Shown: piece by piece, positions 1 through 64,000 of the stretch
Layout of the letters: each line of letters starts with the position of its first letter
How positions within the stretch are numbered: position 1 is the stretch's first letter
Source: a virus
Reading direction: 5' to 3' (one strand)
Length of the DNA stretch: 64,000 nt
IMG/VR virus record: IMGVR_UViG_3300045988_182793
Coordinates: 1 to 64,000 of that record
Made by a program: the position numbers and the translations under genes
Notes under the pieces: model-generated
Databases searched by the model: none
Told to the model about the DNA's origin: nothing
What the model saw: the letters and a program-made list of their open reading frames with translations, nothing else

Positions 1-9685: not shown

Positions 9686-11380
9686 GTGACGAAGAAAAAT
9701 ATTTTCCCTGTAGTTGCAACCATCGCCGTGGTGGGTGTTGTTCTCGGCGTGTTTTCGACGACTGTGCTGCGCGACTCGAATGTCAGCATCAGCACGATGA
9801 CTTCCGAGCAGGCATATGCCAATTTAAGTAGTAAGATGAAACGTATCGGGGTGCAGGAAGTATCCGTCAATCCGCAGCAGCTTGATGTATCGGAGTTTCT
9901 GGACGCAAAAGATGAGTTGCCGAATATCGACTCCTCCTACCCGTTTGTGGTGGAGGGGAACGGTGATGTCAACATTGAAATCTTCTCTTCCGGCGAGAAA
10001 GCAGCAGAATCCGGCTCCGATTCTTTCCTGACAAGCATGGCAAAAAAGTTCAACGCCCAGCACAACAAGACTTCCGGAGACAAGACTATGAGTGTCTCCC
10101 TGCGCTCCATTCCGTCCGGTACGGCGGCTGAGTACATCTCGACGGGAAAGTATCAGCCCGAGTGCTATACCCCCTCAAATACGCTCTTTGGCGAGCTGGT
10201 GAAGAACGAGGGCGTAGAATTGACCGTTGAGGCTGACCGTCTGGTCGGCAATGTGGCGGGTATTCTCGTATCAAAGAAGACAGGGGATATGCTTCGCTCT
10301 GAATACGGTGAAGCGTCTGTTTCTTCCGTTCTGAACGCAACCATCGATGGCAAACTCATGATGGGGTATTCCAACCCATATACCAGCGCAACTGGTCTTA
10401 ACTTCCTGCTTGCTGCATTGGCAAGCAGCGGCAGCGATACGATTGTCGATACGGCTGCTGTTGAGAATTTCCAGAAATTTCAAGCAAACGTCCCTCTCGT
10501 ATCCTTCACGACCCAGCAGATGGTCCAGTCGGCTGACAAGGGTATCGTGGACGGTGTCGTGATGGAGTACCAGTCTTATCAGAATGACCCGACCTTACAG
10601 CGCAACTACGAGTTCATCCCGTTCGGTGTGCGGCATGATAACCCCCTGTATTCTATTGGAAGCATCTCGGCCGAAAAGAAGGAAGTTATTGCTGCGTTCG
10701 TTTCCCTCTGCGCCCAGAATCAGGCAGAAGCGACGAAGGACGGGTTCAATGGTCTTGACGACTATGCTTATACAGGCAAGGCATACGACGGCAACACCAT
10801 CGCACAGGCTCAGAGTGTCTGGAAAGAAGAGAAGGACTCAGGCATTCCTATTGTGGCAGAGTTCGTTGTCGATACTTCCGGCTCGATGCGCGGCGAACCC
10901 CTGAATGCCCTGAAAACCGCGATGATAAACACCATCCAGTATATCAATGACGAAAACTATATCGGCATCATTGGCTTTGATTCAGATGTCAGGGAATACC
11001 TGCCCATTGACCAGTTCTCTCTGACCCAGAAAACTCTGTATAAGGGTGCCGTGAACTCCCTCGATGCGAACGGCAGCACCGCAATGTACAACGGTCTTTG
11101 CGTTGCTATGGACCGCATCTACCAGAAATCTCAGGAACTGGGTGGGAATTGCACGCCCATCATCTTTGTGCTCACGGATGGTGACAACAATACCGGATAT
11201 GGCTTCTCCGATACGAAAAACATCATTGCCGGTATGGATATCCCCATTTACACCATCAGCTACAACTACGCAGCGGATAGTCTTTCGGAGCTCGCTTCCA
11301 TCAACGAAGCGGCAGCTATCGTCGGCAACAGCGAGGATATCACCTACAAGCTCCGCAACCTGTTTAACGCAGAGATGTAA
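9686..11380 (+). CDS. von Willebrand factor A (vWA) domain protein with N-terminal TM anchor
   Basis: MIDAS motif VVDTSGSMRGEP...GSTAMYNGL...VLTDGDNNTG; GTG start with RBS AAAGGAGAG. Confidence 0.8.
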   Translation: MTKKNIFPVVATIAVVGVVLGVFSTTVLRDSNVSISTMTSEQAYANLSSKMKRIGVQEVSVNPQQLDVSEFLDAKDELPNIDSSYPFVVEGNGDVNIEIFSSGEKAAESGSDSFLTSMAKKFNAQHNKTSGDKTMSVSLRSIPSGTAAEYISTGKYQPECYTPSNTLFGELVKNEGVELTVEADRLVGNVAGILVSKKTGDMLRSEYGEASVSSVLNATIDGKLMMGYSNPYTSATGLNFLLAALASSGSDTIVDTAAVENFQKFQANVPLVSFTTQQMVQSADKGIVDGVVMEYQSYQNDPTLQRNYEFIPFGVRHDNPLYSIGSISAEKKEVIAAFVSLCAQNQAEATKDGFNGLDDYAYTGKAYDGNTIAQAQSVWKEEKDSGIPIVAEFVVDTSGSMRGEPLNALKTAMINTIQYINDENYIGIIGFDSDVREYLPIDQFSLTQKTLYKGAVNSLDANGSTAMYNGLCVAMDRIYQKSQELGGNCTPIIFVLTDGDNNTGYGFSDTKNIIAGMDIPIYTISYNYAADSLSELASINEAAAIVGNSEDITYKLRNLFNAEM

Positions 11381-11658
11381 CTCAAAAGCGCGGTTTTGTC
11401 CGCGCAGCTGCTCCAAAAGACAGCCTCCACGCGGCGAGCAGCGGGAACATGCTGGTCGGAAGCGGCACGGCCGTCAGCTACCAGTGCCACTCGATGGATG
11501 AGGCGGTCGATATGGTCGCCGCCTTGTACAATGGCAGAAAAAACAGAAGCAGCGCAAGCATAACCATCCTGCAAAAATATATGCCGTTCATCTTTTTGGG
11601 TGGACGGCTTTTTGTTTTGTGAATCCAGCGATTCAGTGGCGAAGCGAGCCGATTTTAC

Positions 11659-11710
11659 CAGCAGTTTGATATTCTGCGGCATGATTTCCAGCAGTTTGAT
11701 ACTCTGTGGG
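11659..11710 (+). promoter_or_regulatory. two direct repeats CCAGCAGTTTGATA(T/C)TCTG(C/T)GG (operator-like) immediately upstream of promoter copy 4
   Basis: third copy CAGCACTTTGATATTCTGCGG at 19543-19563 in the same position relative to another promoter. Confidence 0.55.
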
Positions 11711-11712
11711 CA

Positions 11713-11748
11713 GTTGCACAGCCGTGCAAATTGCATACAATGGGAATT
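11713..11748 (+). promoter_or_regulatory. copy 4 (variant) of conserved promoter motif (TTGCACAGCCGTGCAAATTGCATACAAT)
   Basis: consensus match with GTGCAAAT variant. Confidence 0.5.
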
Positions 11749-12083
11749 GGAGAACAAAAAAAGCGATGCAAGGATGTATTTGTAATAAATATAGCGGCTG
11801 TTTTTGGTATTCGCGAAACAACACGAAATTAAACGAAACGCGAAGAGAATACAAGAAAAGATGAATGAAATCCGGCTGAGGCGGATAATACTTGTGCCGA
11901 GTAGTTTAAAGTCCGGACAATGGGACAGCTAAAGTGGTAAAATGAAACTAGGAATACCTAAAATCAGATTTAACCGAAAAAACAAAAACCATGAATGAAT
12001 AATTGGTTGCTAAAAAGTAACCGCTCGCTTTTATACCCAAACCAACAAATGACCCAAATCTGTTTAGGAAGGATAGATACAAA

Positions 12084-14249
12084 ATGGCAAGAAGGAAAAC
12101 AAACGACTTGGAAAATCAGATGTCGCTCATGGACATGATGGCATCGGAAAGCCCCGAATATACCGAAGAAGGCCCGGAAGAACTCTTGGACCCCGGCGAG
12201 GACATGGGGGACAGTGAAGGGCAGACGGATAAGCCCTTCAAACTCGTGGCGAACAAGACCACGAAGGCAAAGGTGAGCATCTCCACGCAGGCGCTGAATG
12301 TTGTGAAGGCGGTATATGCTGATACGGTCGAAACGAATTGGGAAGAGTTGTTTGACGGGTTCGACAGACTCTATGCTATCACTTTTTCGTCCGGTATCGA
12401 GTTCGTGAATAAGGTCATCAACAAGTTCTCGTATGCGGAAGTCGTGTTCGGCTGCGAGAAAATCATCGCCAACGACATCGCTGCCATCATGTCGGTGCAA
12501 ATCGACAGCGTGCAGCGGCTCGCTAAGTCTAAGTCGGCAGGGAACCTTGCGAACCGCCTCGATGACGGGTCCTTGCAGCTGTATGTATCGCGGGACACGA
12601 AATCGCACGAGAAAATCTTTATCTTGGAGAGCGCTGACCATAAGCGTGTCCGAGTCATCACCAGCAGTGCGAATATGTCGGCATCGGCGTTTTGCGGCAT
12701 TCAGCGAGAGAATATCGTCTGCTTCGATGACGAGGCGGCATTTTCGCATTACAAGGTTCTGTTCGAGACCTTCAAGGAGACCTGCTCCGACAATGTCTCC
12801 TATAAGGCAGTCGTGAACACCATGAACCAGGAAGATTATCTGAAAGAGAACATCAAAGAAGTGCCCGTCTTTCAGTCTATTGAAAAGCAGAAGCTTGTCT
12901 TTCTGGAACAGGCACAGCCTGAGGATGAGGTCGAATACGAGATAGTTGCCGATGTCAAGAAAATGCAGGAACTCGTCAAGCCAATCATGCCTAAGATGCC
13001 GGTACAGGCGAATCGTATTGTAGTGGCAGCGGAACCGATGCGCGTTTTCGGGAAACGATATACCGAGGTGCGGCGTGTGGCAGCTGAGGCAGTTAAGCAG
13101 CTCCCGAAATTACATATCGACTATGATGCCGGGACCATGACCTTCAACGACGAGAATATCGACCTCAATCCGAATCTCAGCGAGGTGGCAAAGAACATCG
13201 AGAGCATCCAGAAGTTCTTCTCAGGCATGGACTACTTTTACGGCGATGTCGAACAGGCCAAGAAGGACTACTTCAAGTACATGACCTGGTATCTGGCTAC
13301 CCCGTTCATGGCGTACCTTCGGTATTTTGCGTCAAGGAACAACTACGATACGAAGCTGTTCCCGATGTACGGCGTAATTTACGGTGACTCAAACGGCGGC
13401 AAGACGACCTTTATAAAATTTCTTGTCAAACTCATGTGCGGTGAGACCGTTAAGATGAACACGACGGAGGATTTCACAGCCACAAGAATCGACGGCCTCA
13501 AACGAGTTTGTGAGGGGCTGCCGCTGAACATCGACGACCTCGCCAAGACCCAGTTTCAGAACCATTCAGAACGGGTAATCAAGAACGATGAATGGGGTAT
13601 CTCGGACAGGCTCGTGAACTATCCTGCTGTATCTATCACATCGAATAAAATTACCTCGCTGACAAAAGACCTCTCGAAACGTGCTATCATCTGTCGAATT
13701 GGTGCTAAAATCGACAACGAGCGCGGTGCCAAGAACTCGAAGCGTGTGAATGAGAGTATGTCGGAGCTGACAACCGCGTTCTATGGCGAATATGTCCGCC
13801 GAATGCTTGTTTGCATCGATGAGATGACGACGGAAATGCGTGAAAATGCGAATGGCAAGGAATACTTCCCGGATATCTTCCACGCTTCGTCTAGTGTCAT
13901 TGCAGATATCTTCGAGGCATGCGGAATCGATTTGCCGGACTATGTGCGTATCCTGTACTATAACGACTATATGGGTGATGAGAGCATTGGTCGTGCTGCA
14001 ATTGAGAAAATCGAACTGGCATGGCAGGCTGACCCGAGCAAGTTCCGGGTTGATAAGAAGCAGAACAGGCTCATTTACTCCTATCCGCCGGATGGACCGT
14101 GGTACGAACTGAAATACATTGCAGATGAGCTGCCGAACTCCCTCGAAGCAGAGATTTCTGGCGGCAACCAGCTTATCATGAACTACGAGCAGGCACAGGA
14201 ATTGTTCGGCATCAAGTTTCGGCGCTGGCTGGGCATCTTTAACCTCTAA
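12084..14249 (+). CDS. large P-loop NTPase, C-terminal SF3-helicase/D5-P4-primase-like ATPase; N-terminal PLD-like (HxK...GSxN-like) motif
   Basis: Walker A YGDSNGGKTTF, Walker B LNIDDL; SHEKIFILESADHKRVRVITSSAN resembles HKD nuclease motif; RBS AGGAAGGA. Confidence 0.6.
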   Translation: MARRKTNDLENQMSLMDMMASESPEYTEEGPEELLDPGEDMGDSEGQTDKPFKLVANKTTKAKVSISTQALNVVKAVYADTVETNWEELFDGFDRLYAITFSSGIEFVNKVINKFSYAEVVFGCEKIIANDIAAIMSVQIDSVQRLAKSKSAGNLANRLDDGSLQLYVSRDTKSHEKIFILESADHKRVRVITSSANMSASAFCGIQRENIVCFDDEAAFSHYKVLFETFKETCSDNVSYKAVVNTMNQEDYLKENIKEVPVFQSIEKQKLVFLEQAQPEDEVEYEIVADVKKMQELVKPIMPKMPVQANRIVVAAEPMRVFGKRYTEVRRVAAEAVKQLPKLHIDYDAGTMTFNDENIDLNPNLSEVAKNIESIQKFFSGMDYFYGDVEQAKKDYFKYMTWYLATPFMAYLRYFASRNNYDTKLFPMYGVIYGDSNGGKTTFIKFLVKLMCGETVKMNTTEDFTATRIDGLKRVCEGLPLNIDDLAKTQFQNHSERVIKNDEWGISDRLVNYPAVSITSNKITSLTKDLSKRAIICRIGAKIDNERGAKNSKRVNESMSELTTAFYGEYVRRMLVCIDEMTTEMRENANGKEYFPDIFHASSSVIADIFEACGIDLPDYVRILYYNDYMGDESIGRAAIEKIELAWQADPSKFRVDKKQNRLIYSYPPDGPWYELKYIADELPNSLEAEISGGNQLIMNYEQAQELFGIKFRRWLGIFNL

Positions 14250-14299
14250 TATGCATGGCAGGTTCTTTTCGGAGCCTGCCTTTTTATTTCGCAAAAATA

Positions 14300-14335
14300 G
14301 TTGCCCATTTGTGCGAATTGCAGACAATCAGAAAT
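14300..14335 (+). promoter_or_regulatory. copy 5 of conserved promoter motif (TTTGTGCGAATTGCAGACAAT)
   Basis: consensus match. Confidence 0.6.
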
Positions 14336-14411
14336 AAAGCGTAAAGCAAAGAAGCTGAGTACCATCTCAAAATTTGCAAGCAAAAAGTTGATTGAGCGAA
14401 ATTGGAATATC

Positions 14412-14684
14412 ATGAAAGACTACGGCAACGGCTATTCCATTGAGGAGCTTGCCGCAAAATACAGGTTGAGCGTCCGTACATGCTATCGAGCGTTAGACGA
14501 CGCGAAACAGAAGGCCAGAATTCAGTTGGCGCAGGTAGAGGATGCCAGAAAAGCTGAAATCCTTGCGGCATACAAGAACAGTGTCCCTCTCAAGGAAATG
14601 ATTGCGAAATTCAACGTGGCAGGTCAACAACCCCGCCTAAACCGGTTCGCCGGTTATAGACGGGGCTTGCGGGGCAACCCGTAA
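14412..14684 (+). CDS. small HTH-repeat regulator, C-terminus replaced by IS left-end sequence
   Basis: first unit DYGNGYSIEELAAKYRLSVRTCYRAL matches the repeat unit of genes 51988-53981; second unit cut where IS hairpin begins (~14633). Confidence 0.55.
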   Translation: MKDYGNGYSIEELAAKYRLSVRTCYRALDDAKQKARIQLAQVEDARKAEILAAYKNSVPLKEMIAKFNVAGQQPRLNRFAGYRRGLRGNP

Positions 14685-14989
14685 GCCCGGTTGATTAGCC
14701 TCAGTGAACGGTAACTTCGGTTGCTGCGAACTCCGTTATGCATTTGATGAGCAATCATCTTCATAATATAGGCACCCCGATATGCTCCACAAGTGTCGGG
14801 CTTTGCGGGCAGTGTATGTATCAATGGCGCAAGCCGTTGATATGTATTACGTTAAAAATCTCTAAGGGTAGGAGATGTGCGGCTGCCATGCCGAAAGGCT
14901 AAAACAGTGCATAACATTGGCGAAGTGGACCACAGGGCGCAACCCCTGACTTATAGTTTCATTACTATTTTACGAAAGGAGTACCTTGC
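14630..14989 (+). ncRNA. candidate omega-RNA of IscB (5' of iscB, spanning IS left end)
   Basis: ~300 nt non-coding, GC-rich with multiple stem-loops, in the position where IscB omega-RNAs are encoded (established for IscB family). Confidence 0.45.
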
Positions 14990-16387
14990 ATGAGCACTTG
15001 CGTTTGCGTTCTCAGCAACAGTGGTGAACGCTTAATGCCTACCTTCCGTCTTGGCAAGGTGCGCCATCTTCTGAAAGACGGAAAGGCTAAAATCGTTAAG
15101 CATCACCCGTTTACCATCCAGCTGCTGTATGACAGCAAAACGAACACGCAGCCTATTGAAATCTGCGAGGATGTGGGCTACAACTACATCGGCATCAGTG
15201 TGAAAAGTCAATCTCACGAGTATGTATCTGCTCAATATGATACATTACAGGACGAGAAAGCCTGCCACGACAGTTGTCGTAAGTTGCGCCGTACACGCAG
15301 AAACAGACTGCGTTACCGTAAACCGCGCTTCGATAACCGCAAGCGCGGCGAAGGTTGGCTTGCTCCTTCTTTGAGGCATAAGAAAGAACTCAATGTCAAC
15401 GTTGTCAAGATGTATTGTGCAGTAATGCCCATTACTCATGCAACAGTTGAGGTTGGTTCTTTCGACACAATGCTTGTAAAAGCAATTCAGGAAGGAAAAG
15501 CCATTCCTGAGGGAGCAGACTATCAAAAAGGTCCTCGCTACAATTTGGCAACCTTGCGTGAGGCAGTGTTCTACCGTGATAATTACACCTGCCAAGTTTG
15601 TGGACGCAAAGTCGCGGATGGTGCCATTTTACATATGCACCACATGTTCTACTGGAAAGGTCGTCACGGCGACAGCCTGAACGAACTTCTAACGGTATGC
15701 GAAAAGTGCCATACACCAGCTAACCATCAAAAAGGCGGTAAGCTTTATGGCTTCGGAGAAAATGTAAAGTTTGCCGACCTTTCCGGTGCGGCTTTTATGA
15801 ACACCGTTAGGTGGCAAATTGTCAATGAACTCTATGCTGCTTTTGGAAAAGATTTTGTCACCGTCACTTATGGCGCAATGACAAAAGAAAAGCGTATCGC
15901 ACTTCGACTTGAAAAAAGCCATAATAACGACGCGTATGCAATGGGCGAGTTTCATCCAAACTGCCGCTGTACGTTTGAACATTATGAAAAGGTAAGGCGT
16001 AATAATCGCATCCTTGAAAAGTTTTATGATTCTCGCTACATTGACATTCGTACAGGAGAAATAGCTACTGGAAAAGAACTCTTCAACGGTAGAATTAACC
16101 GTAACCACAAAAAGGATTCGGAAAATTTGCACAGATACCGTGGCAAGAGGACATACGCAGGGCATCGCGCTCTATTACGCAAAAAGGTAAACCTTAATCC
16201 GGGTGATTTAGTCTCTCTCAACGGAGAAGTTCTCGTTGTGCATAGCACTCATACCAATAAAAAGGGTGCTGTAAATGTAGAATTCAAAACACCCGGAAAA
16301 AGCGGTCAAAAATCTGCAAGCCTTAAAAAACTTAAAATTGTAAAAGCAGCAGATTCCATGCATTCTGCATGGGAAAAAATATCTTAA
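14990..16387 (+). CDS. iscB: IscB RNA-guided nuclease (PLMP, RuvC-I/II/III, RRXRR bridge helix, HNH)
   Basis: N-term VLSNSGERLMPT...GKAKIVKHHPFTIQLLY; ICEDVG (RuvC-I); RRNRLRYRKPRFDNRKRGEGW; CQVCGRK...HMHH...CEKCH (HNH); SHNNDAY (RuvC-III). Confidence 0.85.
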   Translation: MSTCVCVLSNSGERLMPTFRLGKVRHLLKDGKAKIVKHHPFTIQLLYDSKTNTQPIEICEDVGYNYIGISVKSQSHEYVSAQYDTLQDEKACHDSCRKLRRTRRNRLRYRKPRFDNRKRGEGWLAPSLRHKKELNVNVVKMYCAVMPITHATVEVGSFDTMLVKAIQEGKAIPEGADYQKGPRYNLATLREAVFYRDNYTCQVCGRKVADGAILHMHHMFYWKGRHGDSLNELLTVCEKCHTPANHQKGGKLYGFGENVKFADLSGAAFMNTVRWQIVNELYAAFGKDFVTVTYGAMTKEKRIALRLEKSHNNDAYAMGEFHPNCRCTFEHYEKVRRNNRILEKFYDSRYIDIRTGEIATGKELFNGRINRNHKKDSENLHRYRGKRTYAGHRALLRKKVNLNPGDLVSLNGEVLVVHSTHTNKKGAVNVEFKTPGKSGQKSASLKKLKIVKAADSMHSAWEKIS

Positions 16388-16517
16388 TCATTTAAAGAAA
16401 GGAGTAGCAGGGTATTTGTGCTAACTGAGTACACTTCAAATTGCCTCTTGGTTAGCGCATTCCTCACCGCCTAAGTCGCAAGCGACTATAGACGGTGTAC
16501 CCTGCGCACATAATTTG

Positions 16518-17156
16518 ATGAAATGGATTGTGAAGCAAACCAAATCGAAAGGATATGAGTTCACCTTCGATATCGTGAAAGGCAAGGCCGTTATCGGGCA
16601 GGCACACTATATCCCGAAATTGCTACGGCAGGGTTATGGCATCCGGCTGAATGATTCCAAGTTCCTGCTGCAATACATGCCAGCTGCTGACGCAAGGGCG
16701 TACATGCGCGGCATCAACACGAAAGATATTCTGAGACACCCTTTTGCTATCCGTGAGAACAACTGCACGGTAGGCGAGATTTCCGTCATCCATACAAAAA
16801 CCGGATTCCTCCAAGGATACAATTCTATCGCCATGCAGCTGTATGGCGAGGAATACCAGAGCTACAAAATTGGTTTTGGAAAAGAAGGAGTATGCTGTCC
16901 CGTATTTCTTGGCGGACAGCAAATCGCCCAAATCAATAAGAGCGCGGTGGTCAAGGACAATCTGGATGAATACCTGATTTACGCGGTCAATGAAATGGCT
17001 CTGCTGCCGTCCGTTATGTTCGCCATTTACATTGACGGGATATACTACGCAAACCGAGGCGTGTATGTGGATGACGCAACGACTATCAACTGCGAATACA
17101 GCTTGAACGAGGAAGTCCTGTCCCACTACGACCCGAATTTTGTCAAAGGACTATGA
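16518..17156 (+). CDS. hypothetical protein (212 aa)
   Basis: ORF only. Confidence 0.45.
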   Translation: MKWIVKQTKSKGYEFTFDIVKGKAVIGQAHYIPKLLRQGYGIRLNDSKFLLQYMPAADARAYMRGINTKDILRHPFAIRENNCTVGEISVIHTKTGFLQGYNSIAMQLYGEEYQSYKIGFGKEGVCCPVFLGGQQIAQINKSAVVKDNLDEYLIYAVNEMALLPSVMFAIYIDGIYYANRGVYVDDATTINCEYSLNEEVLSHYDPNFVKGL

Positions 17157-17187
17157 CTCCGATAACTGGTATTCACAGACAATATCA

Positions 17188-17223
17188 TGTTGCGAAACTG
17201 TGCGAATCGCAGACAATTAAAAG
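17188..17223 (+). promoter_or_regulatory. copy 6 of conserved promoter motif (ACTGTGCGAATCGCAGACAAT)
   Basis: consensus match. Confidence 0.6.
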
Positions 17224-17256
17224 TGAATGAATTACAAAAGCTACAGAGGATAAACA

Positions 17257-17853
17257 ATGAGCTATGAACCCATTATCACACCGGGCAGGAATTTCTTTCT
17301 TGTCTCGACGGAGTACAAAGAGAGCTGCTCTGCCTGGTGCCGCAAGCAAATTAGAGCGACACTGAGGACCTGTCAGGGACGAGTCATCATCATTGATGCA
17401 ACGGGCGAGTACGCGGACTTGGCGCTTGAACATGACAGATTGATTCGAGAGAAAATCCCGTCCATCATTTATCGGTATAAGCTGGTGGACGGGAAACCGT
17501 ATATTGCTCATGTCATTGAAGTTGATACGGAAGCAAATGAAGCACCGCACCTGATTGTATACGATATCAGCCGGACCATAATCACCAGCTGGAAGGTCGG
17601 CGTAGAGGCAATTGATAAAATCCTGCAATCCTATGCCGTGATGCGGGACAGTGAAATCGCGTGGTTGTATGTTCCGCTGGACTTATATACCAATGTCAAG
17701 CCTGAAACCGAATCCTGGAACATTCTGGAACGAACTATCAAGGGTAATGAAGGCAAGCTCATGACAGTACTGACGACTCGCAAATTCACCATTGGGATGG
17801 TCCAGCGCTGTTTGCATATGACAAAAAATAAACTTTTGGAGGATAGCAAATGA
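17257..17853 (+). CDS. hypothetical protein (198 aa)
   Basis: ORF with RBS; no motif. Confidence 0.5.
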   Translation: MSYEPIITPGRNFFLVSTEYKESCSAWCRKQIRATLRTCQGRVIIIDATGEYADLALEHDRLIREKIPSIIYRYKLVDGKPYIAHVIEVDTEANEAPHLIVYDISRTIITSWKVGVEAIDKILQSYAVMRDSEIAWLYVPLDLYTNVKPETESWNILERTIKGNEGKLMTVLTTRKFTIGMVQRCLHMTKNKLLEDSK

Positions 17854-18797
17854 CCAATGAACAGCTGAAAATCGCATTGACGGCGAATGCCGTTACCAAA
17901 CAAACCCGAAACCATTTTGGATTCAGTGACCCGTGTGGAAAAACGCTAGAAGAATACAACAAGTCCGCGATGCTGTGCTGCATGACAGCGGCGCAGAGAA
18001 TGAACACGCCGGGTTTTGAGCGTGTTTTGGCTGCGCAGATTTTTCCCTGCTTTACCATTGGCTGCTGGAATCAGACGAAGACGGTCTATGATTTTGACTA
18101 CGAGTTTCAGAAAATGCTGATGGATACGGATGACGTGGCAATTCATCAGGATATCCTGCAGCGACTCCCGGTTCGTGATTTCTTTATCCCGGTGTATGAC
18201 AGCTACGACTACAACGGTATGTTCGTGCATGTGGAATTCGACGAAAAAGAGAAAACCACAGCTTTCGGTATCGTTCTTGTCGGCCCCACTAAGGGCAGCC
18301 ACGATGATTTCACGTTCCTGACTCTGCCTGCCTGGGCCAAAGAAAACCAGAGTTTGACGGAAGCAACCCGGAGTACGAAAGAATACCTGGAAAAGGCAGC
18401 AGGGCAGCGGCAAGTAAATGGTATCAGCGTACCGGCTGTGATGGAAGCAGTTCCTTCGGTCTTTGACGGCGGCACACCTTATGTCCGGCTGGCAATCCTG
18501 TGCGCCAACTATCTTGCCAGCAAGAACCCAGATGTCCGCCTTGAAACTTCCAAAAAGCGTGACCGCCCGGTATTCGTGTTTCAGGGAAAGGCACAGCGAA
18601 TCAACGTCAAGACATATACCGTTGGTGAGAATGCGGCCAAAGAATACAAAAAGAATGGGGAAGGCAACCCCCCCCCGCTGGCGGCATTACTGGTGCGGCA
18701 ATGGCCGGGAACGCCGGGAATGCAAGTTTATTTACTGATGGCGGTGAGGGGGAATCATGGCTCCCCCTACTTATCAGGACCCGATTGGGTTCTATGA
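17850..18797 (+). CDS. hypothetical protein (315 aa)
   Basis: ATGA overlap with upstream gene, RBS GGAGGA. Confidence 0.5.
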   Translation: MTNEQLKIALTANAVTKQTRNHFGFSDPCGKTLEEYNKSAMLCCMTAAQRMNTPGFERVLAAQIFPCFTIGCWNQTKTVYDFDYEFQKMLMDTDDVAIHQDILQRLPVRDFFIPVYDSYDYNGMFVHVEFDEKEKTTAFGIVLVGPTKGSHDDFTFLTLPAWAKENQSLTEATRSTKEYLEKAAGQRQVNGISVPAVMEAVPSVFDGGTPYVRLAILCANYLASKNPDVRLETSKKRDRPVFVFQGKAQRINVKTYTVGENAAKEYKKNGEGNPPPLAALLVRQWPGTPGMQVYLLMAVRGNHGSPYLSGPDWVL

Positions 18798-19464
18798 ATG
18801 GTTCGATGACCTTCCTTATGCTATCCAGGATAGTATTCTGAAACACCTGCCGCATATGGAAGGCGAGGAATGGCTCATTGTCATTATCCTTGCAGCTCTT
18901 CTTCTGATGATTCTGGTTTCAGCGTATCTGGGCTTTGCAAGACATAATGTCAAAAAAACGAGTGAACGACTCAACGCTTTGAAAGAGCTGAACAACACGA
19001 CTGAATTCATGCCGGTCGAGGCGCAGTACCGCTACTATCTACGTTCTGATACGAAGCTGGAATACGAGGAGTTCTCGCTCCCGAAATTCTTCCGCCGCGA
19101 AGTGAGAGAAAACTTTAAGCTGTTCAACACTCTTCTTGGCAATGCTCGGGCAAACACGGTATTGTATGAAACATACGGCCGCGAAATCCAGGAACTCCCG
19201 GATTGGACAGAATCGGATGACGATTGCGGGCGGCATATCCCGTTCTTTCTCTACCACAACATCGAGAAAGAGTTGTACGATGAAACTGTCCTGGACTGCC
19301 CTGTAACGAGCCCTGAGTTTGTCTGTACGAAAAGCTATCTGCCCAAAGATGCCAAAGAGCCGATTGAGACGGAAGAAACCTATACACTGGAGGAACTGGA
19401 AGAGTACATACGCCGCTTGAAGGTTGCAGCCGATGTCAAGAAGAACAGCCAGAACGCAGGCTGA
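18757..19464 (+). CDS. hypothetical membrane protein (1 TM, 235 aa)
   Basis: EEWLIVIILAALLLMILVSAYLGF hydrophobic helix. Confidence 0.5.
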   Translation: MAPPTYQDPIGFYEWFDDLPYAIQDSILKHLPHMEGEEWLIVIILAALLLMILVSAYLGFARHNVKKTSERLNALKELNNTTEFMPVEAQYRYYLRSDTKLEYEEFSLPKFFRREVRENFKLFNTLLGNARANTVLYETYGREIQELPDWTESDDDCGRHIPFFLYHNIEKELYDETVLDCPVTSPEFVCTKSYLPKDAKEPIETEETYTLEELEEYIRRLKVAADVKKNSQNAG

Positions 19465-19599
19465 AAAAAGTCAGCAGCCATAAGCAAGAGGCAGGGCCCT
19501 GTGTTTCATGGTTCCAGAACGTCTTCCCACCTGAACTTTAACAGCACTTTGATATTCTGCGGGTATTGACAAACAGCCAAAAAGGTGCTTGGGTCAAAA

Positions 19600-19630
19600 G
19601 CTCTTGCAAAAACGTACGATACCCGTACAA
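19600..19630 (+). promoter_or_regulatory. diverged copy of promoter motif (TTGCAAAAACGTACGATACCCGTACAAT) with upstream operator repeat at 19543-19563
   Basis: TTGCAA-16-TACAAT. Confidence 0.45.
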
Positions 19631-19671
19631 TAAGCACAAACAAAATAACGAATGAATAGGAGATACATACC

Positions 19672-20280
19672 ATGAGTGAACAGAATACCAATGCTCAGCT
19701 CGAAGCTTATCGGAAGCTCGTTGACGATTTCAAGCGCTTCGTCAGTTCTGAAATTCGGGCAGAAGAGAACAGCTACAGGATTGTGGACATGACTTCCGAA
19801 GATGCCGAAATCGATGACCCGAGCGTTCCGGTGACTCAACTGGAGGACGAAAAAGCAGAGAAGCTTGCCGGTATTTGCATGGACCTGTCCAATGCCACGC
19901 TGTGGCTCTACTACAACCGTGACAAATTTGCAAACGTCGAGTTTATGCCCCTGACTGATGAAACTCTGAAAGAATACCAGAAGCAGGCTCAGAATGCTCT
20001 GAATGAACCGAAGAGCCCTCTGTATCTGAAATCCTGGTATCAGCTCATTGAAATGTTGAGTCAGGAATGTATCCCGCAGCGCTACGAGGACGACGGTCAG
20101 CGATATACAGACGTCTATGTGAACACCTATATGCTCATGTACCTGACCATGACCCGACTCAAGAACGGCGGAACCTTTACACGCCTTGCAAACGGGCAGG
20201 GAAGCGATGCTGTGAAAATCACGACCATCGCAATGTACTACTTCTCCAGCCTTTTGACGGTTCTCTGCACTGAATATTAA
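19672..20280 (+). CDS. hypothetical protein (202 aa)
   Basis: RBS AGGAGA. Confidence 0.5.
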   Translation: MSEQNTNAQLEAYRKLVDDFKRFVSSEIRAEENSYRIVDMTSEDAEIDDPSVPVTQLEDEKAEKLAGICMDLSNATLWLYYNRDKFANVEFMPLTDETLKEYQKQAQNALNEPKSPLYLKSWYQLIEMLSQECIPQRYEDDGQRYTDVYVNTYMLMYLTMTRLKNGGTFTRLANGQGSDAVKITTIAMYYFSSLLTVLCTEY

Positions 20281-20290
20281 GAAATTTTTT

Positions 20291-20330
20291 CCCGTGTGAG
20301 CAGCGACGCTCATGCGGGAATTTTTTTGTA
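20291..20330 (+). terminator. rho-independent terminator
   Basis: CCCGTGTGAGC..GCTCATGCGGG + T7. Confidence 0.6.
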
Positions 20331-20337
20331 ATTTTCT

Positions 20338-20373
20338 ATTGTCAATCTGTGCGAATTACGTACAATGAAAAAT
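20338..20373 (+). promoter_or_regulatory. copy 7 of conserved promoter motif (TCTGTGCGAATTACGTACAAT)
   Basis: consensus match. Confidence 0.6.
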
Positions 20374-20399
20374 ATAAACCAAAAATATATCTTATCGTT

Positions 20400-20433
20400 G
20401 TCCCGCATGAGTTGTTTGTGCGGGACTTTTTTG
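20400..20433 (+). terminator. leader hairpin+T6 between promoter and gene (GTCCCGCA...TGCGGGAC)
   Basis: perfect 8-bp stem then TTTTTT, 22 nt before ATG 20455. Confidence 0.5.
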
Positions 20434-20454
20434 TTTGCGGAAAGGAAATGCACT

Positions 20455-20652
20455 ATGTACGGTTTATCAGAAGAAAGCTTAACGATTGTTGGTGTTATTT
20501 TGATTGTGGTTGGTGTCGCTATGATTGGTTGGGGATTTGAATGGAATCAGGACATTACCAATGATAAACGGGTCGGAACCGTTGTCAGAGACATTGGCGT
20601 TATGGTTTTGGCAACCGGCATTATATTTGTGATGCAGCGGGCAATGAACTAA
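20455..20652 (+). CDS. small membrane protein (65 aa, 2 TM)
   Basis: MYGLSEESLTIVGVILIVVGVAMIGWGF... Confidence 0.4.
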   Translation: MYGLSEESLTIVGVILIVVGVAMIGWGFEWNQDITNDKRVGTVVRDIGVMVLATGIIFVMQRAMN

Positions 20653-20707
20653 ATTGAGAAAAAGTAAGGCAGGCTCATTTCGGGCCTGCTTGTTTTTTGG
20701 GTGAAAT

Positions 20708-22903
20708 ATGATTACAACAAAGAAGATTGACCCACGGCCATATCAGCAGAAAGCTGCTGCGGCGATTCATAGAGAGTGGGATGCCGGGAATAAGAAAACG
20801 CTGGTTGTGATGCCGACCGGAACCGGCAAAACTATTGTGTTTGCAAGCATCGTGAACGACCAGGTGGCAAAGGGTGAACACGTTTTGATTCTTGCGCACC
20901 GGGAAGAGCTTTTACAGCAGGCAAGCGACAAGCTCAAGATGGTGACGGGGCTAGAGACCGCGTTAGAGAAAGCGCAAAGCTCGGCGCTCGATTCCGATAA
21001 GATGGTCGTGGTTGCCAGTGTTCAGACTCTCTCTAAGCAGAATCGGTTAATGAAGTATCCGCGTGATTATTTCGGGACTATCATCATTGATGAAGCGCAT
21101 CACACGGCAGCCAAAACTTACAAGGGAATTCTCGAGCATTTCATCGATGCCAAAGTGTTGGGCGTGACCGCAACACCCGACCGAAGCGACATGAAATCCC
21201 TATCTGATATCTTTGATAGTCTTGCATTTGAATATAAGCTCCCGGATGCAATTCGGGAAGGATATCTCTGCAAAATTAACACGAAGACAATTCCGGTCGA
21301 GGTAGACATCAGCAAGGTTCATATCAATGCCGGTGATTTCAGTGCTCAGGACCTCGGCAATGTTCTTGACCTGTATCTGGACACGATTGCGGATGCCATT
21401 GTGCGAGAATGCCAGAACCGAAAGACTGTCATCTTTACGCCTCTGGTACGAATCAGCAAAAGACTGTGTAATATCCTCAATAAGCGAAACTTCAAGACCG
21501 CAGAAGTCAATGGCGCGTCTGCGGACCGGAAGGACGTTCTGAAAGGGTTTGACAATGGCGAGTACAAGGCGCTGACGAACGCGATGCTCCTGACGGAAGG
21601 CTGGGATTGCCCGACCGTTGACTGTATCATCTGCTTGCGTCCTACCAAGAGCCGTAGCCTGTATGCGCAGATTGTGGGACGCGGAACACGCCTATGTGAA
21701 GGGAAAAAGAATCTTCTCGTGCTGGATTTCCTGTGGCTGACAAAGAAACATAGTCTTTGCCATCCTGCTGATATTTTCTGTGAAGACCCGGAAGTGGCAC
21801 AAAAGACCACCGATATGCTGGCGGATGCGGCACTCACCGGTTCGAATAGCCAGGAGAATTTCGGGAGTCCCGAATTGGGGCTGATTGAGGCAATCGAGGA
21901 AGCACAGACTGAGCTGGACGAGGAAAAGCGGAAAGCACTGTGTGAACTCGAAAAGCAGGATACGATTCAGCGCAAGCTCAAGGCACAGCGTCAAAAGCCG
22001 AGAGGATTGGTTGACCCGCTGCAGTACATTTTCAGCATCGAAGCGCCGGAACTCAACGATTATCAGCCGATGTTTGAGAGTGAGAGGCAGGAGCCTTCCG
22101 ATGACATCATCGATAGTATTTCGTGCTACGGCGTAAAAGGGGATGCCATCAAATCTCAGGGCCTTGCCGCTGCAATTCTCAAACGACTCATTGCTCGCAG
22201 AGCCAGCGGAATGGCTACCCCGAAACAGATTCGGTGTCTTGAAAGTTTTGGGTTCGTCCATGTTGGGCGCTGGACATTGCGCTATGCAAGCAGCTTTTTG
22301 GACATCATCAGTTCTCATGACTGGAAACTTCCGAATGGGTTCGACGCATCCACGCTGGACCCGGAAAAGAATACGGCAGAAGACCTCGCCAAGCTGTATC
22401 CAGACTACAAGGAAGATGAGACGAAGAAAGCACCGCGTGGGGATGCTTTCATCTGCTGCTACTACGATGCAAGCTACAATTTGGCTCGCAAGAAGGTCTG
22501 CAACAGTGAAAAAGAAATGTTGAATCTGTATTATTCACTGTTCAATACTTGCGAAGCAAAGTACTTCTATTATACGAAGGAAGCTGATGCCTGGATGGCA
22601 GAAAAGCAGAATCTAATTGCCAGAAAGACTGGAACACCGATTCCTGCCGCACAGCCGACTCAGGCAACACCCGCAGTACCTCCTCCCTTTGTCCCGACAG
22701 CTCCCGCTAAGAGCCACGAATATTATTGCTGCCTTGCCCGATGGGATGGGTCCTACATTGGCTATGAGATTTACAAGAGTGAGCAGGCAGCTCAGAATGC
22801 CCGAAAGCAGATTGCCCGGCGCGGTGAGACGGCAGTGTATGCCACAGTAGAGGAAGCCGAAGCGTGGGTCGAACAACAGAAGGCGGCAAGAACCAGGAGG
22901 TAA
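20708..22903 (+). CDS. DEAD/DEAH-box SF2 helicase (type III res-subunit-like) with ~330-aa unknown C-terminal region
   Basis: motif I MPTGTGKT, II DEAHH, III TATPDR, VI QIVGRGTR. Confidence 0.8.
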   Translation: MITTKKIDPRPYQQKAAAAIHREWDAGNKKTLVVMPTGTGKTIVFASIVNDQVAKGEHVLILAHREELLQQASDKLKMVTGLETALEKAQSSALDSDKMVVVASVQTLSKQNRLMKYPRDYFGTIIIDEAHHTAAKTYKGILEHFIDAKVLGVTATPDRSDMKSLSDIFDSLAFEYKLPDAIREGYLCKINTKTIPVEVDISKVHINAGDFSAQDLGNVLDLYLDTIADAIVRECQNRKTVIFTPLVRISKRLCNILNKRNFKTAEVNGASADRKDVLKGFDNGEYKALTNAMLLTEGWDCPTVDCIICLRPTKSRSLYAQIVGRGTRLCEGKKNLLVLDFLWLTKKHSLCHPADIFCEDPEVAQKTTDMLADAALTGSNSQENFGSPELGLIEAIEEAQTELDEEKRKALCELEKQDTIQRKLKAQRQKPRGLVDPLQYIFSIEAPELNDYQPMFESERQEPSDDIIDSISCYGVKGDAIKSQGLAAAILKRLIARRASGMATPKQIRCLESFGFVHVGRWTLRYASSFLDIISSHDWKLPNGFDASTLDPEKNTAEDLAKLYPDYKEDETKKAPRGDAFICCYYDASYNLARKKVCNSEKEMLNLYYSLFNTCEAKYFYYTKEADAWMAEKQNLIARKTGTPIPAAQPTQATPAVPPPFVPTAPAKSHEYYCCLARWDGSYIGYEIYKSEQAAQNARKQIARRGETAVYATVEEAEAWVEQQKAARTRR

Positions 22904-22907
22904 CAAG

Positions 22908-23462
22908 ATGCGTACAAACAAGACGGCAAGCCATATTTACTATGAGCTTGACCACGATGTGCAGGAATATGCGAAACGGCTTTTAGCCAAAAAAACTCTG
23001 CACGCGGTACGGCAGGACAATACTGCTTCATTGCCTGACGAAATGGCAAAAAAACTCTCCGAAACGGCAGTATTTCTGACCGAACGCCTCGCGCTTTTGT
23101 ATGAGCTGAATTCTGGATTCCGAGGCATCCGATTCAGCACTTTCGGAGAACAACCTGCTGTTTACACTACCATGGTCCAGCACAATGCTCCGCTGTACGA
23201 TGAGCTGATGCTTGGACGGGCCTATAACCTTGCCAACTACCTTGCTGCTGATAACGCGAATATCAAAGAATCTGCTTTGATGAAGCACAAGGTTTTGGCA
23301 GCAATTTATAGTGCCGCTGCACACATGAAAGGGCAGACTCCGGAGCGGAGAAAAATCTCGATTCAGAGCCAGATGTTTGTGTCTACGGCAATAGAGCTGT
23401 TTGATGGTCTTTTGAGTGCAGCGGCAGAGAAAAAGAACGGCGGCGATAAAAGTGCCGCCTGA
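22908..23462 (+). CDS. hypothetical protein (184 aa)
   Basis: ORF only. Confidence 0.45.
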   Translation: MRTNKTASHIYYELDHDVQEYAKRLLAKKTLHAVRQDNTASLPDEMAKKLSETAVFLTERLALLYELNSGFRGIRFSTFGEQPAVYTTMVQHNAPLYDELMLGRAYNLANYLAADNANIKESALMKHKVLAAIYSAAAHMKGQTPERRKISIQSQMFVSTAIELFDGLLSAAAEKKNGGDKSAA

Positions 23463-23484
23463 GTTAGAAATTAGGGGAGTTTGC

Positions 23485-23937
23485 ATGATTCGAGTTAAGA
23501 AAGAGAACCACCGTAGTTGGTTCATGAGCAACTATTATCCTTGCGAATTTGTGATGAATGGGATTCGTTACAAGAACGCCGAGGCAGCATTCCAGAGTCA
23601 CAAGGTCCCACTGGAAGAGCGCAGACAGTTTGCGGACATGCCACCGGCTTCTGCCAAGCGCTTTGGCCGCAATGTAGCTATCCCCGCAAACTGGGATGAG
23701 GCTCGGGACGACGTGATGCGCCGCGTGGTGATGGCCAAGTTCGAGCAGAATGAGGACCTCAAACAGCGCCTCCTCGAAACGGGTACACAGCTTATTGAGG
23801 AGGATACTACCAGCTGGCATGACAATTACTGGGGCAACTGCCACTGCCAGAAATGCCGGAACATCCCGGGTCAGAATCGGCTCGGAATCATTCTCATGGA
23901 AACGAGAGATAAGCTGAAAAAGCAAGCGGGCAAATAA
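23485..23937 (+). CDS. NADAR / YbiA-like (DUF1768) N-glycosidase-family protein
   Basis: VMRRVVMAKFEQNEDLKQRLLETG...WHDNYWG...GQNRLGIILMETR closely parallels E. coli YbiA. Confidence 0.8.
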   Translation: MIRVKKENHRSWFMSNYYPCEFVMNGIRYKNAEAAFQSHKVPLEERRQFADMPPASAKRFGRNVAIPANWDEARDDVMRRVVMAKFEQNEDLKQRLLETGTQLIEEDTTSWHDNYWGNCHCQKCRNIPGQNRLGIILMETRDKLKKQAGK

Positions 23938-24047
23938 TGCTTGCAATGCATTGCGGGTTCCATATAATTAAAACCGTAATCAAAAAGAACTATCTTTTGC
24001 GAGGACTCCGTTGCCGACGGTGTTCTCGTTTTCTTTTGTTCAAACGC

Positions 24048-24092
24048 AAAAGGCTGCCGCCCAGTAATGGGTAGCAGCCTTATTTTTTTTGT
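24048..24092. terminator. bidirectional terminator
   Basis: GGCTGC...GCAGCC stem, A-run upstream, T8 downstream. Confidence 0.65.
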
Positions 24093-24141
24093 TTGTATCA
24101 ACCGATAGGGCAGCAAATCATCTTACCGCGTTCAGAACGAT

Positions 24142-26028
24142 TCACTGCACAATCTCGCCAAGGTCGTTTGCATATTTCGGGTCACACATCATGAAGTAGT
24201 TGACGGGGCCGTACTCCAGACCGAGCTCCTGCGCGTATGCCTTGATAGCTTCCAGAACGTCCTCTTTCTTGAGGCCAAACTTGGAATGCAGACGGGCAAA
24301 CTCTTTGTCAGAGACAGAAACGCAAGAGCAATTTTCTGCATCGGTTTCTTTGCTGCCCAGCATCCCGTCAAAGATGTCCTGCCCTGCACAGAGAATCGTC
24401 TCATTGTTCATCGCATAGGCGATAACGGAAGCCTTACAGTCAAAGTCGCTGTCTTCCACAAGGAAATCCTCAGGGCGGCCGTGACGTTCAACAACGTTTT
24501 CATAGATGTCCCGGAGTTCGATAGGAGCAGAAGGAGCGGTCAGCGCTGCTTTATGAAGGCGCATAAATTCCACAAGCTTTTCATCCGAGAGGGTATCGGT
24601 ATAAAAGCCGATGCCGGAAACGCGAACCTTCACTTCGCTGGCAAAGTAATCGTCAATTTTGGAGACGATTTTCTGCTGGACCCGCTTGTATGCTTCCTGA
24701 ACATTGGAAGCCGTGTAAAATACCGGGAACTTCATGATGTCGATTCCCTCCGGCAGACTCGCGTCATAGGCCGCATCAATGCCGCCTCGCAGCGTCGGAA
24801 CCGCGTCATGCAGCTCTTTCACAGAAGAAATGTATCCGGTAATGTACAGCTCATCGTTTTTGCTGTAATGCCCGATAAGTCCCACATAGAGGGTCTGCAT
24901 CAGCATCCGCTTGAAGCTGAACCAACAAAGACGAATAGGTAGAATGACATTAGCAGCCGTACCTTCCGCACGATAGGTGCCGGGGGCAGAGACCTTTTCC
25001 AGCAGAATCTGGTCGTTCTTGTCACCGTATTTTTCCTTGAAAAGAGCTTGAAGAATTTCAGTGGACGAAAGAGGAGTGGACATTGGAATCGTTTCATTCA
25101 GAAAAGAGAGGAATGCATCCACGTTGTCTTTCTGCCATGCGTCATCAGACATGCTTGCACGCTGCATAGAGAGCTTGTCTTTCCCGTCGTCAGGCAAGGG
25201 CTCATACCCACAGGCGATACGAAGCTCGTTCTCCGTGACAGCATCCGTTGCGCTTGCAATTTTCTTGATGGTATTCTCGGTCGGCTGAGCTTTCGCGTTG
25301 CCGTTCGCAAGGTTACTGATATATCCACGAGTCAGCCCCGCTTGAAACGCAAACTTACCCTGTGTGCGGGTTCCGATGGCTTTTTTGACCAGCGATGCCA
25401 GCCTTTGAAAGTCGGGCTCTTTGGGAAAGGTGGCCTCCGTATCCTTATTGCTGTTCTTTTCAAGTACCGACTTGTCCCAACCGGTGACAAGAGAATACCC
25501 AATATCCTTCAAGGATTGATAGGCAACCCCATTCTGGTCAAGAGCCGGGGAGTAAATACCGCTGTTATCTTCCAGCTGCTCTACTGCCTCACGCACCATC
25601 CTTGCTTCGTTCATCAGGATGACGTCCGGGGCTTCAAGCCGGGCAAGACTCTTGTACCGATTATTGAGGCGCTCGACTCGTGCGGCCAATGCAGTGATGT
25701 TGGCAACTTGGTCTTCCGTTGCATGGGCAGAGATATCTGCACCAAGTTCAAAATGGTTCAGTGCAGGAATATCCACGCCTTTGCTCTTGGCGAATTCCAC
25801 AATGGCTTCCGCGCCATAGAAACGCTTCTCATGGGCTGCGACAACTTTCGTTATCGTGTCGGCCGAGTTGTCCAGCTCAAGCACTTCACCTTTTCCGGCA
25901 TCCTCGACATAACACCTGGCGTTGGTGAGAAAGCCTTTCAAAAAATCAGCATCCACATCCAGATTCTTAGCGATGCCGGGCAGCTGCTTATAGAAAATCA
26001 CGGGCGTGGCGAGGTTAACAGAAATCAT
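24142..26028 (-). CDS. large reverse-strand protein (628 aa) with internal XRE-like HTH (GKFAFQAGLTRGYISNLANG)
   Basis: only long minus-strand gene inside the + block; own AT-rich promoter region 26030-26240. Confidence 0.6.
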   Translation of the reverse strand: MISVNLATPVIFYKQLPGIAKNLDVDADFLKGFLTNARCYVEDAGKGEVLELDNSADTITKVVAAHEKRFYGAEAIVEFAKSKGVDIPALNHFELGADISAHATEDQVANITALAARVERLNNRYKSLARLEAPDVILMNEARMVREAVEQLEDNSGIYSPALDQNGVAYQSLKDIGYSLVTGWDKSVLEKNSNKDTEATFPKEPDFQRLASLVKKAIGTRTQGKFAFQAGLTRGYISNLANGNAKAQPTENTIKKIASATDAVTENELRIACGYEPLPDDGKDKLSMQRASMSDDAWQKDNVDAFLSFLNETIPMSTPLSSTEILQALFKEKYGDKNDQILLEKVSAPGTYRAEGTAANVILPIRLCWFSFKRMLMQTLYVGLIGHYSKNDELYITGYISSVKELHDAVPTLRGGIDAAYDASLPEGIDIMKFPVFYTASNVQEAYKRVQQKIVSKIDDYFASEVKVRVSGIGFYTDTLSDEKLVEFMRLHKAALTAPSAPIELRDIYENVVERHGRPEDFLVEDSDFDCKASVIAYAMNNETILCAGQDIFDGMLGSKETDAENCSCVSVSDKEFARLHSKFGLKKEDVLEAIKAYAQELGLEYGPVNYFMMCDPKYANDLGEIVQ

Positions 26029-26029
26029 G

Positions 26030-26240
26030 GTGTACTCCTTTCAGATGTGTCATTTGCTGTATAATAATGTCATCTTCTGTAATTATAATAGCACATCTCT
26101 CGCCAAAAAGCAAGCATGAATTTACAATAAATGACAATAAAACACACAAGATGACATATTTGAGCAAAGCAATTGATTCTTGAGCTTTCCGGCTTGGTGA
26201 CGGAACAAGCTCTATGCGCCTTGTCTTTACCACAGTTTTG
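26030..26240. promoter_or_regulatory. divergent promoter region with 4 TGTCAT/ATGACA half-sites
   Basis: gtgtcatttg, aatgtcatct, aaatgacaat, agatgacata read directly. Confidence 0.45.
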
Positions 26241-26275
26241 CCTTGTACATCCGTGCGAATTAAATACAATTAAAG
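26240..26275 (+). promoter_or_regulatory. copy 8 of conserved promoter motif (TCCGTGCGAATTAAATACAAT)
   Basis: consensus match. Confidence 0.6.
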
Positions 26276-26319
26276 ATGTCGAAAGATAAAGCACAACACA
26301 CAAAAAAGGAAATTTCACT

Positions 26320-26640
26320 ATGAACACCAGTATTTTGAAACTCAAAGCCACTGTAATCCGCCCCAAAGACGATGATGAACTTGACGGCCTTGCCGCATCC
26401 ATCAGCTTTCCCGTCGAATGCGATGATGAAGCAATTGGCGAGGCTCTGGGCGACCATGACCTGATGGCCTATGTTGTCGGAGAGCTACACGACCTCGTTG
26501 TCCGAATGCGTCCCGAATGGCTGGATAATGAGGATACTAGCCTGACCATCAAGGCATTCCTGGACGAAGCTGAGTACCAGACGTTCAAGGGCCTTGTCGC
26601 GATGAAAGAAGACAGCTACACCTTTGTTATTGAGGGCTAA
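26320..26640 (+). CDS. hypothetical acidic protein (106 aa)
   Basis: ORF with RBS AAAGGAAA. Confidence 0.5.
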   Translation: MNTSILKLKATVIRPKDDDELDGLAASISFPVECDDEAIGEALGDHDLMAYVVGELHDLVVRMRPEWLDNEDTSLTIKAFLDEAEYQTFKGLVAMKEDSYTFVIEG

Positions 26641-26763
26641 ACACCACAGAGCAAAAAGCAAACCAAGCCTGCAGTAAAATGCGGGTAGGACTTTTTTGTT
26701 TGCGTAGCTGCATCCTTTTGTCCGCAGAAACCGTAGGTGCCAGGATGCGTAGCTGCCGATGTG

Positions 26764-26800
26764 TCTTGACCCGGCGTGCGAATCTCATACAATCAAATCT
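26764..26800 (+). promoter_or_regulatory. copy 9 of conserved promoter motif (GGCGTGCGAATCTCATACAAT), no obvious gene before next copy
   Basis: preceded by direct repeat GCGTAGCTGC x2 (26701-26750). Confidence 0.5.
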
Positions 26801-26869
26801 GTACGAAAGATACTATGCACACAATAGAATTCACACTAAGCTGCTCAGTGGCCTTATGGCTATTGGGTA

Positions 26870-26905
26870 GCTTTTTCTTTTGTGCGAACTGCGTACAATA
26901 AAAAT
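26870..26905 (+). promoter_or_regulatory. copy 10 of conserved promoter motif (TTTGTGCGAACTGCGTACAAT)
   Basis: consensus match. Confidence 0.6.
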
Positions 26906-26922
26906 CAGACGGAGGAACAACT

Positions 26923-27330
26923 ATGAAAAAATTTATTGGGACTGCTCTGGTGCTGTGCTGCCTGGCTCTACCTTTGGCTGGCTGTGAGGACGCAATCAGC
27001 ACTGTGACAAGTACCACAATGTCTGAACTCGAAGATATCCCGAACCAGATATTGGCCACACCGGAAAGTGCTGAGATGAAACCGGAATACAATTACATCC
27101 ATTTTCGTTACGACAACATCTGGACTGTATCTGCCCTCGTGAACTACGAAATCGTGGACAACGGCCAAAACATAAAATTTGAAATCAACGATAGTCGTTA
27201 TCGAGACAAGGTTTTTTATACCAGCATGTCGAATGTAGAGCTCGTATACCGAGACGATAGCGTTGATTATCGCACGGGCTATGCGGTTTATCCGGGGAAT
27301 GCCTCGAAATTTGGAAAAGGTGGTAAGTGA
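26923..27330 (+). CDS. small lipoprotein (MKKFIGTALVLCCLALPLAGC)
   Basis: signal peptide + lipobox. Confidence 0.6.
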   Translation: MKKFIGTALVLCCLALPLAGCEDAISTVTSTTMSELEDIPNQILATPESAEMKPEYNYIHFRYDNIWTVSALVNYEIVDNGQNIKFEINDSRYRDKVFYTSMSNVELVYRDDSVDYRTGYAVYPGNASKFGKGGK

Positions 27331-27331
27331 G

Positions 27332-27808
27332 ATGAGCATAAATTTTGTTGATGGCAATATTTTTTCACGACTGTCAACGAACAAGACGACATATATCTGC
27401 CAACAAGTGAATTGTAAAGGTGTAATGGGAGCTGGACTTGCCATGCAAATTTGCATCCAATGGCCGGTGGTATATCAGCGCTATCTGGAGTTTTGCTATG
27501 GAAACGACGGCAACAAGCTCGGTACTTATCAGGAGGTTCTGGTAGAACCGAAGCTGTATGTCGTGAATCTGTTCGGGCAGAATGGTTATAGCCGAGGTGA
27601 AAGGCAGACGAATTATGCTGCACTGGCGGCTGCGCTGTTCTCGTTTTTTAGAGACTGCGCTCAAAAGTATCAGGACGTAACTATCCGGTTGCCATATGGT
27701 TTAGGCTGCGGACTTGCCGGAGGTGACTGGAATACGGTTCTGGACATCATCAGCGATGCAGCAAAAGCCTGGAATCTGAATGTTGAGATTTGGGAACTCC
27801 AACAGTAA
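27332..27808 (+). CDS. Macro-domain (ADP-ribose binding/hydrolase)-like protein
   Basis: QQVNCKGVMGAGLAMQI resembles VNAAN..L.GGGV.GAI motif; later RLPYGLGCGLAGGDW. Confidence 0.55.
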   Translation: MSINFVDGNIFSRLSTNKTTYICQQVNCKGVMGAGLAMQICIQWPVVYQRYLEFCYGNDGNKLGTYQEVLVEPKLYVVNLFGQNGYSRGERQTNYAALAAALFSFFRDCAQKYQDVTIRLPYGLGCGLAGGDWNTVLDIISDAAKAWNLNVEIWELQQ

Positions 27809-27812
27809 TAGC

Positions 27813-27852
27813 AGAAAGACCCTTACCGAAAATCGGTAGGGGTCTTTCTTTT
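27813..27852 (+). terminator. rho-independent terminator
   Basis: AAAGACCCTTACCG..CGGTAGGGGTCTTT + T-run. Confidence 0.7.
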
Positions 27853-27965
27853 CTGTAGGGATGCAAATATGTACAGATTGCAAACAAATGACACCTGCCG
27901 TTGCAGAAAAAGCACGATAGTGGGATAATATTAGTAAAGAAACAACAACATCATCAGTAAAGTAA

Positions 27966-28955
27966 GTGAAAAAGCCTATGACAAACGCAGAACTAAAAGC
28001 AATCGTCCAGCGCGAGGAATACGATTTCCTGCACACCAACAAACACTTGGGGAGCAACATTTTATTCCTAACGCTTAGCGGCAGTCATGCCTACGGAACC
28101 AACGTCGAAGGCTCCGATATCGATATACGTGGCGTGGCAGGCTCACCCGAAATCTTAGGGTTTAACCGCTTCGAGCAGGCCATTGACAACCGGACAGATA
28201 CAGTCATCTACGCTGTGAACAAGTTCGTCGGCTTGCTTGCGCAGGGTAATCCCAGCATTATCGAACTTCTTGGCAATGACCCGGAGCTATATGTGAACAT
28301 GACGCCGGAAGGCCAAATGCTGCTTGACAATAGGGAACTGTTCTTGACTCGGCGCATTGCCTACAGCTATGGCGGCTTTGCGAACGACCAGCTCAGACGT
28401 TTGCAGATGGGACTCCTTCGTAATGGGGCCTCGCCGGAAGCATTCAAGAACAAATTCGAAAAGAGAAGCCTGGAACGGTCGATTACCGGATGGGGCAAGG
28501 ATGACATTTTTGAAATTTCCATCAGTGAGGATACAGATGAAGAAGGCAAACATCCGCTCCTGATTTCTGGCAGCTTGAACGATTATCCAGTCACCTCTCT
28601 AAAGTCGCTGCTAAAGAGTCTGACTACGACCATCGACCAGTATGAGCAGCCGCAGCATCCAAAAGCACAAAAAGATGCTGCCCACATCAACAAACACGCG
28701 ATGCACATTGTGCGGTTGTACTACACGGCGTTCGATATTCTGGAAAAAGGCGAGATTATCACTCGCCGAGACAAGGAACGCGAGGAACTGTTGGCGATTC
28801 GCAACGGCAAGTACCTGCGTGAAGACGGGTCGTACGCACCCGAATTCTTTGAGCTTGTTGATGCACTCGAAAAGAGATTTCAGTATGATGTGAAGAAGAC
28901 GATTGAAGAACTGTTGGTAGAAATCAATAAGTCGTATCTGCGACGCGTTTTTTGA
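27966..28955 (+). CDS. Pol-beta-superfamily nucleotidyltransferase (RlaP/DUF2204-like)
   Basis: GSHAYGTNVEGSDIDIRGV (GS...DxD) near N-terminus; LLAQGNPSIIELL. Confidence 0.55.
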   Translation: MKKPMTNAELKAIVQREEYDFLHTNKHLGSNILFLTLSGSHAYGTNVEGSDIDIRGVAGSPEILGFNRFEQAIDNRTDTVIYAVNKFVGLLAQGNPSIIELLGNDPELYVNMTPEGQMLLDNRELFLTRRIAYSYGGFANDQLRRLQMGLLRNGASPEAFKNKFEKRSLERSITGWGKDDIFEISISEDTDEEGKHPLLISGSLNDYPVTSLKSLLKSLTTTIDQYEQPQHPKAQKDAAHINKHAMHIVRLYYTAFDILEKGEIITRRDKEREELLAIRNGKYLREDGSYAPEFFELVDALEKRFQYDVKKTIEELLVEINKSYLRRVF

Positions 28956-29005
28956 CGCACTCCCACCCCTTACGGAGTGGGCTTTCCCGGCGCGGGGACT
29001 GTAAA

Positions 29006-29040
29006 ATAAAGCTTGCACATCTGTGCGAATCAGATATAAT
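29006..29040 (+). promoter_or_regulatory. copy 11 of conserved promoter motif (TTGCACATCTGTGCGAATCAGATATAAT)
   Basis: best consensus copy: TTGCAC-16-TATAAT. Confidence 0.65.
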
Positions 29041-29063
29041 AACCCTAATAAGATAAAAATTGT

Positions 29064-29110
29064 GCCCTGACGGCATCTGAATTGGATGCTGCCGGGGCAT
29101 TTTTGTTTGT
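29064..29110 (+). terminator. leader hairpin+T-run between promoter and UvrD-like gene
   Basis: 14-bp stem GCCCTGACGGCATC/GATGCTGCCGGGGC then ATTTTTGTTTG. Confidence 0.5.
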
Positions 29111-29126
29111 TAAGGAGAATTTGGCT

Positions 29127-31847
29127 ATGACACTGAACGACTTGTCAAGCGAACAGCAGGAATTCGTACATTTGGCATTGTCGGGCAAAAACGTATTGTG
29201 TGACGCCTGCATCGGCAGCGGAAAAACATCGACTATCAACGTACTCTGCGATGCATATCCACCAGAACGGCGTATTTTGTACTTGACCTACAACCGATTA
29301 CTCAAACTTGATGCCAAAGACAAAATCAAGAATGGCAATGTCCTGGTTCAGAACTATCATGGATTTGCAAGCCTGCTGCTGAACAAAAAGGGAATCCGGA
29401 ATTGCGGACAGGGCGAACAGCTTGCCATGGTATTGGAAAAGAAAATTCCGATTCCGCCGATTGATACTCTTATCATTGACGAGTATCAGGATATCAATGA
29501 CGAGATTGCAGAACTGCTCAAATATATCCGCTCTAAGAATCCGGGCCTTCAAATCGTCGCAGTGGGCGATATGAAGCAGAAAATCTACGATGATACAGCG
29601 CTGGATGTCTGGGAGTTCATGCAGGATTTTCTCGGCCGCCATGAACAGGTGGTTTTCACGAAATGCTTCCGTATTTCTCATGACTTGGCAGAACGACTCG
29701 GCAACATCTGGGGCAAGACCATCAACGGCGTAAATAGCTCCTGTATCGTGGAACAGATGTCGGTCGATGAAGTAACAGAGTTCCTGAATAAGCAGAACCC
29801 CAAAAATGTCCTTTGCCTGGGTGCTCGAATTGGAGCCATGACGAAGGTGCTCAACGACTTGGAGAATCGACCGGGGAACCTCTATGACAAGCATCATGTC
29901 TATGCAAGTATCGCAGACAATGACGGGAATAAAGCAGTAGCGCCCTCCTCGGATGTTGGTATCTTCACGACTTTTGACGGCAGCAAAGGTATGGAGCGGC
30001 CTATCTGCGTTGTGTTTGATTTCACGGAAGAATACTGGTCGTCTCGCACAAACAAACCGATGGCACGATATGAGATTCTTCGGAATCTGTTTTGTGTCGC
30101 AGCAAGCCGAGGAAAGCAGCGAATCATTTTCGTAAACTCAGACCATCCGTTGAGCGATAAATCTCTGATGACCCCAACTGAAACTCTTCGCGGATTTCCG
30201 CATCCGTTCGCATTCTCTGAAATGTTTGACCATAAATTCATCGAGGATGTAGATACCTGCTATAAGCTGTTGGAAGTCACACCGATTGAACGTAATGATA
30301 CCACGACCATTGATATCCAGACGGCAGATGCAATGATTGATTTGTCTCCCTGCATCAGTATCTACATGCAGGCAGGATTCTTTAATTCCTACGATATAGA
30401 TGACGCACTTGCGTATTATATGGACCTGCATAAAGACATGCAGTATTTGAAAATCAAGAAGGGCGCAACGGTCGAGGATAAGGTTCTACTGCTCACAGCA
30501 CTCGAAACGAATCAGTGCAGGTATGTAAAACAGGTCAAGCCTCCTTTTGTGAACGCAAAAGCCAAAATGTCGCTCAGTATGCGGCTTGGAACCGTGTTCA
30601 CTCCCGATGAATATGTTCAGGCACGCGGCGATATCGACATTCATACTAAGGACCATAAAGTAATTTATACCTCGGGTCTTGCGGATGTCGTAAAGAATAA
30701 TACCGTCTACTGCATCAAATTCATCAGCAGCCTGGCACATAAGCATTTTCTGCAGTGTGCGTGTTCCATGATGGCATTGGGGTTGCCGTATGGCGTTGTC
30801 TGGAACGTCAAAAGTAACCTGATGTACAGCGTAAAAATCAAGGATATAGACGCTCTGATTGACGCAATTACCAAGTGCATTACGAAACGGGTTTATGATA
30901 GCGCAGATGACTACACCTGCAGGAAAGGTTTTGTACAGGATACCGCGTCGATTATCGACCGATGGACTGACGACGGATATGCGGAAGAGCCCACCACTAT
31001 CACTTCCGGCGACGGTATTGCCATCATCAAGCAAGGAAGCCGCTATTTTGTGATGGACGGAGCACGTCGAAACACCCTGAACGATAATTTCGGGATGGGC
31101 TTTGCCGATGTAAAAGATGCTTGCCTTGCTTATGCAAAGAGTTGTGAACTCCAGAAAATCGTGGACCATGATTCTCCTTATTCCGAAGTCGAATTCTGGC
31201 TCGACCAGAACAAGGCGTTTGAGGAATACATGACGCAAGTAAGCCATGAAATCGAACAGCACAAGGAAGGACCGTATGCAAAGTATAAGTCTCTTGCTGC
31301 TCCCGCTGTCCGAAAGATGCTGGCCGAAAAGGGACTGACCATCATGTTCCCGGAAAAGGTCCTCATCAAGGTCTGGAAGATGCGCCGTGTCGAAGATGCC
31401 ATGTATCAGAAAATTGAAGAAGCAAAGAAGCAGAACAGCTCCAATGTACCGCTTGATGAGGCGTTCTTTGACTCTGAACTGGTGGATTCCGTTGAGGGAA
31501 GCATCGAAAGCGCCAAGGCAAAATCCAAGCCCAAAAAGGAATCCGCATTACCGTTTTCCAAGTACTGCGCAGATGAGAAGAAGAGCTATCGTGTCGTGAA
31601 AAGCGATGAACTCTCAAAGCCCAACCAGCCCCGTTATGTTGTGGTCGAGACCGCTACTGATAAGGTCCTGGACAATGCTAACGGATATGGCTACCTTTCC
31701 TATCAGGCTGCCTGGAAAGGCTATTCGTACAAGAGCAAGCATCATCTGGACGGCACGAAGAAACCGATAAGTAAGAGTGCAAAAGAGCAGGCAAAGAAAA
31801 AGGCGGCTTTCTTTTCAACTGACTCGGAGCAGCTCAGCTTTGGCTGA
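29127..31847 (+). CDS. UvrD/PcrA-like SF1 helicase (N-terminal ~400 aa) fused to ~500-aa unknown C-terminal region
   Basis: motif I CIGSGKTST, II IIDEYQD, III VGDMKQKIY, IV FTKCFR. Confidence 0.75.
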   Translation: MTLNDLSSEQQEFVHLALSGKNVLCDACIGSGKTSTINVLCDAYPPERRILYLTYNRLLKLDAKDKIKNGNVLVQNYHGFASLLLNKKGIRNCGQGEQLAMVLEKKIPIPPIDTLIIDEYQDINDEIAELLKYIRSKNPGLQIVAVGDMKQKIYDDTALDVWEFMQDFLGRHEQVVFTKCFRISHDLAERLGNIWGKTINGVNSSCIVEQMSVDEVTEFLNKQNPKNVLCLGARIGAMTKVLNDLENRPGNLYDKHHVYASIADNDGNKAVAPSSDVGIFTTFDGSKGMERPICVVFDFTEEYWSSRTNKPMARYEILRNLFCVAASRGKQRIIFVNSDHPLSDKSLMTPTETLRGFPHPFAFSEMFDHKFIEDVDTCYKLLEVTPIERNDTTTIDIQTADAMIDLSPCISIYMQAGFFNSYDIDDALAYYMDLHKDMQYLKIKKGATVEDKVLLLTALETNQCRYVKQVKPPFVNAKAKMSLSMRLGTVFTPDEYVQARGDIDIHTKDHKVIYTSGLADVVKNNTVYCIKFISSLAHKHFLQCACSMMALGLPYGVVWNVKSNLMYSVKIKDIDALIDAITKCITKRVYDSADDYTCRKGFVQDTASIIDRWTDDGYAEEPTTITSGDGIAIIKQGSRYFVMDGARRNTLNDNFGMGFADVKDACLAYAKSCELQKIVDHDSPYSEVEFWLDQNKAFEEYMTQVSHEIEQHKEGPYAKYKSLAAPAVRKMLAEKGLTIMFPEKVLIKVWKMRRVEDAMYQKIEEAKKQNSSNVPLDEAFFDSELVDSVEGSIESAKAKSKPKKESALPFSKYCADEKKSYRVVKSDELSKPNQPRYVVVETATDKVLDNANGYGYLSYQAAWKGYSYKSKHHLDGTKKPISKSAKEQAKKKAAFFSTDSEQLSFG

Positions 31848-31894
31848 TTCAGAAAATCAACAACAGATTTCACAATTAAAAGGAGGAGGAAATC

Positions 31895-32668
31895 ATGGCA
31901 GCCAAAAAGGATAAGATGATTCCGTCTGAGAAAGAACGGAAAAGAGCACTGAAATATGCGACCCCGGCAGGTACGGGTCGGATGTGGGTAACAATGGGAA
32001 TCGCCTTTATAATTATCGGCATTATCTTGCTGCTGATTCCAATTGGCCTTGTTATCTCGGAGGCATCAGCGCAGAGATACGACCCCGAAAGCATCCATAC
32101 AGCAACACTTGTATTCTATCTGCTTGGTGCATTTTTTGGTTTCTGCGGATGTTTATGCGTTATCTTTGGTAAGCTTGCCGTCAAAGCATTTGCGAAAATA
32201 CTGTGCAAGGGTGAAATTAACTATCCGGTAGCGGAATACAAAACACCTAAGAAACTGCTGCTTCAAGAGGCAGCAGCTATCAACCAGAGTCCGAATGCTC
32301 CATTGACAGCTTCCACATTCGGGAACTGGATTGATTTTGAAGCCGATTGGCAAAACTGCCTTTCCATTCATAATGGCATCTTGCAGAGTCATCAGATTTT
32401 CAAAAAACTGATTCTTGTACAAGACAATTTTACTTACAAAGAGCTGGACTACGAGAATAACTCGGAACTCGGCGTCGGAGTCAAAACATTCGCCGCAGGA
32501 AGCACAACGACCATCGGCAAAATGAAAGGCCACAAGCTCATTTATAATATCGGCATGAATCTTTCCAATGGCAAACTGGGAGTTAACAGCTATTCCATCG
32601 ATACATTGGACGTCACGAATGAAGTACATAAATGGTTAGCTGACCACGGATACACCCGCACAGACTAA
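31895..32668 (+). CDS. membrane protein (2 TM N-terminus, 257 aa)
   Basis: RBS AGGAGGAGGA; hydrophobic helices. Confidence 0.5.
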   Translation: MAAKKDKMIPSEKERKRALKYATPAGTGRMWVTMGIAFIIIGIILLLIPIGLVISEASAQRYDPESIHTATLVFYLLGAFFGFCGCLCVIFGKLAVKAFAKILCKGEINYPVAEYKTPKKLLLQEAAAINQSPNAPLTASTFGNWIDFEADWQNCLSIHNGILQSHQIFKKLILVQDNFTYKELDYENNSELGVGVKTFAAGSTTTIGKMKGHKLIYNIGMNLSNGKLGVNSYSIDTLDVTNEVHKWLADHGYTRTD

Positions 32669-32679
32669 GAAATAGCTTT

Positions 32680-32820
32680 GTTCGTTGTCGATACTTCCGG
32701 TTCAATGCGCGGAGAGCCTCTCAATGCACTGAAAACAACCATGATTAACACCATCCAGTATATCAATGACGACAACTATATCGGCATCCTCGATGAGTTG
32801 CTGGATATTCTTAACGATAA
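32680..32820 (+). pseudogene. remnant of vWA gene (110 bp ~88% identical to 10861-10970) with divergent tail
   Basis: direct comparison of gttcgttgtcgatacttccgg...tatcggcatc at both loci. Confidence 0.7.
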
Positions 32821-32884
32821 ATAATTGATTTTTACACCTCCGATGTTACGGCATCGGGGGTTTTGTTTTTGGGAGGATACGGAG

Positions 32885-33931
32885 ATGGCAAAGAACGATA
32901 ACCTGCATAAGGCAAAGGACGCAAAAAACGACGAGTTCTACACCAGAATCGAGGATGTCGCAGAGGAATTGCGGCACTACAAAAAGCATTTCGCAGGCAA
33001 GGTCGTATTCTGCAACTGTGATGACCCGACATGGTCTGCTTTCTGGCGGTATTTCCACCTGAACTTCGCCGAACTTGGTCTAAAGAAGCTGATTTCCACG
33101 CACTATGACCGCACCGAGCCCACCTACAAGATGGAGTATGAGGGTGGGGATGATAATGATGTGGAAGTCGGTGTAAAAACCCCGCTGGAAGGCAACGGCG
33201 ATTTCCGGAGCAAGGAATGCCTTGACTTGCTGGATGAGTGCGATATCGTGGTAACGAATCCGCCGTGGTCAATGTTCAGAGAATATGTCTCGCTCTTAGT
33301 GGAGCACAAAAAGCAGTTTGTTATCATTGGCAATAAGAACTCCATTACATACAAAGAATTTTTCCCGCTTTTGAAGGACAATCATGTTTGGATTGGCTAC
33401 ATGTCCCCGTCTGAATTCGATACGCCGTCTGGAATGACAAAGAAAGTCGCCGGTCTTGGGCGTTGGTTCACCAACCTCGACATCCAAAAGCGCCACGAAA
33501 AGCTGATTCTCTGGCAGCGGTACTATGACGATGACGGGAATCCTCTGCCGGATGCGGATGAGCGCTACCCCCACTACGATAATTACGACGCCATCAATGT
33601 GGACAGGGTTGCGGATATCCCGGTGGATTACAAGGGCGTTATGGGTGTGCCGATTACGTTCTTGGATAAGTATAATCCGAAAGAATTTGAAATTTTAGGC
33701 TATACAGGCGGTTTGGGATGGAATAGCCAAAACGATGTAAAAACCACAAAAGAATATTTGGAATGTAAGCAGCACAACCCAGACGGTAGTATTACAAGTG
33801 GGGGCAAAGTCAATACTGGCGCTGCATTGTGCTTTAGTGTAATTCCTGCACAAAGATACTATACGGCATCAAATTGCAGCGGGTATTTACTCAGAACATA
33901 CGGACGAATTCTTGTTTGCAAGACGCAATGA
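32885..33931 (+). CDS. EcoRI-family adenine-N6 DNA methyltransferase
   Basis: N-term MAKNDNLHKAKDAKNDEFYT parallels M.EcoRI N-terminus; motif IV VVTNPPWS. Confidence 0.8.
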   Translation: MAKNDNLHKAKDAKNDEFYTRIEDVAEELRHYKKHFAGKVVFCNCDDPTWSAFWRYFHLNFAELGLKKLISTHYDRTEPTYKMEYEGGDDNDVEVGVKTPLEGNGDFRSKECLDLLDECDIVVTNPPWSMFREYVSLLVEHKKQFVIIGNKNSITYKEFFPLLKDNHVWIGYMSPSEFDTPSGMTKKVAGLGRWFTNLDIQKRHEKLILWQRYYDDDGNPLPDADERYPHYDNYDAINVDRVADIPVDYKGVMGVPITFLDKYNPKEFEILGYTGGLGWNSQNDVKTTKEYLECKQHNPDGSITSGGKVNTGAALCFSVIPAQRYYTASNCSGYLLRTYGRILVCKTQ

Positions 33932-34755
33932 AAGGGAAAAATGGAATGGATATAAAATGGGAAATTGCCTTTTATTTAATTGAAGCAAAAAAGGCTGTCG
34001 ATTCTTTATGGTATATATCAAACCATGTCAGCGAATTATATGATGTCAGGCAATTATGCAACGATAGACGAAGTCAGTATTACATTAACACCTGTGCCGT
34101 CTTAGATAAAACTGTGTGTGATGGTAAAGGAAAGAAAAAGGAATTAACGCAAAACGACAATGTTATTGCGCACATCTATTACGAAAGAGATAAGCACTAC
34201 GCTCACAAAGATAGTGATTATAAACAAAACTATCCGTGGACAAATTTGGAACAAGAAGCGTTTGCATTACAAGAGGAATTGCGCCACATTTTAGAAAAAT
34301 GTAAGGATTATCTTCCACAAGTGCTTACACTCGACTTTGTATGTTATGACAGCGTCCAATATCGATATATCAATAAAATTGGCAAAAGTGATGAAGAAAA
34401 AATCAAAGAAGAAAAACATCCTTTTTATAACAATCCGTTCCAATTGAATGCAAAGCCGATAAGAAAGAAACCTATATATGATATTGAGGCTATTAAAAGT
34501 ATCCCTGATAATAAACATAATGAGTATTGTGTTGTCATAGAAAGCGGTTTGACGTTTGAAGAAGATTTACAAAATAGGCAAGATGCTTTAATCAAGTTGA
34601 ATATGCTGTGCGGCAAAAATCTTTGGTGCAGAAAGAATGAATCGATGTGGAATGAATGTCTTAGATTACGGGAATTAGGGATATTTGACGCCTTTGGAAG
34701 ACTAAATTGCAGAAGAATTATAGAAGAAATAGAGAAAGGAAACAACATCTTATGA
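33928..34755 (+). CDS. hypothetical protein, AT-rich, translationally coupled between MTase and DUF262-HNH
   Basis: ATGA overlaps at both ends (33928/33931 and 34752/34755); low GC. Confidence 0.5.
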   Translation: MKGKNGMDIKWEIAFYLIEAKKAVDSLWYISNHVSELYDVRQLCNDRRSQYYINTCAVLDKTVCDGKGKKKELTQNDNVIAHIYYERDKHYAHKDSDYKQNYPWTNLEQEAFALQEELRHILEKCKDYLPQVLTLDFVCYDSVQYRYINKIGKSDEEKIKEEKHPFYNNPFQLNAKPIRKKPIYDIEAIKSIPDNKHNEYCVVIESGLTFEEDLQNRQDALIKLNMLCGKNLWCRKNESMWNECLRLRELGIFDAFGRLNCRRIIEEIEKGNNIL

Positions 34756-35888
34756 AAATTACAGAAACCAAAATCAAGGTATCCGACCTCGTAGAGAACT
34801 ATTCGAACGATGGAGACGGCGGCGTATACGGTTACAACAATCGGCTCACGATTAGGCCGAGCTACCAAAGAAATTTCTGCTTCTCCGATAAACAGCGTGC
34901 AGCCGTCATTGATTCAGTGATGAACGGATTTCCATTGAACCTTATGTACTGGTCTAAGACCGGTCCGGATTCCTACGAGGTTCTCGATGGTCAGCAGCGG
35001 ACAATTTCCATTGCGCAGTATGTCAACAAAGACTACCCCGTCAAAATCAACGGCAATGACAAGTTCTTCCAGAACCTGACAGACGAGGAAAAGCGGACGA
35101 TACTGGACTACGAGTTGACCGTGAATATCTGTGAGGGCTCCGAAGCCGAGAAACTGGCATGGTTCAAGCGCATCAACATCGCTGGAGAAGTTCTGACTCC
35201 GCAAGAGCTGCTGAACGCTACCTATACAGGTCCGTGGCTGGCTGATGCAAAGAACTACTTATCAAAGCGCAACTGTGTGGCCGCGAAGATGGCTGATGGT
35301 TACTTGAAAGGGAACCCTATTCGGCAGGAGTTGCTGGAAAAGGCACTGGCGTGGATTGCTGACCGTGATGGTCTGGAATCCGGGCAGATGTACATGGCGG
35401 TTCACCAGCATGACGAGGACGCCAATGACCTCTGGCTTTACTTCCAGTCGGTAATCAACTGGGCAAAAATGCTGTTCCCGACTAAGCGGAAGGGAATTAC
35501 GGATGCACAGGCATGGGGACTGCTCTACAACCAATATCATTCAAAGCAGTACAATAGCAACGCTTTGGAAACGGACATTAAGAAACTCGTACTGGATGAT
35601 GATGTAACTAAGAAGGCAGGCATCATCCCGTTCATCCTCTCTGACCGTATTTGGCGTGATGAAAAGCACCTGTCCCTTCGTGCGTTTACTGAATCTCAGA
35701 AGCTTCGCGCCTATGAGCGGCAGGGTCACAAGTGCCCCTTGTGCGTTGCAAATGGCATCAACACCGAGTATGCCTTTGAGGATATGGAAGGTGACCACAT
35801 CATTCCTTGGAGCAAGGGCGGGCATACCACAGACAATAACCTGCAGATGCTGTGCAAGAAGTGCAATGCGGCAAAGTCGGATAAATAA
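34752..35888 (+). CDS. DUF262 (ParB-like DGQQR) + C-terminal HNH nuclease (GmrSD-like)
   Basis: LDGQQRTISIAQ; C-term GDHIIPWSKGGHTTDNNLQMLCKKCNAAK. Confidence 0.8.
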   Translation: MKITETKIKVSDLVENYSNDGDGGVYGYNNRLTIRPSYQRNFCFSDKQRAAVIDSVMNGFPLNLMYWSKTGPDSYEVLDGQQRTISIAQYVNKDYPVKINGNDKFFQNLTDEEKRTILDYELTVNICEGSEAEKLAWFKRINIAGEVLTPQELLNATYTGPWLADAKNYLSKRNCVAAKMADGYLKGNPIRQELLEKALAWIADRDGLESGQMYMAVHQHDEDANDLWLYFQSVINWAKMLFPTKRKGITDAQAWGLLYNQYHSKQYNSNALETDIKKLVLDDDVTKKAGIIPFILSDRIWRDEKHLSLRAFTESQKLRAYERQGHKCPLCVANGINTEYAFEDMEGDHIIPWSKGGHTTDNNLQMLCKKCNAAKSDK

Positions 35889-35900
35889 GGAGAAATTAAA

Positions 35901-36266
35901 ATGGATATTTTCGAGAAATTAGCAGAATTTAGTAATGAAACTTTTAGCGCATTGAAATGGATTTTTCTTTTCATAAGTTGCGTTACATTTTTCGCATTGC
36001 CCTTTAAGATGAAGCCTTCAAAAAAAGATGTATCAAAAGCAGTGACTTTTAGTAGTGCTGTTTCCTTCGCTGTTACAGCGTGTGGATTTGTGTACGCTGA
36101 CATTCTTGATATGGTATGGAAATTGATTGGTTGTAATGCTGGAATATTTGTAACCATTGTTGGAATACTGTTTGCAATTCTCGCGTTGTTTTCTGCGGTT
36201 GGCTTTGTATGCTCTTTTGAAGACATGGCAAGGTCATTTTATAATAGAATATACAAAAACAAATAA
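35901..36266 (+). CDS. small membrane protein (121 aa, AT-rich)
   Basis: 3 predicted TM helices. Confidence 0.45.
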   Translation: MDIFEKLAEFSNETFSALKWIFLFISCVTFFALPFKMKPSKKDVSKAVTFSSAVSFAVTACGFVYADILDMVWKLIGCNAGIFVTIVGILFAILALFSAVGFVCSFEDMARSFYNRIYKNK

Positions 36267-36335
36267 GGCGGCAAAATGCAGCGATTTTTGTTTGAAACCA
36301 ATGTATTGACTGAATAGTATCATTAAAATGGGGCT

Positions 36336-36440
36336 TGCGCAATTCTCAAAACATGCTATAATACAGACGTCACAACAAGTTCTAAACCTCCTATTGTAAT
36401 CAGTATCACACTGGCTGCGGTAGGAGGTTTTTTGTTTTGA
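36336..36440 (+). ncRNA. candidate small RNA: TTGCGC-17-TATAAT promoter then ~65-nt transcript ending in AACCTCCT..AGGAGGTT hairpin + T-run
   Basis: seen in sequence; no ORF. Confidence 0.35.
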
Positions 36441-36604
36441 TGGAAGGAGTAACAACAGATTGGTTTTTTGAATTCCGTGTAAAGCATGAGAGTGTAGTAT
36501 GGATGAATATGTCAAAAAACCTTTCGGTAACCTGGACATCAGAAGCCTCGACACTGGAAATGATATAGACATAAACCTGCGAACGTATAAAAAGGAATTG
36601 GAAA

Positions 36605-37261
36605 ATGAATAATTACGAAAAAGCCAAATCAAAATTAAATATCACAAAAGCAGCTAATAAAGAAATCGAACGTATCGCCGAAGAAAAGCAAGGTGATAAA
36701 AATAGAGTTTTAGCAGCAAAAGAAATGCTGACGTATTATCTCGGAGATATCAAACGGCTACTAAGGAAAGAAAAGCATTCTGCAGATGATGCACTACTAC
36801 TTATAATAAAAGCAAATATGTGTATGGATGCAATTAGATATTTGCTGAGTCTAAAACAAGGAAACGAATACTTAGGACTGCTAACAGAAAGTCAAAAAGC
36901 AAGTATAAAGCGATTCCGCTCATTGCGTAGCATTGCTACAGCCCACCCTTTTAACACATCGAGTGGAGGGGAGGAAAACTTTGGTAGAGGGGGTACTGAA
37001 TGGTTTGTCGATATTCGGCCTTATGGATGGTGCGACGACTTTTTATCTGAATCAAGTTATGGTTTTTGTGAAGACGAATCTTTTAGTTGTTCTGAAAAGC
37101 CGGATTTTGTCATGATAGTGTACAGCGCAAACAACGATTCTCGGCATAGAAGAAAAATATATATCTATAAAGATATTATTGAACCCCTTATAATGTCTGT
37201 CGAATTTCTAAATAAAGAAATCAAAAAGCAAAATCACGGCACCGTAACTCCTGACACATAA
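36605..37261 (+). CDS. hypothetical protein, AT-rich, possible HEPN-like Rx5H motif (RSIATAH)
   Basis: ORF; motif match is weak. Confidence 0.4.
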   Translation: MNNYEKAKSKLNITKAANKEIERIAEEKQGDKNRVLAAKEMLTYYLGDIKRLLRKEKHSADDALLLIIKANMCMDAIRYLLSLKQGNEYLGLLTESQKASIKRFRSLRSIATAHPFNTSSGGEENFGRGGTEWFVDIRPYGWCDDFLSESSYGFCEDESFSCSEKPDFVMIVYSANNDSRHRRKIYIYKDIIEPLIMSVEFLNKEIKKQNHGTVTPDT

Positions 37262-37511
37262 CCAGAACTATCGCGGTCTTCATCCCGGCACTCGATGTCG
37301 AGGTGGATGTCCAGCCTTCCAAATATATCCATCCAGAGCGTCTTCGTTCTCACAGAGGATTTTGGCAACTTAGATATTGACTGAGTTATTGATAATGATA
37401 ATTGCATATCAAGAAAATGAATGGTATAATGTAAATAATACAAACCGCCATCCCGCACCAAATTCAAATACCAACAACCAAAACAAATCTCATTACGAAA
37501 GGAGTCATACC

Positions 37512-37976
37512 ATGTCCACCCTCAAAAACGGCGAGTTCGGCATCGATTTGGACAAGGAGAAAATTCTCTGGACTGACCGCAAACGCCACACCATCTTTTC
37601 TCTGCCGCTGTCCTTTACAAAGTACACCCTGACTGAGACCAAACTCATCATCCAGCGTGGCTGCTTCAACCTGCGCGAGGATGAGATTCAGCTGTACCGT
37701 GTCCGGGACATCGCGTTCAAGCAGAACTTCTATGAGCGCCTTTGCCGTGTCGGCAGCATCCATCTCTGCTCCACGGATGCCATGACACCGGAAATCGATA
37801 TCCGTCGTATCAAGAACCCGCGCGATGTCAAGGAAGTGCTTTCTAAGACCATCGAGGCTTGCCGAAAAGCCAATGGTATCCGCACTTCGGAAATCATCGG
37901 GGACCATGGTCGCTTTCCCGAGCCTGACCCGCATGGTATGCCGCCTGAACCCTGCCACGAACATCCTCATGACTAA
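37512..37976 (+). CDS. hypothetical protein (bacterial PH-like?)
   Basis: extended -10 TGGTATAAT at ~37413. Confidence 0.45.
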   Translation: MSTLKNGEFGIDLDKEKILWTDRKRHTIFSLPLSFTKYTLTETKLIIQRGCFNLREDEIQLYRVRDIAFKQNFYERLCRVGSIHLCSTDAMTPEIDIRRIKNPRDVKEVLSKTIEACRKANGIRTSEIIGDHGRFPEPDPHGMPPEPCHEHPHD

Positions 37977-37980
37977 TACC

Positions 37981-38020
37981 AGCCCGTACAGATTCAGTTC
38001 TGTGCGGGCTATTTTTTTGT
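37981..38020 (+). terminator. rho-independent terminator
   Basis: AGCCCGTACAG...CTGTGCGGGCT + T8. Confidence 0.75.
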
Positions 38021-38379
38021 TTACAAAGAAATTTTTGGGTGGTGAGGCAGTTGACCAGCTATGCGAGCGGCTTAGAATTATAAGTGCAATAAGCAAACAC
38101 ACATCGACACAGTCAACAACCCCGCCAAAACCGGCTGAACCAGTATTATAAGACTGCCACCGGGCAACGGGTTGCCAAGCGTGTCAACAATGGGGATTTC
38201 CCGTACAATGTTTACGATGCCAACGGCGGTATCGTGAAACCCGAAACCAAGAAAACCAAGAAAGCTGGGTAATGCCATCAACTTGAGTCTTTGCAGCTGT
38301 ATGGATGTTGCAAAGCTCAGATATAATCCCGGAATTCTGATAATACGCATGGAAAATTGTTGCAAGGAGGACGAAAGCT

Positions 38380-38655
38380 ATGAATGAATTCAAAGCAAGG
38401 AGCACGCTGGGAAGCGAGGCTGTCCCGGTTTTCGACGATGACGGTGAGCTCACGGAATGGCTGCACCGGGACAACTATACTGTCGAGGAATTGGAACTGA
38501 TGAACTTTGTCGGCGATGAAAAGCCCGTCATCAAAAAGGATGGCGTGAAAATCATCCGGGATGGCACGGTCATTCGGAGGACCAACACTGAAACAAGAAA
38601 AACTGAATTTCTATTCATCCCGCGCATTGTCACCAGCGAACAGAAAACGGTGTGA
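38380..38655 (+). CDS. hypothetical protein (91 aa)
   Basis: RBS AAGGAGGA. Confidence 0.45.
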   Translation: MNEFKARSTLGSEAVPVFDDDGELTEWLHRDNYTVEELELMNFVGDEKPVIKKDGVKIIRDGTVIRRTNTETRKTEFLFIPRIVTSEQKTV

Positions 38656-38945
38656 GGTGCAACGTGGTCAAAATTTATGGGTCCAGTGACGACCTTGTCT
38701 GCCTGGATAATTCCAACTATGGGGTCGATGAAATTGGTTGCTTCGATGTCAAGGGAGTCCGGCTGTTCTTGGATGATGACACGATTTTGGTAGTGCGCTA
38801 TACGAACGGTATCTGGCGCATCGAAATCGAGCGAAAGGGTACTGCACCATATCAGCATGAGGTCTGTGCGGGCAATGATGAGGCCGATTACAGCGATATC
38901 TTTTGTACGGAATCCGACGTTATTGCGCACGAAATCATTCGATGA
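38652..38945 (+). CDS. hypothetical protein (97 aa)
   Basis: overlapping stop/start with upstream. Confidence 0.45.
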   Translation: MRCNVVKIYGSSDDLVCLDNSNYGVDEIGCFDVKGVRLFLDDDTILVVRYTNGIWRIEIERKGTAPYQHEVCAGNDEADYSDIFCTESDVIAHEIIR

Positions 38946-38959
38946 GGATTGGAGCAGCC

Positions 38960-39625
38960 ATGGCAAAAACTCTTCTGACTCAAAAAATAGAATCAGCGCT
39001 AAAGGTTTGGCATCCTGCCAACTATGGTGGATACCGGGTTGATTCGTTCCGTCAAGGCTTCGACGCTCTGGAAGTACCTGTCGAGTGCGGTTCGATAAAA
39101 TCCGGCCTTGTTGACTTCGTTCGGGTTCAAGAGTGCTTCACATCAGAAACAAAATGTGGGACCTGCAAACTCTCAATGTACAGGGATGAGGACAGAGACT
39201 TAGTTATGCCGTCCATCCGGCAGTGGATGCAGGAGGTATCATGCCCCAAAGATATCTCTGACTGGAATTTTCGAAACGAACCTTGTACGGAACGGTTCTG
39301 CAGGCTGTACAAAACGAAACATACATACATCATCGACACTGTCGTCACCTGCGTAGAAATTAAGGTTTCCGTGAGCGACTTTCACTCTGACCATGGCCAC
39401 AACTTTGTGGGGCACTGTAACTACTATGTGATGCCGTTAGCGCTATACAAGAAGGTCAAAGATGAGATTCCTGATGGTATAGGAGTTCTGCTATATTACA
39501 ACGGCGAAAATACATGCGGGATTCGCAAGAAAATCGAATGCAAGCCCCGCCAACTCTCGGAGAAAACCCAGAAATGGCTCATCATGTCAGTTGCTAAGCG
39601 ACTGACAAAAATGAGCAAAGCATAA
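38960..39625 (+). CDS. hypothetical protein with possible PD-(D/E)xK motif (IIDTVVTCVEIK)
   Basis: D...E.K spacing only. Confidence 0.4.
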   Translation: MAKTLLTQKIESALKVWHPANYGGYRVDSFRQGFDALEVPVECGSIKSGLVDFVRVQECFTSETKCGTCKLSMYRDEDRDLVMPSIRQWMQEVSCPKDISDWNFRNEPCTERFCRLYKTKHTYIIDTVVTCVEIKVSVSDFHSDHGHNFVGHCNYYVMPLALYKKVKDEIPDGIGVLLYYNGENTCGIRKKIECKPRQLSEKTQKWLIMSVAKRLTKMSKA

Positions 39626-39755
39626 ACAATTATTCTGCGAATATCACGATGCCATAAAAATATTCGCAGCGATAAAAATTTTCTAAAAAAGGAGAGAGAT
39701 ATAGTGAACTCTTAGACAAAAGCTAAATTATAAAGTGACAGCAAAGGAGAAGAAA

Positions 39756-40199
39756 ATGAAAAATGTTATGAAAAGTATGGCATTTATCATGGCAGCAATG
39801 CTTGCTACATCTTTTACTGCATTCGCAGACGATGCAGCAAAGAGCGCAACAACCACGGTAAATGCAAGCGTAAACGGAAACTACAGTATTACGGTTCCAG
39901 AACGTGTAACCTTGACCGGCTCTGGGGGAACGGGAGTTAAAACGGCATCGCTCGATGTTACCCTCAAGGGAGACATTCCCGAGGACAAGGTCGTTACCGT
40001 AACAACTGTTCCGCCCGTTATGACACGGTCCGGAGCAAAAGATGTGACGGCAACGGTTGAGACACCGAAAACTACATGGAGCCGAGATGACCTCTTGGCG
40101 AACTCGAAAGACGGCACAAAATCGGAATATACCGTTTCAGCTACACTCACACCAGGCGACTGGACCGGCACAGCAACATTTAGTTGTTCCATGTCGTAA
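39756..40199 (+). CDS. secreted protein, paralog of N-terminal domain of 40233-43013
   Basis: signal peptide; shared block VPE(R/N)V..TG..GTG.K.AS..V.LKGDIPE...TPGDW. Confidence 0.6.
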   Translation: MKNVMKSMAFIMAAMLATSFTAFADDAAKSATTTVNASVNGNYSITVPERVTLTGSGGTGVKTASLDVTLKGDIPEDKVVTVTTVPPVMTRSGAKDVTATVETPKTTWSRDDLLANSKDGTKSEYTVSATLTPGDWTGTATFSCSMS

Positions 40200-40232
40200 T
40201 GCTAGTCAAATACAATGAGAAGGAAAAAAACC

Positions 40233-43013
40233 ATGAAAATCAAAAGAATGGCGGCTGGATTTCTTGCGGTTGCCATGTTTGCCTCAATGGCGCTAACTCC
40301 AGCATGGGCAGAAGAGCTGACGGATTCTGTGGTAACGAATGATTTAACAGATACGGTCAGCGATGAACCGTCTGATACAGACGTTCTGGATGAAGACGAA
40401 AATCCTAACCCCCCGCAATTTTTTTCAGATACTGCAGCCGAAGGCAGTGCCTCTTTAGGTGCAGAAGATGACGGTACTTCTGTAGAAACAGCGGAAGACG
40501 AACCTAAAGAAGAAGGAAACACCGTATCCTTTACAACGCAAGGTGATAGCGGTTCCTCGCTTCAAGCCGATAGTAATGATAAAACGGCGGCCACTCAAAT
40601 CACGGCGTCGGTAGAGAGCACTTATACTCTTGTCGTTCCGGAAAACGTATCAATGACCGGTGCGGATGGTACTGGTGAAAAGAGCGCATCGATTCCGGTT
40701 CTTCTAAAAGGGGATATTCCGGAAGGTAAAGCAGTCTACGTCACGACAGACGCATCCCCGATGCAGCGAACCGGTTCCAAGGACGCGCCAATGTCTGTCA
40801 TGGCAAGCAAGACCCAGTGGAACCGCAGTGAACTGCTAGGTGATGGAACATCCTCTGATTACTCTGCAACAGCCACACTTACTCCGGGTGATTGGCTTGG
40901 AACGGTTGTGTTTAATTGCTTGCTCAACAAAGCTACCATCTACAATAAATTTACAGACAGCGACCCATTTAGCATTCTGGAAGATGGCGAAACATCTGAT
41001 GGCAAAACATTTGAAAGCAATAATGAGGCAGTGGCAAAAGTAGATGCAAATGGAACGGTGACAATTATTGGAGCTGGAGTTGCATCGATTACAGTGTCTT
41101 ACGTTGACGAAGAAGGAAACAAACAGCAATACATAGAAGTTGTTAATGTGGTAGAAAGACCGCTGTTTACAGCATCAATGCTAAAAACGGCATTAGATGA
41201 ACAAAAAGCTGCAAATAACTCAATTACTGCAATTCATTTCGGAGAATATGAAATCCCCAATAATGCCACAACTTACGATGTTTCAAGTGACAAGTCCGGA
41301 AGCATTATAGCATTTTGCGATGGAACTGAATTATGGGTAACGAATGCAGAAGGCGGAGCTTTACAATTTGCAAGTGGAGATAGCCTTTCTATAAGGGGAA
41401 ACGTAGATAAAGTAACAAAGTTATTTTATGACAATGTAAATACCAGCAGGGTAACAATTGTAAATAAGGTATTTCAATATTGGAAAAAACTAGAAGAAAT
41501 TTATGGACTTGAAAATTGGGATGTTTCAAACATCACTGATATGTCTAAAATGTTCTGGAGCTGTGAAAGGCTGACGACAATTTCGGGGATTGACGCATGG
41601 GATACAAGTAAAGTTACAACAATGTACTACATGTTTGATGATTGCGGTAGACTAAAATATTTACCGGACATCGGGAAATGGGACACTTCAAATGTAACTT
41701 CAATGGGATGCATGTTTAATGATAGCGGCTTAAAAGAATTGCCGGATATCAGTAATTGGGACACAAGCAATGTTACTGAAATGTATGGAATGTTTGCGGA
41801 ATGCTACTCGCTAAGCAAGTTGCCTGATATCGGGAAGTGGGATACGGGCAATGTAAAAATGTTCGGCTACAAAAATACAGAAAGCCTTGGAATGTTTAGT
41901 TGCTGCAGTTCTCTAACGGAACTCCCAGATATTAGCAATTGGAATACCAGCAATGCAGAAGATATGGGGCGAATGTTTCAGCAGTGTACAAAGCTTGAAA
42001 GACTACCAGATATTGGCAAATGGGATATAAGCAATGTAAAAAGCGTAGTACACATGTTCGAAGATGATAGAAAGATTACTGATTTTTCAACGTTAGCCAA
42101 TTGGGATACACGCAGCATCGAAGACATGAGCGGTATGTTTGAATATTGCGCAGGTATTTCAAATCTTCATTTTTTGAAAACATGGAACACCAGTAATACA
42201 CTATATACGGGCGGCATGTTTTACATGGGTAGAAGTCACTTGCAGTGGACACACTCCCAATTGACCTCATTGGAGGGACTTGAAGATTGGGAGGTAAGTA
42301 ACGTTATCTCTATGTACAATATGTTTGGGGACTGTGACAATTTAATTGATATTTCAGCACTTAAATCATGGGAAACGGATAACTTGCAAAATATTTCGAA
42401 TATTTTTTATGGTTGCTCAAAAATTGATGATATATCCGCACTTAAATCTTGGAACACTGGAAACGTTACCGATTTTTCATATGCTTTTACATATTGCAAA
42501 ATGAGCAGCCTTGACGCACTATCAAATTGGAAAACCGAAAAAGCTACTTCTTTTCGGGAAACATTCTCTGGCTGCACAAAACTAACAGATATTGCAGCCC
42601 TAAGAAATTGGAATACGATGAATGTTACTGACATTTGCGAAACGTTTGGTTACTGCTCGTTAATTCAAGATTTTTCACCAATTTCCAATTGGGATGTTTC
42701 AAAAGTGACGACAATGAAAAGTACATTCTCTGGCTGTAAAAAGTTAACGAATTTGAATGCATTAAAAAGCTGGAACCCGAAAGCTGTTACAACTATGGAT
42801 TCGATGTTTAGTAGCTGTACATTATTATCAGATATATCTTCGATAGCATCCTGGGATACTTCTAATGTAACATCAATGAACTATATGTTTTATGATTGCA
42901 CATCTCTCGAAGATGCTTCGCCTATTCAAAACTGGAATATCAGTAATGTGACTTCACGAACTGATATGTTTACAAATGCTCCGTGCGGTGACATCTTTGC
43001 ATCTGCAGCATAA
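40233..43013 (+). CDS. large secreted surface protein: acidic linker, Ig-like (BIG2) domain, ~20 DUF285/BspA-type LRR repeats
   Basis: repeats of WDTSNVT.M..MF..C..L; NNEAVAKVDANGTVTIIGAGVASITVSY. Confidence 0.75.
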   Translation: MKIKRMAAGFLAVAMFASMALTPAWAEELTDSVVTNDLTDTVSDEPSDTDVLDEDENPNPPQFFSDTAAEGSASLGAEDDGTSVETAEDEPKEEGNTVSFTTQGDSGSSLQADSNDKTAATQITASVESTYTLVVPENVSMTGADGTGEKSASIPVLLKGDIPEGKAVYVTTDASPMQRTGSKDAPMSVMASKTQWNRSELLGDGTSSDYSATATLTPGDWLGTVVFNCLLNKATIYNKFTDSDPFSILEDGETSDGKTFESNNEAVAKVDANGTVTIIGAGVASITVSYVDEEGNKQQYIEVVNVVERPLFTASMLKTALDEQKAANNSITAIHFGEYEIPNNATTYDVSSDKSGSIIAFCDGTELWVTNAEGGALQFASGDSLSIRGNVDKVTKLFYDNVNTSRVTIVNKVFQYWKKLEEIYGLENWDVSNITDMSKMFWSCERLTTISGIDAWDTSKVTTMYYMFDDCGRLKYLPDIGKWDTSNVTSMGCMFNDSGLKELPDISNWDTSNVTEMYGMFAECYSLSKLPDIGKWDTGNVKMFGYKNTESLGMFSCCSSLTELPDISNWNTSNAEDMGRMFQQCTKLERLPDIGKWDISNVKSVVHMFEDDRKITDFSTLANWDTRSIEDMSGMFEYCAGISNLHFLKTWNTSNTLYTGGMFYMGRSHLQWTHSQLTSLEGLEDWEVSNVISMYNMFGDCDNLIDISALKSWETDNLQNISNIFYGCSKIDDISALKSWNTGNVTDFSYAFTYCKMSSLDALSNWKTEKATSFRETFSGCTKLTDIAALRNWNTMNVTDICETFGYCSLIQDFSPISNWDVSKVTTMKSTFSGCKKLTNLNALKSWNPKAVTTMDSMFSSCTLLSDISSIASWDTSNVTSMNYMFYDCTSLEDASPIQNWNISNVTSRTDMFTNAPCGDIFASAA

Positions 43014-43360
43014 AGGAGGACTAAATGAAAAGGCTTTTGAAAATCATCATTTTCGCTATCCTGGCCGGACTTAGTATTTTTTGGTATACAGAAAGTCAGA
43101 AGCGCCGAACTCTGATTCCGCTCGAATTTCGAGGCGAGTGAGATGCGAAAAGACATCAAAATTGTGCTGGAAAGCATCTGGTATCTAATTCTGCCGGTGT
43201 TTATTTTTGTACTTAACGTTAGATATTGGCATGGGTATCTAGCGAATCCTGGCTGGTCCTTGACTCATCCATCCTACATTGTTTTCGGATTTATTTTGAG
43301 CGCTGCACTGTGCTTTGAAATCGTATATATCGACATTAAGTTTGGCGAAAAATAGCGCTT

Positions 43361-43396
43361 GCCAAAATATACGAACGCAGTACAATATAAAATGTG
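43361..43396 (+). promoter_or_regulatory. weak copy of promoter motif (ATACGAACGCAGTACAAT)
   Basis: partial consensus. Confidence 0.35.
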
Positions 43397-43437
43397 AACA
43401 GATACTAAAAATCAGTAGGATTCACAATCTGTATTTT

Positions 43438-43480
43438 AAGCGGACTTATCCCATAGCGGGGTAGGTCCGCTTTTTTTTGT
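43438..43480 (+). terminator. hairpin+T8 in leader of MBL gene / terminator of upstream unit
   Basis: GCGGACTTATCCC..GGGGTAGGTCCGC TTTTTTTT. Confidence 0.6.
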
Positions 43481-43496
43481 TGAAAGGAGAAAAAGT

Positions 43497-44657
43497 ATGA
43501 AACTCAAAAACAATCTATTCCGGAGCACGGCGGCAATCATCGCTACGCTCCTTGCACTCAGCTTCACCTGCTGCGGTCAGAATCCGATAATATCGGAAAG
43601 TCCATCCAGCACCGGGGTCGTCTCAGAAAGCACTGCAAGCAGTGAACAGACGGCTGGCGGTTCGGTGGACGGCAGCTTTACCATTCACTTTATAGACGTA
43701 GGGCAGGCGGATTCCGCCCTTATCACCTGCGACGGCCACTCAATGCTTATTGATGGCGGTAATGTCGATGATTCTAACCTCTTATATTCTGTTATGCAGC
43801 GTGAAACCGATGGGCACCTGGATTATGTCGTTGGGACTCACGCGCACGAAGACCACATCGGCGGCTTGTCCGGTGCTTTTGAGGCCGTCACTGCGAACAT
43901 GACTCTATGCCCTGTGACAGAATACGACAGCAAAGCATTTCGGGACTTTGCAAGCTACGCGGAGCAAAAAGGCGGAGGCATCACGATACCGGATGTGGGT
44001 GAAACCTACACTCTGGGGGAAGCGGAATTCACGATAGTTGGTGTTAATTCTGTTCCCGATGACACGAACAATACTTCGATTGTTTTGCGTATTGTCTATG
44101 GAGACACCTCGTTCCTCTTTACCGGAGATGCGGAACAGGAAGCGGAAAACGTGATACTTGCATCGGGACAAGACATTCAGTCAACAGTTCTGAAAGTAGG
44201 GCACCATGGCTCAAGTACATCTACCTCAGAGGCTTTTCTGGATGCGGTAAATCCAACATATGCTGTGATTTCTTGTGGCACAGGGAACAGTTACGGTCAT
44301 CCACATCAGGAAACACTCGACAAGTTGCAAAACAAAGGTGTAGAGGTTTATCGCACAGACCTGCTGGGTGATATTTACTGCACCTCGGATGGCAAAGAGG
44401 TAAGTTTCACTTCCGGTGAATATCATGATGAAAATCGGATTGAAGCCGGTAGTGCTGCAGATTCCAAGGATGAACAGGACAAAGCTTCACTTGTCATAGA
44501 CGAGACATACGTTCTGAACACGAGCACTATGAAGTTTCACAAACCCGATTGCTCTGCAGTCGAATCGATGAGTCAAAAGAATCGAATCGACTATATGGGC
44601 CCCCGCGATGAGCTCATCCAGGAAGGGTATTCGGCGTGTGGGATTTGCAAACCATAA
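43497..44657 (+). CDS. MBL-fold metallo-hydrolase lipoprotein (ComEC C-terminal-domain-like) with C-terminal Cys motif
   Basis: HFIDVGQADS, THAHEDHIGG, VGHHGSSTS; lipobox LSFTCC. Confidence 0.7.
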   Translation: MKLKNNLFRSTAAIIATLLALSFTCCGQNPIISESPSSTGVVSESTASSEQTAGGSVDGSFTIHFIDVGQADSALITCDGHSMLIDGGNVDDSNLLYSVMQRETDGHLDYVVGTHAHEDHIGGLSGAFEAVTANMTLCPVTEYDSKAFRDFASYAEQKGGGITIPDVGETYTLGEAEFTIVGVNSVPDDTNNTSIVLRIVYGDTSFLFTGDAEQEAENVILASGQDIQSTVLKVGHHGSSTSTSEAFLDAVNPTYAVISCGTGNSYGHPHQETLDKLQNKGVEVYRTDLLGDIYCTSDGKEVSFTSGEYHDENRIEAGSAADSKDEQDKASLVIDETYVLNTSTMKFHKPDCSAVESMSQKNRIDYMGPRDELIQEGYSACGICKP

Positions 44658-44675
44658 AAATTGCACCTGATTTAC

Positions 44676-44712
44676 TCGACAAGCTGTGCGAACCGACTAC
44701 AATAAAAATTGT
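44676..44712 (+). promoter_or_regulatory. copy 12 of conserved promoter motif (GCTGTGCGAACCGACTACAAT)
   Basis: consensus match. Confidence 0.55.
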
Positions 44713-44776
44713 ACGATAGATAACATTCCATATCGAAAGGGTTTTATGCCTTTCGTACATTCACAATTTCGCTTAA

Positions 44777-44815
44777 AGGGCGGACTTCCTGTTTTTAGGG
44801 AGCCCGCCCTTTTTG
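44777..44815 (+). terminator. leader hairpin+T-run (GGGCGGACTTCC..GGGAGCCCGCCC TTTTT) 25 nt before ATG 44841
   Basis: shares GCGGACTT with hairpin at 43440. Confidence 0.5.
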
Positions 44816-44840
44816 TATGAACAAGAAGGAGCGTAATGCA

Positions 44841-45581
44841 ATGTTCAAAATTCACGATGACAAAGTCTATTTCGTCGCCGAAACCCCCGATATCAACAAA
44901 GTTATCGAAATCTTCCTACCTAAGGATGACCGTGGCACCATTATGGATTCACACGAAATCCGTGTGGACCTGTGCCGTGCCGTCATTCACATGGAGAAGA
45001 AGGGTGTCCGTGTCTTGAAGGTCCGCAACATTGAGGATACCAACAAGGCAAGCATCGACATCTGGCACATGCCGGAATATCAGGAGGCTGCAGAGTCTCC
45101 CGTAAGCGATGTGGTCAATGCCTGCATTGAGTCCTGCTTTGATTCCGGTGCAATGTTCAATCTGCCATGCAAAGCCAACCGCAAAACCCATGAAGTTTTT
45201 GCTGTCGAATGCTGCGCAAGCCCCGATGATGATGACTCGTTCAGTTATGCAGAAGTGAAAATCAACGGCAAGGATTATCCTATCAATTTTATTGACGATA
45301 TTCTTCTCGAAAACAATGTTGATGATGCGCTGGATGAGTTTTATAGAATTCAGCAGACAGGCGAGTATTGGCAGCCTGATGGCAACAAAACGCTGGATGA
45401 TGCCATTCACGAATGTCGTTGGGCTATCCTGAAGGATGCCATCCAGAAGCGCGGACATGAGGCTGTTGCTGATTTTGTCGGGACCGACATTTCCAGCGAT
45501 ACTTACGACCGCGTGATGGATGAAACCGAAGCCCAGATGCCGGACGAAGAGTTCGAGCGCTTCTGGGAAAAGTACATCTAA
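44841..45581 (+). CDS. hypothetical acidic protein (246 aa)
   Basis: RBS AAGGAG. Confidence 0.5.
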   Translation: MFKIHDDKVYFVAETPDINKVIEIFLPKDDRGTIMDSHEIRVDLCRAVIHMEKKGVRVLKVRNIEDTNKASIDIWHMPEYQEAAESPVSDVVNACIESCFDSGAMFNLPCKANRKTHEVFAVECCASPDDDDSFSYAEVKINGKDYPINFIDDILLENNVDDALDEFYRIQQTGEYWQPDGNKTLDDAIHECRWAILKDAIQKRGHEAVADFVGTDISSDTYDRVMDETEAQMPDEEFERFWEKYI

Positions 45582-45616
45582 GAAACATCTCACACACAGA
45601 AAGGGAGCATATTACT

Positions 45617-45943
45617 ATGGCTATTTTCAATACCAACGAATTTCTCCGCAAAACCTTCAGCAAGACCATCTTTGGTACTGCTGCACTTCGTCCGGAAGCA
45701 GTTTGTGCAGACGGCTTCACCCTGTCGATTCAGGCAAGCGGCATGCACTACTGCATACCGAACGAAGACCTGTCGGACGGCAATTACTCTAAGGTCGAAC
45801 TCAGCTACTTGTCTGAGGAGGTCGAAGAGTTTCTGCCGTTTGCTGAAGACGACGAGGCACCGCTGGCTACGGTCTACGGGTATGTGCCCGTAGAAACCGT
45901 AGACGCGGTTCTGGCCAAGCACGGCGGTATCGTCAACGCGTGA
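45617..45943 (+). CDS. hypothetical protein (108 aa)
   Basis: RBS AAGGGAG. Confidence 0.45.
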   Translation: MAIFNTNEFLRKTFSKTIFGTAALRPEAVCADGFTLSIQASGMHYCIPNEDLSDGNYSKVELSYLSEEVEEFLPFAEDDEAPLATVYGYVPVETVDAVLAKHGGIVNA

Positions 45944-45959
45944 GGGGAGGGAACTTACG

Positions 45960-46286
45960 ATGGAAGTATTCACTATCGTCGCCAATGAGGTCATTGGCTT
46001 ATCCGCAACGGAATGCACACTGATTCAGTTTAGCTACAATCCGGAGCAAATCCGTGACCCCGAAACGGTCCTGCGCAGTGCTGTCAAGGACTATCTCAAG
46101 ACGGATGAAGGCAAACGACAGCTGGAAATCAACTGTGGTTGCTGGAACTGGGGCGATGTCGATGACATTCCCGGCTCGTTCTTCTTGAACTATGGTCTGA
46201 CTAAAATCGCTCCGCCGGATGTGAATGTTATCGTCGACCGCAACGAGAACTTCATGGACGACTACGAGGATTGCGAGGAAGAATAA
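45960..46286 (+). CDS. hypothetical protein (108 aa)
   Basis: ORF. Confidence 0.45.
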   Translation: MEVFTIVANEVIGLSATECTLIQFSYNPEQIRDPETVLRSAVKDYLKTDEGKRQLEINCGCWNWGDVDDIPGSFFLNYGLTKIAPPDVNVIVDRNENFMDDYEDCEEE

Positions 46287-46304
46287 CAGAAAGGGCATGA
46301 AAAA

Positions 46305-47045
46305 ATGCGTATTTATAGCGCAAACAACGTATTCATAGAAGTTACGCGCCGATGCAATATGTGCTGTGCGCACTGCCTGCGCGGAGATGCCGAAAGCATC
46401 GATATTCAGGAGAAGTACATCGATGCTTTTCTCGACAACTTTGAGAAGGGAGCTTATATCAGCTCTCTTACCTTTACCGGTGGGGAAATCTCTCTGAATA
46501 TACCGGCAATTCGATACACCTTGAAAGCTGTCAAAGAGCGCGGTATCGCCGTTGGAAGCTTTTACATGGTCACTAACGGAAAAGCTGTCGATAAGATGGC
46601 TGACCTTGCTATGGCGAGTCTGGAGTGGTGGGCCTACTGCGATGAAAAAGATGACTATATGTGCGGTCTTTGCATCAGCAGTGATAACTTCCACGAAGTA
46701 ATCCCGTATGAAAGTAAAAGTATCCTTAGTGGCTTGAAATATAACCGTAACGATAAGGTAACGGACTTTCATCTGGCTTATTTACTGAACGAAGGGCGTG
46801 CTAAGAATCTCGATTCGAATATCTATAAGAAGCGTGAACCTCATGTAGACAAGCTCGAATACGAATTCAACAAAACCGGCGATATCGACTTTTACAGCGG
46901 CGAGCTGTACTTGAACGCCATCGGTGATGTCGTTTCCGGCTGCGATTGGTCCTACAAGTCGCAGAAGAAATATCGTTTTGGTAATGTAATGAACAAAAAC
47001 TGGCTGGAAAACATTTCCAACGGCGAGTTGTACATTGCAAGCTAA
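46305..47045 (+). CDS. small radical SAM protein (246 aa)
   Basis: CNMCCAHC = CxxxCxxC; FTGGE SAM-binding motif. Confidence 0.65.
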   Translation: MRIYSANNVFIEVTRRCNMCCAHCLRGDAESIDIQEKYIDAFLDNFEKGAYISSLTFTGGEISLNIPAIRYTLKAVKERGIAVGSFYMVTNGKAVDKMADLAMASLEWWAYCDEKDDYMCGLCISSDNFHEVIPYESKSILSGLKYNRNDKVTDFHLAYLLNEGRAKNLDSNIYKKREPHVDKLEYEFNKTGDIDFYSGELYLNAIGDVVSGCDWSYKSQKKYRFGNVMNKNWLENISNGELYIAS

Positions 47046-47224
47046 ACCATATCACAAAATCCGCGCCAAGGAAACCCACTGCGTGAGCGGTGGGAGGAAT
47101 TGGCGCATGAGTTTTCAAGAATGATGAATGTGTACAATCTGTAAATAAGAAAGCTACTTGATTTCTTTTTGCATCAAAAAATATTATAATACCGATATAA
47201 TCAATCAAAGAAAGGAGGGCTATT

Positions 47225-48957
47225 ATGGCTTTCGGAAACAAGAATAGCACGCCATCGTTTGTGTTGACACTCCCCATGAAAGTGACCAAGCAGGACGAAT
47301 TTTTTCTTTCTAAAAGGTTTCGTGTTGGATGCACGGTTTATAACCAAATAGTTACAAAAACTACAAAAATGTGGCACCAGCTGCGCAAAACGCGTGAATA
47401 TAAAAACCTTATAAAAGCCATAAAAGCCGCTCCTGTCAACAGTGATGAACGAAAAGCACTGTTGGTGCAGCGTTCCAATCTGATTAAGCAAGCGGGCTTT
47501 TCTGAGGGTGCGTTCCACAAGTTGGTCGTGCCATACCAAAAAGCATACAACGTAAATTGTGATGTCGCTCAAAAAGTTGCGTCCGCCGTCTGGAAAGCGT
47601 GGGATGACTTCTTTTATGGAAAAGGAAAGACCGTACACTATAAAAAGTTGGACGATTTTGTGACCCTTTCCGGAAAGAAAAACAACAGCGGTATATTCTT
47701 TCGCCCGGCAAACCATACGGTGAGTTCGATGGAATCCGCTAAGCGAAAAACTCTATCGAGAAAAAATACTTCGATGCGTACAGAAAACCCGACGCTAAAA
47801 AAGACGAAGAAGTAGTTCTTCCCGATGAAGTAAAAGCGCAAATGGACAAAGAGGTTGCCGATGCCACGGCGAAAATCAAACCGTATATCGGAGAAGGTAA
47901 TCTGCGTATCATTTACGAGAAACACGAATTCCTTGTCAAAGTGCGCAACCCCGATACTCAAACTGGATGGTATCAACAGGAAGCGCTCAAATGCGGTGTG
48001 AAGTATTGCCGGATTGTTCGCTCATGGGTCGGCACCAAATGGAAGTATTACGCTCAACTTGTTTTGGAAGGCTATCCGCCCATCAAATGCGACGGTAACG
48101 GGGTCATAAAACACCCTGTTAAGCAGGGCCGCATTGGTATAGATATCGGCACACAGACTATCACGTTTTGCGGTAAAGATGTTTGCGACCTTCGTGTACT
48201 TGCACCGTCTGCCATAGCGGAAGCTCGCAATGGTCTTACCAAGGAAATCGCTCGCATTATGCGGCAAATGGACCGTTCGCGCCGTGCGATGAATCCGCAA
48301 TACTTTAACAAAAACGGAACCATCAAACGGCTAAAACGCAAGAACGGATATAAGCAAATTCGTCATTGGAACTATAGCAAAAACTATTATCGGCTGCTGT
48401 ACAGGCTGCGGAATTTGAACCGCAAGCTTGCTGCCGTACGCAAGGCGGAGCATTATATTCTCGCCAACGAATTGCTGACATACGGCAACGAATTCGTAGT
48501 TGAAGATATGAACTACAAAGCCTTGCAGAAGCGCAGCAAGAAAACGAAAACCAACCCCAAAACCGGTAGAGCGCATTCCAAAAAGCGGTTTGGCAAATCT
48601 ATAGGACGCTGCGCTCCAGCTTTGTTTATCACCATTTTGGGGCAAAAAGCAAGTCGTTGCGGAGGCAGCGTTATCAAGGTCAGTACCTTTGAAACAAAAG
48701 CTTCGCAGTTTGACCATACCGACGATAGTTTTACCAAGAAAAAATTGTCCCAGCGTTTTGCTAAACTTTCTGACGGAACCGTTGTCCAAAGAGATTTGTA
48801 TTCCGCATTCCTTTTATTACATCTTGGGAAGAACCTTCAATCCTATAACAAGAAAACCATTAAAAAAGATTTCCCGCAGTTTAAGAAGCTGCACGACAAA
48901 ACAAAAGAACGCTTGCAAAACAGCCACGAGTGGCTGCCTTGTAGCGTTGGCTTCTAA
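47225..48957 (+). pseudogene. tnpB: tnpB-like RuvC nuclease gene split by frameshift (47225-47815 frame 2; 47743-48957 frame 1); zinc-finger cysteines absent
   Basis: N-term FVLTLPMKVTKQDEFFLSKRFRVGCTVYNQIV (TnpB N-terminal pattern); GIDIGTQ (RuvC-I), VVEDMNYK (RuvC-II), QRDLYSAF (RuvC-III-like); SQFDHTDD where canonical TnpB has SQLCHDCG. Confidence 0.6.
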
Positions 48958-49240
48958 AGCACCTATAATTTAAGGGGTTTCGACGTAGCCCCATTGATTG
49001 CCTTGACATGTTGCTTTCAGCAGCACTTGATAGGTGAAACCCTAATTTAGGGGATATCTACACTTTTTATGCCGGCTTTTCGGGCATTTTGCCCTGCCTT
49101 TAAGCTTCGCTTTGGGTAGTAAGTACACTGGTCTATCGAAAGATAGTGTATCTGGCAGCTTTACGCTGTTGGAAAACCCTGTAACTGCATTGCGTCAGCA
49201 TAGAATCCCACTCCGTGAGGGGTGGGAGTACGTCAATTAT
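48958..49240 (+). ncRNA. candidate TnpB omega/reRNA (structured 3' region overlapping right end)
   Basis: ~280 nt non-coding with strong hairpins GGGGTTTCGACGTAGCCCC, ATGCCGGCTTTTCGGGCAT, CCCACTCC..GGGGTGGG. Confidence 0.4.
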
Positions 49241-49295
49241 ACATTGCCACTGTTTTCCTACAGAAACGGTGGTTTTTTAGAAAAGGAGACCACAA

Positions 49296-50729
49296 ATGAC
49301 TGAAACAAAAGACATGTTTGAACAAATCAGCGCCATCTTAACCGATAAGAAAGATAAGCCGTTTTCCTATGAGGAGCTTGCAGCAATGCTCAAAACTGAC
49401 CCTGATGCCCTCAAAACCTTTGATGAGGTCTATAAGACACAGGTTCTTGAAAGCGGAGAGCTGCATGAAAATATGCTCCAGTGGGATACAGCTACAGTCA
49501 AAGCAATTCTCGACAAAAAGGTCTACTTCCCACCGGAACTCAATTCGCTCATTGACCGCATCGTCACAGAACTGGTGCTTGAAACGCGTCTGTACATCTA
49601 CAACGCGGAACGCGGTGGCTATTATGTGACATACTCTGCCAACCGCGACTTTATGACAGAGGTTACAAACGAGGAGTTGAAACGCTACCCCGAAGAACTC
49701 CGTCCGCAGCTCACCGGAAAGTTGATGAAGATTGACATTTCTGAGCCGTCGTACAAGGAACTGCTTCAAAACTACGCAGGCTACAAGAATGCAAAGAACG
49801 ACAGCACAAAAATGTTCTACTACAACATGTTCCGTCAAGGTCTTGACATCCTCGACCTTGATGACTTCACTTATCAGATGCTTGAGATGAACCCCAACTC
49901 TATGGGCTTCTGGTTTCCTCCTCTGGTAGAGGGATTGTACGGCAGCGCATTTTTCAAGGTTCCGGACACAAAAATTCTTCGCGTACCTATCACCATGCTG
50001 CAGCTTACCCGCCTTGGTTTCGAGACGTTGAATCCCGTTACAAAGGAAATCGTGAACCGTTATTGCCAGAAAGTCTTCCATCTTGATGGATACGAAGACT
50101 ATTTTATCAAAACGGGCACGTATTCTTCCAAATACGAATTCCGCAACGCTCATATCCATAACCCGAAGGAAATCAATGAGATGGGCGAGTATTTCTTGTT
50201 TTTGAATCATCTGACATGCTCGATGGCATCCCCTCTGAACAATCGCTGCTTCTACGGCGCGAACACCACGAACGAGTGGGTCGTCAGAGAATACATCAAG
50301 GACAAAGAAAATAACCCCACCATCTACAACGGTTTGCCGCTGCACACTGAATATCGCGTGTTTGTGGATTTTGATACAAAGGAAATCCTTGGCGCAAGTC
50401 CTTATTGGCGCAGCGATGTTATGAAGAACGAATTCAAAAAAGTCAGCAGCCCACAGGAACGCCATGATTATGTTGTCTACAAGATGCATGAAGACATTCT
50501 GAACCAGCGTTACCACGAAAGCGTTCAAACTGTTCTGGCTGAGCTGAAGAAGGTTATTCCTCGCATTGAGTTGACAGGGCAGTGGAGCGTCGATGTAATG
50601 CGCAACGGCAATGATTACTACATCATTGATATGGCTCTTGCTGAGAATTCCGCTCTGAATGACTGCGTACCGAAAAATCTGCTTCGCGCTTATCCTCAGC
50701 AGTGGCTGCCGGGTGAATCGAACAGCTGA
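49296..50729 (+). CDS. ATP-grasp-like protein (477 aa)
   Basis: C-terminal EYRVFVDFDTKEILGA and YYIIDMALAENS resemble RimK-type ATP-grasp strands. Confidence 0.45.
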   Translation: MTETKDMFEQISAILTDKKDKPFSYEELAAMLKTDPDALKTFDEVYKTQVLESGELHENMLQWDTATVKAILDKKVYFPPELNSLIDRIVTELVLETRLYIYNAERGGYYVTYSANRDFMTEVTNEELKRYPEELRPQLTGKLMKIDISEPSYKELLQNYAGYKNAKNDSTKMFYYNMFRQGLDILDLDDFTYQMLEMNPNSMGFWFPPLVEGLYGSAFFKVPDTKILRVPITMLQLTRLGFETLNPVTKEIVNRYCQKVFHLDGYEDYFIKTGTYSSKYEFRNAHIHNPKEINEMGEYFLFLNHLTCSMASPLNNRCFYGANTTNEWVVREYIKDKENNPTIYNGLPLHTEYRVFVDFDTKEILGASPYWRSDVMKNEFKKVSSPQERHDYVVYKMHEDILNQRYHESVQTVLAELKKVIPRIELTGQWSVDVMRNGNDYYIIDMALAENSALNDCVPKNLLRAYPQQWLPGESNS

Positions 50730-50850
50730 TACTCCTAGAACGAAACTTTGATTCGGGTTCTTTCAGCAAAAAGCGTAGGAACCAAAATCATACGAAATGA
50801 TTGTGTTGACACATAAAAACAAGTATAATATATACAAGGAAGTGATAATA

Positions 50851-51303
50851 ATGGTTCTGTATCATGGCAGCGATGTAATAGTCCGCAACCCTGAGGTCAG
50901 AAAAACAAGGTACGCCAAAGATTTTTCATGGGGATTCTATTGCACTAGCAACTACGAACAAGCCGCTCGCTGGTCAAAAAAAGGCAGGTCTCGTGGTATT
51001 GTCAACGTGTTTGAATATACAGAATCTCCTATGCTAAATATTAAGAAATTCCCCGAAATGAGTGATGAGTGGCTTGATTTTATTGCTATATGTCGCTCGG
51101 GCAAACATCATGACTATGATATTGTGGAAGGACCCATGGCGGATGACACCATTTGGAACTACGTCAACGACTTTCTAAGCGGTGATATTAGCCGTGAAGC
51201 TTTTTGGGCGTTGGCAAAATTCAAGCATCCCACGCATCAAATCAGCTTTCACACGGAAGTCGCTTTGAAATGTCTCTCTTTTAAGGAGGCGATTGAAGTA
51301 TGA
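50851..51303 (+). CDS. DUF3990-family protein
   Basis: MVLYHGSDVIVRNPE...DFSWGFYCT N-terminal signature. Confidence 0.55.
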   Translation: MVLYHGSDVIVRNPEVRKTRYAKDFSWGFYCTSNYEQAARWSKKGRSRGIVNVFEYTESPMLNIKKFPEMSDEWLDFIAICRSGKHHDYDIVEGPMADDTIWNYVNDFLSGDISREAFWALAKFKHPTHQISFHTEVALKCLSFKEAIEV

Positions 51304-51749
51304 CTGAAACTGCAACCTACAGCAAAAACGATGTCTTTTATACCTGCAGCCTGATTGAATATATCGGCCGCGTTACGAGGAATCATCGCAAGGATGTGGT
51401 TTCTGCTCTTGGCACAAACGGAGTCAAGGCAATTCTCGACTCAGCGGATGTGTTTCACTGCCAGAGCTTTGAGCAATCTGCCGATGAAATTTGTGAGCTT
51501 TTTCCTGTGCCGGAAGGAACGTATGATACGGTGTCTAACTGCCATTACAAGGTTCCATCTTATACAGATATCGGAAAAGTGTACCAGCGCATCATCTTTG
51601 ACTGTACTAGCACTCCTAGTGTCCAGGATGTAATTGATGTATTTTCCTCGTTCATTAGCGATGACATCTCAGATTTTAATACTGCAACTTACTATTGTAA
51701 TCCGAGCTATTTGTACCACTCATACAAGGCCGGAAAACTACTGGATTGA
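51300..51749 (+). CDS. DUF3791-family protein (partner of DUF3990)
   Basis: conserved pairing and ATGA overlap. Confidence 0.45.
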   Translation: MTETATYSKNDVFYTCSLIEYIGRVTRNHRKDVVSALGTNGVKAILDSADVFHCQSFEQSADEICELFPVPEGTYDTVSNCHYKVPSYTDIGKVYQRIIFDCTSTPSVQDVIDVFSSFISDDISDFNTATYYCNPSYLYHSYKAGKLLD

Positions 51750-51839
51750 TTTTCAAAAGCAATAGCAATCAAGACCACTGCCCCAAAAAGGGTGGTGGTC
51801 TTATTTTTTTGCACAACACTTACCATAAATTACCAGAAA

Positions 51840-51875
51840 GAAAAACATTGTGCATCTGTGCGAATTGCATATAAT
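51840..51875 (+). promoter_or_regulatory. copy 13 of conserved promoter motif (TCTGTGCGAATTGCATATAAT)
   Basis: consensus match. Confidence 0.6.
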
Positions 51876-51987
51876 ACAAAATATAGAACGAAAGGCATCA
51901 AAAAACATCGTTGGTCGGGCAAAACCCGACCGAAAGGCTAGGGCGGGCTCAGTTTTGAACCTGCTCTTTCTTTTTATCGGAGGCTTT

Positions 51988-52515
51988 ATGTCAAACAAAG
52001 AAGAACGCATGAACCGCAATAAAAGCATCATCGAAGATTACAAAAATGGAAAGCCGATTTTAGAAATCGCGAGGGAATATAATCTTTCAGAAACGATGTG
52101 CTACAAGATTCTAAAAGGTACGCAGGAGCCGCCTCTCTATTTTGAAAAAAAGAGGAAGAGACTTACCACTCGAAATGAGCAAATTGTTAAACAGTATAAA
52201 GGCGGTATGACGGCCAGAGAATTGGGCAAGATGTACGGCATTTCCATGCAGCGTATTTATGCAATCTTGCATTCGAGCGGAGAGTACGAAAGCCAAAAAT
52301 ACAATCATATTGAAACGGCTCTCAAAAAAGAGAAAAAGATGCGGAACCAAACTTTTCTTGATGCTTACAAGAAAAATCCTCGAAAATCGATTATCGAGTT
52401 GAGCAGGGAGGTAAATATCAGCCCTTCACTAGGTTATCTTATCCTTCATCAAAATGGGATTTACCAGTATAACGTAAAAGCCAGAGCTAAGGAGAATAGC
52501 GAAAATGCCGATTAA
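51988..52515 (+). CDS. tandem-HTH-repeat protein (3 units)
   Basis: units IIEDYKNGKPILEIAREYNLSETMCYKIL / IVKQYKGGMTARELGKMYGISMQRIYAIL / ... Confidence 0.65.
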   Translation: MSNKEERMNRNKSIIEDYKNGKPILEIAREYNLSETMCYKILKGTQEPPLYFEKKRKRLTTRNEQIVKQYKGGMTARELGKMYGISMQRIYAILHSSGEYESQKYNHIETALKKEKKMRNQTFLDAYKKNPRKSIIELSREVNISPSLGYLILHQNGIYQYNVKARAKENSENAD

Positions 52516-53023
52516 CAAGATTACCCACGTGTGTCTAACTCATGACAAAGTCAGGGCGCGAAATGAAAAGATGCTGGAGGATGCCAAGAACGGTATGTCC
52601 CAGGAACAGCTGGCCGAAAAGTATCAAATCTGTGTTTCTACTGTCCGATATAGTCTGAAGGACTTTTACGAAGAACAGGCCCGGCAGAGGAAAGCAAAGA
52701 AGAAAGCCTGGCAAACCCAGATGATTCATGAATATGAGATGGGCGCAAAATCTCCAGAGCTTCAGGAAAAATACGGCATCAGTGGAACGCTCTTTTATCG
52801 GATTCTTCATGCGCACGGAAAGAATGGCCGACAAATCCACAGCCAAAACCGTATCGAGACTGGCAAGAAAAGAAACGCCGAGATGGTCAGGAAATACAAA
52901 AACGGCGTTTCTGTCAAAGAGCTTGCGGAAGAATACGGGCTCAAAAAGGGAAGCGTATATCGCGCCATGAAGCGGTATAGTCCAGGCCCAGGGAAAAGTA
53001 AAAGTTGTCAAAGTGAGGAATAA
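52505..53023 (+). CDS. tandem-HTH-repeat protein (3 units)
   Basis: MLEDAKNGMSQEQLAEKYQICVSTVRYSL; MIHEYEMGAKSPELQEKYGISGTLFYRIL; MVRKYKNGVSVKELAEEYGLKKGSVYRAM. Confidence 0.65.
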   Translation: MPINKITHVCLTHDKVRARNEKMLEDAKNGMSQEQLAEKYQICVSTVRYSLKDFYEEQARQRKAKKKAWQTQMIHEYEMGAKSPELQEKYGISGTLFYRILHAHGKNGRQIHSQNRIETGKKRNAEMVRKYKNGVSVKELAEEYGLKKGSVYRAMKRYSPGPGKSKSCQSEE

Positions 53024-53027
53024 TTGC

Positions 53028-53981
53028 ATGGCTGCATCAAAGAAAGATGTTGCGAAGCAGCAGGTCAAAGAAGACCGAGAAAAAGTCCGGGAAATGTATC
53101 TTTCTGGCAAAACTGTCAAGGAAATCGCCAAGGAAACGTATTTTTCAAGCTCTTATTGCTATGCCATGGTGAGAGACCTAGCAAAAGAAAAGAATCTTGC
53201 AAAGAGAGCAAAAAGAGCACCTCTCGACGAAGCTATGATTCAAGATGCGAAAGCCGGGATGACGGTTGCTGAAATCGCAAAGAAGCATGGCGTGACCTAT
53301 CAGCAGTGCTACTATACTGTTTCTGAATACGCTCAAGCTACGATTAAGAAGAACAAGAAAAAGCAGTCTGCTGCCACGAAAGTTCGCAATGCGGCTATGT
53401 TAGAAGATGCGAAAGCCGGAATGACTGATAAGGAAATCGCCAAAAAATACTTTTTGTCTCGAAGCAGTGTCCGTACCGTCCTTGCAGGGCATTTACATAC
53501 AAATTCCAAAAAGTTGGATGAAAGGCGCAAGGCGATTCTTGCGGATTATGAGACAGGAACGTCCTCAAAAGACATCTGTGAGAAATACGGTATTTCAAAA
53601 TCCACTCTTTACAAGGACATGCGCCAAGTTGGAAAAACCTGTCAGGAATACTATCACAAGGCGCTGAAAGACAAGACCAATCGAAGGAATTCCGATATTC
53701 GAAGCAAAATCGAAAGAGGGGTCTCGGTCAGCACTATTGCCAAGGAATACGGAATCTCTAAAGCGGCGATTTATGAAACGTTTCATCAGGAAAATGTCAG
53801 AGCTGGAATTTTACAGAAACGCGGCCGTCCGCGAAAAAACACGGAACGTAATGCACTGATTGCTAAACGCCACAGGGAAGGCGAGAAGGTGCAGGCGCTT
53901 GCCACTGAATATAATCTCTCTGTTTCGACGGTAAACACTATTTGCAGTAGAAACAAAAATCAGAATATAACCTCATATTAA
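53028..53981 (+). CDS. tandem-HTH-repeat protein (6 units)
   Basis: six consecutive ~50-aa units of the same pattern x(Y/A)xxGxxxxEIAKxYGxSxSxxYxxL. Confidence 0.65.
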   Translation: MAASKKDVAKQQVKEDREKVREMYLSGKTVKEIAKETYFSSSYCYAMVRDLAKEKNLAKRAKRAPLDEAMIQDAKAGMTVAEIAKKHGVTYQQCYYTVSEYAQATIKKNKKKQSAATKVRNAAMLEDAKAGMTDKEIAKKYFLSRSSVRTVLAGHLHTNSKKLDERRKAILADYETGTSSKDICEKYGISKSTLYKDMRQVGKTCQEYYHKALKDKTNRRNSDIRSKIERGVSVSTIAKEYGISKAAIYETFHQENVRAGILQKRGRPRKNTERNALIAKRHREGEKVQALATEYNLSVSTVNTICSRNKNQNITSY

Positions 53982-54026
53982 CAGGCTGCCATTTGGCGGC
54001 CTATTTCTTTTTTAGGAGGAAATGAA

Positions 54027-54941
54027 ATGACAGACGACGTACGTAATTTAATTCGATTTGTGGTGGATGGCGATATTCGAAACGCGCAGACTCAGTGCCG
54101 AATCATGCTTGAAAAGAATGTACCCGAAAAGGACGCCAGGTTCAAAGAAAACGAACTCAGAAAGTTGAATCTTCTGAAACCGGAACTGATTCAGCTGCCC
54201 GCCAACCTGGAAAGCCTCTTGATTGCGGAGGATGCCACGAATTTCCCTGAGAGCCGGTTCCTGCTCCGCGAGGAGGAAGAAACAGTCATCAACAAGCTCT
54301 TAGCCACCAGAAAAGCAGCTTTAGCCATCAAGGAGCTTGGCATCCACTATACTTGCTCTTTGCTTTTGACGGGCCTTCCTGGTGTTGGTAAGACTGAATT
54401 GGCCCGCTACATTGCACACAAGGCGAATTTACCGTTTGTTTTCCTGAAATTCTCTGGCCTTGTCAATTCTGCTCTTGGCCGGACACAGCAGAACATCGGC
54501 AGAGTGTTCGATTACGCAAAGCGCACGCCTTGTGTTCTTTGTGTTGATGAAATTGATGCCATCGGAATGTGCCGTGGCAGCCGCGATGATGTCGCTGAAA
54601 TGAGCCGCGTCACCATCGCATTGATGCAGGAACTTGACCGGCTCCCGAATGACGTCATTCTCATTGGCACTACAAACCGCGTCGATAACCTTGACGAAGC
54701 CCTCATTCGCCGATTCACTTTCAAACACCGCGTCAAGCCTTTAGGCGACGATGACATGAAAGAACTGTGCAAGAAGTTCCTTGCTTCGGCAGACTATCCC
54801 TTCACGGAATCCGAACTCGACGAACTCTGCCATTCGCTGCGTGAACAGCGGACTGCCAGCGCCGTTGTCAATGCCTGTACAGAACGTATCGTTGCACATA
54901 TCGTATCGCAGCTGCCTGAAAATTCGGCAGATGCCGTGTAA
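54027..54941 (+). CDS. AAA+ ATPase
   Basis: Walker A LTGLPGVGKT, Walker B VLCVDEIDAIG, sensor IGTTNR. Confidence 0.75.
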   Translation: MTDDVRNLIRFVVDGDIRNAQTQCRIMLEKNVPEKDARFKENELRKLNLLKPELIQLPANLESLLIAEDATNFPESRFLLREEEETVINKLLATRKAALAIKELGIHYTCSLLLTGLPGVGKTELARYIAHKANLPFVFLKFSGLVNSALGRTQQNIGRVFDYAKRTPCVLCVDEIDAIGMCRGSRDDVAEMSRVTIALMQELDRLPNDVILIGTTNRVDNLDEALIRRFTFKHRVKPLGDDDMKELCKKFLASADYPFTESELDELCHSLREQRTASAVVNACTERIVAHIVSQLPENSADAV

Positions 54942-54945
54942 AAGT

Positions 54946-55644
54946 ATGATAGCCTGGGAAGAAAGCCCTCGTCAGTTTAAGATGTCCAAGCAACTCGATG
55001 AGGGAAAATTCGGAGAAGACTTGGCTCGCAAATTCCTTAACGACCCGATTATCAAAGTGAATCATGGCATTAGCCATTACGATGACGTGACTCAGGATAA
55101 ATCATATCAAGACAAAGATACCGATTTCATCGTCTGGAAGAAGAATGGTAAGACCTTTGGCCTGGAAGCGAAAGTGGACAGTCACAATACCGGAAATTTC
55201 TACCTGGAAACCTCGGTGGACTACTTCTCCATGGTGCCTGACGCTCTGAACGAACAACGGGTGGCGCGGCGGTATCGGGATGGCATCGACCCTTTATGGC
55301 ACACCCCGGGCTGGGTATACAGGAGTGGTGCGGACCAGATTCTCTATTATTTCAGAACCACGCAGCTGCTTTACATTTTCTCCCGCGTTGATGTCTGGTT
55401 CTATGCTGAAAAGCTGATGCGCGGTGGAATCCATCTCGACCCCGGAATCAGAAAGCCAAAAATGTATTCTGCCGAAAATATCAGTGAACGCAATGGTTCC
55501 ACTCTCTTCTTTGCCAACGGCTTATGCGTGAATGCAGAGCAGACATACAAGGCTTTAGGAGCGCAAAAAAGAGTCATTAAATACCAGGTTGAGAACCCGG
55601 ATTCAGACGTTCCAACGTTCAGTTTTTGCCCTTTCAAATTATGA
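54946..55644 (+). CDS. PD-(D/E)xK nuclease-fold protein (putative)
   Basis: DTDFIVW...GLEAKVD (D-x-D...E-x-K). Confidence 0.45.
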   Translation: MIAWEESPRQFKMSKQLDEGKFGEDLARKFLNDPIIKVNHGISHYDDVTQDKSYQDKDTDFIVWKKNGKTFGLEAKVDSHNTGNFYLETSVDYFSMVPDALNEQRVARRYRDGIDPLWHTPGWVYRSGADQILYYFRTTQLLYIFSRVDVWFYAEKLMRGGIHLDPGIRKPKMYSAENISERNGSTLFFANGLCVNAEQTYKALGAQKRVIKYQVENPDSDVPTFSFCPFKL

Positions 55645-55729
55645 ATTTTTCGCTAACAATCGTTAGAAAATCACACTTCAGTCTGACGGAAGAGTATAAT
55701 TAAAGTATGGAAAGAGAGGACAAAAAATC

Positions 55730-56158
55730 ATGAACCAAATCAACGTTGTGACGATTGGAAAACTCATTGAAGCACATCGAGACGGTGACGAGCAGAAGTT
55801 CAAAGCATATGTCGATTTTATTGTCAAAGCCTACGAAGAGCAGGAGAATGACCGTGCCGCACGAATCATTCGAAGCAGCTATACGGGTGACTACGGTGAG
55901 CAGGGGAAAGTTGTTCTGGATGAAGCAGTCAAACAGACTGTGCATTATGAGACAGGTTGGTACGAACCCGAAATCTTAGGCTCTGGTGGTTCCTATCGCG
56001 GAGTTACAAAAACAAGCTCAGAGGAAGAAGCTCTGCAACAGCTACAAAAGCACACGGTGAACTATGCACAACGTATCACTGTATATAAGAAAGACGGCAA
56101 AACCGTAAAACGAGAAGTCGCTGAGTACGACCAGTGGGAAAAGAAGTGGATGAGTTAA
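55730..56158 (+). CDS. hypothetical protein (142 aa)
   Basis: ORF. Confidence 0.45.
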   Translation: MNQINVVTIGKLIEAHRDGDEQKFKAYVDFIVKAYEEQENDRAARIIRSSYTGDYGEQGKVVLDEAVKQTVHYETGWYEPEILGSGGSYRGVTKTSSEEEALQQLQKHTVNYAQRITVYKKDGKTVKREVAEYDQWEKKWMS

Positions 56159-56160
56159 TC

Positions 56161-56646
56161 ATGAAGCACAAAATCTCGGAAACCGGCGCTCGGATGCTTA
56201 AATATCAAGAGCAGCTTGCCGACGAATACAAGTACAAGCCCATCCCACGTACCTTTTTCAAGGATGTGCGGGCAGAATTTGAAGAAACTTTGCCGGAATG
56301 GTGCAATATGTCCGGCGATACGACCAAACTCGAAACCAGAAGCGGCACGGTCATTGCCAGCGGGTATAACCGAATCGTGATTGGCGACTACGGCGCATTC
56401 GTTGAGTTTTCGCGTGCCCAAGCAAATGCACGTCATTTGAAAATCAAAGAGGGGCAGAGCTATCGTATCGAAGACCCGCGCTATGCCGAACATGTGAAAT
56501 ATCTTTGGCTCACAGCGGACGATAACTCTGACGTGAAAGTATACGACCAAAAACGCTTGGTTGAGTACGCTGACTACAAGCCGGGGATGCTGTATGTCAG
56601 CGTGTACGAGGTGTTTCCAGCGGAAACTGATGCCGGATTATCATGA
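56161..56646 (+). CDS. hypothetical protein (161 aa)
   Basis: ATGA overlap. Confidence 0.45.
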   Translation: MKHKISETGARMLKYQEQLADEYKYKPIPRTFFKDVRAEFEETLPEWCNMSGDTTKLETRSGTVIASGYNRIVIGDYGAFVEFSRAQANARHLKIKEGQSYRIEDPRYAEHVKYLWLTADDNSDVKVYDQKRLVEYADYKPGMLYVSVYEVFPAETDAGLS

Positions 56647-56856
56647 CGAGCACTGTGCTTTCGACAGCAAGCCAATCAAGCATACACAGTGGGTGCGTTT
56701 TCTTGGGAAGGACTAACCATAGGGGCAGGAAGATTCCATTGCCGACCTGTACGCGAAAAGTGGCGCTGTGGTTTCCATGGTAGGTTCGGCTAAAGATTTG
56801 CTGACTTTCCTGCAATCTGCCGGAACCACAAGGCATTTTTGATGCGTTAGCCCCAA

Positions 56857-56951
56857 CCACTATATATAGTGGTATCTTAATGTTTGTTTACAATTTAGAC
56901 ACTATATATTGTGTCTTTTCATTGACCGGATACCACATATATGGTATAATA
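56857..56951 (+). promoter_or_regulatory. two palindromic operator-like sites (CCACTATATATAGTGG 56857-56872; GACACTATATATTGTGTC 56900-56917) followed by consensus sigma70 promoter TTGACC-17-TATAAT (56923-56951)
   Basis: read directly; upstream of tRNA block. Confidence 0.6.
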
Positions 56952-57196
56952 CAATTGTTCTCAGGAAGAGGAACGGCTCCTGAGACATCAAGGTTTTCCT
57001 TTCCCCAATCTTGGTCGCATGGCTTCATTTGAGCTGACACAGGTGAAGCGTGAAAATCATCCGTTTCATAGTAATATCCTTCCTTTCTTTGGCGCGGGTA
57101 ACTCCGCGCCAGCCGTCCAAGCAAACAGCCTCCACGCGGCGGACGGTGGACAACAGATGTTTCCGTGTTCCGGGCATCTGGCTAATGTTTGTATTT

Positions 57197-57272
57197 GCTG
57201 GTTTAGCTCAGCTGGTAGAGCAACTGATTTGTAATCAGTCGGTCATCGGTTCAAGTCCGATTTCCAGCTCCA
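57197..57272 (+). tRNA. tRNA-Thr (anticodon TGT); acceptor has two U-U mispairs
   Basis: cloverleaf traced by hand; D and T arms canonical. Confidence 0.6.
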
Positions 57273-57745
57273 GACGCTATCCGTTGGATGTATCGAAATC
57301 ACATGATACGATGCTATACACAACATCTGGCGGACAGCATGCCACCCATTAAGGCGGCCTCCTCGTGGCGGGTGGCGGACAGCGGCTCTTGCGGCTGCTG
57401 ACGAATGTCTTAGAAGCATGCAAACGTACGAGCATCCCCGTCAAGTCGGGGCGCATCCAGACGCGACACAGCCGTAAAGGCGAGATTGCTGCACGGCAAC
57501 TGGTAAGTTTCGCCGCAGTCTCACACACAGCCCAACAACAACCGTTAACCCGATTTGACAGGGAATCAACGACAGGGCTCAAAATTTGAAGTTGACCAAC
57601 ACCCAAGCGCTTTCTTGGATTCTCGCGTATCGTCAACGATGAGGTTCGCAAGATTGTCAGGTGGTGTGAAGATGACATCCGGGGATGACGACCTACTAAA
57701 CGGATGTCATGGCGGGGCTAAGTGAGGGTTCACCCGCAATCTTAT

Positions 57746-57820
57746 GCAGGTATCGTATAACGGCTAATACTCCGCCCCTCCAAGGCGGAGACGCGGGTTC
57801 GACCCCCGCTACTTGCTCCA
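57746..57820 (+). tRNA. tRNA-Gly (TCC)
   Basis: cloverleaf traced; encoded CCA. Confidence 0.7.
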
Positions 57821-58092
57821 CACGTCGCAGTCACCGTACGCCACGACGTTAAACTTGGTGAGCATGGTCCACTTGTGGTCCGCTGTCCGAATGTCGATGA
57901 GACAGCCTCAAAAATAATAGACAAACAGGTGCTGTGCCTGAAAGTATTCGAAAGTCCCGGTGTTAGTCGCGAATAAGACCGGAAAACGGTGAAGAGGGTA
58001 CAATACAGAATCTATCGGCGTGGCTGCCGAATGGTGCTGGATGCGAGTTGGCTTCTCGCTCAAGGGGTGACCAGCATAAAACACCCTATCGT

Positions 58093-58168
58093 GCTCGATT
58101 AGCTCAGTTGGTAGAGCAGCGCATTCGTAACGCGCAGGTCGGCAGTTCGAACCTGCCATCAAGCCCCA
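58093..58168 (+). tRNA. tRNA-Thr (CGT)
   Basis: cloverleaf traced; one A-C mismatch in anticodon stem. Confidence 0.65.
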
Positions 58169-58206
58169 TTACCCAATGAAGCGATAATAGAAAGGAGATG
58201 AAACTT

Positions 58207-58590
58207 ATGGAACAGGCAATTATCAATGTCGAAGGTACAACTACCATTGAAACCGCTGCAGCAGCCAAAAAGCTGATTGGGATGCTTGGCAACCAGAACG
58301 TCCGCGCCATCGCTGTCAACCGTGTAAACGACAAGAGCGACGAGGTCATTGTTGAACTCGATTTCGTTCCCGGTTTGGCACCGCATCTGCACGGCTTCAC
58401 GCTTCAGGTTAATGGCTTGACCTGTGGTTATGCTGGTACTGGTCCTTCCAATCTGTATGAAGTCCTGCAGGCGGCTGGCGTGAGTGAAGCTCAGGTAGCA
58501 CGCGAGGACATCACTCAGAAGAGCACAAAAACCATTCCTCTGCGCCTGGAACGCGCCGTGACTCAGTACGGCGACTTCCAGTTTGCGTAA
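58207..58590 (+). CDS. hypothetical protein (127 aa)
   Basis: RBS AAAGGAGA. Confidence 0.5.
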   Translation: MEQAIINVEGTTTIETAAAAKKLIGMLGNQNVRAIAVNRVNDKSDEVIVELDFVPGLAPHLHGFTLQVNGLTCGYAGTGPSNLYEVLQAAGVSEAQVAREDITQKSTKTIPLRLERAVTQYGDFQFA

Positions 58591-58620
58591 CGCTATTTGG
58601 CGGGCTTGACCCGCCATCAT

Positions 58621-58696
58621 GGAGGGATAGCTTAGCTGGATAAAGCACCTGCCGCAAAGCAGGGTATCGATGGTTCGAGGCCATCTCCCTTCTCCA
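58621..58696 (+). tRNA. tRNA-like with perfect 5-bp anticodon stem but 6-nt loop CGCAAA (Cys-GCA-like?)
   Basis: acceptor, D, T arms and CCA fit; anticodon loop non-canonical. Confidence 0.45.
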
Positions 58697-59055
58697 TCCA
58701 GACACCCTTTCGCTTCCTTTCGCCAAAGGTATCTGGGGTATTGTACTGCATTGCGTGTAGTACGGCCAATCAGGCGCGGAACTCCGAAACCATACCACGA
58801 AGAATTTTATCCTCTCCGCGCAGCATGGACATGCGATTTTACGGGGATAAATTCAAACCGAAATTGTGTCGAGTGGCGAAGACGGTTGCGACACTGGCGA
58901 AGCACATATCTGCTTCGTCAACCATCCATGAGAAAGCCTCCACGTGGCAGATGGTGGGCAACGCAGCAAAGCTGCGGCTGATTTCTTTCAAACCGGTATC
59001 TGAATAAATGCAGATAAATAGACGAAAAAATCAAAAAAGCAAAGGAGTACACAGC

Positions 59056-64000: not shown

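What the first reader, a model, noticed from the sequence alone, without database searches (positions are those of the whole stretch)
14412..16510. IscB (OMEGA) IS200/605 element with matching end hairpins inserted into the 3' part of an HTH-repeat regulator gene
The 465-aa protein has every IscB hallmark: PLMP, RuvC-I D in ICEDVG, RRNRLRYRK bridge helix, HNH with CxxC..HH..CxxCH, RuvC-III HNNDA. Both element ends carry CCGCCTAA-hairpin-TATAGACGG. The left hairpin lies inside the 14412 ORF, so that regulator's C-terminal 17 aa are IS-encoded. The 300-nt structured non-coding stretch 14690-14989 is where an omega-RNA is expected. A presumably active RNA-guided nuclease sits inside a phage regulatory gene.
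Basis: partly seen in the sequence, partly recalled or inferred. Interest (0 to 1): 0.65.

Follow-up and report, generated by a model that had tools for sequence, protein, structure and literature searches.

The report
IscB guide-RNA transposon truncating phage regulator
A small mobile element that encodes an RNA-guided DNA cutter (IscB, an ancestor of Cas9) and its guide RNA sits in a gut-phage genome, where it has replaced the last third of a regulator gene; it is a genuine but ordinary member of a known element class, belonging to a family that has spread to dozens of sites in related phages.

Summary
The core identification holds. Window 14623-16517 is a non-autonomous IS200/IS605-type element. 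It carries an intact 465-aa IscB (Pfam RRXRR 3e-45 plus HNH; OgeuIscB E 3e-32, catalytic residues aligned). An omega-RNA matches Rfam HEARO over 14623-14935 (59.8 bits, E 5e-11, below Rfam's cut-off of 83). Two cognate subterminal hairpins are present; no transposase is.

Three details need correcting.
- The omega-RNA starts at the first base of the element and includes the left hairpin.
- The junction is not clean. Eighteen related phage loci without the element carry about 222 nt of regulator sequence in its place, so the window has lost the Mor-like third helix-turn-helix and half of the second.
- Five bases (ATGAA) at the right junction are in neither the canonical element nor the empty alleles. 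They create a new start codon for the downstream gene.

The exact 23-nt element start occurs in 81 IMG/VR stretches with 45 distinct left flanks. Insertion is immediately 5' of ATGRA, the TTCAT motif already shown for Geobacillus IscB, and often at gene starts. IscB is under purifying selection (dN/dS 0.07-0.16). Flank shuffling, miniature copies and cargo swaps are common.

Verdict: new member of a known kind, moderately interesting.

The parts
14623..16517 (+). Whole non-autonomous IscB/omega-RNA IS200/IS605-type element, 1895 nt. In IS convention the window's left end is the transposon RE and the right end is the LE.
   Evidence: The left boundary is the same base in every context. The right boundary comes from clean occupied/empty pairs at other sites (L052 vs L034, L066 vs L102, L047 vs L070) and from tail alignments.
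14607..14622 (+). Predicted omega-RNA guide, AAATTCAACGTGGCAG. It is regulator coding sequence immediately 5' of the scaffold.
   Evidence: Position relative to the first HEARO model base. Meers et al. state that the guide lies 5'-adjacent and outside the RE. The 16-nt length is by analogy with OgeuIscB (own knowledge). It has a single match in the window.
14623..14935 (+). Omega-RNA scaffold (HEARO-type). It probably extends to the stem at 14933-14948.
   Evidence: Rfam RF02033: 59.8 bits, E 5.2e-11, model positions 1-211. Compensatory pairs are seen across copies. A stem-loop lies at 14933-14948.
14631..14665 (+). Subterminal imperfect hairpin of the transposon RE. The boundary motif GTCAA (14623-14627) is the reverse complement of TTGAC.
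   Evidence: The boundary lies 8 nt from the hairpin foot.
14990..16387 (+). iscB gene, 465 aa, intact.
   Evidence: Pfam RRXRR 3.3e-45 and HNH 2.2e-6. PDB IscB hits 1.5e-33 to 3e-32 with the catalytic D, E, HH and H..D aligned. dN/dS 0.07-0.16.
16400..16505 (+). Element-borne Shine-Dalgarno-like AGGAG (16400-16404), followed by a closing stem GCAGGGTA (16407-16414) / TACCCTGC (16498-16505) that encloses two hairpins.
   Evidence: It repeats iscB's own RBS context (D7). RNA and DNA folds have z about -3.4 to -3.8. It is conserved in both subfamilies, with a G-C to A-T change in type B.
16465..16497 (+). Subterminal imperfect hairpin of the transposon LE. The 20-nt LE terminus runs 16498-16517.
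   Evidence: The hairpin stems covary between type A (CACCG/CGGTG) and type B (CCCCA/TGGGG).
16518..16527 (+). Tandem target/TAM motifs. ATGAA (16518-16522) is absent from empty alleles. ATGGA (16523-16527) is where homology to empty alleles resumes.
   Evidence: The TTCAT TAM of GstIscB is reported.
14412..14684 (+). Truncated regulator ORF: 70 native aa plus 20 IS-derived aa. The intact form is 147 aa with three HTH repeats.
16518..17156 (+). Downstream conserved 212-aa gene. Its start is now ATG AAA TGG, against TTG CAA TGG in empty alleles. Its native SD was lost with the deletion.

Best explanation
Window 14623-16517 is a transposase-less IS200/IS605-family element. In IS convention the window's left end is the transposon RE and the right end is the LE.

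How it works, by analogy with characterised IscB elements:
- Transcription reading through from the co-oriented regulator gene yields an omega-RNA. Its roughly 16-nt guide is the flanking regulator sequence (14607-14622) and its scaffold is 14623 to about 14950.
- The 465-aa IscB binds this RNA.
- A Y1 TnpA supplied in trans would recognise the two subterminal hairpins. It would excise the top strand between the ATGAA motif on the right (TTCAT in IS orientation) and the GTCAA end on the left.
- IscB/omega-RNA would then cut the resealed empty joint (guide plus ATGAA), and recombination would restore the element.

This particular copy is not a clean insertion.
- Its LE side lies immediately 5' of ATGGA in the first codons of the downstream gene.
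- It carries 5 extra bases, ATGAA. These were most likely captured from a previous site that had tandem motifs.
- The extra bases rebuild an in-frame ATG.
- Its RE side is joined about 222 nt upstream, at a spot followed by AAGGAT in intact alleles.
- The regulator has thereby lost its Mor-like C-terminal HTH.

The deletion probably arose in one of two ways: recombination between two copies inserted at the two motif-like sites, or a TnpA end-joining reaction to the upstream motif.
For: Shown directly:
- IscB identity and aligned catalytic residues.
- HEARO hit that starts at the exact boundary base, with compensatory pairs among copies.
- Hairpins unique to the two ends.
- Presence/absence polymorphism. 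The element is present at this site in L001, L004 and L019, and the same right junction is seen in L002, L003, L018 and L023. It is absent in 18 loci.
- Clean insertions with no duplication at other sites, immediately 5' of ATGRA.
- 81 IMG/VR stretches and 45 distinct left flanks.
- All 35 full-length copies carrying this IscB have an intact iscB, with dN/dS 0.07-0.16.
- Right-junction sequence identical to L098/L055 through GATGAAATGGA, although a different gene follows there.
- Flank shuffling at several other sites (L063, L076, L090, L048, L002 vs L098).

From the literature:
- The omega-RNA is bounded by the RE with the guide outside it.
- The GstIscB TAM is TTCAT.
- Elements are biased to the same orientation as the upstream gene.
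- TnpA can pick alternative boundary motifs and capture flanking sequence (Meers et al.).
Against: - No cognate TnpA was found in the window. The Y1 TnpA genes seen in related contigs (L068, L060) sit in IS605 elements with different hairpins.
- The HEARO score is below Rfam's gathering cut-off (59.8 vs 83).
- No intermediate was found, either an element with the 222 nt retained or a full regulator followed by the element, in IMG/VR or JGI metagenomes.
- AAGGA differs from the usual ATGRA at position 2.
- The nearest copy at another site is only about 92% identical, so the move is old and the 'captured ATGAA' step is inferred.
- Expression, cleavage and transposition were not tested.
Confidence: 0.88

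Rival explanations
1. Phage-to-phage homing. The window's IscB/omega-RNA cuts the intact regulator allele of co-infecting relatives: guide match followed by AAGGAT. Repair from the element-bearing genome then copies in the element together with the 222-nt deletion. The occupied allele would thus spread as a gene drive without needing TnpA.
For: - The guide AAATTCAACGTGGCAG matches intact alleles perfectly in L015/L016 and with one mismatch in most others.
- The adjacent AAGGA is one base from ATGGA.
- The occupied allele recurs nearly unchanged in several metagenome datasets.
- No cognate TnpA was found.
- Non-restorative homing between co-infecting phages is discussed as a theoretical possibility.
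Against: - GstIscB is reported as highly sensitive to TAM mutations.
- 15-16 of 19 motifs seen after left flanks in empty alleles have T at position 2.
- Empty alleles remain the majority (18 loci).
- Homing does not explain how the deletion allele first formed.
Confidence: 0.12
2. A simple insertion into a pre-existing short allele. An ancestor already lacked the third HTH and already started the downstream gene with ATGAAATGG. The element then inserted cleanly between ...GTGGCAG and ATGAA.
For: The left and right flanks joined together give a canonical site, with ATGAA directly after the insertion point. Second-codon variation occurs naturally at another site (ATGCAG vs ATGAAG, L037 vs L070).
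Against: - None of the 18 element-free loci has the short allele or ATGAAA.
- The flanks are otherwise 97-100% identical, so two changes in six bases exactly at the junction are unlikely to be chance.
- The cut falls in the middle of the second HTH repeat rather than at a domain border.
- Junction identity with L098/L055 extends into the 'flank'.
Confidence: 0.1
3. A domesticated or decaying IscB locus that no longer moves. In this reading the gene is kept for a phage function, such as RNA-guided attack on competitors or regulation, rather than as a transposon.
For: - There is strong purifying selection on IscB.
- The family appears phage-restricted. The exact 23-mer is absent from 185,579 GTDB representative genomes, and only one MAG contig carries relatives.
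- No cognate TnpA was seen.
Against: - There are 45 distinct left flanks, with clean presence/absence pairs and miniature derivatives that keep both ends.
- Both hairpins are intact and covary between subfamilies.
- The guide differs at every site, as expected for a mobile element.
Confidence: 0.1

Closest known systems
ISGst-type IscB elements of Geobacillus stearothermophilus (Meers et al. 2023, bioRxiv 10.1101/2023.03.14.532601)
   Same: - Non-autonomous IS200/IS605 element.
- Omega-RNA upstream of iscB, bounded by the RE, with the guide outside.
- Target/TAM TTCAT, which is ATGAA in iscB orientation.
- Co-orientation with the upstream gene.
- Protein-less PATE-like relatives exist.
- Boundary slippage that can capture flank.
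   Different: - It resides in a phage lineage rather than a bacterial chromosome.
- No cognate TnpA has been identified.
- This copy is tied to a flush 222-nt deletion and a 5-nt captured motif.
- It also accepts ATGGA.
OgeuIscB / omega-RNA (PDB 7XHT, 7UTN, 8CSZ)
   Same: Domain order and catalytic residues align, and the RNA is of the HEARO class.
   Different: The sequence relationship is distant (E about 1e-32, mostly over the N-terminal 320 aa). It is 465 aa against 496. The TAM inferred here, (A)TGRA, falls within but is narrower than NWRRNA.
HEARO RNA, Rfam RF02033
   Same: The full-length model alignment starts at the element boundary and lies upstream of an HNH/RuvC ORF.
   Different: It scores 59.8 bits against a gathering cut-off of 83, with long insertions in two stems.
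IS608 / ISDra2 (IS200/IS605 'peel and paste' elements)
   Same: - Subterminal imperfect hairpins.
- No terminal inverted repeats and no target duplication.
- Insertion 3' of a short motif.
- The cleavage sites lie 20 nt 5' of the LE hairpin and 8 nt 3' of the RE hairpin (IS608 geometry is from own knowledge).
   Different: There is no tnpA. The accessory gene is iscB on the opposite strand convention, not tnpB.
IscB-like 'HNH endonuclease' genes in deposited phages (Clostridium phage c-st, Clostridioides phage pCD1602_4, Staphylococcus Silviavirus, Ralstonia phages)
   Same: These are IscB homologs carried in phage genomes.
   Different: Identity is at most 38%. They are present in only 30 of 50,697 records. 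The window's phage has no DNA-level relative in that collection.

Membership tests
IscB (OMEGA RNA-guided nuclease) | N-terminal PLMP/RRXRR region with the RuvC-I aspartate and an arginine-rich bridge helix | tested here: met
   Pfam RRXRR 3.3e-45 over residues 5-181. EDVG aligns with IDPG of the solved IscB chain 11hr_A. RRTRRNRLRYRK is present.
IscB (OMEGA RNA-guided nuclease) | HNH insertion, with RuvC-II glutamate and RuvC-III H..D | tested here: met
   Pfam HNH 2.2e-6. HMHH aligns with HYHH, VEVG with LELN, and HNNDAY with HYLDAY.
IscB (OMEGA RNA-guided nuclease) | RNA-guided, TAM-dependent DNA cleavage | not testable with these tools
   This needs biochemistry or a plasmid-interference assay.
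HEARO / IscB omega-RNA (RF02033) | Structured RNA immediately upstream of iscB on the same strand that matches the covariance model | tested here: met
   E 5.2e-11, model positions 1-211, window 14623-14935. Five predicted pairs have compensatory changes among 9 copies.
HEARO / IscB omega-RNA (RF02033) | Score at or above Rfam's curated gathering threshold | tested here: not met
   59.8 bits against 83, and no hit in the gathering-mode scan. Meers et al. used a minimum of 15 bits plus context for such RNAs.
IS200/IS605 family | Subterminal imperfect palindromes at both ends, with no terminal inverted repeats | tested here: met
   Hairpins at 14631-14665 and 16465-16497 in the same orientation. 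The stems covary between subfamilies.
IS200/IS605 family | Insertion next to a conserved 4-5 nt motif without target-site duplication | tested here: met
   Clean pairs L052/L034, L066/L102 and L047/L070. ATGRA follows the insertion point in 12 of 19 empty alleles, and N-T-G-R-A in 15-16 of 19.
IS200/IS605 family | Y1 (HUH) TnpA transposase in the element | tested here: not met
   There is no room for one in the element and no tblastn hit in the window. The element is therefore non-autonomous, as about 98.5% of iscB loci are.
IS200/IS605 family | Clean insertion of this particular copy | tested here: not met
   About 222 nt of host sequence are missing and 5 nt are extra.
Mor-type transcription activator (the interrupted gene) | C-terminal Mor-like HTH domain | tested here: met
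   The intact allele hits Pfam Mor at 1.6e-12 over residues 92-139. That part is deleted in the window, where only a 0.0017 sub-threshold hit remains.

The most novel reading that the evidence does not exclude
The most novel reading not excluded is a phage-adapted IscB transposon family that homes on the ATGRA of gene starts. Three features would make this work:
- Each copy carries a portable Shine-Dalgarno sequence clamped by a stem that brings it near the host start codon, which keeps such insertions survivable.
- Its end reactions remodel phage genes through flush guide-side deletions that re-target the omega-RNA.
- Motif capture can create new start codons.

The window copy could then also drive itself, and its deletion, into co-infecting relatives by cutting their intact regulator allele.
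Probability: 0.2. Interest if true: 0.7.

Novelty: new member of a known kind. Interest (0 to 1): 0.45.

Why it matters
IscB elements are well characterised in a few bacteria, but their life in phages is almost undescribed. This lineage offers natural material for study: occupied and empty alleles, miniature and cargo-swapped derivatives, and recombinant flanks.

With such material one could test three things:
- whether OMEGA nucleases mediate homing between co-infecting phages;
- who mobilises transposase-less elements;
- how insertions between a ribosome-binding site and a start codon are tolerated.

The protein is also a compact, apparently active IscB with a defined ATGRA motif.

Tried and rejected
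- Megablast of 12000-19000, and tblastn of the 721-aa neighbour, against GenBank phages: no match.
- Gathering-threshold Rfam scan: no HEARO hit. It was found only in E-value mode.
- Second copy of the element in the window: only a 23-nt scar at 38112 and a 28-nt scar of another family at 3495-3522(-). Neither has a HEARO signal.
- Search for intermediates of the deletion. A full regulator followed by the element gave 0 hits in IMG/VR and 0 in JGI metagenomes. An element followed by AAGGATATTGC gave 2 chance hits in IMG/VR and 0 in metagenomes.
- Exact element start in GTDB representative genomes: none.
- Microhomology-mediated deletion. It predicts GTGGCAGTCAAC, but GTGGCAGGTCAAC is observed, so it was rejected by reading the sequence.
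- The idea that the two downstream genes (MKWIVKQ and MKWNVF) are alleles: rejected, blastp E 0.35.
- TnpA search used an IS200 TnpA sequence recalled from memory. It found Y1 transposases in L068 and L060; the L068 one was confirmed by Pfam, L060 rests on tblastn only. Their elements have different ends.
- Covariation test of the closing stem: MAFFT misaligned the two subfamilies by one column, so no formal pair count was made.
Full report
**Observation**

The region was read directly and its ORFs listed. ORF 14990-16387 (+) encodes 465 aa.
- Pfam gives RRXRR (3.3e-45, residues 5-181) and HNH (2.2e-6).
- A search of solved structures returns IscB chains as the top hits: 11hr_A at 1.5e-33 and OgeuIscB 7xht_A at 3.2e-32.
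- The printed alignment (to 11hr_A) places EDVG on IDPG (RuvC-I Asp), VEVG on LELN (RuvC-II Glu), HMHH on HYHH (HNH) and HNNDAY on HYLDAY (RuvC-III).
- CCGCCTAA and TATAGACGG each occur only twice in the 64 kb, at 14633/14655 and 16467/16487 on the + strand.

**The RNA**

At Rfam's gathering threshold nothing is reported here. In E-value mode the HEARO family (RF02033, the RNA now called the IscB omega-RNA) aligns end to end, model positions 1-211, to 14623-14935 (+) with 59.8 bits and E 5.2e-11. The gathering score is 83.

An alignment of nine copies that differ by up to about 20% gives a consensus fold in which five predicted pairs keep pairing through changes on both sides, for example CCCGA/TCGGG against CTTAC/GTGAG.

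By analogy with described IscB elements, the guide is the roughly 16 nt just outside the boundary, 14607-14622 (AAATTCAACGTGGCAG). Meers et al. state that the scaffold derives from the transposon RE and the guide lies 5' of it, outside the element. They conclude that transcription must start outside the element, and they report a bias for a co-oriented upstream gene. Here the upstream regulator gene is co-oriented. No promoter-like site is found inside 14200-14990 on the + strand.

**Relatives and the junction**

Using the downstream 213-aa ORF as query, 27 related IMG/VR loci were fetched.
- Three of them (L001, L004, L019) have the element at the same place, 99.3-99.8% identical.
- Four more (L002, L003, L018, L023) show the same right junction.
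- Eighteen have no element there.

In the empty alleles the left flank ...AACGTGGCAG continues AAGGATATTGC... for about 222 nt to ...GGAGTTTTGCA, and then ATGGATTGTGAAGC. In the window...AACGTGGCAG is followed directly by GTCAACAACCCC. The right side reads ...CACATAATTTG ATGAA ATGGATTGTGAAGC.

The insertion is therefore not clean. About 222 nt of host DNA are missing, and the five bases ATGAA (16518-16522) are in neither the empty alleles nor the canonical element end.

The intact regulator is 147 aa with three HTH repeats. The third repeat is the one that matches the Mor activator family (1.6e-12, residues 92-139). The window's protein keeps 70 native residues, is cut inside the second repeat, and ends with 20 residues read from the omega-RNA DNA.

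The native Shine-Dalgarno sequence and TTG start of the downstream gene lie in or next to the lost segment. In the window that gene starts ATG AAA TGG, against TTG CAA TGG in empty alleles.

**A family of elements**

The exact first 23 nt of the element occur in 81 IMG/VR stretches, with 45 distinct left flanks.

There are two subfamilies by right end:
- type A, as in the window (...TATAGACGGTGTACCCTGCGCACAWAWTTT);
- type B (...TATAGATGGGGTGTCCTGCTCCATAATT).

Their hairpin stems covary: CACCG/CGGTG against CCCCA/TGGGG.

Clean occupied/empty pairs define the ends and show no target duplication:
- L052 vs L034: ...GACAAG|ATGGACGCG
- L066 vs L102: ...AAAGGGC|ATGAAAAAAATG
- L047 vs L070 (right junction only): |ATGAAGTGG; on the left side 12 nt are missing.

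Independently of how I located the ends, the sequence that follows each left flank in empty alleles starts with ATGRA in 12 of 19 sites and with N-T-G-R-A in 15-16 of 19. In IS orientation this is TYCAT. TTCAT is the motif that Meers et al. report as the wild-type TAM of GstIscB; TAMs also mark TnpA's insertion site. The element thus behaves like the known class.

Because ATGRA is a frequent gene start, copies are enriched at starts.
- 19 of 23 distinct right flanks open an ORF of at least 40 aa, against 42% of all ATGRA motifs in the window (p 7e-5).
- 14 of 45 left flanks have an SD-like 4-mer 4-16 nt upstream, against 11% background (p 2e-4).

**Function and selection**

All 35 full-length copies of this IscB have an intact ORF of 456 or 465 aa. 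Between copies, dN/dS is 0.07-0.16 at dS up to 1.5.

No Y1 transposase is encoded in the element or the window. A tblastn with an IS200 TnpA sequence recalled from memory finds Y1 transposases only in L068 and L060; the L068 one is Pfam Y1_Tnp at 3.5e-45, L060 rests on tblastn only. They lie next to tnpB-like ORFs (no Pfam check) in IS605-type elements with different hairpins. Which enzyme mobilises the family is therefore unknown. Meers et al. report that only about 1.5% of iscB genes have a nearby tnpA.

**How the window's junction arose (inference)**

The window's element belongs to the CACATAATTT sub-branch. Its nearest non-orthologous copies (about 92% identity) sit before an unrelated gene that starts ATGAA(A/G)TGGAATG. 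That flank has tandem motifs, ATGAA then (A/G)TGGA. The window's right junction is identical to the L098/L055 junction through GATGAAATGGA.

The simplest reading has two steps:
1. LE cleavage once used the outer motif, so ATGAA became part of the excised DNA.
2. The element then inserted 5' of ATGGA in TTG CA|A TGG of the downstream gene, where the captured ATGAA recreates an in-frame start.

Meers et al. showed experimentally that TnpA can choose an alternative boundary motif. They noted that this could capture sequence outside the native ends.

The missing 222 nt are bounded by AAGGAT on the left and ATGGAT on the right, which are two motif-like sites. Two mechanisms give this product:
- homologous recombination between two direct copies inserted at those sites;
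- a TnpA reaction that joins the RE to DNA beyond an upstream motif.

Recombination between copies clearly happens in this group:
- L002 and L098/L055 share the same upstream DNA and the same 259-nt element remnant but have different downstream genes.
- L063 and L076 combine the left flank of one site with the right flank of another.
- L090 lacks 767 nt that begin with a perfect ATGAAA.
- L048 and the L047 site lack 12 nt flush with the RE.

I could not find either intermediate in IMG/VR or JGI metagenomes, so the order of events is unresolved.

**Rivals**

A pre-existing short allele is unlikely. No element-free locus has it, and two substitutions in six bases at the junction contrast with 97-100% identity in the flanks.

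Homing into co-infecting phages cannot be excluded.
- The guide matches intact alleles perfectly in L015/L016.
- The adjacent AAGGA differs from the usual motif at the position that is T in most sites, and GstIscB is reported to be sensitive to TAM changes.
- A recent review treats such non-restorative homing between phages as theoretical.

**Comparison and novelty**

This is an IscB/omega-RNA IS200/IS605 element of the kind characterised in Geobacillus and in OgeuIscB. It has the same motif, the same RNA placement and the same non-autonomy.

What is less usual:
- Setting. The family is multi-copy in a lineage of large gut phages. The window also has 17 tRNAs and an HDV-like ribozyme.
- Distribution. 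The exact 23-mer is absent from 185,579 GTDB representative genomes, and only one 141-kb 'Lachnospiraceae MAG' contig carries relatives.
- Rarity in deposited phages. IscB homologs of at most 38% identity occur in only 30 of 50,697 GenBank phage records, usually annotated as HNH endonuclease or hypothetical protein.

I rate it a new member of a known kind.

**A further hypothesis**

Downstream of iscB, both subfamilies keep a strong SD-like sequence (GAAAGGAG, a repeat of iscB's own RBS context). It is followed by a stem, GCAGGGTA/TACCCTGC in type A and GCAGGA/TCCTGC in type B, that closes around the LE hairpin. This leaves 9-12 nt to the host ATG.

The arrangement could re-supply a ribosome-binding site to genes whose own SD the element has displaced. 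In the window the SD was deleted. This idea is untested, and the stem might equally serve transposition as DNA.

Noticed in passing
window 38112-38134 (+): A 23-nt copy (1 mismatch) of the element's first bases, GTCAACAACCCCGCC(A)AAACCGG, with no HEARO signal. The same site carries a partly deleted element in L084/L088, so this looks like the scar of an older insertion.
   Followed up: partly
window 3495-3522 (-): 28 nt identical to the start of a second HEARO/IscB element family, GTCAATAACCCACGACTAAAGTCGCGGG. A full copy with an IscB beginning MQYVYVLNKHGEPLMP is in L004 from 325. In the window these bases supply the last codons and the stop of ORF 3504-4094(-), and no IscB or HEARO follows.
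   Followed up: partly
L081:3107-4864 and L101; L054:5294-7452 and L071: These elements share the window element's first 225 nt and a type-B right end but carry different cargo. L081/L101 carry a 381-aa TnpB (Pfam OrfB_IS605, Cas12f1-like TNB). L054/L071 carry a different 512-aa IscB. This is cargo swapping between OMEGA nuclease types on shared ends.
   Followed up: partly
L022:9112-9332, L042, L060, L078, L105: Miniature derivatives of 220-670 nt that keep the first ~125-225 nt of the omega-RNA end and the right end but have no iscB (PATE/MITE-like). L022's copy lies at the position equivalent to window 20649/20650, and the DNA downstream of it differs from the window.
   Followed up: partly
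L068:5669-6085 and L060:~6839-7160: Y1 TnpA (Pfam Y1_Tnp 3.5e-45 in L068; L060 by tblastn only) next to a tnpB-like ORF (judged from its N-terminal sequence, no Pfam check), in related phage contigs. These IS605-type elements have end hairpins unlike those of the IscB element. Whether they can mobilise it in trans is unknown.
   Followed up: partly
L002:4738-4996, L098:~5976-6330, L023:1-184: Decayed states of the same right junction. L002 keeps only the last 259 nt of the element. L098/L055 have the same remnant and upstream DNA before a different gene. L023 has iscB, but the omega-RNA region is replaced by unrelated sequence.
   Followed up: partly
window 16400-16414 and 16498-16517: A conserved SD-like AGGAG plus a closing stem just inside the right end. 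It leaves 12 nt to the ATG of the downstream gene, whose own SD was deleted. It may be an element-borne ribosome-binding site.
   Followed up: partly
window 57112-57269 and 57.2-63.4 kb: An HDV-like ribozyme (RF02682, 46.6 bits against a gathering score of 44) ends 4 nt before a tRNA. It heads a region with 17 tRNA genes.
   Followed up: no
window 12084-14249 (+): A 721-aa protein with an N-terminal PLD-like nuclease signature (RE_NgoFVII / PLDc_2, weak) just upstream of the regulator. It has no tblastn match in GenBank phages.
   Followed up: no
window 943-2124 and 2239-3303 (+): Two adjacent paralogous ORFs with lipoprotein-like signal sequences (LSLAAC) and a shared repeated core.
   Followed up: no
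L067:~3790-3820: The right-end hairpin is a chimera of a type-B 5' arm and a type-A 3' arm, so the stem no longer pairs. This is evidence of recombination inside the hairpin.
   Followed up: no

What the first reader, a model, noticed from the sequence alone, without database searches (positions are those of the whole stretch)
20338..44841. Four motif promoters are followed by a leader hairpin plus U-run immediately before the RBS (possible antitermination control)
At 20400-20433, 29064-29110, 43438-43480 and 44777-44815, a strong intrinsic-terminator-like stem then T-run lies between the conserved promoter motif and the start codon. The genes concerned are the helicase unit, the UvrD-like gene, the MBL gene and 44841. 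Two of the hairpins share GCGGACTT. Promoter-proximal terminators that must be overridden are the hallmark of Q- or N-type antitermination, or of attenuation.
Basis: partly seen in the sequence, partly recalled or inferred. Interest (0 to 1): 0.6.

Follow-up and report, generated by a model that had tools for sequence, protein, structure and literature searches.

The report
Phage promoters gated by leader terminators
In a large uncultivated gut phage, many strong promoters run straight into a transcription terminator just before the gene they serve, and some of these leaders belong to a previously undescribed, highly repeated structured RNA, so these genes probably depend on switchable terminator read-through.

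Summary
All four hairpin-plus-T-run sites are canonical intrinsic terminators. Each lies between a sigma-70-type motif promoter and an RBS, with no room for another promoter. Three more cases exist in the window (6873, 26838, 51936). Across the phage clade, 17 of 41 distinct motif promoters have a strong 5'-UTR terminator, and 7 of those also have a separate terminator upstream. So the hairpins are not simply the 3' ends of upstream genes.

Two of the four (43438, 44776, the pair sharing GCGGACTT) belong to a repeated ~100-nt leader family. It has an invariant start (UGUACGAUAGAUAMC), a three-way junction with a covarying hairpin, the linker AAUUCACAAUU, and always a terminator and then an RBS. 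I found 205 copies in 769 kb of relatives and no Rfam match. The other two leaders are short and unrelated.

The best reading is factor-dependent read-through (antitermination or attenuation) in modular promoter-leader-terminator cassettes. This is inferred, not shown: no Q-, N- or RinA-like protein was found. The main rival is fixed, leaky attenuation in shuffling cassettes like the T4 PeSLs. I rate it a new variant of a known kind, with moderate to high interest.

The parts
20339..20366 (+). Motif promoter TTGTCA-16-TACAAT with the spacer element TGTGCGAA
   Evidence: conserved in 25 related loci
20290..20326 (+). Strong terminator upstream of promoter 20339; first T of a terminator-promoter-terminator unit
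   Evidence: dG -20.6
20400..20436 (+). Leader terminator (stem 20400-20426 plus T-run), 34 nt after the -10 and 18 nt before ATG 20455
   Evidence: compensatory T-A to C-G change in the L008 group
20668..20697 (+). Second terminator, between the 65-aa ORF (20455-20652) and the helicase ATG 20708, with no promoter in between
   Evidence: helicase Pfam ResIII/Helicase_C
29013..29040 (+). Motif promoter TTGCAC-16-TATAAT
29062..29110 (+). Leader terminator before the UvrD-like gene (ATG 29127)
   Evidence: z -5.0; kept with compensatory changes in a diverged copy upstream of a UvrD-like homologue
43359..43386 (+). Motif promoter variant TTGCCA-16-TACAAT (spacer TATACGAA)
43397..43480 (+). Degenerate member of the leader RNA family (AGAUAC, AUUCACAAU, terminator 43438-43472 with GCGGACUU, T-run), before the MBL gene ATG 43497
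   Evidence: 37.4 bits, E 4e-5
44676..44703 (+). Motif promoter TCGACA-16-TACAAT
44708..44816 (+). Full member of the leader RNA family: three-way junction 44710-44758, linker AUUCACAAUUUCGC, terminator 44776-44811 and T-run; RBS and ATG 44841 follow
   Evidence: 83.1 bits, E 5e-14; structure
6747..6941 (+). Motif promoter (6747-6774), structured RNA of about 135 nt ending in terminator 6873-6909, then a second motif promoter (6914-6941) for gene 7035; a stand-alone small-RNA-like unit
   Evidence: dG -49.2, z -4.95
26766..26899 (+). Motif promoter (26766-26793), short leader with family-like start UGUACGAAAGAUAC, terminator 26838-26873, overlapping second motif promoter (26872-26899)
   Evidence: below threshold for the family model (15.4 bits)
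51771..51979 (+). Terminator-promoter-terminator unit: terminator 51771-51802, motif promoter 51848-51875, leader with hairpin 51913-51931 and terminator-like hairpin 51936-51971, before three multi-HTH genes
   Evidence: Pfam hits
32836..32869 (+). Terminator directly before the RBS and ATG (32885) of the EcoRI-like methylase, with no promoter in between
53984..54010 (+). Terminator directly before the AAA ATPase gene (ATG 54027), with no promoter in between
23941..24089 (+). Non-motif sigma-70 promoter (TTGCAA-16-TATAAT) followed by two terminators (23999-24029, 24050-24081) and no + strand gene
36335..36438 (+). Non-motif promoter (TTGCGC-16-TGcTATAAT) followed after about 22 nt by hairpin 36385-36429 and a T-run

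Best explanation
The window is an accessory, early-type region of a large uncultivated phage. It is transcribed in one direction from repeated sigma-70-type promoters.

About 40% of these promoters are built as a cassette: promoter, leader, efficient intrinsic terminator, RBS, gene. RNA polymerase starting at the promoter, or arriving from upstream, meets the terminator 50-110 nt after the start. By default it releases a short leader RNA. The gene is made only when the terminator is read through.

I infer that read-through is switched on by a phage-made (or infection-induced) factor. The terminators would then act as gates that define a delayed class of genes.

For the repeated leader family (44708-44816; degenerate copy at 43397-43480), the likely recognition element is the RNA itself. 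This means the invariant 5' strand and junction loops of a three-way junction, and perhaps a short linker:5'-arm helix that competes with the terminator.

For the short unstructured leaders (20400, 29062) the signal would have to be in the promoter or initial transcribed DNA (Q-like loading), or the factor would act on RNA polymerase globally.

Shown: the anatomy, its conservation, the RNA structure, and the need to cross a terminator. Inferred: that read-through is regulated, and by what.
For: - The terminators are canonical and strong: GC-rich stems with dG -16 to -25 and 5-8 U. They are at least as strong as the unit-end terminators.
- There is no space for another promoter before the ATG.
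- Terminator-promoter-terminator units at 20290/20339/20400 and 51771/51848/51936, and 7 such units clade-wide, show the leader terminator acts on the local promoter's own transcript.
- 17 of 41 distinct motif promoters in the clade carry a leader terminator.
- Hairpins and T-runs are maintained with compensatory changes.
- In the leader family, 166 of 167 distinct promoter-linked copies scored a terminator about 60-70 nt from the start, and one is visible by eye in the last copy. 120 of 134 are followed by an RBS and start codon, at a median 31 nt from the start of the T-run.
- The family has a sensor-like domain. 97.5% of cells are paired, against 38-53% in slid controls. All 3 P2b pairs and 8 of 11 terminator pairs show compensatory changes. 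P1 is sequence-invariant.
- A linker:5'-arm pairing is hinted. A CG linker with an A-containing arm occurs in 2 of 51 cases, while a UG linker pairs with both A and G arms.
- Other genes (helicase, methylase, AAA ATPase) sit directly behind promoter-less terminators. Read-through is therefore a general requirement in this genome.
Against: - No antiterminator homologue (Q, N, RinA/ArpU, NusG/LoaP, ANTAR, CAT/PRD) was found in about 65 window ORFs or 207 small proteins of relatives. The genome is incomplete, and one of those lists was truncated to 25 of 65 families.
- No expression data exist.
- Leaders of the different cassettes share no common RNA motif, so one RNA-recognising factor cannot explain them all.
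- No stable alternative structure competes with the terminator in the 20400 and 29062 leaders. Support for the family's antiterminator helix is marginal: 70.7% paired against 59% when slid by one column.
- Motif promoters without terminators carry the same spacer element, so that element is not specific to gated units.
- Non-motif promoters also run into terminators (23941, 36335).
Confidence: 0.4

Rival explanations
1. Fixed, leaky attenuation in modular regulatory cassettes, like the PeSLs of T4-type phages. One terminator does double duty: it ends the upstream gene's mRNA and constantly trims output from the strong local promoter. The high sequence conservation comes from cassette duplication and recombination, which shuffles accessory genes. 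No dedicated antiterminator exists.
For: - The region is hypervariable and made of accessory genes.
- The same promoter-leader-terminator module precedes different genes in relatives, with similarity ending right after the T-run.
- Cassettes recur every 1-2 kb on one strand in some relatives.
- 10 of the 17 leader-terminator units have no other terminator upstream, so that terminator can also serve the upstream gene.
- PeSLs are composite sigma-70-like promoter plus stem-loop terminators that flank ORFans (PMC2839356, PMC4122927).
- No antiterminator gene was found.
Against: - 7 terminator-promoter-terminator units already have an upstream terminator.
- The terminators look strong, not weakened.
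- In PeSLs the stem-loop lies before the transcription start, so it spares the local promoter. Here it lies inside the promoter's own transcript.
- The family shows invariant single-stranded and P1 nucleotides next to a freely covarying P2b. That points to selection on a specific RNA or DNA signal, not just shared descent.
- The three deletion junctions I examined in relatives are not at cassettes.
Confidence: 0.28
2. Q-type control specifically. A phage protein binds the conserved spacer element (TGCGAA, between -35 and -10) and loads onto RNA polymerase held at a sigma-dependent pause. The pause is set by a -10-like sequence in the initial transcribed region (TACGAT in the family). The loaded polymerase becomes resistant to the leader terminator and to downstream intercistronic terminators.
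For: - The layout matches the Q cassette: promoter, DNA element at the promoter, early -10-like element, terminator, genes (PMC9388147).
- The lambda pR' pause element is AACGAT at +1 to +6 (PMC4005639). The family's invariant start contains TACGAT at about +2 to +8.
- The P1 5' strand never covaries, which fits an extra DNA-level constraint.
- This would explain the short leaders that have no RNA sensor.
- It would also explain the need to cross promoter-less terminators.
Against: - No Q-family hit was found.
- The spacer element is also present at promoters that have no terminator.
- -10-like hexamers are expected by chance in AT-rich starts.
- Lambdoid phages have one such cassette, not dozens.
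- The transcription start is unmapped, so the register of TACGAT is unknown.
Confidence: 0.12
3. The short terminated transcripts are the product. They would be abundant small RNAs, made from many strong promoters, that act in trans as a decoy or sponge for a host protein, or by base-pairing. Downstream genes would get only incidental read-through.
For: - At 6756 and 26775 the promoter-RNA-terminator unit is followed by a second promoter. At 23941 no gene follows. So stand-alone units exist.
- The 5' end is closed by a stem, and a terminator forms the 3' end, as in stable small RNAs.
- The 6781-6916 RNA has an exposed ACCUCUUUU, which is anti-Shine-Dalgarno-like.
- Copy number is high.
Against: - 90% of family copies are followed within about 31 nt by an RBS and ORF that has no other promoter, so read-through must matter.
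- The variable P2b and variable terminator sequences argue against a single trans-acting seed.
Confidence: 0.1

Closest known systems
Lambdoid late-gene cassette (PR' promoter, QBE, sigma-dependent pause element, tR' terminator, Q protein)
   Same: A strong sigma-70 promoter is followed by an intrinsic terminator before the genes. A conserved DNA element sits between -35 and -10. An ACGAT-containing -10-like hexamer lies at the start of the transcript, and a short terminated leader RNA is expected.
   Different: No Q-family protein was found. There are dozens of cassettes per genome rather than one. The spacer element also occurs at promoters without terminators. Part of the cassettes carry a structured RNA domain that Q systems do not need.
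Lambda N/nut and HK022 put processive antitermination
   Same: A promoter-proximal RNA element is followed by terminators that must be crossed to reach early genes. This is the logic of a delayed-early gene class.
   Different: There is no boxA/boxB-like sequence and no arginine-rich N-like protein. There is no sequence or shape similarity to the two-hairpin put RNAs. Here a terminator is fused directly to each RNA element and each gene.
PeSL (promoter-early stem-loop) cassettes of T4-type phages (PMC2839356, PMC4122927)
   Same: Repeated composite sigma-70-like promoter plus terminator stem-loop plus Shine-Dalgarno modules lie in hyperplastic regions full of accessory ORFs. The same cassette is found in front of different genes.
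   Different: In PeSLs the stem-loop lies within or upstream of the promoter, before the transcription start. Here it is 22-99 nt inside the promoter's own transcript with a full U-run. One class also contains a ~50-nt three-way-junction RNA.
Terminator-type riboswitches and protein-dependent attenuators (RAT/BglG-LicT, ANTAR, PyrR, LoaP leaders)
   Same: For the 44708 family: a conserved structured 5' domain is followed by an intrinsic terminator and an RBS, with a possible short helix that shares the terminator's 5' arm.
   Different: No Rfam family matches. The competing helix is weakly supported. No matching RNA-binding regulator was found. The copy number per genome is far higher than for any known riboswitch or attenuator. 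The element sits at the exact 5' end of transcripts from one promoter type.

Membership tests
Intrinsic (Rho-independent) terminator | GC-rich hairpin immediately followed by a U-run on the transcribed strand | tested here: met
   The stems have dG -16 to -25 kcal/mol and are followed by 5-8 T. Compensatory changes are seen in relatives.
Q-type antitermination cassette | Gene for a Q protein (Q21, Q-lambda or Q82 families) in the element | tested here: not met
   No such Pfam or PHROG hit in about 65 window ORFs or 207 small proteins of relatives. The genome is incomplete and one list was truncated, so absence is not proven.
Q-type antitermination cassette | Q-binding DNA element at the promoter | tested here: inconclusive
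   A conserved TGTGCGAA/TGCGAA element lies in the spacer of all motif promoters. It is also present at promoters without terminators, and binding is unknown.
Q-type antitermination cassette | Sigma-dependent pause element (-10-like) in the initial transcribed region | tested here: inconclusive
   TACGAT lies in the invariant start of the leader family, compared with lambda AACGAT (PMC4005639). The other leaders are AT-rich with many chance -10-like hexamers. The transcription start is not mapped.
Q-type antitermination cassette | Terminator between the promoter and the regulated genes | tested here: met
N/nut antitermination | boxA/boxB-type RNA site and an arginine-rich N protein | tested here: not met
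   No shared leader motif across cassettes. No arginine-rich small protein apart from an internal stretch in the IscB-like ORF. No PHROG hit.
Terminator-type riboswitch or protein-dependent attenuator | Conserved structured sensor domain upstream of the terminator | tested here: met
   Met only for the 44708 family, with a degenerate copy at 43397. The three-way junction has covariation. It is not present in the 20400 and 29062 leaders.
Terminator-type riboswitch or protein-dependent attenuator | Mutually exclusive antiterminator helix | tested here: inconclusive
   The linker AAUUyyGC could pair with GCrGACUU of the 5' arm. 70.7% of cells are paired against 59% when slid by one column. One pair shows CG 23, UA 13, UG 9, and the association table is. 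No such helix exists for 20400 or 29062.
Terminator-type riboswitch or protein-dependent attenuator | Match to a described RNA family | tested here: not met
   Rfam 15 scan at E<=1 over 1-57000 found nothing in any leader.
PeSL cassettes (T4-type phages) | Repeated sigma-70-like promoter plus stem-loop plus Shine-Dalgarno module flanking accessory ORFs | tested here: met
.
PeSL cassettes (T4-type phages) | Stem-loop placed within or upstream of the promoter, before the transcription start | tested here: not met
   Here the hairpin starts 22-99 nt after the -10. The PeSL positions are described in PMC2839356.
PeSL cassettes (T4-type phages) | Cassettes are the sites of gene shuffling | tested here: inconclusive
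   The same cassette precedes different genes, with similarity ending after the T-run. However, three deletion junctions in relatives (24799/43101, 24211/54861, 23509/27567) are not at cassettes.

The most novel reading that the evidence does not exclude
The ~100-nt leader is a new class of gating RNA. It consists of an invariant UGUACGAUAGAUAMC start, a three-way junction, the linker AAUUCACAAUU and a terminator with GCrGACUU. A still unknown phage antiterminator protein, or a small-molecule or host signal, would bind the junction and open dozens of terminators at once. Many independent strong promoters would then form one switchable regulon in huge gut phages.
Probability: 0.3. Interest if true: 0.8.

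Novelty: new variant of a known kind. Interest (0 to 1): 0.6.

Why it matters
Control of gene timing in huge uncultivated gut phages is almost unknown. If these promoter-proximal terminators are switchable gates, they give a simple sequence rule for sorting a phage's genes into immediate and delayed classes.

They would also provide a compact, highly repeated RNA element (more than 200 natural variants, with covariation) for finding a new antitermination factor or ligand. The promoter-leader-terminator module is portable, which may be useful for synthetic biology in Firmicutes.

If instead the terminators are fixed attenuators, the cassettes extend the PeSL idea of mobile regulatory modules to a distant phage group, with a different geometry.

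Tried and rejected
- Rfam scans (gathering threshold, then E<=1) found no family in any leader.
- Leader peptide: a 25-codon ORF spans the 44776 hairpin, but it is not conserved in paralogous leaders, so I rejected it (alignment).
- Classical alternative-structure attenuation for 20400 and 29062: no competing helix was found.
- Hairpins as terminators for the opposite strand: the tails on the - strand are not T-rich.
- A leader motif common to all cassettes: none was found by k-mer counting. Only a subset shares the UGUAC... start.
- RNAalifold on MAFFT alignments recovers only the terminator. The three-way junction needed per-sequence folding and a hand-specified structure.
- Searches for antiterminators by Pfam, PHROGs and PDB sequence found nothing.
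- Megablast of the region against isolated phages found no match. The best isolate relative of the helicase is Faecalibacterium phage FP_Lugh at 52% identity.
- A scan of bacterial genomes for the leader start returned only single, apparently chance hits.
- Cassette-mediated deletions: the junctions I examined in relatives are not at cassettes.


Full report
**What the window is.** Nearly all genes lie on the + strand. They are accessory or early-type genes:
- an SPFH/flotillin-like protein, a VWA protein and a PLD nuclease;
- an IscB-like RRXRR/HNH protein, an SF2 helicase and a UvrD-like helicase;
- an EcoRI-like methylase, GmrSD/HNH, a DUF285/LRR protein and a metallo-beta-lactamase-fold protein;
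- a radical SAM protein, three multi-HTH proteins and an AAA ATPase.

An array of 18 tRNA genes follows from 57.2 kb. The helicase gene retrieves 27 near-identical loci from IMG/VR contigs of up to 222 kb, and other scans reach contigs of 389 kb. There is no nucleotide match among isolated phages. The closest isolate protein match is Faecalibacterium phage FP_Lugh at 52% identity. I conclude this is a large uncultivated phage, probably of a gut Firmicute. The host assignment is an inference.

**The observation.** The four sites are exactly as described. Each is a GC-rich hairpin followed by a T-run:
- 20400-20426, then TTTTTTGTTT;
- 29062-29100, then TTTTTGTTTG;
- 43438-43472, then TTTTTTTTG;
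- 44776-44811, then TTTTTG.

Hairpin energies range from -16 to -25 kcal/mol. Whole-leader folds beat shuffles for three of the four (z -5.0, -5.6, -3.9). The AT-rich 20400 leader reaches only z -1.3.

Each hairpin starts 22-73 nt after the -10 of a promoter with the motif TTGnnn-N3-TGTGCGAA-N5-TAyAAT. That motif occurs 12 times against 0.33 expected, always on the + strand. A 13th copy is at 6923.

Only about 18-30 nt lie between the T-run and the start codon, and the RBS fills them. No further promoter can fit there. Transcription of these genes must therefore cross the hairpin, which follows directly from the sequence.

**Extensions inside the window.** Three more motif promoters have the same design:
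- 6756 leads to a structured ~135-nt RNA ending at 6873-6909, followed by a second motif promoter.
- 26775 leads to 26838-26873, also followed by a second promoter.
- 51857 leads to 51936-51971, before the multi-HTH genes.

At 20339 and 51848 a separate strong terminator already lies 19-45 nt upstream of the -35 (20290-20319 and 51771-51802). These are terminator-promoter-terminator units.

Strong terminators also sit directly in front of the RBS of genes that have no promoter of their own:
- 20668, before the helicase at 20708;
- 32836, before the methylase at 32885;
- 53984, before the AAA ATPase at 54027;
- 49246, before the gene at 49296.

Two ordinary sigma-70-like promoters without the motif (23941, 36335) likewise run into hairpin-plus-T-run sites. 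Crossing terminators is thus a general requirement for expression in this genome, not a peculiarity of four genes.

**The clade.** Scanning IMG/VR for the promoter motif returned more than 117 loci, all from this phage group. Among 41 distinct promoter loci:
- 17 have a strong terminator (dG <= -13) in the 5' UTR, and 7 of these also have one upstream;
- 9 have only an upstream terminator;
- 15 have none.

Orthologous leaders keep the hairpin and T-run and show compensatory changes. Examples are T-A to C-G in the 20400 stem of the L008 group, and a reworked stem in a diverged copy of the 29062 leader upstream of a UvrD-like homologue. In some relatives the same promoter-leader-terminator precedes a different gene, with similarity ending right after the T-run. 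The unit is therefore a module.

**A repeated leader RNA family.** Many different promoters share the transcript start UGUACGAUAGAUAMC. Scanning IMG/VR for that string returned more than 120 loci, with up to five copies in 11-13 kb on one strand.
- 167 distinct copies lie at a fixed distance behind a relaxed form of the promoter (TTGnnn, TGCGAa, TAnAAT).
- 166 of these scored a terminator about 60-70 nt downstream, and one is visible by eye in the last copy.
- 120 of 134 are followed by an RBS and start codon, at a median 31 nt from the start of the T-run.

Per-sequence folding shows a three-way junction:
- P1 pairs UGUACGA with UCGUACA.
- P2a is a small hairpin, UAGAU-ACC-AUCUA.
- P2b is a variable hairpin stacked on P1.

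The junction is followed by the conserved linker AAUUCACAAUUyyGC and a terminator whose 5' arm reads GCrGACUU.

On a 64-sequence alignment, 94.5% of cells pair, against 37-48% when partners are slid. A covariance model finds 205 copies (E <= 1e-3) in 769 kb of 100 loci, always co-oriented within a locus. On 113 distinct hits:
- 97.5% of cells pair;
- all 3 P2b pairs and 8 of 11 terminator pairs show compensatory changes;
- the 7 P1 pairs never change on both sides.

That alignment is fitted to the model, so it leans towards the structure. The MAFFT-based count agrees with it.

In the window the model scores:
- 44708-44815 at 83 bits (E 5e-14);
- 43397-43478 at 37 bits (E 4e-5), a degenerate copy lacking P1 and P2b;
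- 26798-26876 below threshold.

Rfam has no match.

**How it may work.** The terminators look efficient, and they act on the local promoter's own transcripts, as the terminator-promoter-terminator units show. A strong promoter aimed at a strong terminator is most simply explained by conditional read-through.

- *The family.* The invariant junction nucleotides next to a freely covarying P2b suggest a specific recognition surface. The linker could pair with the terminator's 5' arm (AAUUyyGC with GCrGACUU). A CG linker is almost never combined with an A-containing arm (2 of 51), while UG linkers pair with both. The column-based test is only marginal, however: 70.7% paired against 59% when slid by one.
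- *The invariant P1 5' strand.* It also contains TACGAT. The sigma-dependent pause element of lambda pR' is AACGAT at +1 to +6 (PMC4005639), and the conserved spacer element sits where a Q-binding element would sit (PMC9388147). A Q-like route is therefore possible.
- *The short leaders at 20400 and 29062.* They have no competing structure and no room for an RNA sensor. A promoter-loaded or global factor would be needed there.

None of this is demonstrated. No known antiterminator family was found, and the genome is incomplete.

**Rivals.**
- *Fixed partial termination in shuffling cassettes.* This is the nearest described parallel, the PeSLs of T4-type phages (PMC2839356, PMC4122927). PeSL stem-loops lie before the transcription start, so they spare the local promoter. 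Here they do not. The three deletion junctions I checked in relatives are not at cassettes.
- *A trans-acting small-RNA role.* This fits the stand-alone units at 6756, 26775 and 23941. It does not fit the 90% of family copies that are fused to an RBS and ORF.

**Verdict.**
- The antitermination reading is plausible and partly supported, but unproven.
- The four sites are heterogeneous.
- The main new result is a high-copy structured leader-terminator RNA family at the 5' end of many transcription units in a clade of huge phages.

Noticed in passing
window 57112-57192 and 57197-57272: An HDV-like ribozyme (Rfam HDV-F-prausnitzii, 46.6 bits, above the gathering score) lies immediately 5' of tRNA-Thr at the head of an array of 18 tRNA genes (57.2-63.4 kb). 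This matches the 'theta ribozyme next to phage tRNA' arrangement described in PMC10879173. A weaker HDV-like match is at 11407-11478 (32.6 bits, below threshold).
   Followed up: partly
window 14623-16387: A HEARO/omega-type RNA match (14623-14935, 59.8 bits, below the gathering score of 83) lies directly upstream of a 465-aa RRXRR plus HNH ORF (14990-16387). This looks like an IscB-like RNA-guided nuclease locus inside the phage, behind motif promoter 14301-14328.
   Followed up: partly
window 6781-6916: A stand-alone promoter-to-terminator unit encodes a ~135-nt RNA. It has a long imperfect 5' hairpin (dG -49 kcal/mol, z -4.95) and an exposed ACCUCUUUU stretch resembling an anti-Shine-Dalgarno seed. 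It looks like a small regulatory RNA gene.
   Followed up: partly
window 51988-53981: Three consecutive genes encode proteins made of tandem helix-turn-helix units, with up to about six in the 317-aa protein. Hits include Mor, sigma-70 region 4, and resolvase- and transposase-type HTH domains. An AAA ATPase gene follows. They are candidates for reading the promoter spacer element, but this is untested.
   Followed up: partly
window 20290-20319 and 20400-20426: The terminator before promoter 20339 and the leader terminator after it share 11 nt in inverted orientation (CTCATGCGGGA and TCCCGCATGAG). The 3' arm of the first could therefore pair with the 5' arm of the second in a read-through transcript. 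Alternatively, one may be an inverted copy of the other. Nine of the 11 nt are kept in the diverged L008 group.
   Followed up: no
window 36385-36429: The hairpin after the non-motif promoter pairs CCUCC with GGAGG, so it buries a perfect Shine-Dalgarno-like sequence in its 3' arm just before the T-run. A second RBS-like GGAAGGAG follows at 36433-36440 but has only a very short ORF behind it.
   Followed up: no
window 58621-58696: ARAGORN reports a tRNA-like gene with an irregular anticodon loop ('tRNA-???', anticodon 'ca'). Rfam's tRNA model did not list it. It could be a suppressor-type or degenerate tRNA.
   Followed up: no
window 47842-49273: A 371-aa ORF matches a PHROG transposase family and may be TnpB-like. 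About 290 nt of non-coding sequence follow, ending in terminator 49246-49273 just before gene 49296. That sequence could be a guide-RNA region.
   Followed up: no
L002, L012, L027 versus window 23.5-55 kb: Close relatives (92-98% identity) lack large blocks of the window. Their junctions correspond to 24799/43101 (with a 9-nt overlap), 24211/54861, 20662/22569 and 23509/27567. The 24-55 kb stretch is therefore hypervariable accessory DNA.
   Followed up: partly
loci of relatives (alignment A3): Related contigs encode a 5-hmdU DNA kinase domain, which suggests hypermodified thymidine. They also encode a Cas7 protein, sortases, an AbiEii toxin and several DNA methylases.
   Followed up: no

What the first reader, a model, noticed from the sequence alone, without database searches (positions are those of the whole stretch)
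23485..28955. Cluster of ADP-ribose/nucleotide-processing genes (NADAR, Macro, Pol-beta NTase) likely acting as counter-defence
A YbiA-type NADAR protein (23485-23937), a Macro-domain protein (27332-27808) and an RlaP/DUF2204-like nucleotidyltransferase (27966-28955) lie within 5.5 kb, next to the UvrD-like helicase. NADAR and macro domains both remove ADP-ribose adducts, including from DNA bases (established for DarT/DarG-type chemistry). Phages carrying both would be equipped to reverse ADP-ribosylation-based immunity.
Basis: partly seen in the sequence, partly recalled or inferred. Interest (0 to 1): 0.65.

Follow-up and report, generated by a model that had tools for sequence, protein, structure and literature searches.

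The report
Phage ADP-ribose erasers plus RNA-repair enzyme
A large phage-like element carries, in a highly variable accessory region, two separate enzymes predicted to strip ADP-ribose from DNA bases and one RNA-end repair enzyme. All three belong to phage gene families that are already described, so this is a solid but ordinary example.

Summary
A NADAR gene (23485-23937), a macrodomain gene (27332-27808) and an RlaP nucleotidyltransferase gene (27978-28955) are real, intact and under purifying selection. NADAR and RlaP pass Pfam cut-offs. The macrodomain fails Pfam's cut-off but is confirmed by matches to solved macrodomains and by a confident predicted fold.

The NADAR is YbiA/Phytophthora-type and keeps all nine ADP-ribose-contacting residues. 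The macrodomain is SCO6735/BT1257-type: it has Gln where DarG, TARG1 and PhiKZ AdfM have the catalytic Lys. SCO6735 is a proven thymine-ADP-ribose DNA hydrolase that rescues cells from DarT.

The counter-defence reading is therefore plausible for these two genes and matches the published phage factors AdfN (a NADAR) and AdfM (a macrodomain). RlaP does not process ADP-ribose. It adds nucleotides to damaged RNA 3' ends, which fits this phage's 18 tRNA genes.

The three genes are not one system. They lie in three transcription units and are gained and lost independently among close relatives. The same slot elsewhere holds methyltransferases, a homing endonuclease, TnpB and a Cas5/Cas8c/Cas7 set.

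Verdict: new members of known kinds, in a counter-defence hot-spot. Interest is low to moderate.

The parts
20708..22903 (+). SF2 DNA helicase (731 aa), first gene of the transcription unit that ends with the NADAR gene
   Evidence: ResIII 1.5e-36, DEAD, SWI2_SNF2 and Helicase_C. phrog_16 'DNA helicase' 1.9e-97. 52% identical to the Faecalibacterium phage Lugh helicase. Terminator-like hairpin upstream at 20667-20691.
22908..23462 (+). p184, a lineage-restricted protein of unknown function, 22 nt upstream of NADAR
   Evidence: No Pfam, PHROG, NCBIfam, PADLOC or PDB match. All 72 homologues come from this lineage at 62-97% identity. It is the most variable of the longer genes here: mean 85% aa identity, dN/dS 0.26. 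The AF2 model is unreliable (pLDDT 46.6) and predicted all-helical.
23485..23937 (+). NADAR protein (150 aa), YbiA/PnNADAR (Glu) type; predicted guanine-ADP-ribose N-glycohydrolase
   Evidence: PF08719 94.5 bits. YbiA 2b3w 3e-13 and PnNADAR 8bau 1e-10. E33, K40, K58, R62, W70, R74, E105, D113 and W116 align with PnNADAR E43, K50, K75, R79, W89, R93, E125, D130 and W133. dN/dS 0.06.
24142..26028 (-). 628-aa HTH protein on the opposite strand, separating NADAR from Macro. Not part of the ADP-ribose genes. Contains a copy of the RNA polymerase beta' clamp helices.
   Evidence: HTH_3 2.7e-6. Residues 110-176 match beta' (E. coli 264-311; C. difficile 7l7b 253-321). 96-99% conserved in relatives.
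26320..26640 (+). p106, small acidic protein (pI 4.2) of unknown function
   Evidence: No family match. 24 acidic against 9 basic residues. Present and absent together with the lipoprotein-Macro block in most relatives.
26838..26873 (+). Terminator-like hairpin (16 pairs) upstream of the lipoprotein-Macro unit
26923..27330 (+). Predicted lipoprotein (135 aa). Its stop codon lies 1 nt before the Macro start codon.
   Evidence: N-terminus MKKFIGTALVLCCLALPLAGC with a lipobox. Adjacent to the Macro ATG. No family match beyond the signal peptide.
27332..27808 (+). Macrodomain protein (158 aa), SCO6735/BT1257 (Gln) subclass of ALC1/TARG1-like macrodomains; predicted thymine-ADP-ribose DNA glycohydrolase
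   Evidence: The GVMGAG (30-35) and GCGLAGG (125-131) loops, N27 and Q83 are invariant or nearly so in 26 homologues. dN/dS 0.12.
27813..27849 (+). Strong intrinsic-terminator-like hairpin (17 pairs, T tract) directly after Macro
27978..28955 (+). RlaP-family Pol-beta nucleotidyltransferase (325 aa from the ATG); predicted RNA 3'-end NMP-adding repair enzyme
   Evidence: PF10127 71.1 bits. phrog_388 4e-45. G35-S36...D47-x-D49 motif, and an in-frame 10-aa deletion before the last helix relative to other alleles. dN/dS 0.10.
29127..31847 (+). UvrD-like SF1 helicase (906 aa from the ATG), conserved right-hand anchor of the variable slot
   Evidence: AAA_19 3.7e-10 and UvrD-helicase 5.9e-8. Gene calls on relatives. 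Present in nearly all relatives.
57197..63412 (+). Array of 18 tRNA genes (context: a large phage with a stake in tRNA supply, relevant to RlaP)
   Evidence: ARAGORN

Best explanation
The window comes from a large, very common metagenomic phage-like element, with contigs up to about 268 kb. The interval between a conserved SF2 helicase and a conserved UvrD-like helicase is a hot-spot for interchangeable accessory and counter-defence cargo. In this haplotype it holds three independent cassettes.

1. A YbiA/Glu-type NADAR, co-transcribed with the SF2 helicase and the lineage-specific p184. It most likely removes ADP-ribose from guanine in phage DNA (possibly RNA), as the phage AdfN proteins do against DarT1-type toxins.

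2. A stand-alone SCO6735/BT1257-type macrodomain, co-transcribed with a lipoprotein. It most likely removes ADP-ribose from thymine in single-stranded DNA, using the Gln-dependent mechanism described for SCO6735 rather than the Lys of DarG. Functionally this equals the phage factor AdfM against DarT2-type toxins.

3. An RlaP nucleotidyltransferase in its own unit. It most likely restores one or two nucleotides at damaged RNA or tRNA 3' ends. That is a counter-measure to RNA-targeting defences and is unrelated to ADP-ribose.

Shown here: the domain identities, conserved active-site residues, purifying selection, transcription-unit layout and modular gain and loss.

Inferred: the substrates and the counter-defence role.
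For: Identity:
- NADAR.
- Macro.
- RlaP.

Active sites:
- All nine PnNADAR ADP-ribose-contacting or catalytic residues are conserved in the NADAR (residue list from PMC11543638).
- The macro N27 and Q83 correspond to SCO6735 Asn27 and Gln85. Mutating those residues abolishes thymine-ADPr hydrolysis (PMC9411070). They are nearly invariant and invariant, respectively, in 26 homologues.

Functional precedent:
- AdfN (PMC11825919).
- AdfM (PMC13309987).
- SCO6735 rescues cells from DarT.
- RlaP biochemistry (PMC12776372).

Selection: dN/dS is 0.06, 0.12 and 0.10 for NADAR, Macro and RlaP.

Modularity: of 21 IMG/VR relatives with the whole interval observed, 11 carry all three genes, 3 NADAR+Macro, 3 NADAR only, 1 NADAR+RlaP, 1 Macro+RlaP, and 1 more RlaP with a truncated Macro. 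There are three transcription units.

Hot-spot context:
- Alternative cargo in the same slot is a GIY-YIG endonuclease, type I methylase M+S subunits, TnpB and Cas5d/Csd1/Cas7.
- Nearby genes include an orphan EcoRI-family methylase (360 bits), a GmrSD_N-HNH protein and an MBL-fold protein with a faint Apyc1 hit.

Phage nature: IMG/VR membership, 18 tRNA genes, Phage_lysozyme2 just beyond the window, and a phage-type helicase.

Independent Macro-NADAR linkage elsewhere: directly adjacent genes in L068, 4 kb apart in L087.
Against: - No enzymatic, genetic or host data are available. The host is unidentified: the genome scan found nothing. So it is unknown whether the host has DarT-like toxins.
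- E. coli YbiA and T4 gp30.3 hydrolyse guanine-ADPr in vitro but did not rescue cells from DarT1 when expressed alone (PMC11125620). Johannesman et al. regard YbiA-like NADARs as largely housekeeping.
- The NADAR also passes the NCBIfam 'riboflavin intermediates N-glycosidase' cut-off.
- In the macro, SCO6735 Val25 corresponds to Gln25 and DNA-contacting Lys89 to Ser87. The mobile loop is two residues shorter.
- Comparative genomics by Iyer et al. argues that most phage Macro and NADAR proteins act on soluble ADP-ribose derivatives rather than on macromolecular adducts (PMC9503650).
- The precomputed AcrVA2-like annotation of the neighbouring gene was not reproduced by my hmmscan.
Confidence: 0.55

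Rival explanations
1. The three genes cooperate in NAD+-dependent RNA (tRNA) repair. RlaP rebuilds RNA ends, and the macrodomain (as an ADP-ribose-1''-phosphate phosphatase, like Poa1p) and NADAR clear ADP-ribose by-products of a KptA/Tpt1-type 2'-phosphotransferase step.
For: - RlaP is by definition linked to RNA ligases.
- The closest full-length cultured-phage RlaP homologue (C. difficile phage AR1086-1, 36% identity) lies about 5 kb from kptA.
- In L066 an RlaP sits beside a CCA-adding enzyme and 7 kb from a NADAR.
- The macro matches Poa1p (3e-7; profile 5e-15) and phrog_335 'phosphatase'.
- The window holds 18 tRNA genes.
- De Souza, Aravind and Iyer proposed this role for Macro and NADAR.
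Against: - No RNA ligase, KptA, polynucleotide kinase/phosphatase or 2H phosphoesterase was found in the ORFs scanned across the 64-kb window or in the precomputed annotations of flanks.
- The genes lie in separate transcription units and are lost independently.
- The macro is closer to BT1257 and SCO6735 (full length, 5e-26 and 7e-21) than to Poa1p (N-terminal 110 residues only).
- SCO6735 was inactive on 5'-phosphate-linked ADP-ribose in one assay of PMC11833690. That paper's own Discussion states the opposite.
Confidence: 0.15
2. The macrodomain and NADAR degrade soluble NAD+-derived immune signals or toxic metabolites (cyclic ADP-ribose isomers, ADPr-1''P and similar) from TIR/Thoeris-like or related systems, rather than removing adducts from DNA.
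For: Iyer et al. 2022 argue this for most phage Macro and NADAR proteins. They report that the two domains co-occur in DNA-virus genomes more often than chance and are sometimes fused. Other viral NADARs retrieved here are fused to DUF4326 or DUF488-N3a, an architecture those authors link to processing of small ADPr derivatives.
Against: - Every phage NADAR and phage macrodomain tested so far acted on DNA adducts (AdfN, AdfM).
- The nearest characterised macro relative is a DNA thymine-ADPr hydrolase.
- A literature search found no macrodomain-based anti-Thoeris enzyme.
- The NADAR here is co-transcribed with a DNA helicase. E. coli ybiA is likewise in an operon with dinG. This points to a DNA context.
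Confidence: 0.15
3. p184 and NADAR form a phage-borne toxin-antitoxin-like pair (an ADP-ribosyltransferase with its NADAR antidote, as in DarT1-NADAR or YarT-YbiA), so the NADAR protects against the phage's own enzyme.
For: p184 lies 22 nt upstream of NADAR in the same unit. Both genes show deep allelic divergence relative to their flanks. ART-NADAR pairs exist.
Against: - p184 has no ART, DarT or any other family match.
- It is predicted all-helical, unlike the beta-rich ART fold, although the model is low-confidence.
- It is confined to this phage lineage.
- p184 and NADAR alleles do not co-vary strictly.
Confidence: 0.05
4. The NADAR is a metabolic N-glycosidase for riboflavin-pathway intermediates (the YbiA housekeeping function), and the macrodomain acts on ADP-ribosylated proteins. 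Neither is related to defence.
For: TIGR02464 'riboflavin biosynthesis intermediates N-glycosidase' scores 83.2 against a cut-off of 73.7. YbiA is the closest solved structure. SCO6735 also de-ADP-ribosylates proteins.
Against: - No riboflavin genes were seen in the window.
- The gene lies in a variable accessory slot of a phage next to methylases, nucleases and Cas genes.
- All NADAR subtypes tested, including YbiA, hydrolyse guanine-ADPr.
Confidence: 0.07

Closest known systems
AdfN, the phage NADAR anti-DarTG1 factors (T4 gp30.3; Bas32 and Bas60 NADARs), PMC11825919
   Same: A stand-alone phage-encoded NADAR with the conserved Glu and Lys pair (E33 and K40 here; E36 and K43 in T4, with the same 7-residue spacing). 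It is an orphan, antitoxin-like enzyme with no toxin partner.
   Different: It is not the T4 type. The Pfam Phage_30_3 model scores 20.2 bits against a cut-off of 36. The subfamily-defining position is Glu (E105), as in YbiA and PnNADAR, not the His of T4-like phage NADARs or the Asp of DarG1. No activity or protection was tested. It is embedded in a helicase operon.
AdfM, the PhiKZ gp104 macrodomain anti-DarTG2 factor, PMC13309987
   Same: A stand-alone phage macrodomain of about 160 aa from the DarG/TARG1-like (ALC1-like) class, with the same VN..GVMGAGLA and GC..GG loops.
   Different: Only 26% identity. AdfM has the DarG-type catalytic Lys (K78, 'FPTKDNW'), while this protein has Gln83 ('LFGQNGY'). 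No phage-nucleus context is known for this element.
SCO6735 (Streptomyces coelicolor) and BT1257 (Bacteroides thetaiotaomicron) macrodomains, PMC9411070; PDB 5e3b, 2fg1, 2afc
   Same: These are the best sequence, profile and fold matches. The Asn27 and Gln85 equivalents are conserved (N27, Q83). The proteins are full-length, single-domain and of similar size.
   Different: They are cellular, not phage, proteins. Identity is 24-28%. The SCO6735 Val25 and Lys89 positions are Gln25 and Ser87 here, and the mobile DNA-clamping loop is 2 residues shorter.
DarG antitoxin of DarTG2
   Same: The macro part aligns with DarG models (NCBIfam 2.5e-12, PADLOC 1.3e-13). The fold matches 5m3e and 5m3i.
   Different: There is no C-terminal DarT-binding domain, no adjacent DarT gene, and Gln replaces the catalytic Lys. 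The score is 46.8 bits against a cut-off of 250.
E. coli YbiA and Phytophthora nicotianae NADAR (PDB 2b3w, 8bau)
   Same: These are the closest solved structures. The protein has the Glu-type 'YbiA family' signature and a minimal core without the N-terminal DNA-binding extension of DarT1-linked NADARs. Like E. coli ybiA (in an operon with dinG), it is co-transcribed with a DNA helicase.
   Different: It is phage-encoded, in a variable accessory slot, with no riboflavin or SOS context.
RlaP nucleotidyltransferases (P. fluorescens and P. aeruginosa RlaP; T4 NrdC.11), PMC12776372
   Same: PF10127 membership, a Pol-beta G-S...D-x-D motif, and an N-terminal NTase domain plus a C-terminal helical domain of similar length (phrog_388 covers the full length).
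   Different: No RNA ligase (RtcB or Rnl), RtcA or Pnkp gene is nearby. There is no sequence match to any solved structure. This allele has a 10-aa deletion before the C-terminal helix.

Membership tests
NADAR superfamily (PF08719) | Profile match above the curated cut-off over the whole domain | tested here: met
   94.5 bits against 35.1, residues 7-145 on profile positions 6-163 of 163
NADAR superfamily (PF08719) | Conserved ADP-ribose-binding and catalytic residues (PnNADAR E43, K50, K75, R79, W89, R93, E125, D130, W133) | tested here: met
   E33, K40, K58, R62, W70, R74, E105, D113 and W116 align with them
NADAR superfamily (PF08719) | Hydrolysis of guanine-linked ADP-ribose | not testable with these tools
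   Needs an enzyme assay
T4 gp30.3-type phage NADAR (AdfN-T4) | Phage_30_3 profile match, and His at the PnNADAR E125 position | tested here: not met
   PF08010 scores 20.2 bits against 36. The position is Glu105.
AdfN (functional class: anti-DarTG1) | Restores phage growth on DarTG1 hosts or neutralises DarT1 | not testable with these tools
   Experimental
Macrodomain (PF01661) | Pfam profile above the gathering score | tested here: not met
   13.5 bits, E 0.073, against a cut-off of 22. Homologues at about 45% identity and the E. coli phage PD06 homologue do pass.
Macrodomain (PF01661) | Macro fold (three-layer alpha/beta/alpha) with two glycine-rich ADP-ribose-binding loops | tested here: met
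   AF2 pLDDT 91.3. Foldseek gives BT1257 TM 0.86, and TARG1, Poa1p, SCO6735 and DarG all at probability 1.00. GVMGAG 30-35 and GCGLAGG 125-131 are invariant or nearly so.
SCO6735/BT1257 subclass of ALC1-like macrodomains | Gln at the position of the TARG1/DarG catalytic Lys, plus the Asn27 equivalent | tested here: met
   Q83 is invariant and N27 is at least 90% conserved in 26 homologues. Both align to the SCO6735 'GQ' and 'N' positions. Their role is taken from PMC9411070.
SCO6735/BT1257 subclass of ALC1-like macrodomains | Val/Ile25 and the Lys-rich mobile DNA-binding loop (Lys89, Lys94) | tested here: inconclusive
   Gln25 stands in place of Val25, whose proposed role is backbone-mediated. 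Ser87 replaces Lys89. Arg91 lies at the second Lys position. The loop is 2 residues shorter.
DarG antitoxin | Macro domain with catalytic Lys80, a C-terminal DarT-binding domain and an adjacent darT gene | tested here: not met
   The protein is 158 aa and only the macro part aligns: 46.8 bits against 250. Gln stands in place of Lys. No DarT or ART gene was found in the neighbourhood.
RlaP (PF10127) | Profile match above the cut-off, plus the Pol-beta NTase motif | tested here: met
   71.1 bits against 23. G35-S36...D47-I48-D49. The position of the third conserved Asp was not determined.
RlaP (PF10127) | Genomic association with an RNA ligase or RNA-repair operon | tested here: not met
   None found in the ORFs scanned across the 64-kb window or the annotated flanks. 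The rest of the roughly 268-kb genome was not seen.
RlaP (PF10127) | Adds 1-2 NMPs to RNA 3'-OH | not testable with these tools
   Experimental

The most novel reading that the evidence does not exclude
This abundant phage lineage carries a two-pronged DNA de-ADP-ribosylation kit.
- The first part is a Gln-type (SCO6735-like) macrodomain, a mechanistic variant of the Lys-type AdfM that has not been tested as a phage counter-defence.
- The second part is a YbiA/Glu-type NADAR that works with the co-transcribed SF2 helicase and the fast-evolving p184 as a helicase-coupled repair module for guanine adducts.

Together they would cover both thymine- and guanine-directed DarT-like toxins in an unidentified host.
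Probability: 0.3. Interest if true: 0.45.

Novelty: new member of a known kind. Interest (0 to 1): 0.3.

Why it matters
If the predicted activities hold, one very common large metagenomic phage would neutralise both known chemistries of DarT-type DNA ADP-ribosylation. It would use a Gln-type macrodomain not yet validated in phages and a YbiA-type NADAR whose role in cells is debated. This would extend AdfM- and AdfN-type counter-defence beyond Pseudomonas and E. coli phages, and it would imply that ADP-ribosylating defences matter in this phage's hosts. The modular presence and absence among otherwise near-identical genomes gives natural 'knock-outs' for testing that. None of this changes current concepts: phage NADAR, macrodomain and RlaP genes and their co-occurrence are already documented.

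Tried and rejected
- Megablast of 12-15 kb around the locus against cultured phages and plasmids found no match, so no annotated close relative exists.
- A scan of species-representative bacterial genomes for the macro protein found nothing. The host remains unknown.
- Exact-protein look-ups failed for RlaP from the GTG start, for the 564-aa VWA protein and for the 393-aa ORF at 943-2124. For RlaP the cause is the start codon plus a 10-aa deletion specific to this window.
- I tested whether p184 could be a DarT- or YarT-like toxin. It has no family or PDB match, it is confined to this lineage, and the AF2 model is too poor (pLDDT 46.6) for a fold search. The predicted all-helical content argues against an ART fold. 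The idea is rejected as unsupported, not disproved.
- Obligatory three-gene system: rejected on the haplotype and terminator evidence.
- 'DarG homologue' as a label for the macro: rejected, because of Gln in place of Lys and the missing second domain.
- The AcrVA2-like label for 17850-18797 comes from precomputed annotation. My own hmmscan did not reproduce it, so I give it little weight.
- A literature search for macrodomain anti-Thoeris enzymes returned nothing relevant.

Full report
**What is there.**

- The NADAR gene (23485-23937, +) has a good ribosome-binding site. It matches Pfam NADAR at 94.5 bits against a cut-off of 35.1.
- The macrodomain gene (27332-27808, +) does not reach Pfam's Macro cut-off: 13.5 bits, E 0.073, against 22. 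Independent evidence settles the assignment:
  - phmmer hits to solved macrodomains: SCO6735 5e3b 6.6e-13, BT1257 5e-11, Poa1p 3e-7;
  - a 26-member family profile hitting BT1257 at 5e-26, SCO6735 at 7e-21, and DarG and Poa1p at about 5e-15;
  - matches to the macro half of DarG models in NCBIfam and PADLOC;
  - a confident AlphaFold model (pLDDT 91.3) that superposes on BT1257 (TM 0.86), TARG1, Poa1p, SCO6735 and DarG.
- The RlaP gene matches PF10127 at 71.1 bits over its N-terminal half and phrog_388 over its full length. Its likely start is the ATG at 27978, not the GTG at 27966. This allele carries an in-frame 10-residue deletion just before the C-terminal helix.
- A UvrD-like helicase follows at 29127-31847.

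**What kind of NADAR and macrodomain.**

- The NADAR is closest to E. coli YbiA and to the Phytophthora NADAR. All nine residues that contact ADP-ribose or are catalytically implicated in the Phytophthora structure (PMC11543638) are conserved: E33, K40, K58, R62, W70, R74, E105, D113 and W116.
- The subfamily-defining position is Glu (YbiA family). It is not the Asp of DarT1-linked antitoxins or the His of T4-like phage NADARs. The T4 gp30.3 profile accordingly scores below its cut-off.
- The macrodomain belongs to the ALC1/TARG1-like class but to the SCO6735/BT1257 branch. The position of the catalytic Lys of DarG, TARG1 and PhiKZ AdfM is an invariant Gln (Q83), and N27 is nearly invariant.
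- In SCO6735, Gln85 and Asn27 are exactly the residues whose mutation abolishes cleavage of thymine-linked ADP-ribose from DNA, and SCO6735 rescues cells from DarT (PMC9411070).
- Gln-type homologues occur in cultured phages, for example Geobacillus virus E3 and E. coli phage PD06, where they are annotated as 'phosphatase' or 'Appr-1-p processing'.

**Genome context.**

- The exact macro protein is listed in 605 blocks of the metagenome collection, on contigs up to about 268 kb. Relatives are in IMG/VR.
- The window also holds 18 tRNA genes, and a phage lysozyme gene lies just beyond it. The SF2 helicase is most similar to those of Faecalibacterium and Streptococcus phages.
- I therefore treat the element as a large phage. 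No capsid or terminase gene was seen in the window, no cultured relative exists, and no host could be identified.

**Gene organisation.**

- Strong terminator-like hairpins lie at 20667-20691, 26838-26873 and 27813-27849, and a 628-aa gene lies on the opposite strand.
- Together these split the region into three units: SF2 helicase-p184-NADAR, lipoprotein-Macro, and RlaP alone. The UvrD-like helicase follows.
- The three genes are therefore not an operon.

**Are they a unit in evolution? No.**

- I ran tblastn of the window's proteins against 62 related loci. Among 21 IMG/VR contigs where the whole interval between conserved anchors is observed, the haplotypes are as follows:

| Genes carried | Contigs |
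|---|---|
| NADAR + Macro + RlaP | 11 |
| NADAR + Macro | 3 |
| NADAR only | 3 |
| NADAR + RlaP | 1 |
| Macro + RlaP | 1 |
| RlaP + truncated Macro | 1 |

- In haplotypes lacking Macro and RlaP, the slot carries a GIY-YIG endonuclease, type I methyltransferase M and S subunits and a TnpB-like protein. In others a Cas5d/Csd1/Cas7 set plus TnpB is inserted between RlaP and the helicase.
- Each of the three genes is nevertheless under purifying selection: dN/dS 0.06, 0.12 and 0.10. Their synonymous divergence is higher than that of the flanking core genes, as expected for cassettes exchanged among lineages.
- Some linkage between this macro subfamily and NADAR recurs outside the lineage. The genes are directly adjacent in L068 and 4 kb apart in L087, out of 28 distant NADAR loci. 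This agrees with the published observation that the two domains co-occur in DNA viruses more than by chance (PMC9503650).

**Mechanism.**

- The best-supported reading is three independent counter-defence cassettes in a hot-spot.
- The NADAR would remove guanine-linked ADP-ribose, as shown for all NADAR subtypes tested in vitro (PMC11125620) and for phage AdfN proteins in vivo (PMC11825919).
- The macrodomain would remove thymine-linked ADP-ribose by the Gln-dependent SCO6735 mechanism, the functional equivalent of PhiKZ AdfM (PMC13309987).
- RlaP would add one or two nucleotides to damaged RNA 3' ends (PMC12776372). This makes sense in a phage that invests in 18 tRNA genes, but it has nothing to do with ADP-ribose.
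- These substrate assignments are inferences from homology and conserved residues. Nothing here tests activity.

**Rivals.**

- A joint NAD+-dependent RNA-repair pathway is suggested by RlaP homologues near kptA and near a CCA-adding enzyme in other phages. No ligase, KptA or end-healing enzyme was found in the ORFs scanned across 64 kb here, and the genes are inherited independently.
- Degradation of soluble ADP-ribose-derived signals cannot be excluded, but it has no experimental precedent for these subfamilies.
- A p184-NADAR toxin-antitoxin pair is unsupported.
- A housekeeping riboflavin role is suggested only by a marginal NCBIfam score.

**Novelty.** Phage NADARs (AdfN), phage macrodomains (AdfM), phage RlaPs and the co-occurrence of Macro and NADAR in large phages are all published. 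What is mildly new:
- a Gln-type macrodomain and a Glu-type NADAR occur together in one abundant uncultured phage lineage;
- the NADAR is coupled to a helicase;
- the population data are clear enough to show that these genes are interchangeable cargo.

I rate this as new members of known kinds, with low to moderate interest.

Noticed in passing
window 24142-26028 (-): A 628-aa protein with an HTH_3 domain (aa 222-269) carries at aa 110-176 a clear copy of the RNA polymerase beta' clamp helices: E. coli beta' 264-311, C. difficile 7l7b 253-321, rpoC TIGR02386 E 1.2e-7. From general knowledge, this is the coiled-coil that binds sigma region 2 and NusG/RfaH. It could be a sigma or NusG decoy. It is 96-99% conserved in relatives. 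A literature search found no described phage protein of this kind.
   Followed up: partly
L001 and L003, 12179-17333 (relatives; the insertion site corresponds to window ~29000-29100): In some haplotypes a Cas5d/Csd1(Cas8c)/Cas7 trio, with no Cas3 or adaptation genes in view, plus an IS605-type TnpB, is inserted between RlaP and the UvrD-like helicase. L039 has a Cas7 fragment in the same slot.
   Followed up: no
window 57197-63412: An array of 18 tRNA genes, including one with an unusual 2-nt 'anticodon' call at 58621-58696.
   Followed up: no
window 22908-23462 (+): p184 is confined to this phage lineage and evolves faster than its neighbours: 76-97% identity and dN/dS 0.26, against 0.06-0.08 for NADAR and the helicase. 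It sits in the NADAR transcription unit. Its function is unknown and the AF2 model is unreliable.
   Followed up: partly
window 26320-26640 (+) and 26923-27330 (+): A small acidic protein (pI 4.2, 24 D+E in 106 aa; possibly a DNA mimic) and a predicted lipoprotein whose stop codon lies 1 nt before the Macro start. Both travel with the Macro block in relatives.
   Followed up: no
window 17850-18797 (+); L092 14344-15420: Precomputed annotation labels near-identical proteins as AcrVA2-like (PF26125). A second copy lies about 14 kb beyond the right end of the window. My own hmmscan of the window protein gave no hit.
   Followed up: partly
window 32825-33931, 34707-35888, 43497-44657, 46305-47045, 60475-61179: Further likely counter-defence or accessory genes:
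- an orphan EcoRI-family adenine methylase (360 bits);
- a GmrSD_N+HNH protein;
- an MBL-fold protein with a faint anti-Pycsar Apyc1 hit;
- a small radical-SAM protein;
- an HD_4 (RelA/SpoT-type HD) protein.
   Followed up: no
window 7035-11380 and 12084-14249: An SPFH/flotillin protein followed by a VWA-domain protein, and a 721-aa PLD-family (NgoFVII-like) nuclease. This is unusual cargo for a phage, and its function here is unknown.
   Followed up: no
window 28880-28890 (RlaP): This window's RlaP allele lacks 30 nt (ALPAKPDCGK) that are present in L001 and L002, just before the C-terminal helix. In the PfRlaP structure that helix packs against the NTase domain.
   Followed up: partly
L063 9368-10900; L087 9581-10387: Other viral NADARs are fused to DUF4326 or to a DUF488-N3a domain. 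In L068 a Gln-type macro gene abuts the NADAR gene directly (3119-3655 and 3656-4072).
   Followed up: partly

What the first reader, a model, noticed from the sequence alone, without database searches (positions are those of the whole stretch)
32885..35888. Translationally coupled operon: EcoRI-family N6A methyltransferase - AT-rich unknown protein - DUF262(ParB-like)+HNH nuclease; candidate undescribed restriction-like system
The three ORFs overlap by ATGA at both junctions (33928/33931 and 34752/34755), implying co-expression. The MTase has the M.EcoRI-type N-terminus (KNDEFYT) and NPPW. The third protein joins a DGQQR DUF262 domain to a C-terminal HNH, an architecture known from GmrSD-like type IV enzymes. 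Here it is hard-wired to a methyltransferase and to an unclassifiable AT-rich 275-aa middle protein (low GC suggests separate origin). A type IV-like nuclease fused into an operon with its own MTase is not a standard R-M layout. Directly upstream is a remnant of the vWA gene, so this block was inserted by recombination.
Basis: partly seen in the sequence, partly recalled or inferred. Interest (0 to 1): 0.8.

Follow-up and report, generated by a model that had tools for sequence, protein, structure and literature searches.

The report
R-M operon with swappable guest gene
A widespread two-gene restriction-modification cassette (adenine methylase plus ParB/HNH nuclease) on a large gut mobile element has a foreign, AT-rich gene between its two genes; this gene belongs to a rare uncharacterised family, probably a HEPN-type abortive-infection gene, and sister elements carry at least ten other families of guest gene at the same spot, several with defence-type domains.

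Summary
There are three same-strand ORFs: M 32885-33931, X 33928-34755 and R 34752-35888. Both junctions overlap by ATGA, the motifs are as described, and X is AT-rich (GC 0.34, against 0.49 for the M core and R).

M (EcoRI_methylase, 1e-107) plus R (DUF262 + HNH) is not an odd layout. PADLOC's Type II REase model covers R end to end (5e-129). The M-R pair, with overlapping stop and start and no middle gene, sits on plasmids of several phyla.

X is a guest, not a subunit:
- In about 35 sister loci with R 87-96% identical, the M-R gap holds at least 11 unrelated gene families, including TIR, CAP12-TIR, HEPN and DUF4145.
- X's own family is rare (229 clusters in 1.8 billion proteins). Most of its members with an identifiable context lie inside type I R-M (hsdM-X-hsdS) or BREX operons.

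X has a conserved Rx5H motif, weak AbiU2 matches and HEPN toxins as its top real fold hits. It is therefore probably a HEPN RNase that acts as a second-line abortive-infection gene, in the manner of PrrC.

Methylase-HEPN-ParB/HNH operons and embedded defence genes are already described in the literature.

One puzzle is unresolved: M has two hypervariable regions, whereas R hardly varies.

The parts
32680..32825 (+). 3' remnant of a vWA gene (LFVVDTSGSM...LNDK*). It is context, not part of the system.
   Evidence: Sequence. It aligns to the end of the intact 439-aa gene in L002. The 5' part of the vWA gene is ORF 9686-11380 (Pfam VWA 2.7e-15).
32836..32871 (+). Terminator-like hairpin (11 pairs) plus T-run. 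It lies directly after the vWA stop codon and abuts the Shine-Dalgarno of M.
   Evidence: No sigma-70-like promoter was found between it and M.
32885..33931 (+). M: N6-adenine DNA methyltransferase of the M.EcoRI family, 348 aa. NPPW at 33257-33268.
   Evidence: Pfam EcoRI_methylase 1e-107 over aa 6-298. PADLOC MTase_II 6e-104. The conserved C-terminal Y.RILV.K is retained, so the protein is full length.
33395..33529 (+). Variable region 1 of M (about aa 171-215). Sister elements carry 5 types by leading residues, which fall into 3-4 unrelated alleles.
33701..33931 (+). Hypervariable C-terminal tail of M (aa about 273-348), GC 0.42. DNA similarity to sister element L025 stops here.
   Evidence: There are 12 tail types among 26 non-redundant sister loci.
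33928..34755 (+). X: guest gene, 275 aa (alternative start at 33946), GC 0.337. It belongs to a rare uncharacterised family. The N-terminal half is a HEPN-like helical domain; the C-terminal domain is of unknown function.
34186..34206 (+). Codons R87-D-K-H-Y-A-H93 of X: an Rx5H motif, the candidate HEPN catalytic motif.
   Evidence: H93, A92, D88 and D95 are invariant and R87 is present in 33 of 37 sequences in A1. R87, A92, H93 and D95 are at least 90% conserved in the more distant set A2.
34752..35888 (+). R: restriction endonuclease, 378 aa. It has an N-terminal DUF262/ParB-like NTPase-fold domain (DGQQR at 34986-35000), a helical linker, and a C-terminal zinc-ribbon HNH (nt 35733-35885).

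Best explanation
The locus is a two-gene restriction-modification cassette with a guest gene lodged between its two genes.

M is a gamma-class N6-adenine methyltransferase of the M.EcoRI family. It marks the DNA of the element and its host.

R is a ParB/DUF262-fold domain fused to a zinc-ribbon HNH nuclease. It cuts DNA that lacks that mark. This step is inferred. It rests on the invariant M-R pairing and on the fact that no intact R was seen without M. An NTP dependence of R is inferred by analogy with GmrSD, BrxU and SspE.

In this gut lineage the short M-R junction has become a recombination slot. Cassette exchange uses the conserved M core and R as flanks, and it swaps in unrelated single genes together with the 3' tail of M.

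In this window the guest is X, an AT-rich 275-aa protein of a rare family. Its other members with an identifiable context lie mostly inside type I R-M operons (hsdM-X-hsdS) and BREX operons.

X most likely has a HEPN-type RNase domain with an Rx5H motif. It would be co-transcribed with the R-M genes and would act as a second-line abortive-infection effector, as PrrC does inside EcoprrI. X's defence role, its RNase activity and its trigger are all inferred, not shown.
For: M and R identities:
-, including the full-length match of R to PADLOC REase_II (5e-129).

Canonical M-R pairs without a middle gene:
- Stop and start overlap by 1-4 nt on plasmids of four genera inspected, from three phyla.

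The slot is polymorphic:
- L022-L025 carry middle genes of 163-241 aa (depending on the start codon called) that are unrelated to X.
- In 30 IMG/VR loci with R 87-96% identical and an intact M upstream, the M-R gap is 242-1375 nt. Taken together with the window and L022-L025, the gaps hold at least 11 plus-strand gene families.
- These families include TIR (TIR_2 1.6e-21; PDC-S66 2.5e-40), CAP12/Pycsar-TIR (1.6e-22; PDC-S35 9e-24), HEPN (1e-4) and DUF4145 (2e-4).

Recombination breakpoints:
- DNA identity to L025 is 94% up to 33397.
- There is no similarity from 33700 to 34751.
- Similarity resumes exactly at the R start codon.

X in other defence operons:
- Of 37 clusters at 95% identity, 15 are in type I hsdM/hsdS operons, 3 in BREX (BrxC-PglX-...-X-...-PglZ), 1 next to a type III Res gene and Wadjet, and 4 in the type II context.
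- In the type I and type II operons X lies on the same strand as its flanking genes, with gaps of 3 nt or overlaps of 4-8 nt.

HEPN assignment of X:
- Conserved Rx5H motif.
- HEPN_AbiU2 is the only recurring Pfam hit (6 of 71 members, best E 0.001).

Literature:
- Guilt-by-embedding (bioRxiv 10.1101/2024.01.29.577857).

R and M occur together:
- Intact R is never seen without M upstream.
- R-less or M-less loci are decayed remnants (L014, L147-L152).
Against: No experiment supports any step.

The HEPN call is weak:
- The window protein itself hits no HEPN model.
- Foldseek found nothing below E 0.5.
- R87 is replaced by S or T in 4 of 37 homologues.

PADLOC v2 has no model that matches X, so it is not a catalogued defence candidate in that release.

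I could not name the REBASE enzyme behind the PADLOC REase_II model, so whether any member of the R family has been characterised biochemically is unverified.

M has two hypervariable regions, while R varies only by conservative substitutions. This fits poorly with a classical sequence-specific type IIP pair.

The promoter of the operon was not found. A strong terminator-like hairpin abuts M.
Confidence: 0.65

Rival explanations
1. M, X and R form a dedicated three-component restriction-like system. X would be an obligatory subunit, for example a specificity factor, regulator or adaptor for the DUF262-HNH nuclease.
For: - Tight packing, with ATGA at both junctions.
- The M-X-R arrangement is kept in relatives with X 85-87% identical, and once with X at 51% (L038).
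- The exact X protein is common: 319 blocks of the collection.
Against: - The same M-R pair works as a two-gene unit on plasmids of several phyla.
- Sister elements with R 87-96% identical carry unrelated genes, or none, in the slot.
- Most X homologues lie outside this context; those with an identifiable context are mostly in type I R-M or BREX operons.
- X, the M tail and M VR1 assort independently.
Confidence: 0.08
2. The M-R pair does not work as a classical type IIP system. R would be a modification-sensing nuclease with SspE-like or type I/III-like logic: it reads the presence or absence of M's m6A mark, or is licensed by M, and does not recognise a sequence itself. M could then change its target-recognition regions freely. 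The guest genes in the slot may be wired to that sensing.
For: - R is uniformly conserved: majority fraction at least 0.92 in every 15-aa bin except the last (0.79), and only conservative substitutions.
- M shows 5 VR1 types and 12 C-tail types among 26 non-redundant sister pairs.
- R is about 70% identical across hundreds of clusters, which is unusual for type II REases (my own knowledge).
- The closest structures are the modification-sensing BrxU and SspE.
- DUF262 is described as a sensor of modified DNA (PMC12065111).
Against: - It is not shown that VR1 and the C-tail are target-recognition elements. They may be tolerant loops, or diversity that hitch-hikes next to a recombination hotspot.
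- PADLOC files R under Type II REases.
- No biochemical data were found.
Confidence: 0.15
3. X is not a defence gene. It would be a counter-defence or other accessory gene of a phage-like element, or a selfish or neutral passenger that merely lands in a permissive intergenic site.
For: - Sister contigs are listed in IMG/VR as viral.
- The element carries an AcrVA2-like gene and a metallo-beta-lactamase gene with a faint Apyc1 (anti-Pycsar) mark.
- No defence model matches X.
- Some slots hold no intact ORF (L128-130, L133).
Against: - X homologues sit in the same orientation inside type I R-M and BREX operons, including on contigs from bacterial MAGs.
- The alternative guests include TIR, CAP12-TIR and HEPN effectors that match PADLOC defence candidates.
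- Embedded genes of this kind are mostly defence genes (bioRxiv 10.1101/2024.01.29.577857).
Confidence: 0.1

Closest known systems
PrrC embedded in the type Ic R-M system EcoprrI (hsdM-hsdS-prrC-hsdR). This is the model described in PMC3710099 and in bioRxiv 10.1101/2024.01.29.577857.
   Same: Both are HEPN-type genes nested in the same orientation inside a restriction-modification operon, and the proposed role is a second line of defence. Most X homologues with an identifiable context sit between hsdM and hsdS, in the manner of PrrC.
   Different: X has no ABC-ATPase domain and no detectable sequence similarity to PrrC. Here the host system is a two-gene type II pair. No interaction with the R-M proteins is shown.
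HEPN genes in operons with a ParB nuclease and a DNA methylase. Table 1 of Anantharaman et al. [quoted passage not shown]
   Same: The same three-part layout: methylase, HEPN protein and ParB(-HNH) nuclease.
   Different: X is not a detectable member of those HEPN families. It shows only weak AbiU2 matches, and only in 6 of 71 relatives. The polymorphism of the slot is not mentioned in the passages of that paper read here.
[quoted passage not shown]
   Same: The phenomenon and the logic are the same. Their HEC-08 HEPN protein also had SO_3166 (5YEP) as its structural match. X homologues are embedded in type I R-M and BREX, which are the host systems they surveyed.
   Different: Their embedded-gene survey, as described in its methods, covered Hma, BREX, DISARM and type I R-M, not type II pairs. 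X matches no model of PADLOC v2.0.0. Whether it is among their 145 newer candidates could not be checked.
GmrSD, BrxU and SspE: type IV or modification-sensing DUF262 nucleases.
   Different: R ends in a zinc-ribbon HNH (PF01844), not DUF1524. It is about 200 aa shorter. It was found with an M.EcoRI-family methyltransferase gene directly upstream wherever it is intact and the upstream DNA is present.
M.EcoRI.
   Same: The same Pfam family (PF13651, 1e-107), with motif IV NPPW.
   Different: The target sequence is unknown. There are two hypervariable regions. The partner nuclease is unrelated to R.EcoRI.

Membership tests
Type II restriction-modification system | An AdoMet-dependent DNA methyltransferase with the catalytic motif (D/N)PP(Y/F/W). 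| tested here: met
   EcoRI_methylase 1e-107 and NPPW at aa 125-128. PADLOC MTase_II 6e-104.
Type II restriction-modification system | A separate endonuclease gene that matches a Type II REase family. | tested here: met
   PADLOC REase_II PDLC03418, 5e-129, covering the full length of both protein and model. The enzyme behind the model could not be named.
Type II restriction-modification system | The M and R genes are linked consistently across taxa. | tested here: met
   Adjacent or overlapping M-R pairs on plasmids of Pseudomonadota, Bacillota and Actinomycetota. M lies upstream of every intact R whose upstream DNA is present.
Type II restriction-modification system | Sequence-specific cleavage at or near the site, blocked by the cognate methylation, with no NTP requirement. 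| not testable with these tools
   This needs biochemistry. The ParB-type NTPase fold of R, together with hypervariable M and near-invariant R, leaves it open.
GmrSD-family type IV restriction enzyme | An N-terminal DUF262 domain with the DGQQR motif. | tested here: met
   GmrSD_N 9e-19 and DGQQR at aa 79-83.
GmrSD-family type IV restriction enzyme | A C-terminal DUF1524 His-Me nuclease domain. | tested here: not met
   Pfam gives HNH, HNH_5 and HNH_4. There is no DUF1524 hit at E up to 0.1.
GmrSD-family type IV restriction enzyme | A stand-alone, modification-dependent enzyme with no cognate methyltransferase. | tested here: not met
   Always paired with an M.EcoRI-family gene. Dependence on modification was not testable.
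HEPN superfamily (protein X) | A conserved Rx4-6H motif. | tested here: met
   R87-x5-H93. H93 is present in 37 of 37 sequences and R87 in 33 of 37. Both are at least 90% conserved in distant set A2.
HEPN superfamily (protein X) | A significant profile match to a HEPN family. | tested here: inconclusive
   The window protein gives no hit. HEPN_AbiU2 is matched by 6 of 71 relatives at E 0.001-0.1, below Pfam significance. It is the only family matched in both member sets.
HEPN superfamily (protein X) | The HEPN helical-bundle fold. | tested here: inconclusive
HEPN superfamily (protein X) | RNase activity that depends on the motif. | not testable with these tools
   This needs an experiment.
Defence gene embedded in a defence operon (guilt by embedding) | Nested between the genes of a known defence system, on the same strand. 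| tested here: met
   Between M and R here. Between hsdM and hsdS, and inside BREX, elsewhere.
Defence gene embedded in a defence operon (guilt by embedding) | The family recurs in several different host systems. | tested here: met
   Of 37 clusters: 15 in type I, 4 in type II, 3 in BREX, and 1 next to a type III Res gene and Wadjet.
Defence gene embedded in a defence operon (guilt by embedding) | Anti-phage activity. | not testable with these tools
   This needs plaque assays.
PrrC/RloC anticodon nucleases | An N-terminal ABC-type ATPase fused to a C-terminal HEPN domain. | tested here: not met
   X is 275 aa with no ATPase domain in Pfam or in the model.

The most novel reading that the evidence does not exclude
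The M.EcoRI-family/DUF262-HNH pairs may be a widespread, unrecognised class of modification-sensing restriction systems, wrongly filed as type II.

In this reading, specificity lies only in M. M's two hypervariable regions shuffle like the target-recognition domains of type I or type III systems. The near-invariant ParB-fold NTPase-HNH protein R reads the m6A self-mark, or is licensed by M, as SspE reads phosphorothioate.

The M-R junction would then be a dedicated docking slot. Interchangeable suicide effectors (HEPN, TIR, CAP12-TIR, membrane proteins and X) are plugged in there, so that they fire when the R-M layer is disabled.
Probability: 0.15. Interest if true: 0.75.

Novelty: new member of a known kind. 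Interest (0 to 1): 0.4.

Why it matters
- X becomes a well-founded candidate anti-phage gene family. It is rare, has no Pfam model, matches nothing in PADLOC v2, and is embedded in three kinds of DNA-modification defence. It also offers a testable catalytic motif, R87/H93.
- The embedded-defence-gene phenomenon, surveyed so far for Hma, BREX, DISARM and type I R-M, also applies to a simple two-gene type II pair. There the M-R junction behaves as a hotspot with at least 11 alternative guests. Several of these are unknown proteins, which makes them cheap leads for new defence genes.
- The contrast between a mosaic M and a near-invariant R raises the question of how this very abundant but apparently unstudied R family finds its targets.

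Tried and rejected
Searches that led nowhere:
- Megablast of the locus against the phage and plasmid collections gave no match.
- A PDB sequence search with X, and with profile A2, gave nothing meaningful.
- A PDB sequence search with R gave nothing.
- Foldseek of the X model against PDB gave no significant hit. The afdb50 library was unavailable.
- The genome-contig scan with R returned only 3 loci.
- Literature searches for a named enzyme with the DUF262+HNH+EcoRI-methylase layout found none (terms DUF262/HNH, PF13651, DUF262/EcoRI, 'type II restriction', ParB/HNH/REBASE, 'DUF262-HNH').
- A profile search with A2, intended to bridge X to an annotated HEPN family, returned only 'hypothetical' proteins without Pfam domains.
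- A PHROGs scan of ten large window ORFs found no phage structural genes. Whether the element is a phage, phage-plasmid or plasmid stays open.

Ideas considered and rejected:
- X as a specificity subunit or C-protein-like regulator. The slot is polymorphic, X occurs in other systems, and no HTH is predicted.
- R as a type IV enzyme. It is always paired with a methylase, and it has no DUF1524 domain.
- The M gene as truncated by the insertion. The conserved C-terminal strand Y.RILV.K is retained.
- Co-variation between R residues and M allele types. Only conservative R substitutions were found, so this was uninformative.
Full report
**1. The observation**

- M runs from 32885 to 33931 (348 aa). 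A strong Shine-Dalgarno, GGGAGGA, lies 7 nt upstream.
- X runs from 33928 to 34755 (275 aa).
- R runs from 34752 to 35888 (378 aa).

Both junctions read ATGA, so stop and start overlap by 4 nt. KNDEFYT, NPPW (nt 33257-33268), DGQQR (nt 34986-35000) and a CxxC...DH...N...CxxC HNH are all present.

Pfam gives EcoRI_methylase at 1e-107 for M, and GmrSD_N at 9e-19 plus HNH at 3e-13 for R. It gives nothing for X. X also has no significant hit in NCBIfam or PHROGs.

X is AT-rich. Its GC is 0.337, against 0.485 for the M core and 0.495 for R. The dip begins near 33700, inside the 3' end of M.

There is one caveat on the M/X junction. X has an in-frame ATG at 33946 with AAAGGGA 8 nt upstream. Most homologues start at that position, and residues 1-6 are disordered in the model. 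The M/X overlap may therefore not be the start actually used. Either way the genes are tightly packed, and no terminator-like site lies between M and R on the + strand.

**2. M and R are a known, widespread pair**

PADLOC matches M to MTase_II (6e-104). It matches R to a Type II REase model over the whole length of both protein and model (PDLC03418, 5e-129, aa 1-378 against positions 1-372 of 372).

A tblastn of R against plasmids finds 121 records. Among the better hits, an 'adenine-specific methyltransferase EcoRI family protein' lies directly upstream of a 'DUF262 domain-containing protein'.

I inspected Aeromonas, Mammaliicoccus, Ligilactobacillus and Gordonia plasmids. In each, M and R overlap by 1-4 nt with no gene between them.

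The R family is very large and well conserved. At least 7986 proteins score E<1e-10, and hundreds of 378-aa clusters are about 70% identical.

R nevertheless fails two defining features of the GmrSD family. Its nuclease is PF01844 HNH, not DUF1524. It is also never found alone: every intact R whose upstream DNA is present has M upstream. R-less or M-less loci are decayed remnants:
- In L014, M residues 1-157 are fused to X residues 126-205 and then run out of frame.
- L147-L152 keep only C-terminal pieces of R.

A nuclease that is always paired with a methylase must be blocked by that methylation, not activated by it. This is an inference.

I could not find which REBASE enzyme underlies the PADLOC model, nor any paper on this architecture.

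**3. X is a guest in a polymorphic slot**

The window is 100% identical, over 25928-42755, to a 165-kb gut-metagenome scaffold (L001). The exact X protein is listed in 319 blocks of the collection.

Close relatives of R carry a different gene between M and R:
- L022, L023/L024 and L025 carry middle genes of 163-241 aa, depending on the start codon called.
- L025 shares the window's backbone. DNA identity is 94% up to 33397, there is no similarity from about 33700 to 34751, and similarity resumes exactly at the R start codon.

A scan of IMG/VR with R returned 38 loci on contigs of 9-389 kb. The 31 loci with a complete R gene have R 89-96% identical.

In the 30 of these loci that also have an intact M upstream, the interval from the M stop to the R start is 242-1375 nt. 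In the canonical plasmid pairs it is -4 to -1 nt.

Taken together with the window and L022-L025, the ORFs in these gaps fall into at least 11 plus-strand families by BLASTP. Representatives include:
- a TIR protein (TIR_2 1.6e-21; PADLOC PDC-S66 2.5e-40);
- a CAP12/Pycsar-type TIR protein (1.6e-22; PDC-S35 9e-24);
- a PF05168 HEPN protein (1e-4);
- a zinc-ribbon-DUF4145 protein (2e-4);
- a family with an Rx4H motif and a weak AbiV match;
- two families with an N-terminal membrane helix;
- several proteins that match nothing.

Some slots hold only broken ORFs (L123, L128-L130, L132).

**4. X's own family**

Only 229 clusters reach E<=1e-3 among 1.84 billion representatives. All hits are 'hypothetical', without Pfam domains. 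The few named ones come from Clostridia and Peptococcaceae MAGs.

I collected about 100 loci that carry the family. I called ORFs myself and classified the neighbours.

Dereplicated at 95% identity, there are 37 clusters:
- 15 lie between a type I hsdM and hsdS. The downstream gene is Methylase_S at 1e-31. Gaps are 3 nt, or overlaps of 4-8 nt.
- 3 lie inside BREX operons (BrxC, PglX, then X, then PglZ).
- 1 follows a type III Res gene and precedes Wadjet JetA.
- 4 are in the M.EcoRI/DUF262-HNH context. One of these is more distant (L038: X 51%, M 55%, R 70% identical).
- The rest are in unclassified contexts.

One family member is fused to a Methylase_S domain.

X is therefore a mobile accessory gene of DNA-modification defence operons, not a subunit of this one.

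**5. What X probably is**

Alignment A1 shows invariant D88, A92, H93 and D95, and R87 in 33 of 37 sequences (RDKHYAHKD). This is an Rx5H motif with an acidic residue after the arginine, as is typical of HEPN. R87, A92, H93 and D95 stay at least 90% conserved in the more distant set A2.

HEPN_AbiU2 is the only Pfam family that appears in both member sets. It is matched by 4 of 37 and 2 of 34 members, with best E-values of 0.003 and 0.001. These values are below significance.

The AF2 model is confident (pLDDT 90, pTM 0.88). It shows an N-terminal helical domain and a C-terminal alpha/beta domain.

I rate the HEPN assignment at about 55%. The C-terminal domain is unassigned.

**6. Mechanism proposed**

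Shown by comparison:
- M and R form a conserved pair.
- X and its alternatives are interchangeable inserts.
- Exchange involves the 3' tail of M and stops at the R start codon.

Inferred:
- M methylates adenine in an unknown motif.
- R cuts DNA that lacks that mark.
- X is co-transcribed and acts as a backup abortive-infection RNase.

The logic follows PrrC inside EcoprrI, and HEPN-R-M combinations more generally. [quoted passage not shown]

It also follows the 'guilt by embedding' work of Payne et al. (bioRxiv 10.1101/2024.01.29.577857). They surveyed Hma, BREX, DISARM and type I R-M systems. Their survey methods do not list type II pairs.

**7. An unresolved point**

I compared 30 close sister loci.
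- R is uniformly conserved: the majority fraction is at least 0.92 in every 15-aa bin except the last (0.79).
- M residues 1-135 are at least 0.90 conserved.
- M has two hypervariable regions: about aa 136-215, and aa 272 to the end.

Among 26 non-redundant M/R pairs there are 5 VR1 types and 12 unrelated C-tails of 40-110 aa. All tails end in the conserved Y.RILI.K. VR1, the tail and the guest gene assort independently. R's few variable columns are conservative changes.

These regions lie where a gamma-class methyltransferase has its target-recognition domain (my own knowledge of Malone's classification). If they set specificity, a constant R cannot be a classical sequence-specific partner. 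The system would then work more like type I or III systems, or like SspE.

If instead they are tolerant loops, or diversity hitch-hiking next to a hotspot, the pair is ordinary. I could not decide between these readings.

**8. Surroundings**

The vWA remnant at 32680-32825 is real. In L002 an intact 439-aa gene, whose 3' end is the window's remnant, abuts M. In the window, 21.7 kb (10969-32680) lies between the 5' part of the vWA gene (ORF 9686-11380) and the remnant. A repeat of about 109 bp sits at 10861-10969 and at 32680-32788.

The variable material is therefore upstream of the R-M block. Other sister elements have further variants there (type I-C Cas genes plus TnpB, or a deletion).

**9. 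Verdict**

The locus is an R-M pair of a known, abundant kind, carrying a new member of a known kind of passenger. The added value is a polymorphic slot in a type II operon and an open question about how R is targeted. Interest is 0.4.

Noticed in passing
window 9686-11380, 10861-10969 and 32680-32825: A vWA gene is split. Its 5' part (Pfam VWA) and a 146-nt 3' remnant are separated by 21.7 kb that is absent from sister element L002. A repeat of about 109 bp lies at both ends. The intervening segment is a variable cargo region: other sister elements have type I-C Cas genes plus TnpB, or a deletion, there.
   Followed up: partly
window 32885-33931, compared with L025 and L115-L146: The methyltransferase is a mosaic. 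VR1 (about aa 136-215; 5 types by leading residues) and the C-tail (aa 272 to the end; 12 unrelated alleles) assort independently of each other and of the guest gene. The nuclease R changes only by conservative substitutions.
   Followed up: partly
window 35901-36266 and 36605-37261: Two more AT-rich ORFs (GC 0.34 and 0.36) follow R directly. One is a 121-aa multi-pass membrane protein with a strong Shine-Dalgarno. The other is a 218-aa protein containing RSIATAH, another Rx5H-like motif. Neither has a Pfam or PADLOC hit. They may be further accessory cargo.
   Followed up: no
window 32836-32871: A strong terminator-like hairpin (11 pairs, followed by a T-run) ends about 10 nt before the Shine-Dalgarno of M. 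No sigma-70-like promoter lies between them. How the operon is transcribed is unclear.
   Followed up: no
L014 5001-5939: A decayed derivative of the operon: M residues 1-157 are fused in frame to X residues about 126-205, followed by out-of-frame sequence. No R gene is present. It sits at the end of a row of three other DNA methyltransferase genes.
   Followed up: partly
L147-L152: Sister elements keep only C-terminal fragments of R (the last 44-157 codons) with no M upstream. The cassette has evidently been lost repeatedly.
   Followed up: no
L049, L060 and L079 (BREX loci): In BREX operons, X homologues are flanked by conserved unknown ORFs of about 250 aa and about 295-350 aa, between PglX and PglZ. 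The embedded unit there may have several genes, or the 250-aa ORF may be a split C-terminus of PglX.
   Followed up: no
window about 17850-18797, 20708-22903, 27966-28955, 29127-31847 and 43497-44657: The neighbourhood is rich in defence- or counter-defence-like genes:
- an AcrVA2-like protein (from precomputed Pfam on L005);
- a 731-aa DEAD/SNF2 helicase that matches the helicase part of PADLOC mREase_IV (4e-40);
- an RlaP nucleotidyltransferase;
- a 906-aa UvrD-like protein with GajB-like hits;
- a metallo-beta-lactamase protein (LmuA/RTasMBL-like, with a faint Apyc1 mark).
   Followed up: partly
L127 and L145, 3246-4004: One alternative guest family (250-252 aa) begins MSLIIHTIVPEGIVVCADTRTT. 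By eye this looks like an Ntn/proteasome-type hydrolase N-terminus. It has no Pfam or PADLOC hit.
   Followed up: no
window 14990-16387 and 47842-48957: A 465-aa HNH endonuclease (phrog_119, 1.5e-51) and a TnpB/IS605-type transposase-like ORF (phrog_506, 6e-32). None of the ten large ORFs scanned matched a phage structural family. The nature of the element, which IMG/VR lists as viral, is not settled.
   Followed up: partly

What the first reader, a model, noticed from the sequence alone, without database searches (positions are those of the whole stretch)
47065..49240. Second OMEGA element: long TnpB-like gene with a frameshift and all zinc-finger cysteines replaced, plus structured 3' RNA
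Subterminal hairpins CCCACTGCGTGAGCGGTGGG (47075) and CCCACTCCGTGAGGGGTGGG (49207) bracket the element. The N-terminal ORF (frame 2) and RuvC-containing ORF (frame 1) overlap around an A-run at 47743-47815. The region aligned to canonical SQLCHDCG...CPNCG reads SQFDHTDD...LSDGT, so it is a ZF-less variant about 600 aa long, which is long for TnpB. The 280-nt region after the stop has three strong hairpins, as expected for a reRNA/omega-RNA.
Basis: partly seen in the sequence, partly recalled or inferred. Interest (0 to 1): 0.6.

Follow-up and report, generated by a model that had tools for sequence, protein, structure and literature searches.

The report
Decayed IS608-like tnpB element in phage
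This is a 2.2-kb IS200/IS605-type insertion sequence in a gut phage genome; it carries only a long, naturally zinc-finger-less TnpB gene that a 7-base deletion has broken, so it is a real but fairly ordinary decaying selfish element.

Summary
Window 47056-49236 (+) is a discrete mobile element. The exact predicted empty junction CCATATCAC|TTATACATTGCC occurs in 46 related phage contigs, so there is no target duplication. Its ends follow IS608 rules: target TCAC, a 19-nt spacer, a guide tetranucleotide and a hairpin on the left; GAAT, a hairpin and a 10-nt tail ending in TCAA on the right.

The gene is a divergent TnpB. An AlphaFold model of a 90%-identical intact homolog matches ISFba1 TnpB, Cas12f and Fanzor structures. 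The RuvC D/E/D residues are conserved. No C4 zinc finger exists anywhere in the clade (0 of 215 relatives), so frame correction cannot restore one.

Intact relatives are 578-579 aa. A sister group carries a Y1 TnpA immediately upstream.

The frameshift is real but is not A-run slippage. The window lost one copy of a tandem 7-nt repeat (AAGCGAA). The same allele occurs on 5 contigs from different assemblies. Other copies are broken elsewhere, so this is pseudogenisation rather than programmed frameshifting.

The 279-nt 3' region is a conserved structured RNA with covariation, consistent with an omega-RNA. No Rfam family matches it.

Relatives are already annotated as ISCbt1 OrfB in Clostridium phage c-st, and zinc-finger loss in TnpB branches is published. 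This is a new member of a known kind, of modest interest.

The parts
47052..47055 (+). Target / cleavage site CL and predicted TAM, TCAC. This is flanking DNA, not part of the element.
   Evidence: All 5 distinct group-A insertion sites end in TCAC (4 of 5 in TTCAC). All sister-group sites end in TTAC. The empty site retains ...CCATATCAC|TTATAC....
47056..47094 (+). Left end (LE): 19-nt spacer 47056-47074, whose last four bases are the guide tetranucleotide GL (47071-47074, GAAA), followed by the subterminal hairpin 47075-47094.
   Evidence: The 19-nt distance and GL position match IS608 (PMC3201880, PMC5934647). Most sister copies have GAAG, the tetranucleotide predicted for CL TCAC. The window has G->A at position 4.
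47158..47187 (+). Promoter-like site upstream of tnpB (TTGATT-18-TATTAT).
   Evidence: It matches 9 of 12 consensus positions and the region has no more such sites than shuffles give, so this is weak evidence.
47225..47749 (+). tnpB 5' part (frame 2), homologous to intact relatives up to ...ESAKRK. Frame 2 then runs out of register to a stop at 47813-47815.
47741..47750 (+). Frameshift lesion. A single AAGCGAA unit stands where intact copies (L007, L048) have AAGCGAA-AAGCGAA, a 7-nt deletion.
   Evidence: The allele recurs on 5 contigs.
47743..48957 (+). tnpB 3' part (frame 1, from AKNSIEKK...). It holds RuvC-I D (48142-48144), RuvC-II E (48502-48504) and RuvC-III D (48793-48795). The zinc-finger-equivalent segment without cysteines is 48703-48780.
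   Evidence: Fold evidence.
48958..49236 (+). Conserved, structured 3' non-coding region, the candidate omega-RNA (reRNA) scaffold. It may start a few nt inside the CDS.
   Evidence: No Rfam match.
49203..49236 (+). Right end (RE): GR GAAT (49203-49206), hairpin 49207-49226, and the 10-nt tail AGTACGTCAA ending in cleavage site CR TCAA (49233-49236).
   Evidence: Similarity between copies in different contexts stops exactly after TCAA.
49237..49256 (+). Predicted guide portion of the omega-RNA (flank TTATACATTGCCACTGTTTT). It equals the sequence next to TCAC in the empty allele.
   Evidence: Inference from TnpB biology (PMC13565253), together with the empty sites.
49246..49273 (+). Terminator-like hairpin plus T-run belonging to the host locus. 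The element inserted between the radical-SAM gene's stop codon and this terminator.

Best explanation
Window 47056-49236 is a non-autonomous, tnpB-only IS200/IS605 insertion sequence of the IS608 type, sitting in a large gut-phage genome.

How such elements work. They move as single-stranded DNA through a Y1 (HUH) TnpA transposase supplied in trans. TnpA binds the two subterminal hairpins. The cleavage sites are read by base pairing with the tetranucleotides 5' of each hairpin: TCAC 19 nt upstream of the left hairpin, and TCAA ending 10 nt downstream of the right hairpin.

Role of the cargo. The gene is an RNA-guided RuvC nuclease, TnpB. Loaded with an omega-RNA transcribed from the structured last ~280 nt plus ~16-20 nt of right flank, TnpB would cut the empty allele (TCAC followed by TTATACATTGCC...) and force its repair from an occupied copy. 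This is restorative homing, or phage-to-phage homing.

The protein. This TnpB belongs to a large clade, mostly seen in Clostridia-type phages, that has replaced the C4 zinc finger with a Cys-free SQ[YF][DN]H...QRDLYSAF segment while keeping the D-E-D triad. The window's subfamily also has a ~70-aa helical insertion.

State of this copy. It is decaying. A slippage deletion of one 7-nt tandem repeat inside that insertion splits the gene into 196-aa and 371-aa ORFs. The left-end guide tetranucleotide also carries a G->A change predicted to unpair the cleavage-site C. The copy is most likely inert and inherited vertically with the phage.

What is shown: boundaries, empty site, end architecture, fold, residue conservation, the deletion, and RNA covariation.

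What is inferred: transposition, omega-RNA expression, TAM, nuclease activity and homing.
For: Boundaries and empty site:
- Copies in 5 different contexts share sequence only between TCAC| and |after TCAA.
- The exact empty junction is found in 46 IMG/VR contigs and aligns seamlessly to both flanks.

IS608 rules:
- The left spacer is 19 nt, the right tail is 10 nt ending in TCAA, GR is GAAT, and AG follows the right hairpin (compared with PMC3201880 and PMC5934647).
- The sister group and ISCbt1 have TTAC/AAAG. Group A has TCAC/GAAG, the compensatory change predicted by the C-3:G1 pairing.

Transposase: a Y1 TnpA (Pfam Y1_Tnp, 2e-33) abuts tnpB in the 62-69%-identical sister group.

TnpB identity:
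- NCBIfam guided_TnpB E = 1e-17 and PHROG 506 transposase E = 6e-36.
- AF2 model pLDDT 84.5; Foldseek top hits are ISFba1 TnpB (E = 3e-11, TMt 0.70), Cas12f, Cas12m, Fanzor2 and ISDra2 TnpB.
- A profile search aligns EDMN and QRDLYSAF to EDLN and RDLNAA of Cas12n 9j09.
- D309, E429 and D526 are kept in 207-209 of 215 relatives. The TNB-equivalent segment has 0 Cys in 183 of 215 and never four.

Deletion and decay:
- define the 7-nt deletion.
- The allele is on 5 contigs.
- Other copies are independently broken.
- No TnpA is encoded in the window.

RNA: 49 consensus pairs, 18 with double-sided changes. 98.8% of cells are paired, against 44-51% when partners are slid. The window fold has z = -3.8.
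Against: - No expression, cleavage or transposition data exist for any member of this clade.
- Curated HMM cut-offs are not reached: guided_TnpB scores 64.5 against a cut-off of 100, and Pfam OrfB_IS605 is not significant for this subfamily.
- Most of the RNA covariation comes from the split between two clades, so there are few independent events. The terminal hairpin is also a DNA signal for TnpA.
- The effect of the GL G->A change is inferred from IS608 rules only.
- The promoter-like site is no better than chance.
Confidence: 0.85

Rival explanations
1. The split gene is still expressed as one protein by programmed -1 ribosomal frameshifting at A AAA AAT (47760-47766) or A AAA AAG (47796-47802) in the 73-nt overlap. 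The product would be a near-normal TnpB differing only within the lineage-specific insertion.
For: Both heptamers are in the correct register for a frame 2 -> frame 1 shift. A shift at the first would replace only about 8 residues in a low-confidence helical insertion.
Against: The two-ORF arrangement is not conserved. Forty-three of the 52 full-length family loci fetched are single intact ORFs, and the closest ones (L007, L048) have the extra 7 nt at this spot. The same A-runs are ordinary Lys codons in intact copies. No stimulatory structure was looked for or seen. Other copies are broken at unrelated places.
Confidence: 0.04
2. The frameshift is an assembly or sequencing error, and the gene is intact in the real phage.
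For: The lesion lies in a low-complexity tandem repeat where both polymerases and assemblers can slip.
Against: The exact 196-aa ORF created by the deletion is recorded on 5 contigs from different sources (an ENA metagenome assembly and a Logan assembly of ERR260159, among others). The 371-aa C-terminal ORF cluster has 33 members. A 7-nt loss is not a typical homopolymer error.
Confidence: 0.05
3. The element has been domesticated. Either the omega-RNA and/or the 371-aa RuvC-containing fragment serves the phage, for example as a regulator or an anti-competitor nuclease, or the two fragments reassemble as a split enzyme.
For: The 3' RNA region and the C-terminal ORF are undamaged. The element sits between a gene and its terminator, so it is probably transcribed. 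TnpB-derived repressors (TldR) are described in PMC13565253.
Against: The C-terminal ORF lacks the N-terminal WED strand and the REC helices needed to hold guide RNA. The D-E-D triad is intact rather than dead as in TldR-type repressors. The same-site copies L007-L010 are intact, so the split is recent. There is no sign of conservation of the split form beyond a narrow lineage.
Confidence: 0.05

Closest known systems
IS608 (Helicobacter pylori), the IS200/IS605 family prototype
   Same: - No inverted repeats and one subterminal hairpin at each end.
- Insertion 3' of a tetranucleotide without target duplication.
- CL lies 19 nt 5' of the left hairpin and CR TCAA ends 10 nt 3' of the right hairpin.
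- GR is GAAT and an AG dinucleotide follows the right hairpin.
- The sister group even uses TTAC/AAAG, as IS608 does (PMC5934647, PMC3201880).
   Different: - The window's subgroup targets TCAC, with GL GAAG (GAAA in the window).
- It carries no tnpA.
- Its TnpB is 579 aa and lacks a zinc finger, whereas IS608 TnpB belongs to the 'typical' 300-450-aa clade whose conserved C4 zinc finger is a general feature of the major clades (PMC10691335).
ISCbt1 (OrfA + OrfB) of Clostridium phage c-st, and the OrfB-like 'transposases' of phages phiCD211 and Geobacillus virus E3
   Same: - Same TnpB clade, 36-42% identical over 83-87% of the length.
- The wider clade has the same Cys-free SQ[YF][DN]H...QRDLYSAF segment.
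- ISCbt1 has a Y1 OrfA upstream and a TTAC + 19 nt + AAAG-hairpin left end.
- All are phage-borne.
   Different: - These relatives are about 480-495 aa and lack the ~70-aa helical insertion.
- The window copy has no OrfA and is frameshifted.
ISDra2 / ISFba1 TnpB-omegaRNA (structurally solved OMEGA nucleases)
   Same: - Overall WED-REC-RuvC-TNB fold: Foldseek E = 3e-11 to 7e-7, TMt 0.65-0.70.
- D-E-D triad.
- 3'-terminal structured RNA next to the right end.
   Different: - Only 11-13% sequence identity.
- No C4 zinc finger.
- About 200 extra residues.
- The RNA has no detectable similarity to any Rfam family.
TnpB major clade RIIIr-4 of Altae-Tran et al. 2023 (zinc-finger-less, virus-enriched)
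   Same: Lacks the C4 zinc finger and is over-represented in viruses (PMC10691335).
   Different: RIIIr-4 has the RuvC-III Asp replaced by His and is linked to RHH/MazE-like genes. This clade keeps QRD (D in 207 of 215) and is linked to Y1 TnpA. It is therefore probably a different zinc-finger-less branch. Its exact placement in that tree was not testable here.

Membership tests
IS200/IS605 insertion sequences (IS608 type) | Subterminal imperfect-palindrome hairpins at both ends and no terminal inverted repeats | tested here: met
   Hairpins at 47075-47094 and 49207-49226 are conserved across loci. The stem changes compensate between LE and RE and between clades.
IS200/IS605 insertion sequences (IS608 type) | Insertion 3' of a specific tetranucleotide with no target-site duplication; precise empty sites exist | tested here: met
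   TCAC precedes all 5 distinct group-A sites. The exact empty junction occurs in 46 viral contigs.
IS200/IS605 insertion sequences (IS608 type) | Cleavage sites complementary to guide tetranucleotides 5' of each hairpin, at IS608 spacing (19 nt left, 10 nt right) | tested here: met
   The spacing is identical. GR GAAT pairs with CR TCAA, and GL GAAG pairs with CL TCAC in most copies (rules from PMC3201880). In the window copy GL is GAAA, one predicted mismatch.
IS200/IS605 insertion sequences (IS608 type) | Y1 HUH transposase TnpA | tested here: not met
   No TnpA is encoded in the 64-kb window, so this copy is non-autonomous. The 62-69%-identical sister group has a 133-aa Y1_Tnp (2e-33) abutting tnpB.
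TnpB (OMEGA RNA-guided nuclease) | RuvC-like fold with a D-E-D catalytic triad | tested here: met
   AF2 plus Foldseek match TnpB, Cas12f and Fanzor structures. D309, E429 and D526 are conserved in 207-209 of 215 relatives. The motifs align to Cas12n 9j09.
TnpB (OMEGA RNA-guided nuclease) | C4 zinc finger between RuvC-II and RuvC-III (present in most TnpBs, but reported lost in some branches) | tested here: not met
   None of 215 relatives has four Cys in the segment, and 183 have none. Lineage-specific zinc-finger loss is published (PMC10691335), so this does not exclude membership.
TnpB (OMEGA RNA-guided nuclease) | Passes curated family HMM thresholds | tested here: not met
   NCBIfam guided_TnpB scores 64.5 bits against a cut-off of 100. 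Pfam OrfB_IS605 gives E = 0.61 for the window ORF, and matches only 6 of 18 clade members at E<=0.01. The clade is divergent.
TnpB (OMEGA RNA-guided nuclease) | Structured omega-RNA/reRNA encoded at the 3' end, running through the right end into a flank-derived guide | tested here: inconclusive
   A conserved structure with covariation is present in the right place. Transcription, processing and guide use could not be tested, and there is no Rfam match.
TnpB (OMEGA RNA-guided nuclease) | TAM-dependent RNA-guided DNA cleavage | not testable with these tools
   This needs biochemistry or an interference assay. The TAM TCAC is inferred from the transposon target.
Intact functional gene | Single uninterrupted ORF colinear with homologs | tested here: not met
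   A 7-nt deletion at 47741-47750 splits the gene.

The most novel reading that the evidence does not exclude
The intact members of this zinc-finger-less, insertion-bearing TnpB subfamily may be active RNA-guided nucleases that work as a gene drive between co-infecting gut phages. Their flank-derived guide plus TCAC matches the empty allele, which is carried by at least 46 related phage contigs, so an occupied phage would cut and convert its empty relatives. The Cys-free SQ[YF][DN]H segment would then be a functional, metal-independent or Asp/His-based replacement of the zinc finger. A more exotic add-on is that the window's split allele is rescued by -1 frameshifting in the A-rich overlap.
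Probability: 0.3. Interest if true: 0.55.

Novelty: new member of a known kind. Interest (0 to 1): 0.3.

Why it matters
The result turns a suspicious-looking 'broken, cysteine-less, over-long TnpB' into a well-defined object. It is a decaying copy of an IS608-type element whose TnpB belongs to a large, phage-rich clade that dispensed with the zinc finger but kept the catalytic triad.

For annotation, this clade escapes Pfam and the NCBIfam cut-off, so it is usually left unnamed.

For biology and tool-building, intact 578-579-aa relatives come with defined ends, a predicted TAM (TCAC or TTAC), a delimited omega-RNA region, and natural occupied and empty alleles. They are ready-made candidates to test two questions: whether a TnpB can work without its zinc finger, and whether OMEGA elements drive through phage populations. 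The natural TTAC/AAAG to TCAC/GAAG switch also illustrates the IS608 retargeting rule.

The window copy itself is probably inert.

Tried and rejected
1. I first merged the two ORFs by a -1 shift at A AAA AAG. The alignment to homologs showed the real junction is about 50 nt upstream, at a 7-nt deletion, so I rejected slippery-site or homopolymer slippage as the cause.
2. Single-sequence Pfam and phmmer against the PDB gave nothing useful. Only profile and structure searches linked the protein to TnpB and Cas12.
3. Megablast of the locus against GenBank phages found no match.
4. The genome-contig scan gave only 2 loci, so host assignment rests on a Clostridiales MAG and on Clostridia-phage relatives.
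5. Rfam at gathering and at E<=10 found no RNA family in the 3' region.
6. I considered assignment to the zinc-finger-less RIIIr-4 clade of Altae-Tran et al. and rejected it, because that clade has RuvC-III D->H and this one keeps D.
7. Promoter and terminator scans were no better than shuffles, apart from identifying the host terminator just after the right end.
8. I did not build a covariance model, because the 346-column alignment would probably exceed the calibration limit.
Full report
**Observation**

Between them lie a 196-aa ORF (47225-47815, frame 2) and a 371-aa ORF (47842-48957; frame 1 is open from 47743). The two overlap over 47743-47815. The peptide strings SQFDHTDD and LSDGT are at 48703-48726 and 48766-48780.

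**What the gene is**

I joined the two ORFs and searched 5.8 billion proteins. This gave 1368 hits. Nearly all are single ORFs of 578-579 aa covering 100% of the query, at 88-90% identity (P0001-P0003) or about 65% identity (the bulk). None has a precomputed Pfam domain.

NCBIfam guided_TnpB matches at E = 1e-17 but below its cut-off (64.5 against 100 bits). PHROG 506 'transposase' matches at 6e-36.

An exhaustive HMMER scan of 1.84 billion cluster representatives found 2170 relatives at E<1e-3 and 550 at E<1e-30. In the combined sample of relatives of at least 440 aa used, the median length is 521 aa.

GenBank phage relatives at 36-42% identity include the OrfB of ISCbt1 in Clostridium phage c-st, phiCD211 and Geobacillus virus E3. 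All are annotated as IS200/IS605-type transposases.

An AlphaFold2 model of the intact homolog P0001, built on a 45-sequence alignment, has pLDDT 84.5 and pTM 0.68. Foldseek against the PDB returns ISFba1 TnpB first (8iaz_A, E = 3.4e-11, TM 0.70 on the target). Cas12p, Cas12m2, Cas12f, Fanzor2 and ISDra2 TnpB follow.

A profile search of PDB sequences hits only Cas12n 9j09. It aligns GRVGxDIG, EDMN and QRDLYSAF to that protein's RuvC-I, -II and -III motifs.

**Zinc finger and catalytic residues**

Across 215 relatives of at least 440 aa:
- D309, E429 and D526 (P0001 numbering) are present in 207, 209 and 207 sequences.
- The segment equivalent to the zinc-finger/TNB insert has no cysteine in 183 sequences, one in 28, two in 4, and never four.
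- In its place SQ[YF][DN]H, R513 and QRDLYSAF are almost invariant.

Zinc-finger loss is therefore a fixed trait of a large clade, not a lesion of this copy. The nuclease triad is retained. Altae-Tran et al. 2023 (PMC10691335) already report that the C4 zinc finger is lost in some large TnpB branches. Their zinc-finger-less RIIIr-4 clade has RuvC-III D->H, which this clade does not, so this is probably a different branch.

The window's subfamily carries a ~70-aa insertion at residues ~163-235, seen in 45 of the 215 sequences. It is predicted as two helices with lower confidence.

**The frameshift**

Protein alignment shows homologs reading ...ESAKRK-AKNSIEKRYFDA.... The window follows frame 2 up to SAKRK and frame 1 from AKNSIEKK.

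DNA alignment shows that L007 and L048, which are locally identical to the window, have GCT-AAGCGAA-AAGCGAA-AAAC. The window has a single AAGCGAA unit at 47741-47750. This is a 7-nt slippage deletion inside the lineage-specific insertion.

The allele is real. The exact 196-aa ORF it creates is recorded on 5 contigs, including a 165-kb ENA scaffold and a Logan assembly of ERR260159.

The same-site copies L007-L010 are intact at 579 aa. Other copies are broken independently:
- L001: a 5-nt deletion at the same repeat plus a second shift.
- L048, L044 and L051/L052: frameshifts elsewhere.
- L053: an internal deletion.

This pattern indicates ordinary pseudogenisation of a selfish gene, not programmed frameshifting.

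**Element boundaries and ends**

Copies sitting in five different genomic contexts share sequence only from just after TCAC to just after ...GTGGGAGTACGTCAA. From this I predicted the empty junction CCATATCAC|TTATACATTGCC. It occurs exactly in 46 IMG/VR contigs, and three of these align seamlessly to both window flanks.

The element is therefore 47056-49236 (2181 bp), inserted 3' of TCAC with no duplication. It lies between the stop codon of a radical-SAM gene and that gene's terminator-like hairpin at 49246-49273.

The end geometry is that of IS608 (PMC5934647, PMC3201880):
- The left cleavage site lies 19 nt 5' of the hairpin foot (47056-47074).
- The guide tetranucleotide sits immediately 5' of the hairpin.
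- On the right are GR GAAT (49203-49206), the hairpin, and a 10-nt tail AGTACGTCAA ending in CR TCAA.

The 62-69%-identical sister group (L025-L055) and ISCbt1 use TTAC with GL AAAG, exactly as IS608 does. Most copies of the window's group use TCAC with GL GAAG. This is the compensatory change predicted by the IS608 pairing of C-3 with the first guide base.

The window and its closest relatives have GAAA instead of GAAG. By the same rules this unpairs the C next to the cleavage point. That inference marks a second sign of decay.

**Transposase**

The sister group encodes a 133-aa Y1 TnpA (Pfam Y1_Tnp, 2e-33; HUH and Tyr motifs present) whose stop abuts the tnpB start. The window encodes none, so this copy is non-autonomous.

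**3' RNA**

The 279 nt between the stop and the right end are conserved within each group. RNAalifold on 30 sequences gives 49 pairs, 18 of them with double-sided changes. With the structure fixed, 98.8% of cells pair, against 44-51% when partners are slid by 1-3 columns. The covariation score is 0.42, against 0.05-0.11 for the slid controls.

The window RNA folds at -112.5 kcal/mol, with z = -3.8 against shuffles.

Caveats: most covariation reflects the split between two clades, the structure was derived from the same alignment, and the last hairpin is also the TnpA DNA signal. No Rfam family matches.

The position and architecture fit an omega-RNA whose guide would be the flank TTATACATTGCCACTG.... 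Expression is untested.

**Mechanism**

From the anatomy above and established TnpA/TnpB biology (PMC3201880, PMC13565253), I infer the following. A TnpA supplied in trans excises and inserts the top strand using the hairpins and the guide/cleavage pairings. TnpB loaded with the omega-RNA cuts TCAC-flanked empty alleles, so that recombination restores or spreads the element.

Many empty alleles exist in related phages. One phage contig has an empty site here and a copy elsewhere (L080 and L011, contig 183134). Both observations fit recent mobility and possible phage-to-phage homing.

The window copy, with a split tnpB and a mutated left guide, is most likely inert.

**Verdict**

This is a real feature, correctly spotted, and its oddities are explained. 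It is a new, decayed member of a known kind: an IS200/IS605 tnpB-only element in the ISCbt1-like zinc-finger-less TnpB clade. Interest is modest. The useful by-products are a fully delimited, untested zinc-finger-less TnpB system and a natural example of the IS608 retargeting rule.

Noticed in passing
window 28952-29004 (minus strand): A 49-nt single-hairpin mini-element preceded by TTAC: TTAC|AGTCCCCGCGCCGGGAAAG-CCCACTCCGTAAGGGGTGGG-AGTGCGTCAA|. Its 5' half resembles the left end (19 nt ending in AAAG) and its 3' half the right end (10 nt ending in TCAA). It is either a hairpin-to-hairpin deletion derivative or a minimal PATE/MITE-like unit of the same IS. Its terminal TCAA (reverse complement TTGA) supplies the TGA stop of ORF 27966-28955.
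   Followed up: partly
window 14990-16387 (+): The 'first OMEGA element' is an IscB gene (NCBIfam guided_IscB, 266.8 bits, cut-off 175). The phage therefore carries two different OMEGA nuclease types. Its ends and omega-RNA were not examined.
   Followed up: no
window 57112-57192 (+) and 57197-63412: An Rfam HDV-F-prausnitzii ribozyme hit (46.6 bits, gathering score 44) lies immediately upstream of tRNA-Thr(UGU). About 18 tRNA genes follow on the + strand, including a dense array at 61573-63412. ARAGORN also calls an odd tRNA with a 2-nt anticodon at 58621-58696.
   Followed up: no
window 49246-49273 (+): A terminator-like hairpin (11-bp stem plus T-run) starts 10 nt after the element's right end, so the predicted omega-RNA guide overlaps its 5' arm. 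In empty alleles the terminator follows the radical-SAM gene directly.
   Followed up: partly
L012-L015, L019-L024 (IMG/VR loci), about 110 nt upstream of the left end: In these phages the same element sits about 50 nt downstream of what looks like the 3' end of a tRNA gene (GGTTCGAATCCCGCTGCCCGCTCCACC). Some of these copies have the target mutated to TCAG.
   Followed up: no
L005, L030, L038, L042 (sister-group loci), positions ~900-1500: The tnpA gene upstream of tnpB is interrupted or replaced over its 5' half by an unrelated GC-rich segment that is shared among these loci. Only the C-terminal ...WTRSYFVSTAG... part is kept. The nature of the insert is unknown.
   Followed up: no
IMG/VR contigs 3300029583_000373, 3300045988_182512, 3300029341_000344, 3300029789_000308: Single phage contigs carry two family members, one from the tnpB-only group and one from the tnpA+tnpB group. 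A TnpA source in trans can therefore coexist with the non-autonomous element.
   Followed up: no
window 24142-26028 (-), 34707-35888 (+), 54027-54941 (+): Context genes include an rpoC-like fragment protein (beta' region), a GmrSD_N+HNH endonuclease and an IteA-like AAA ATPase. These fit a large virulent-type phage with its own RNA polymerase pieces and counter-defence genes.
   Followed up: no
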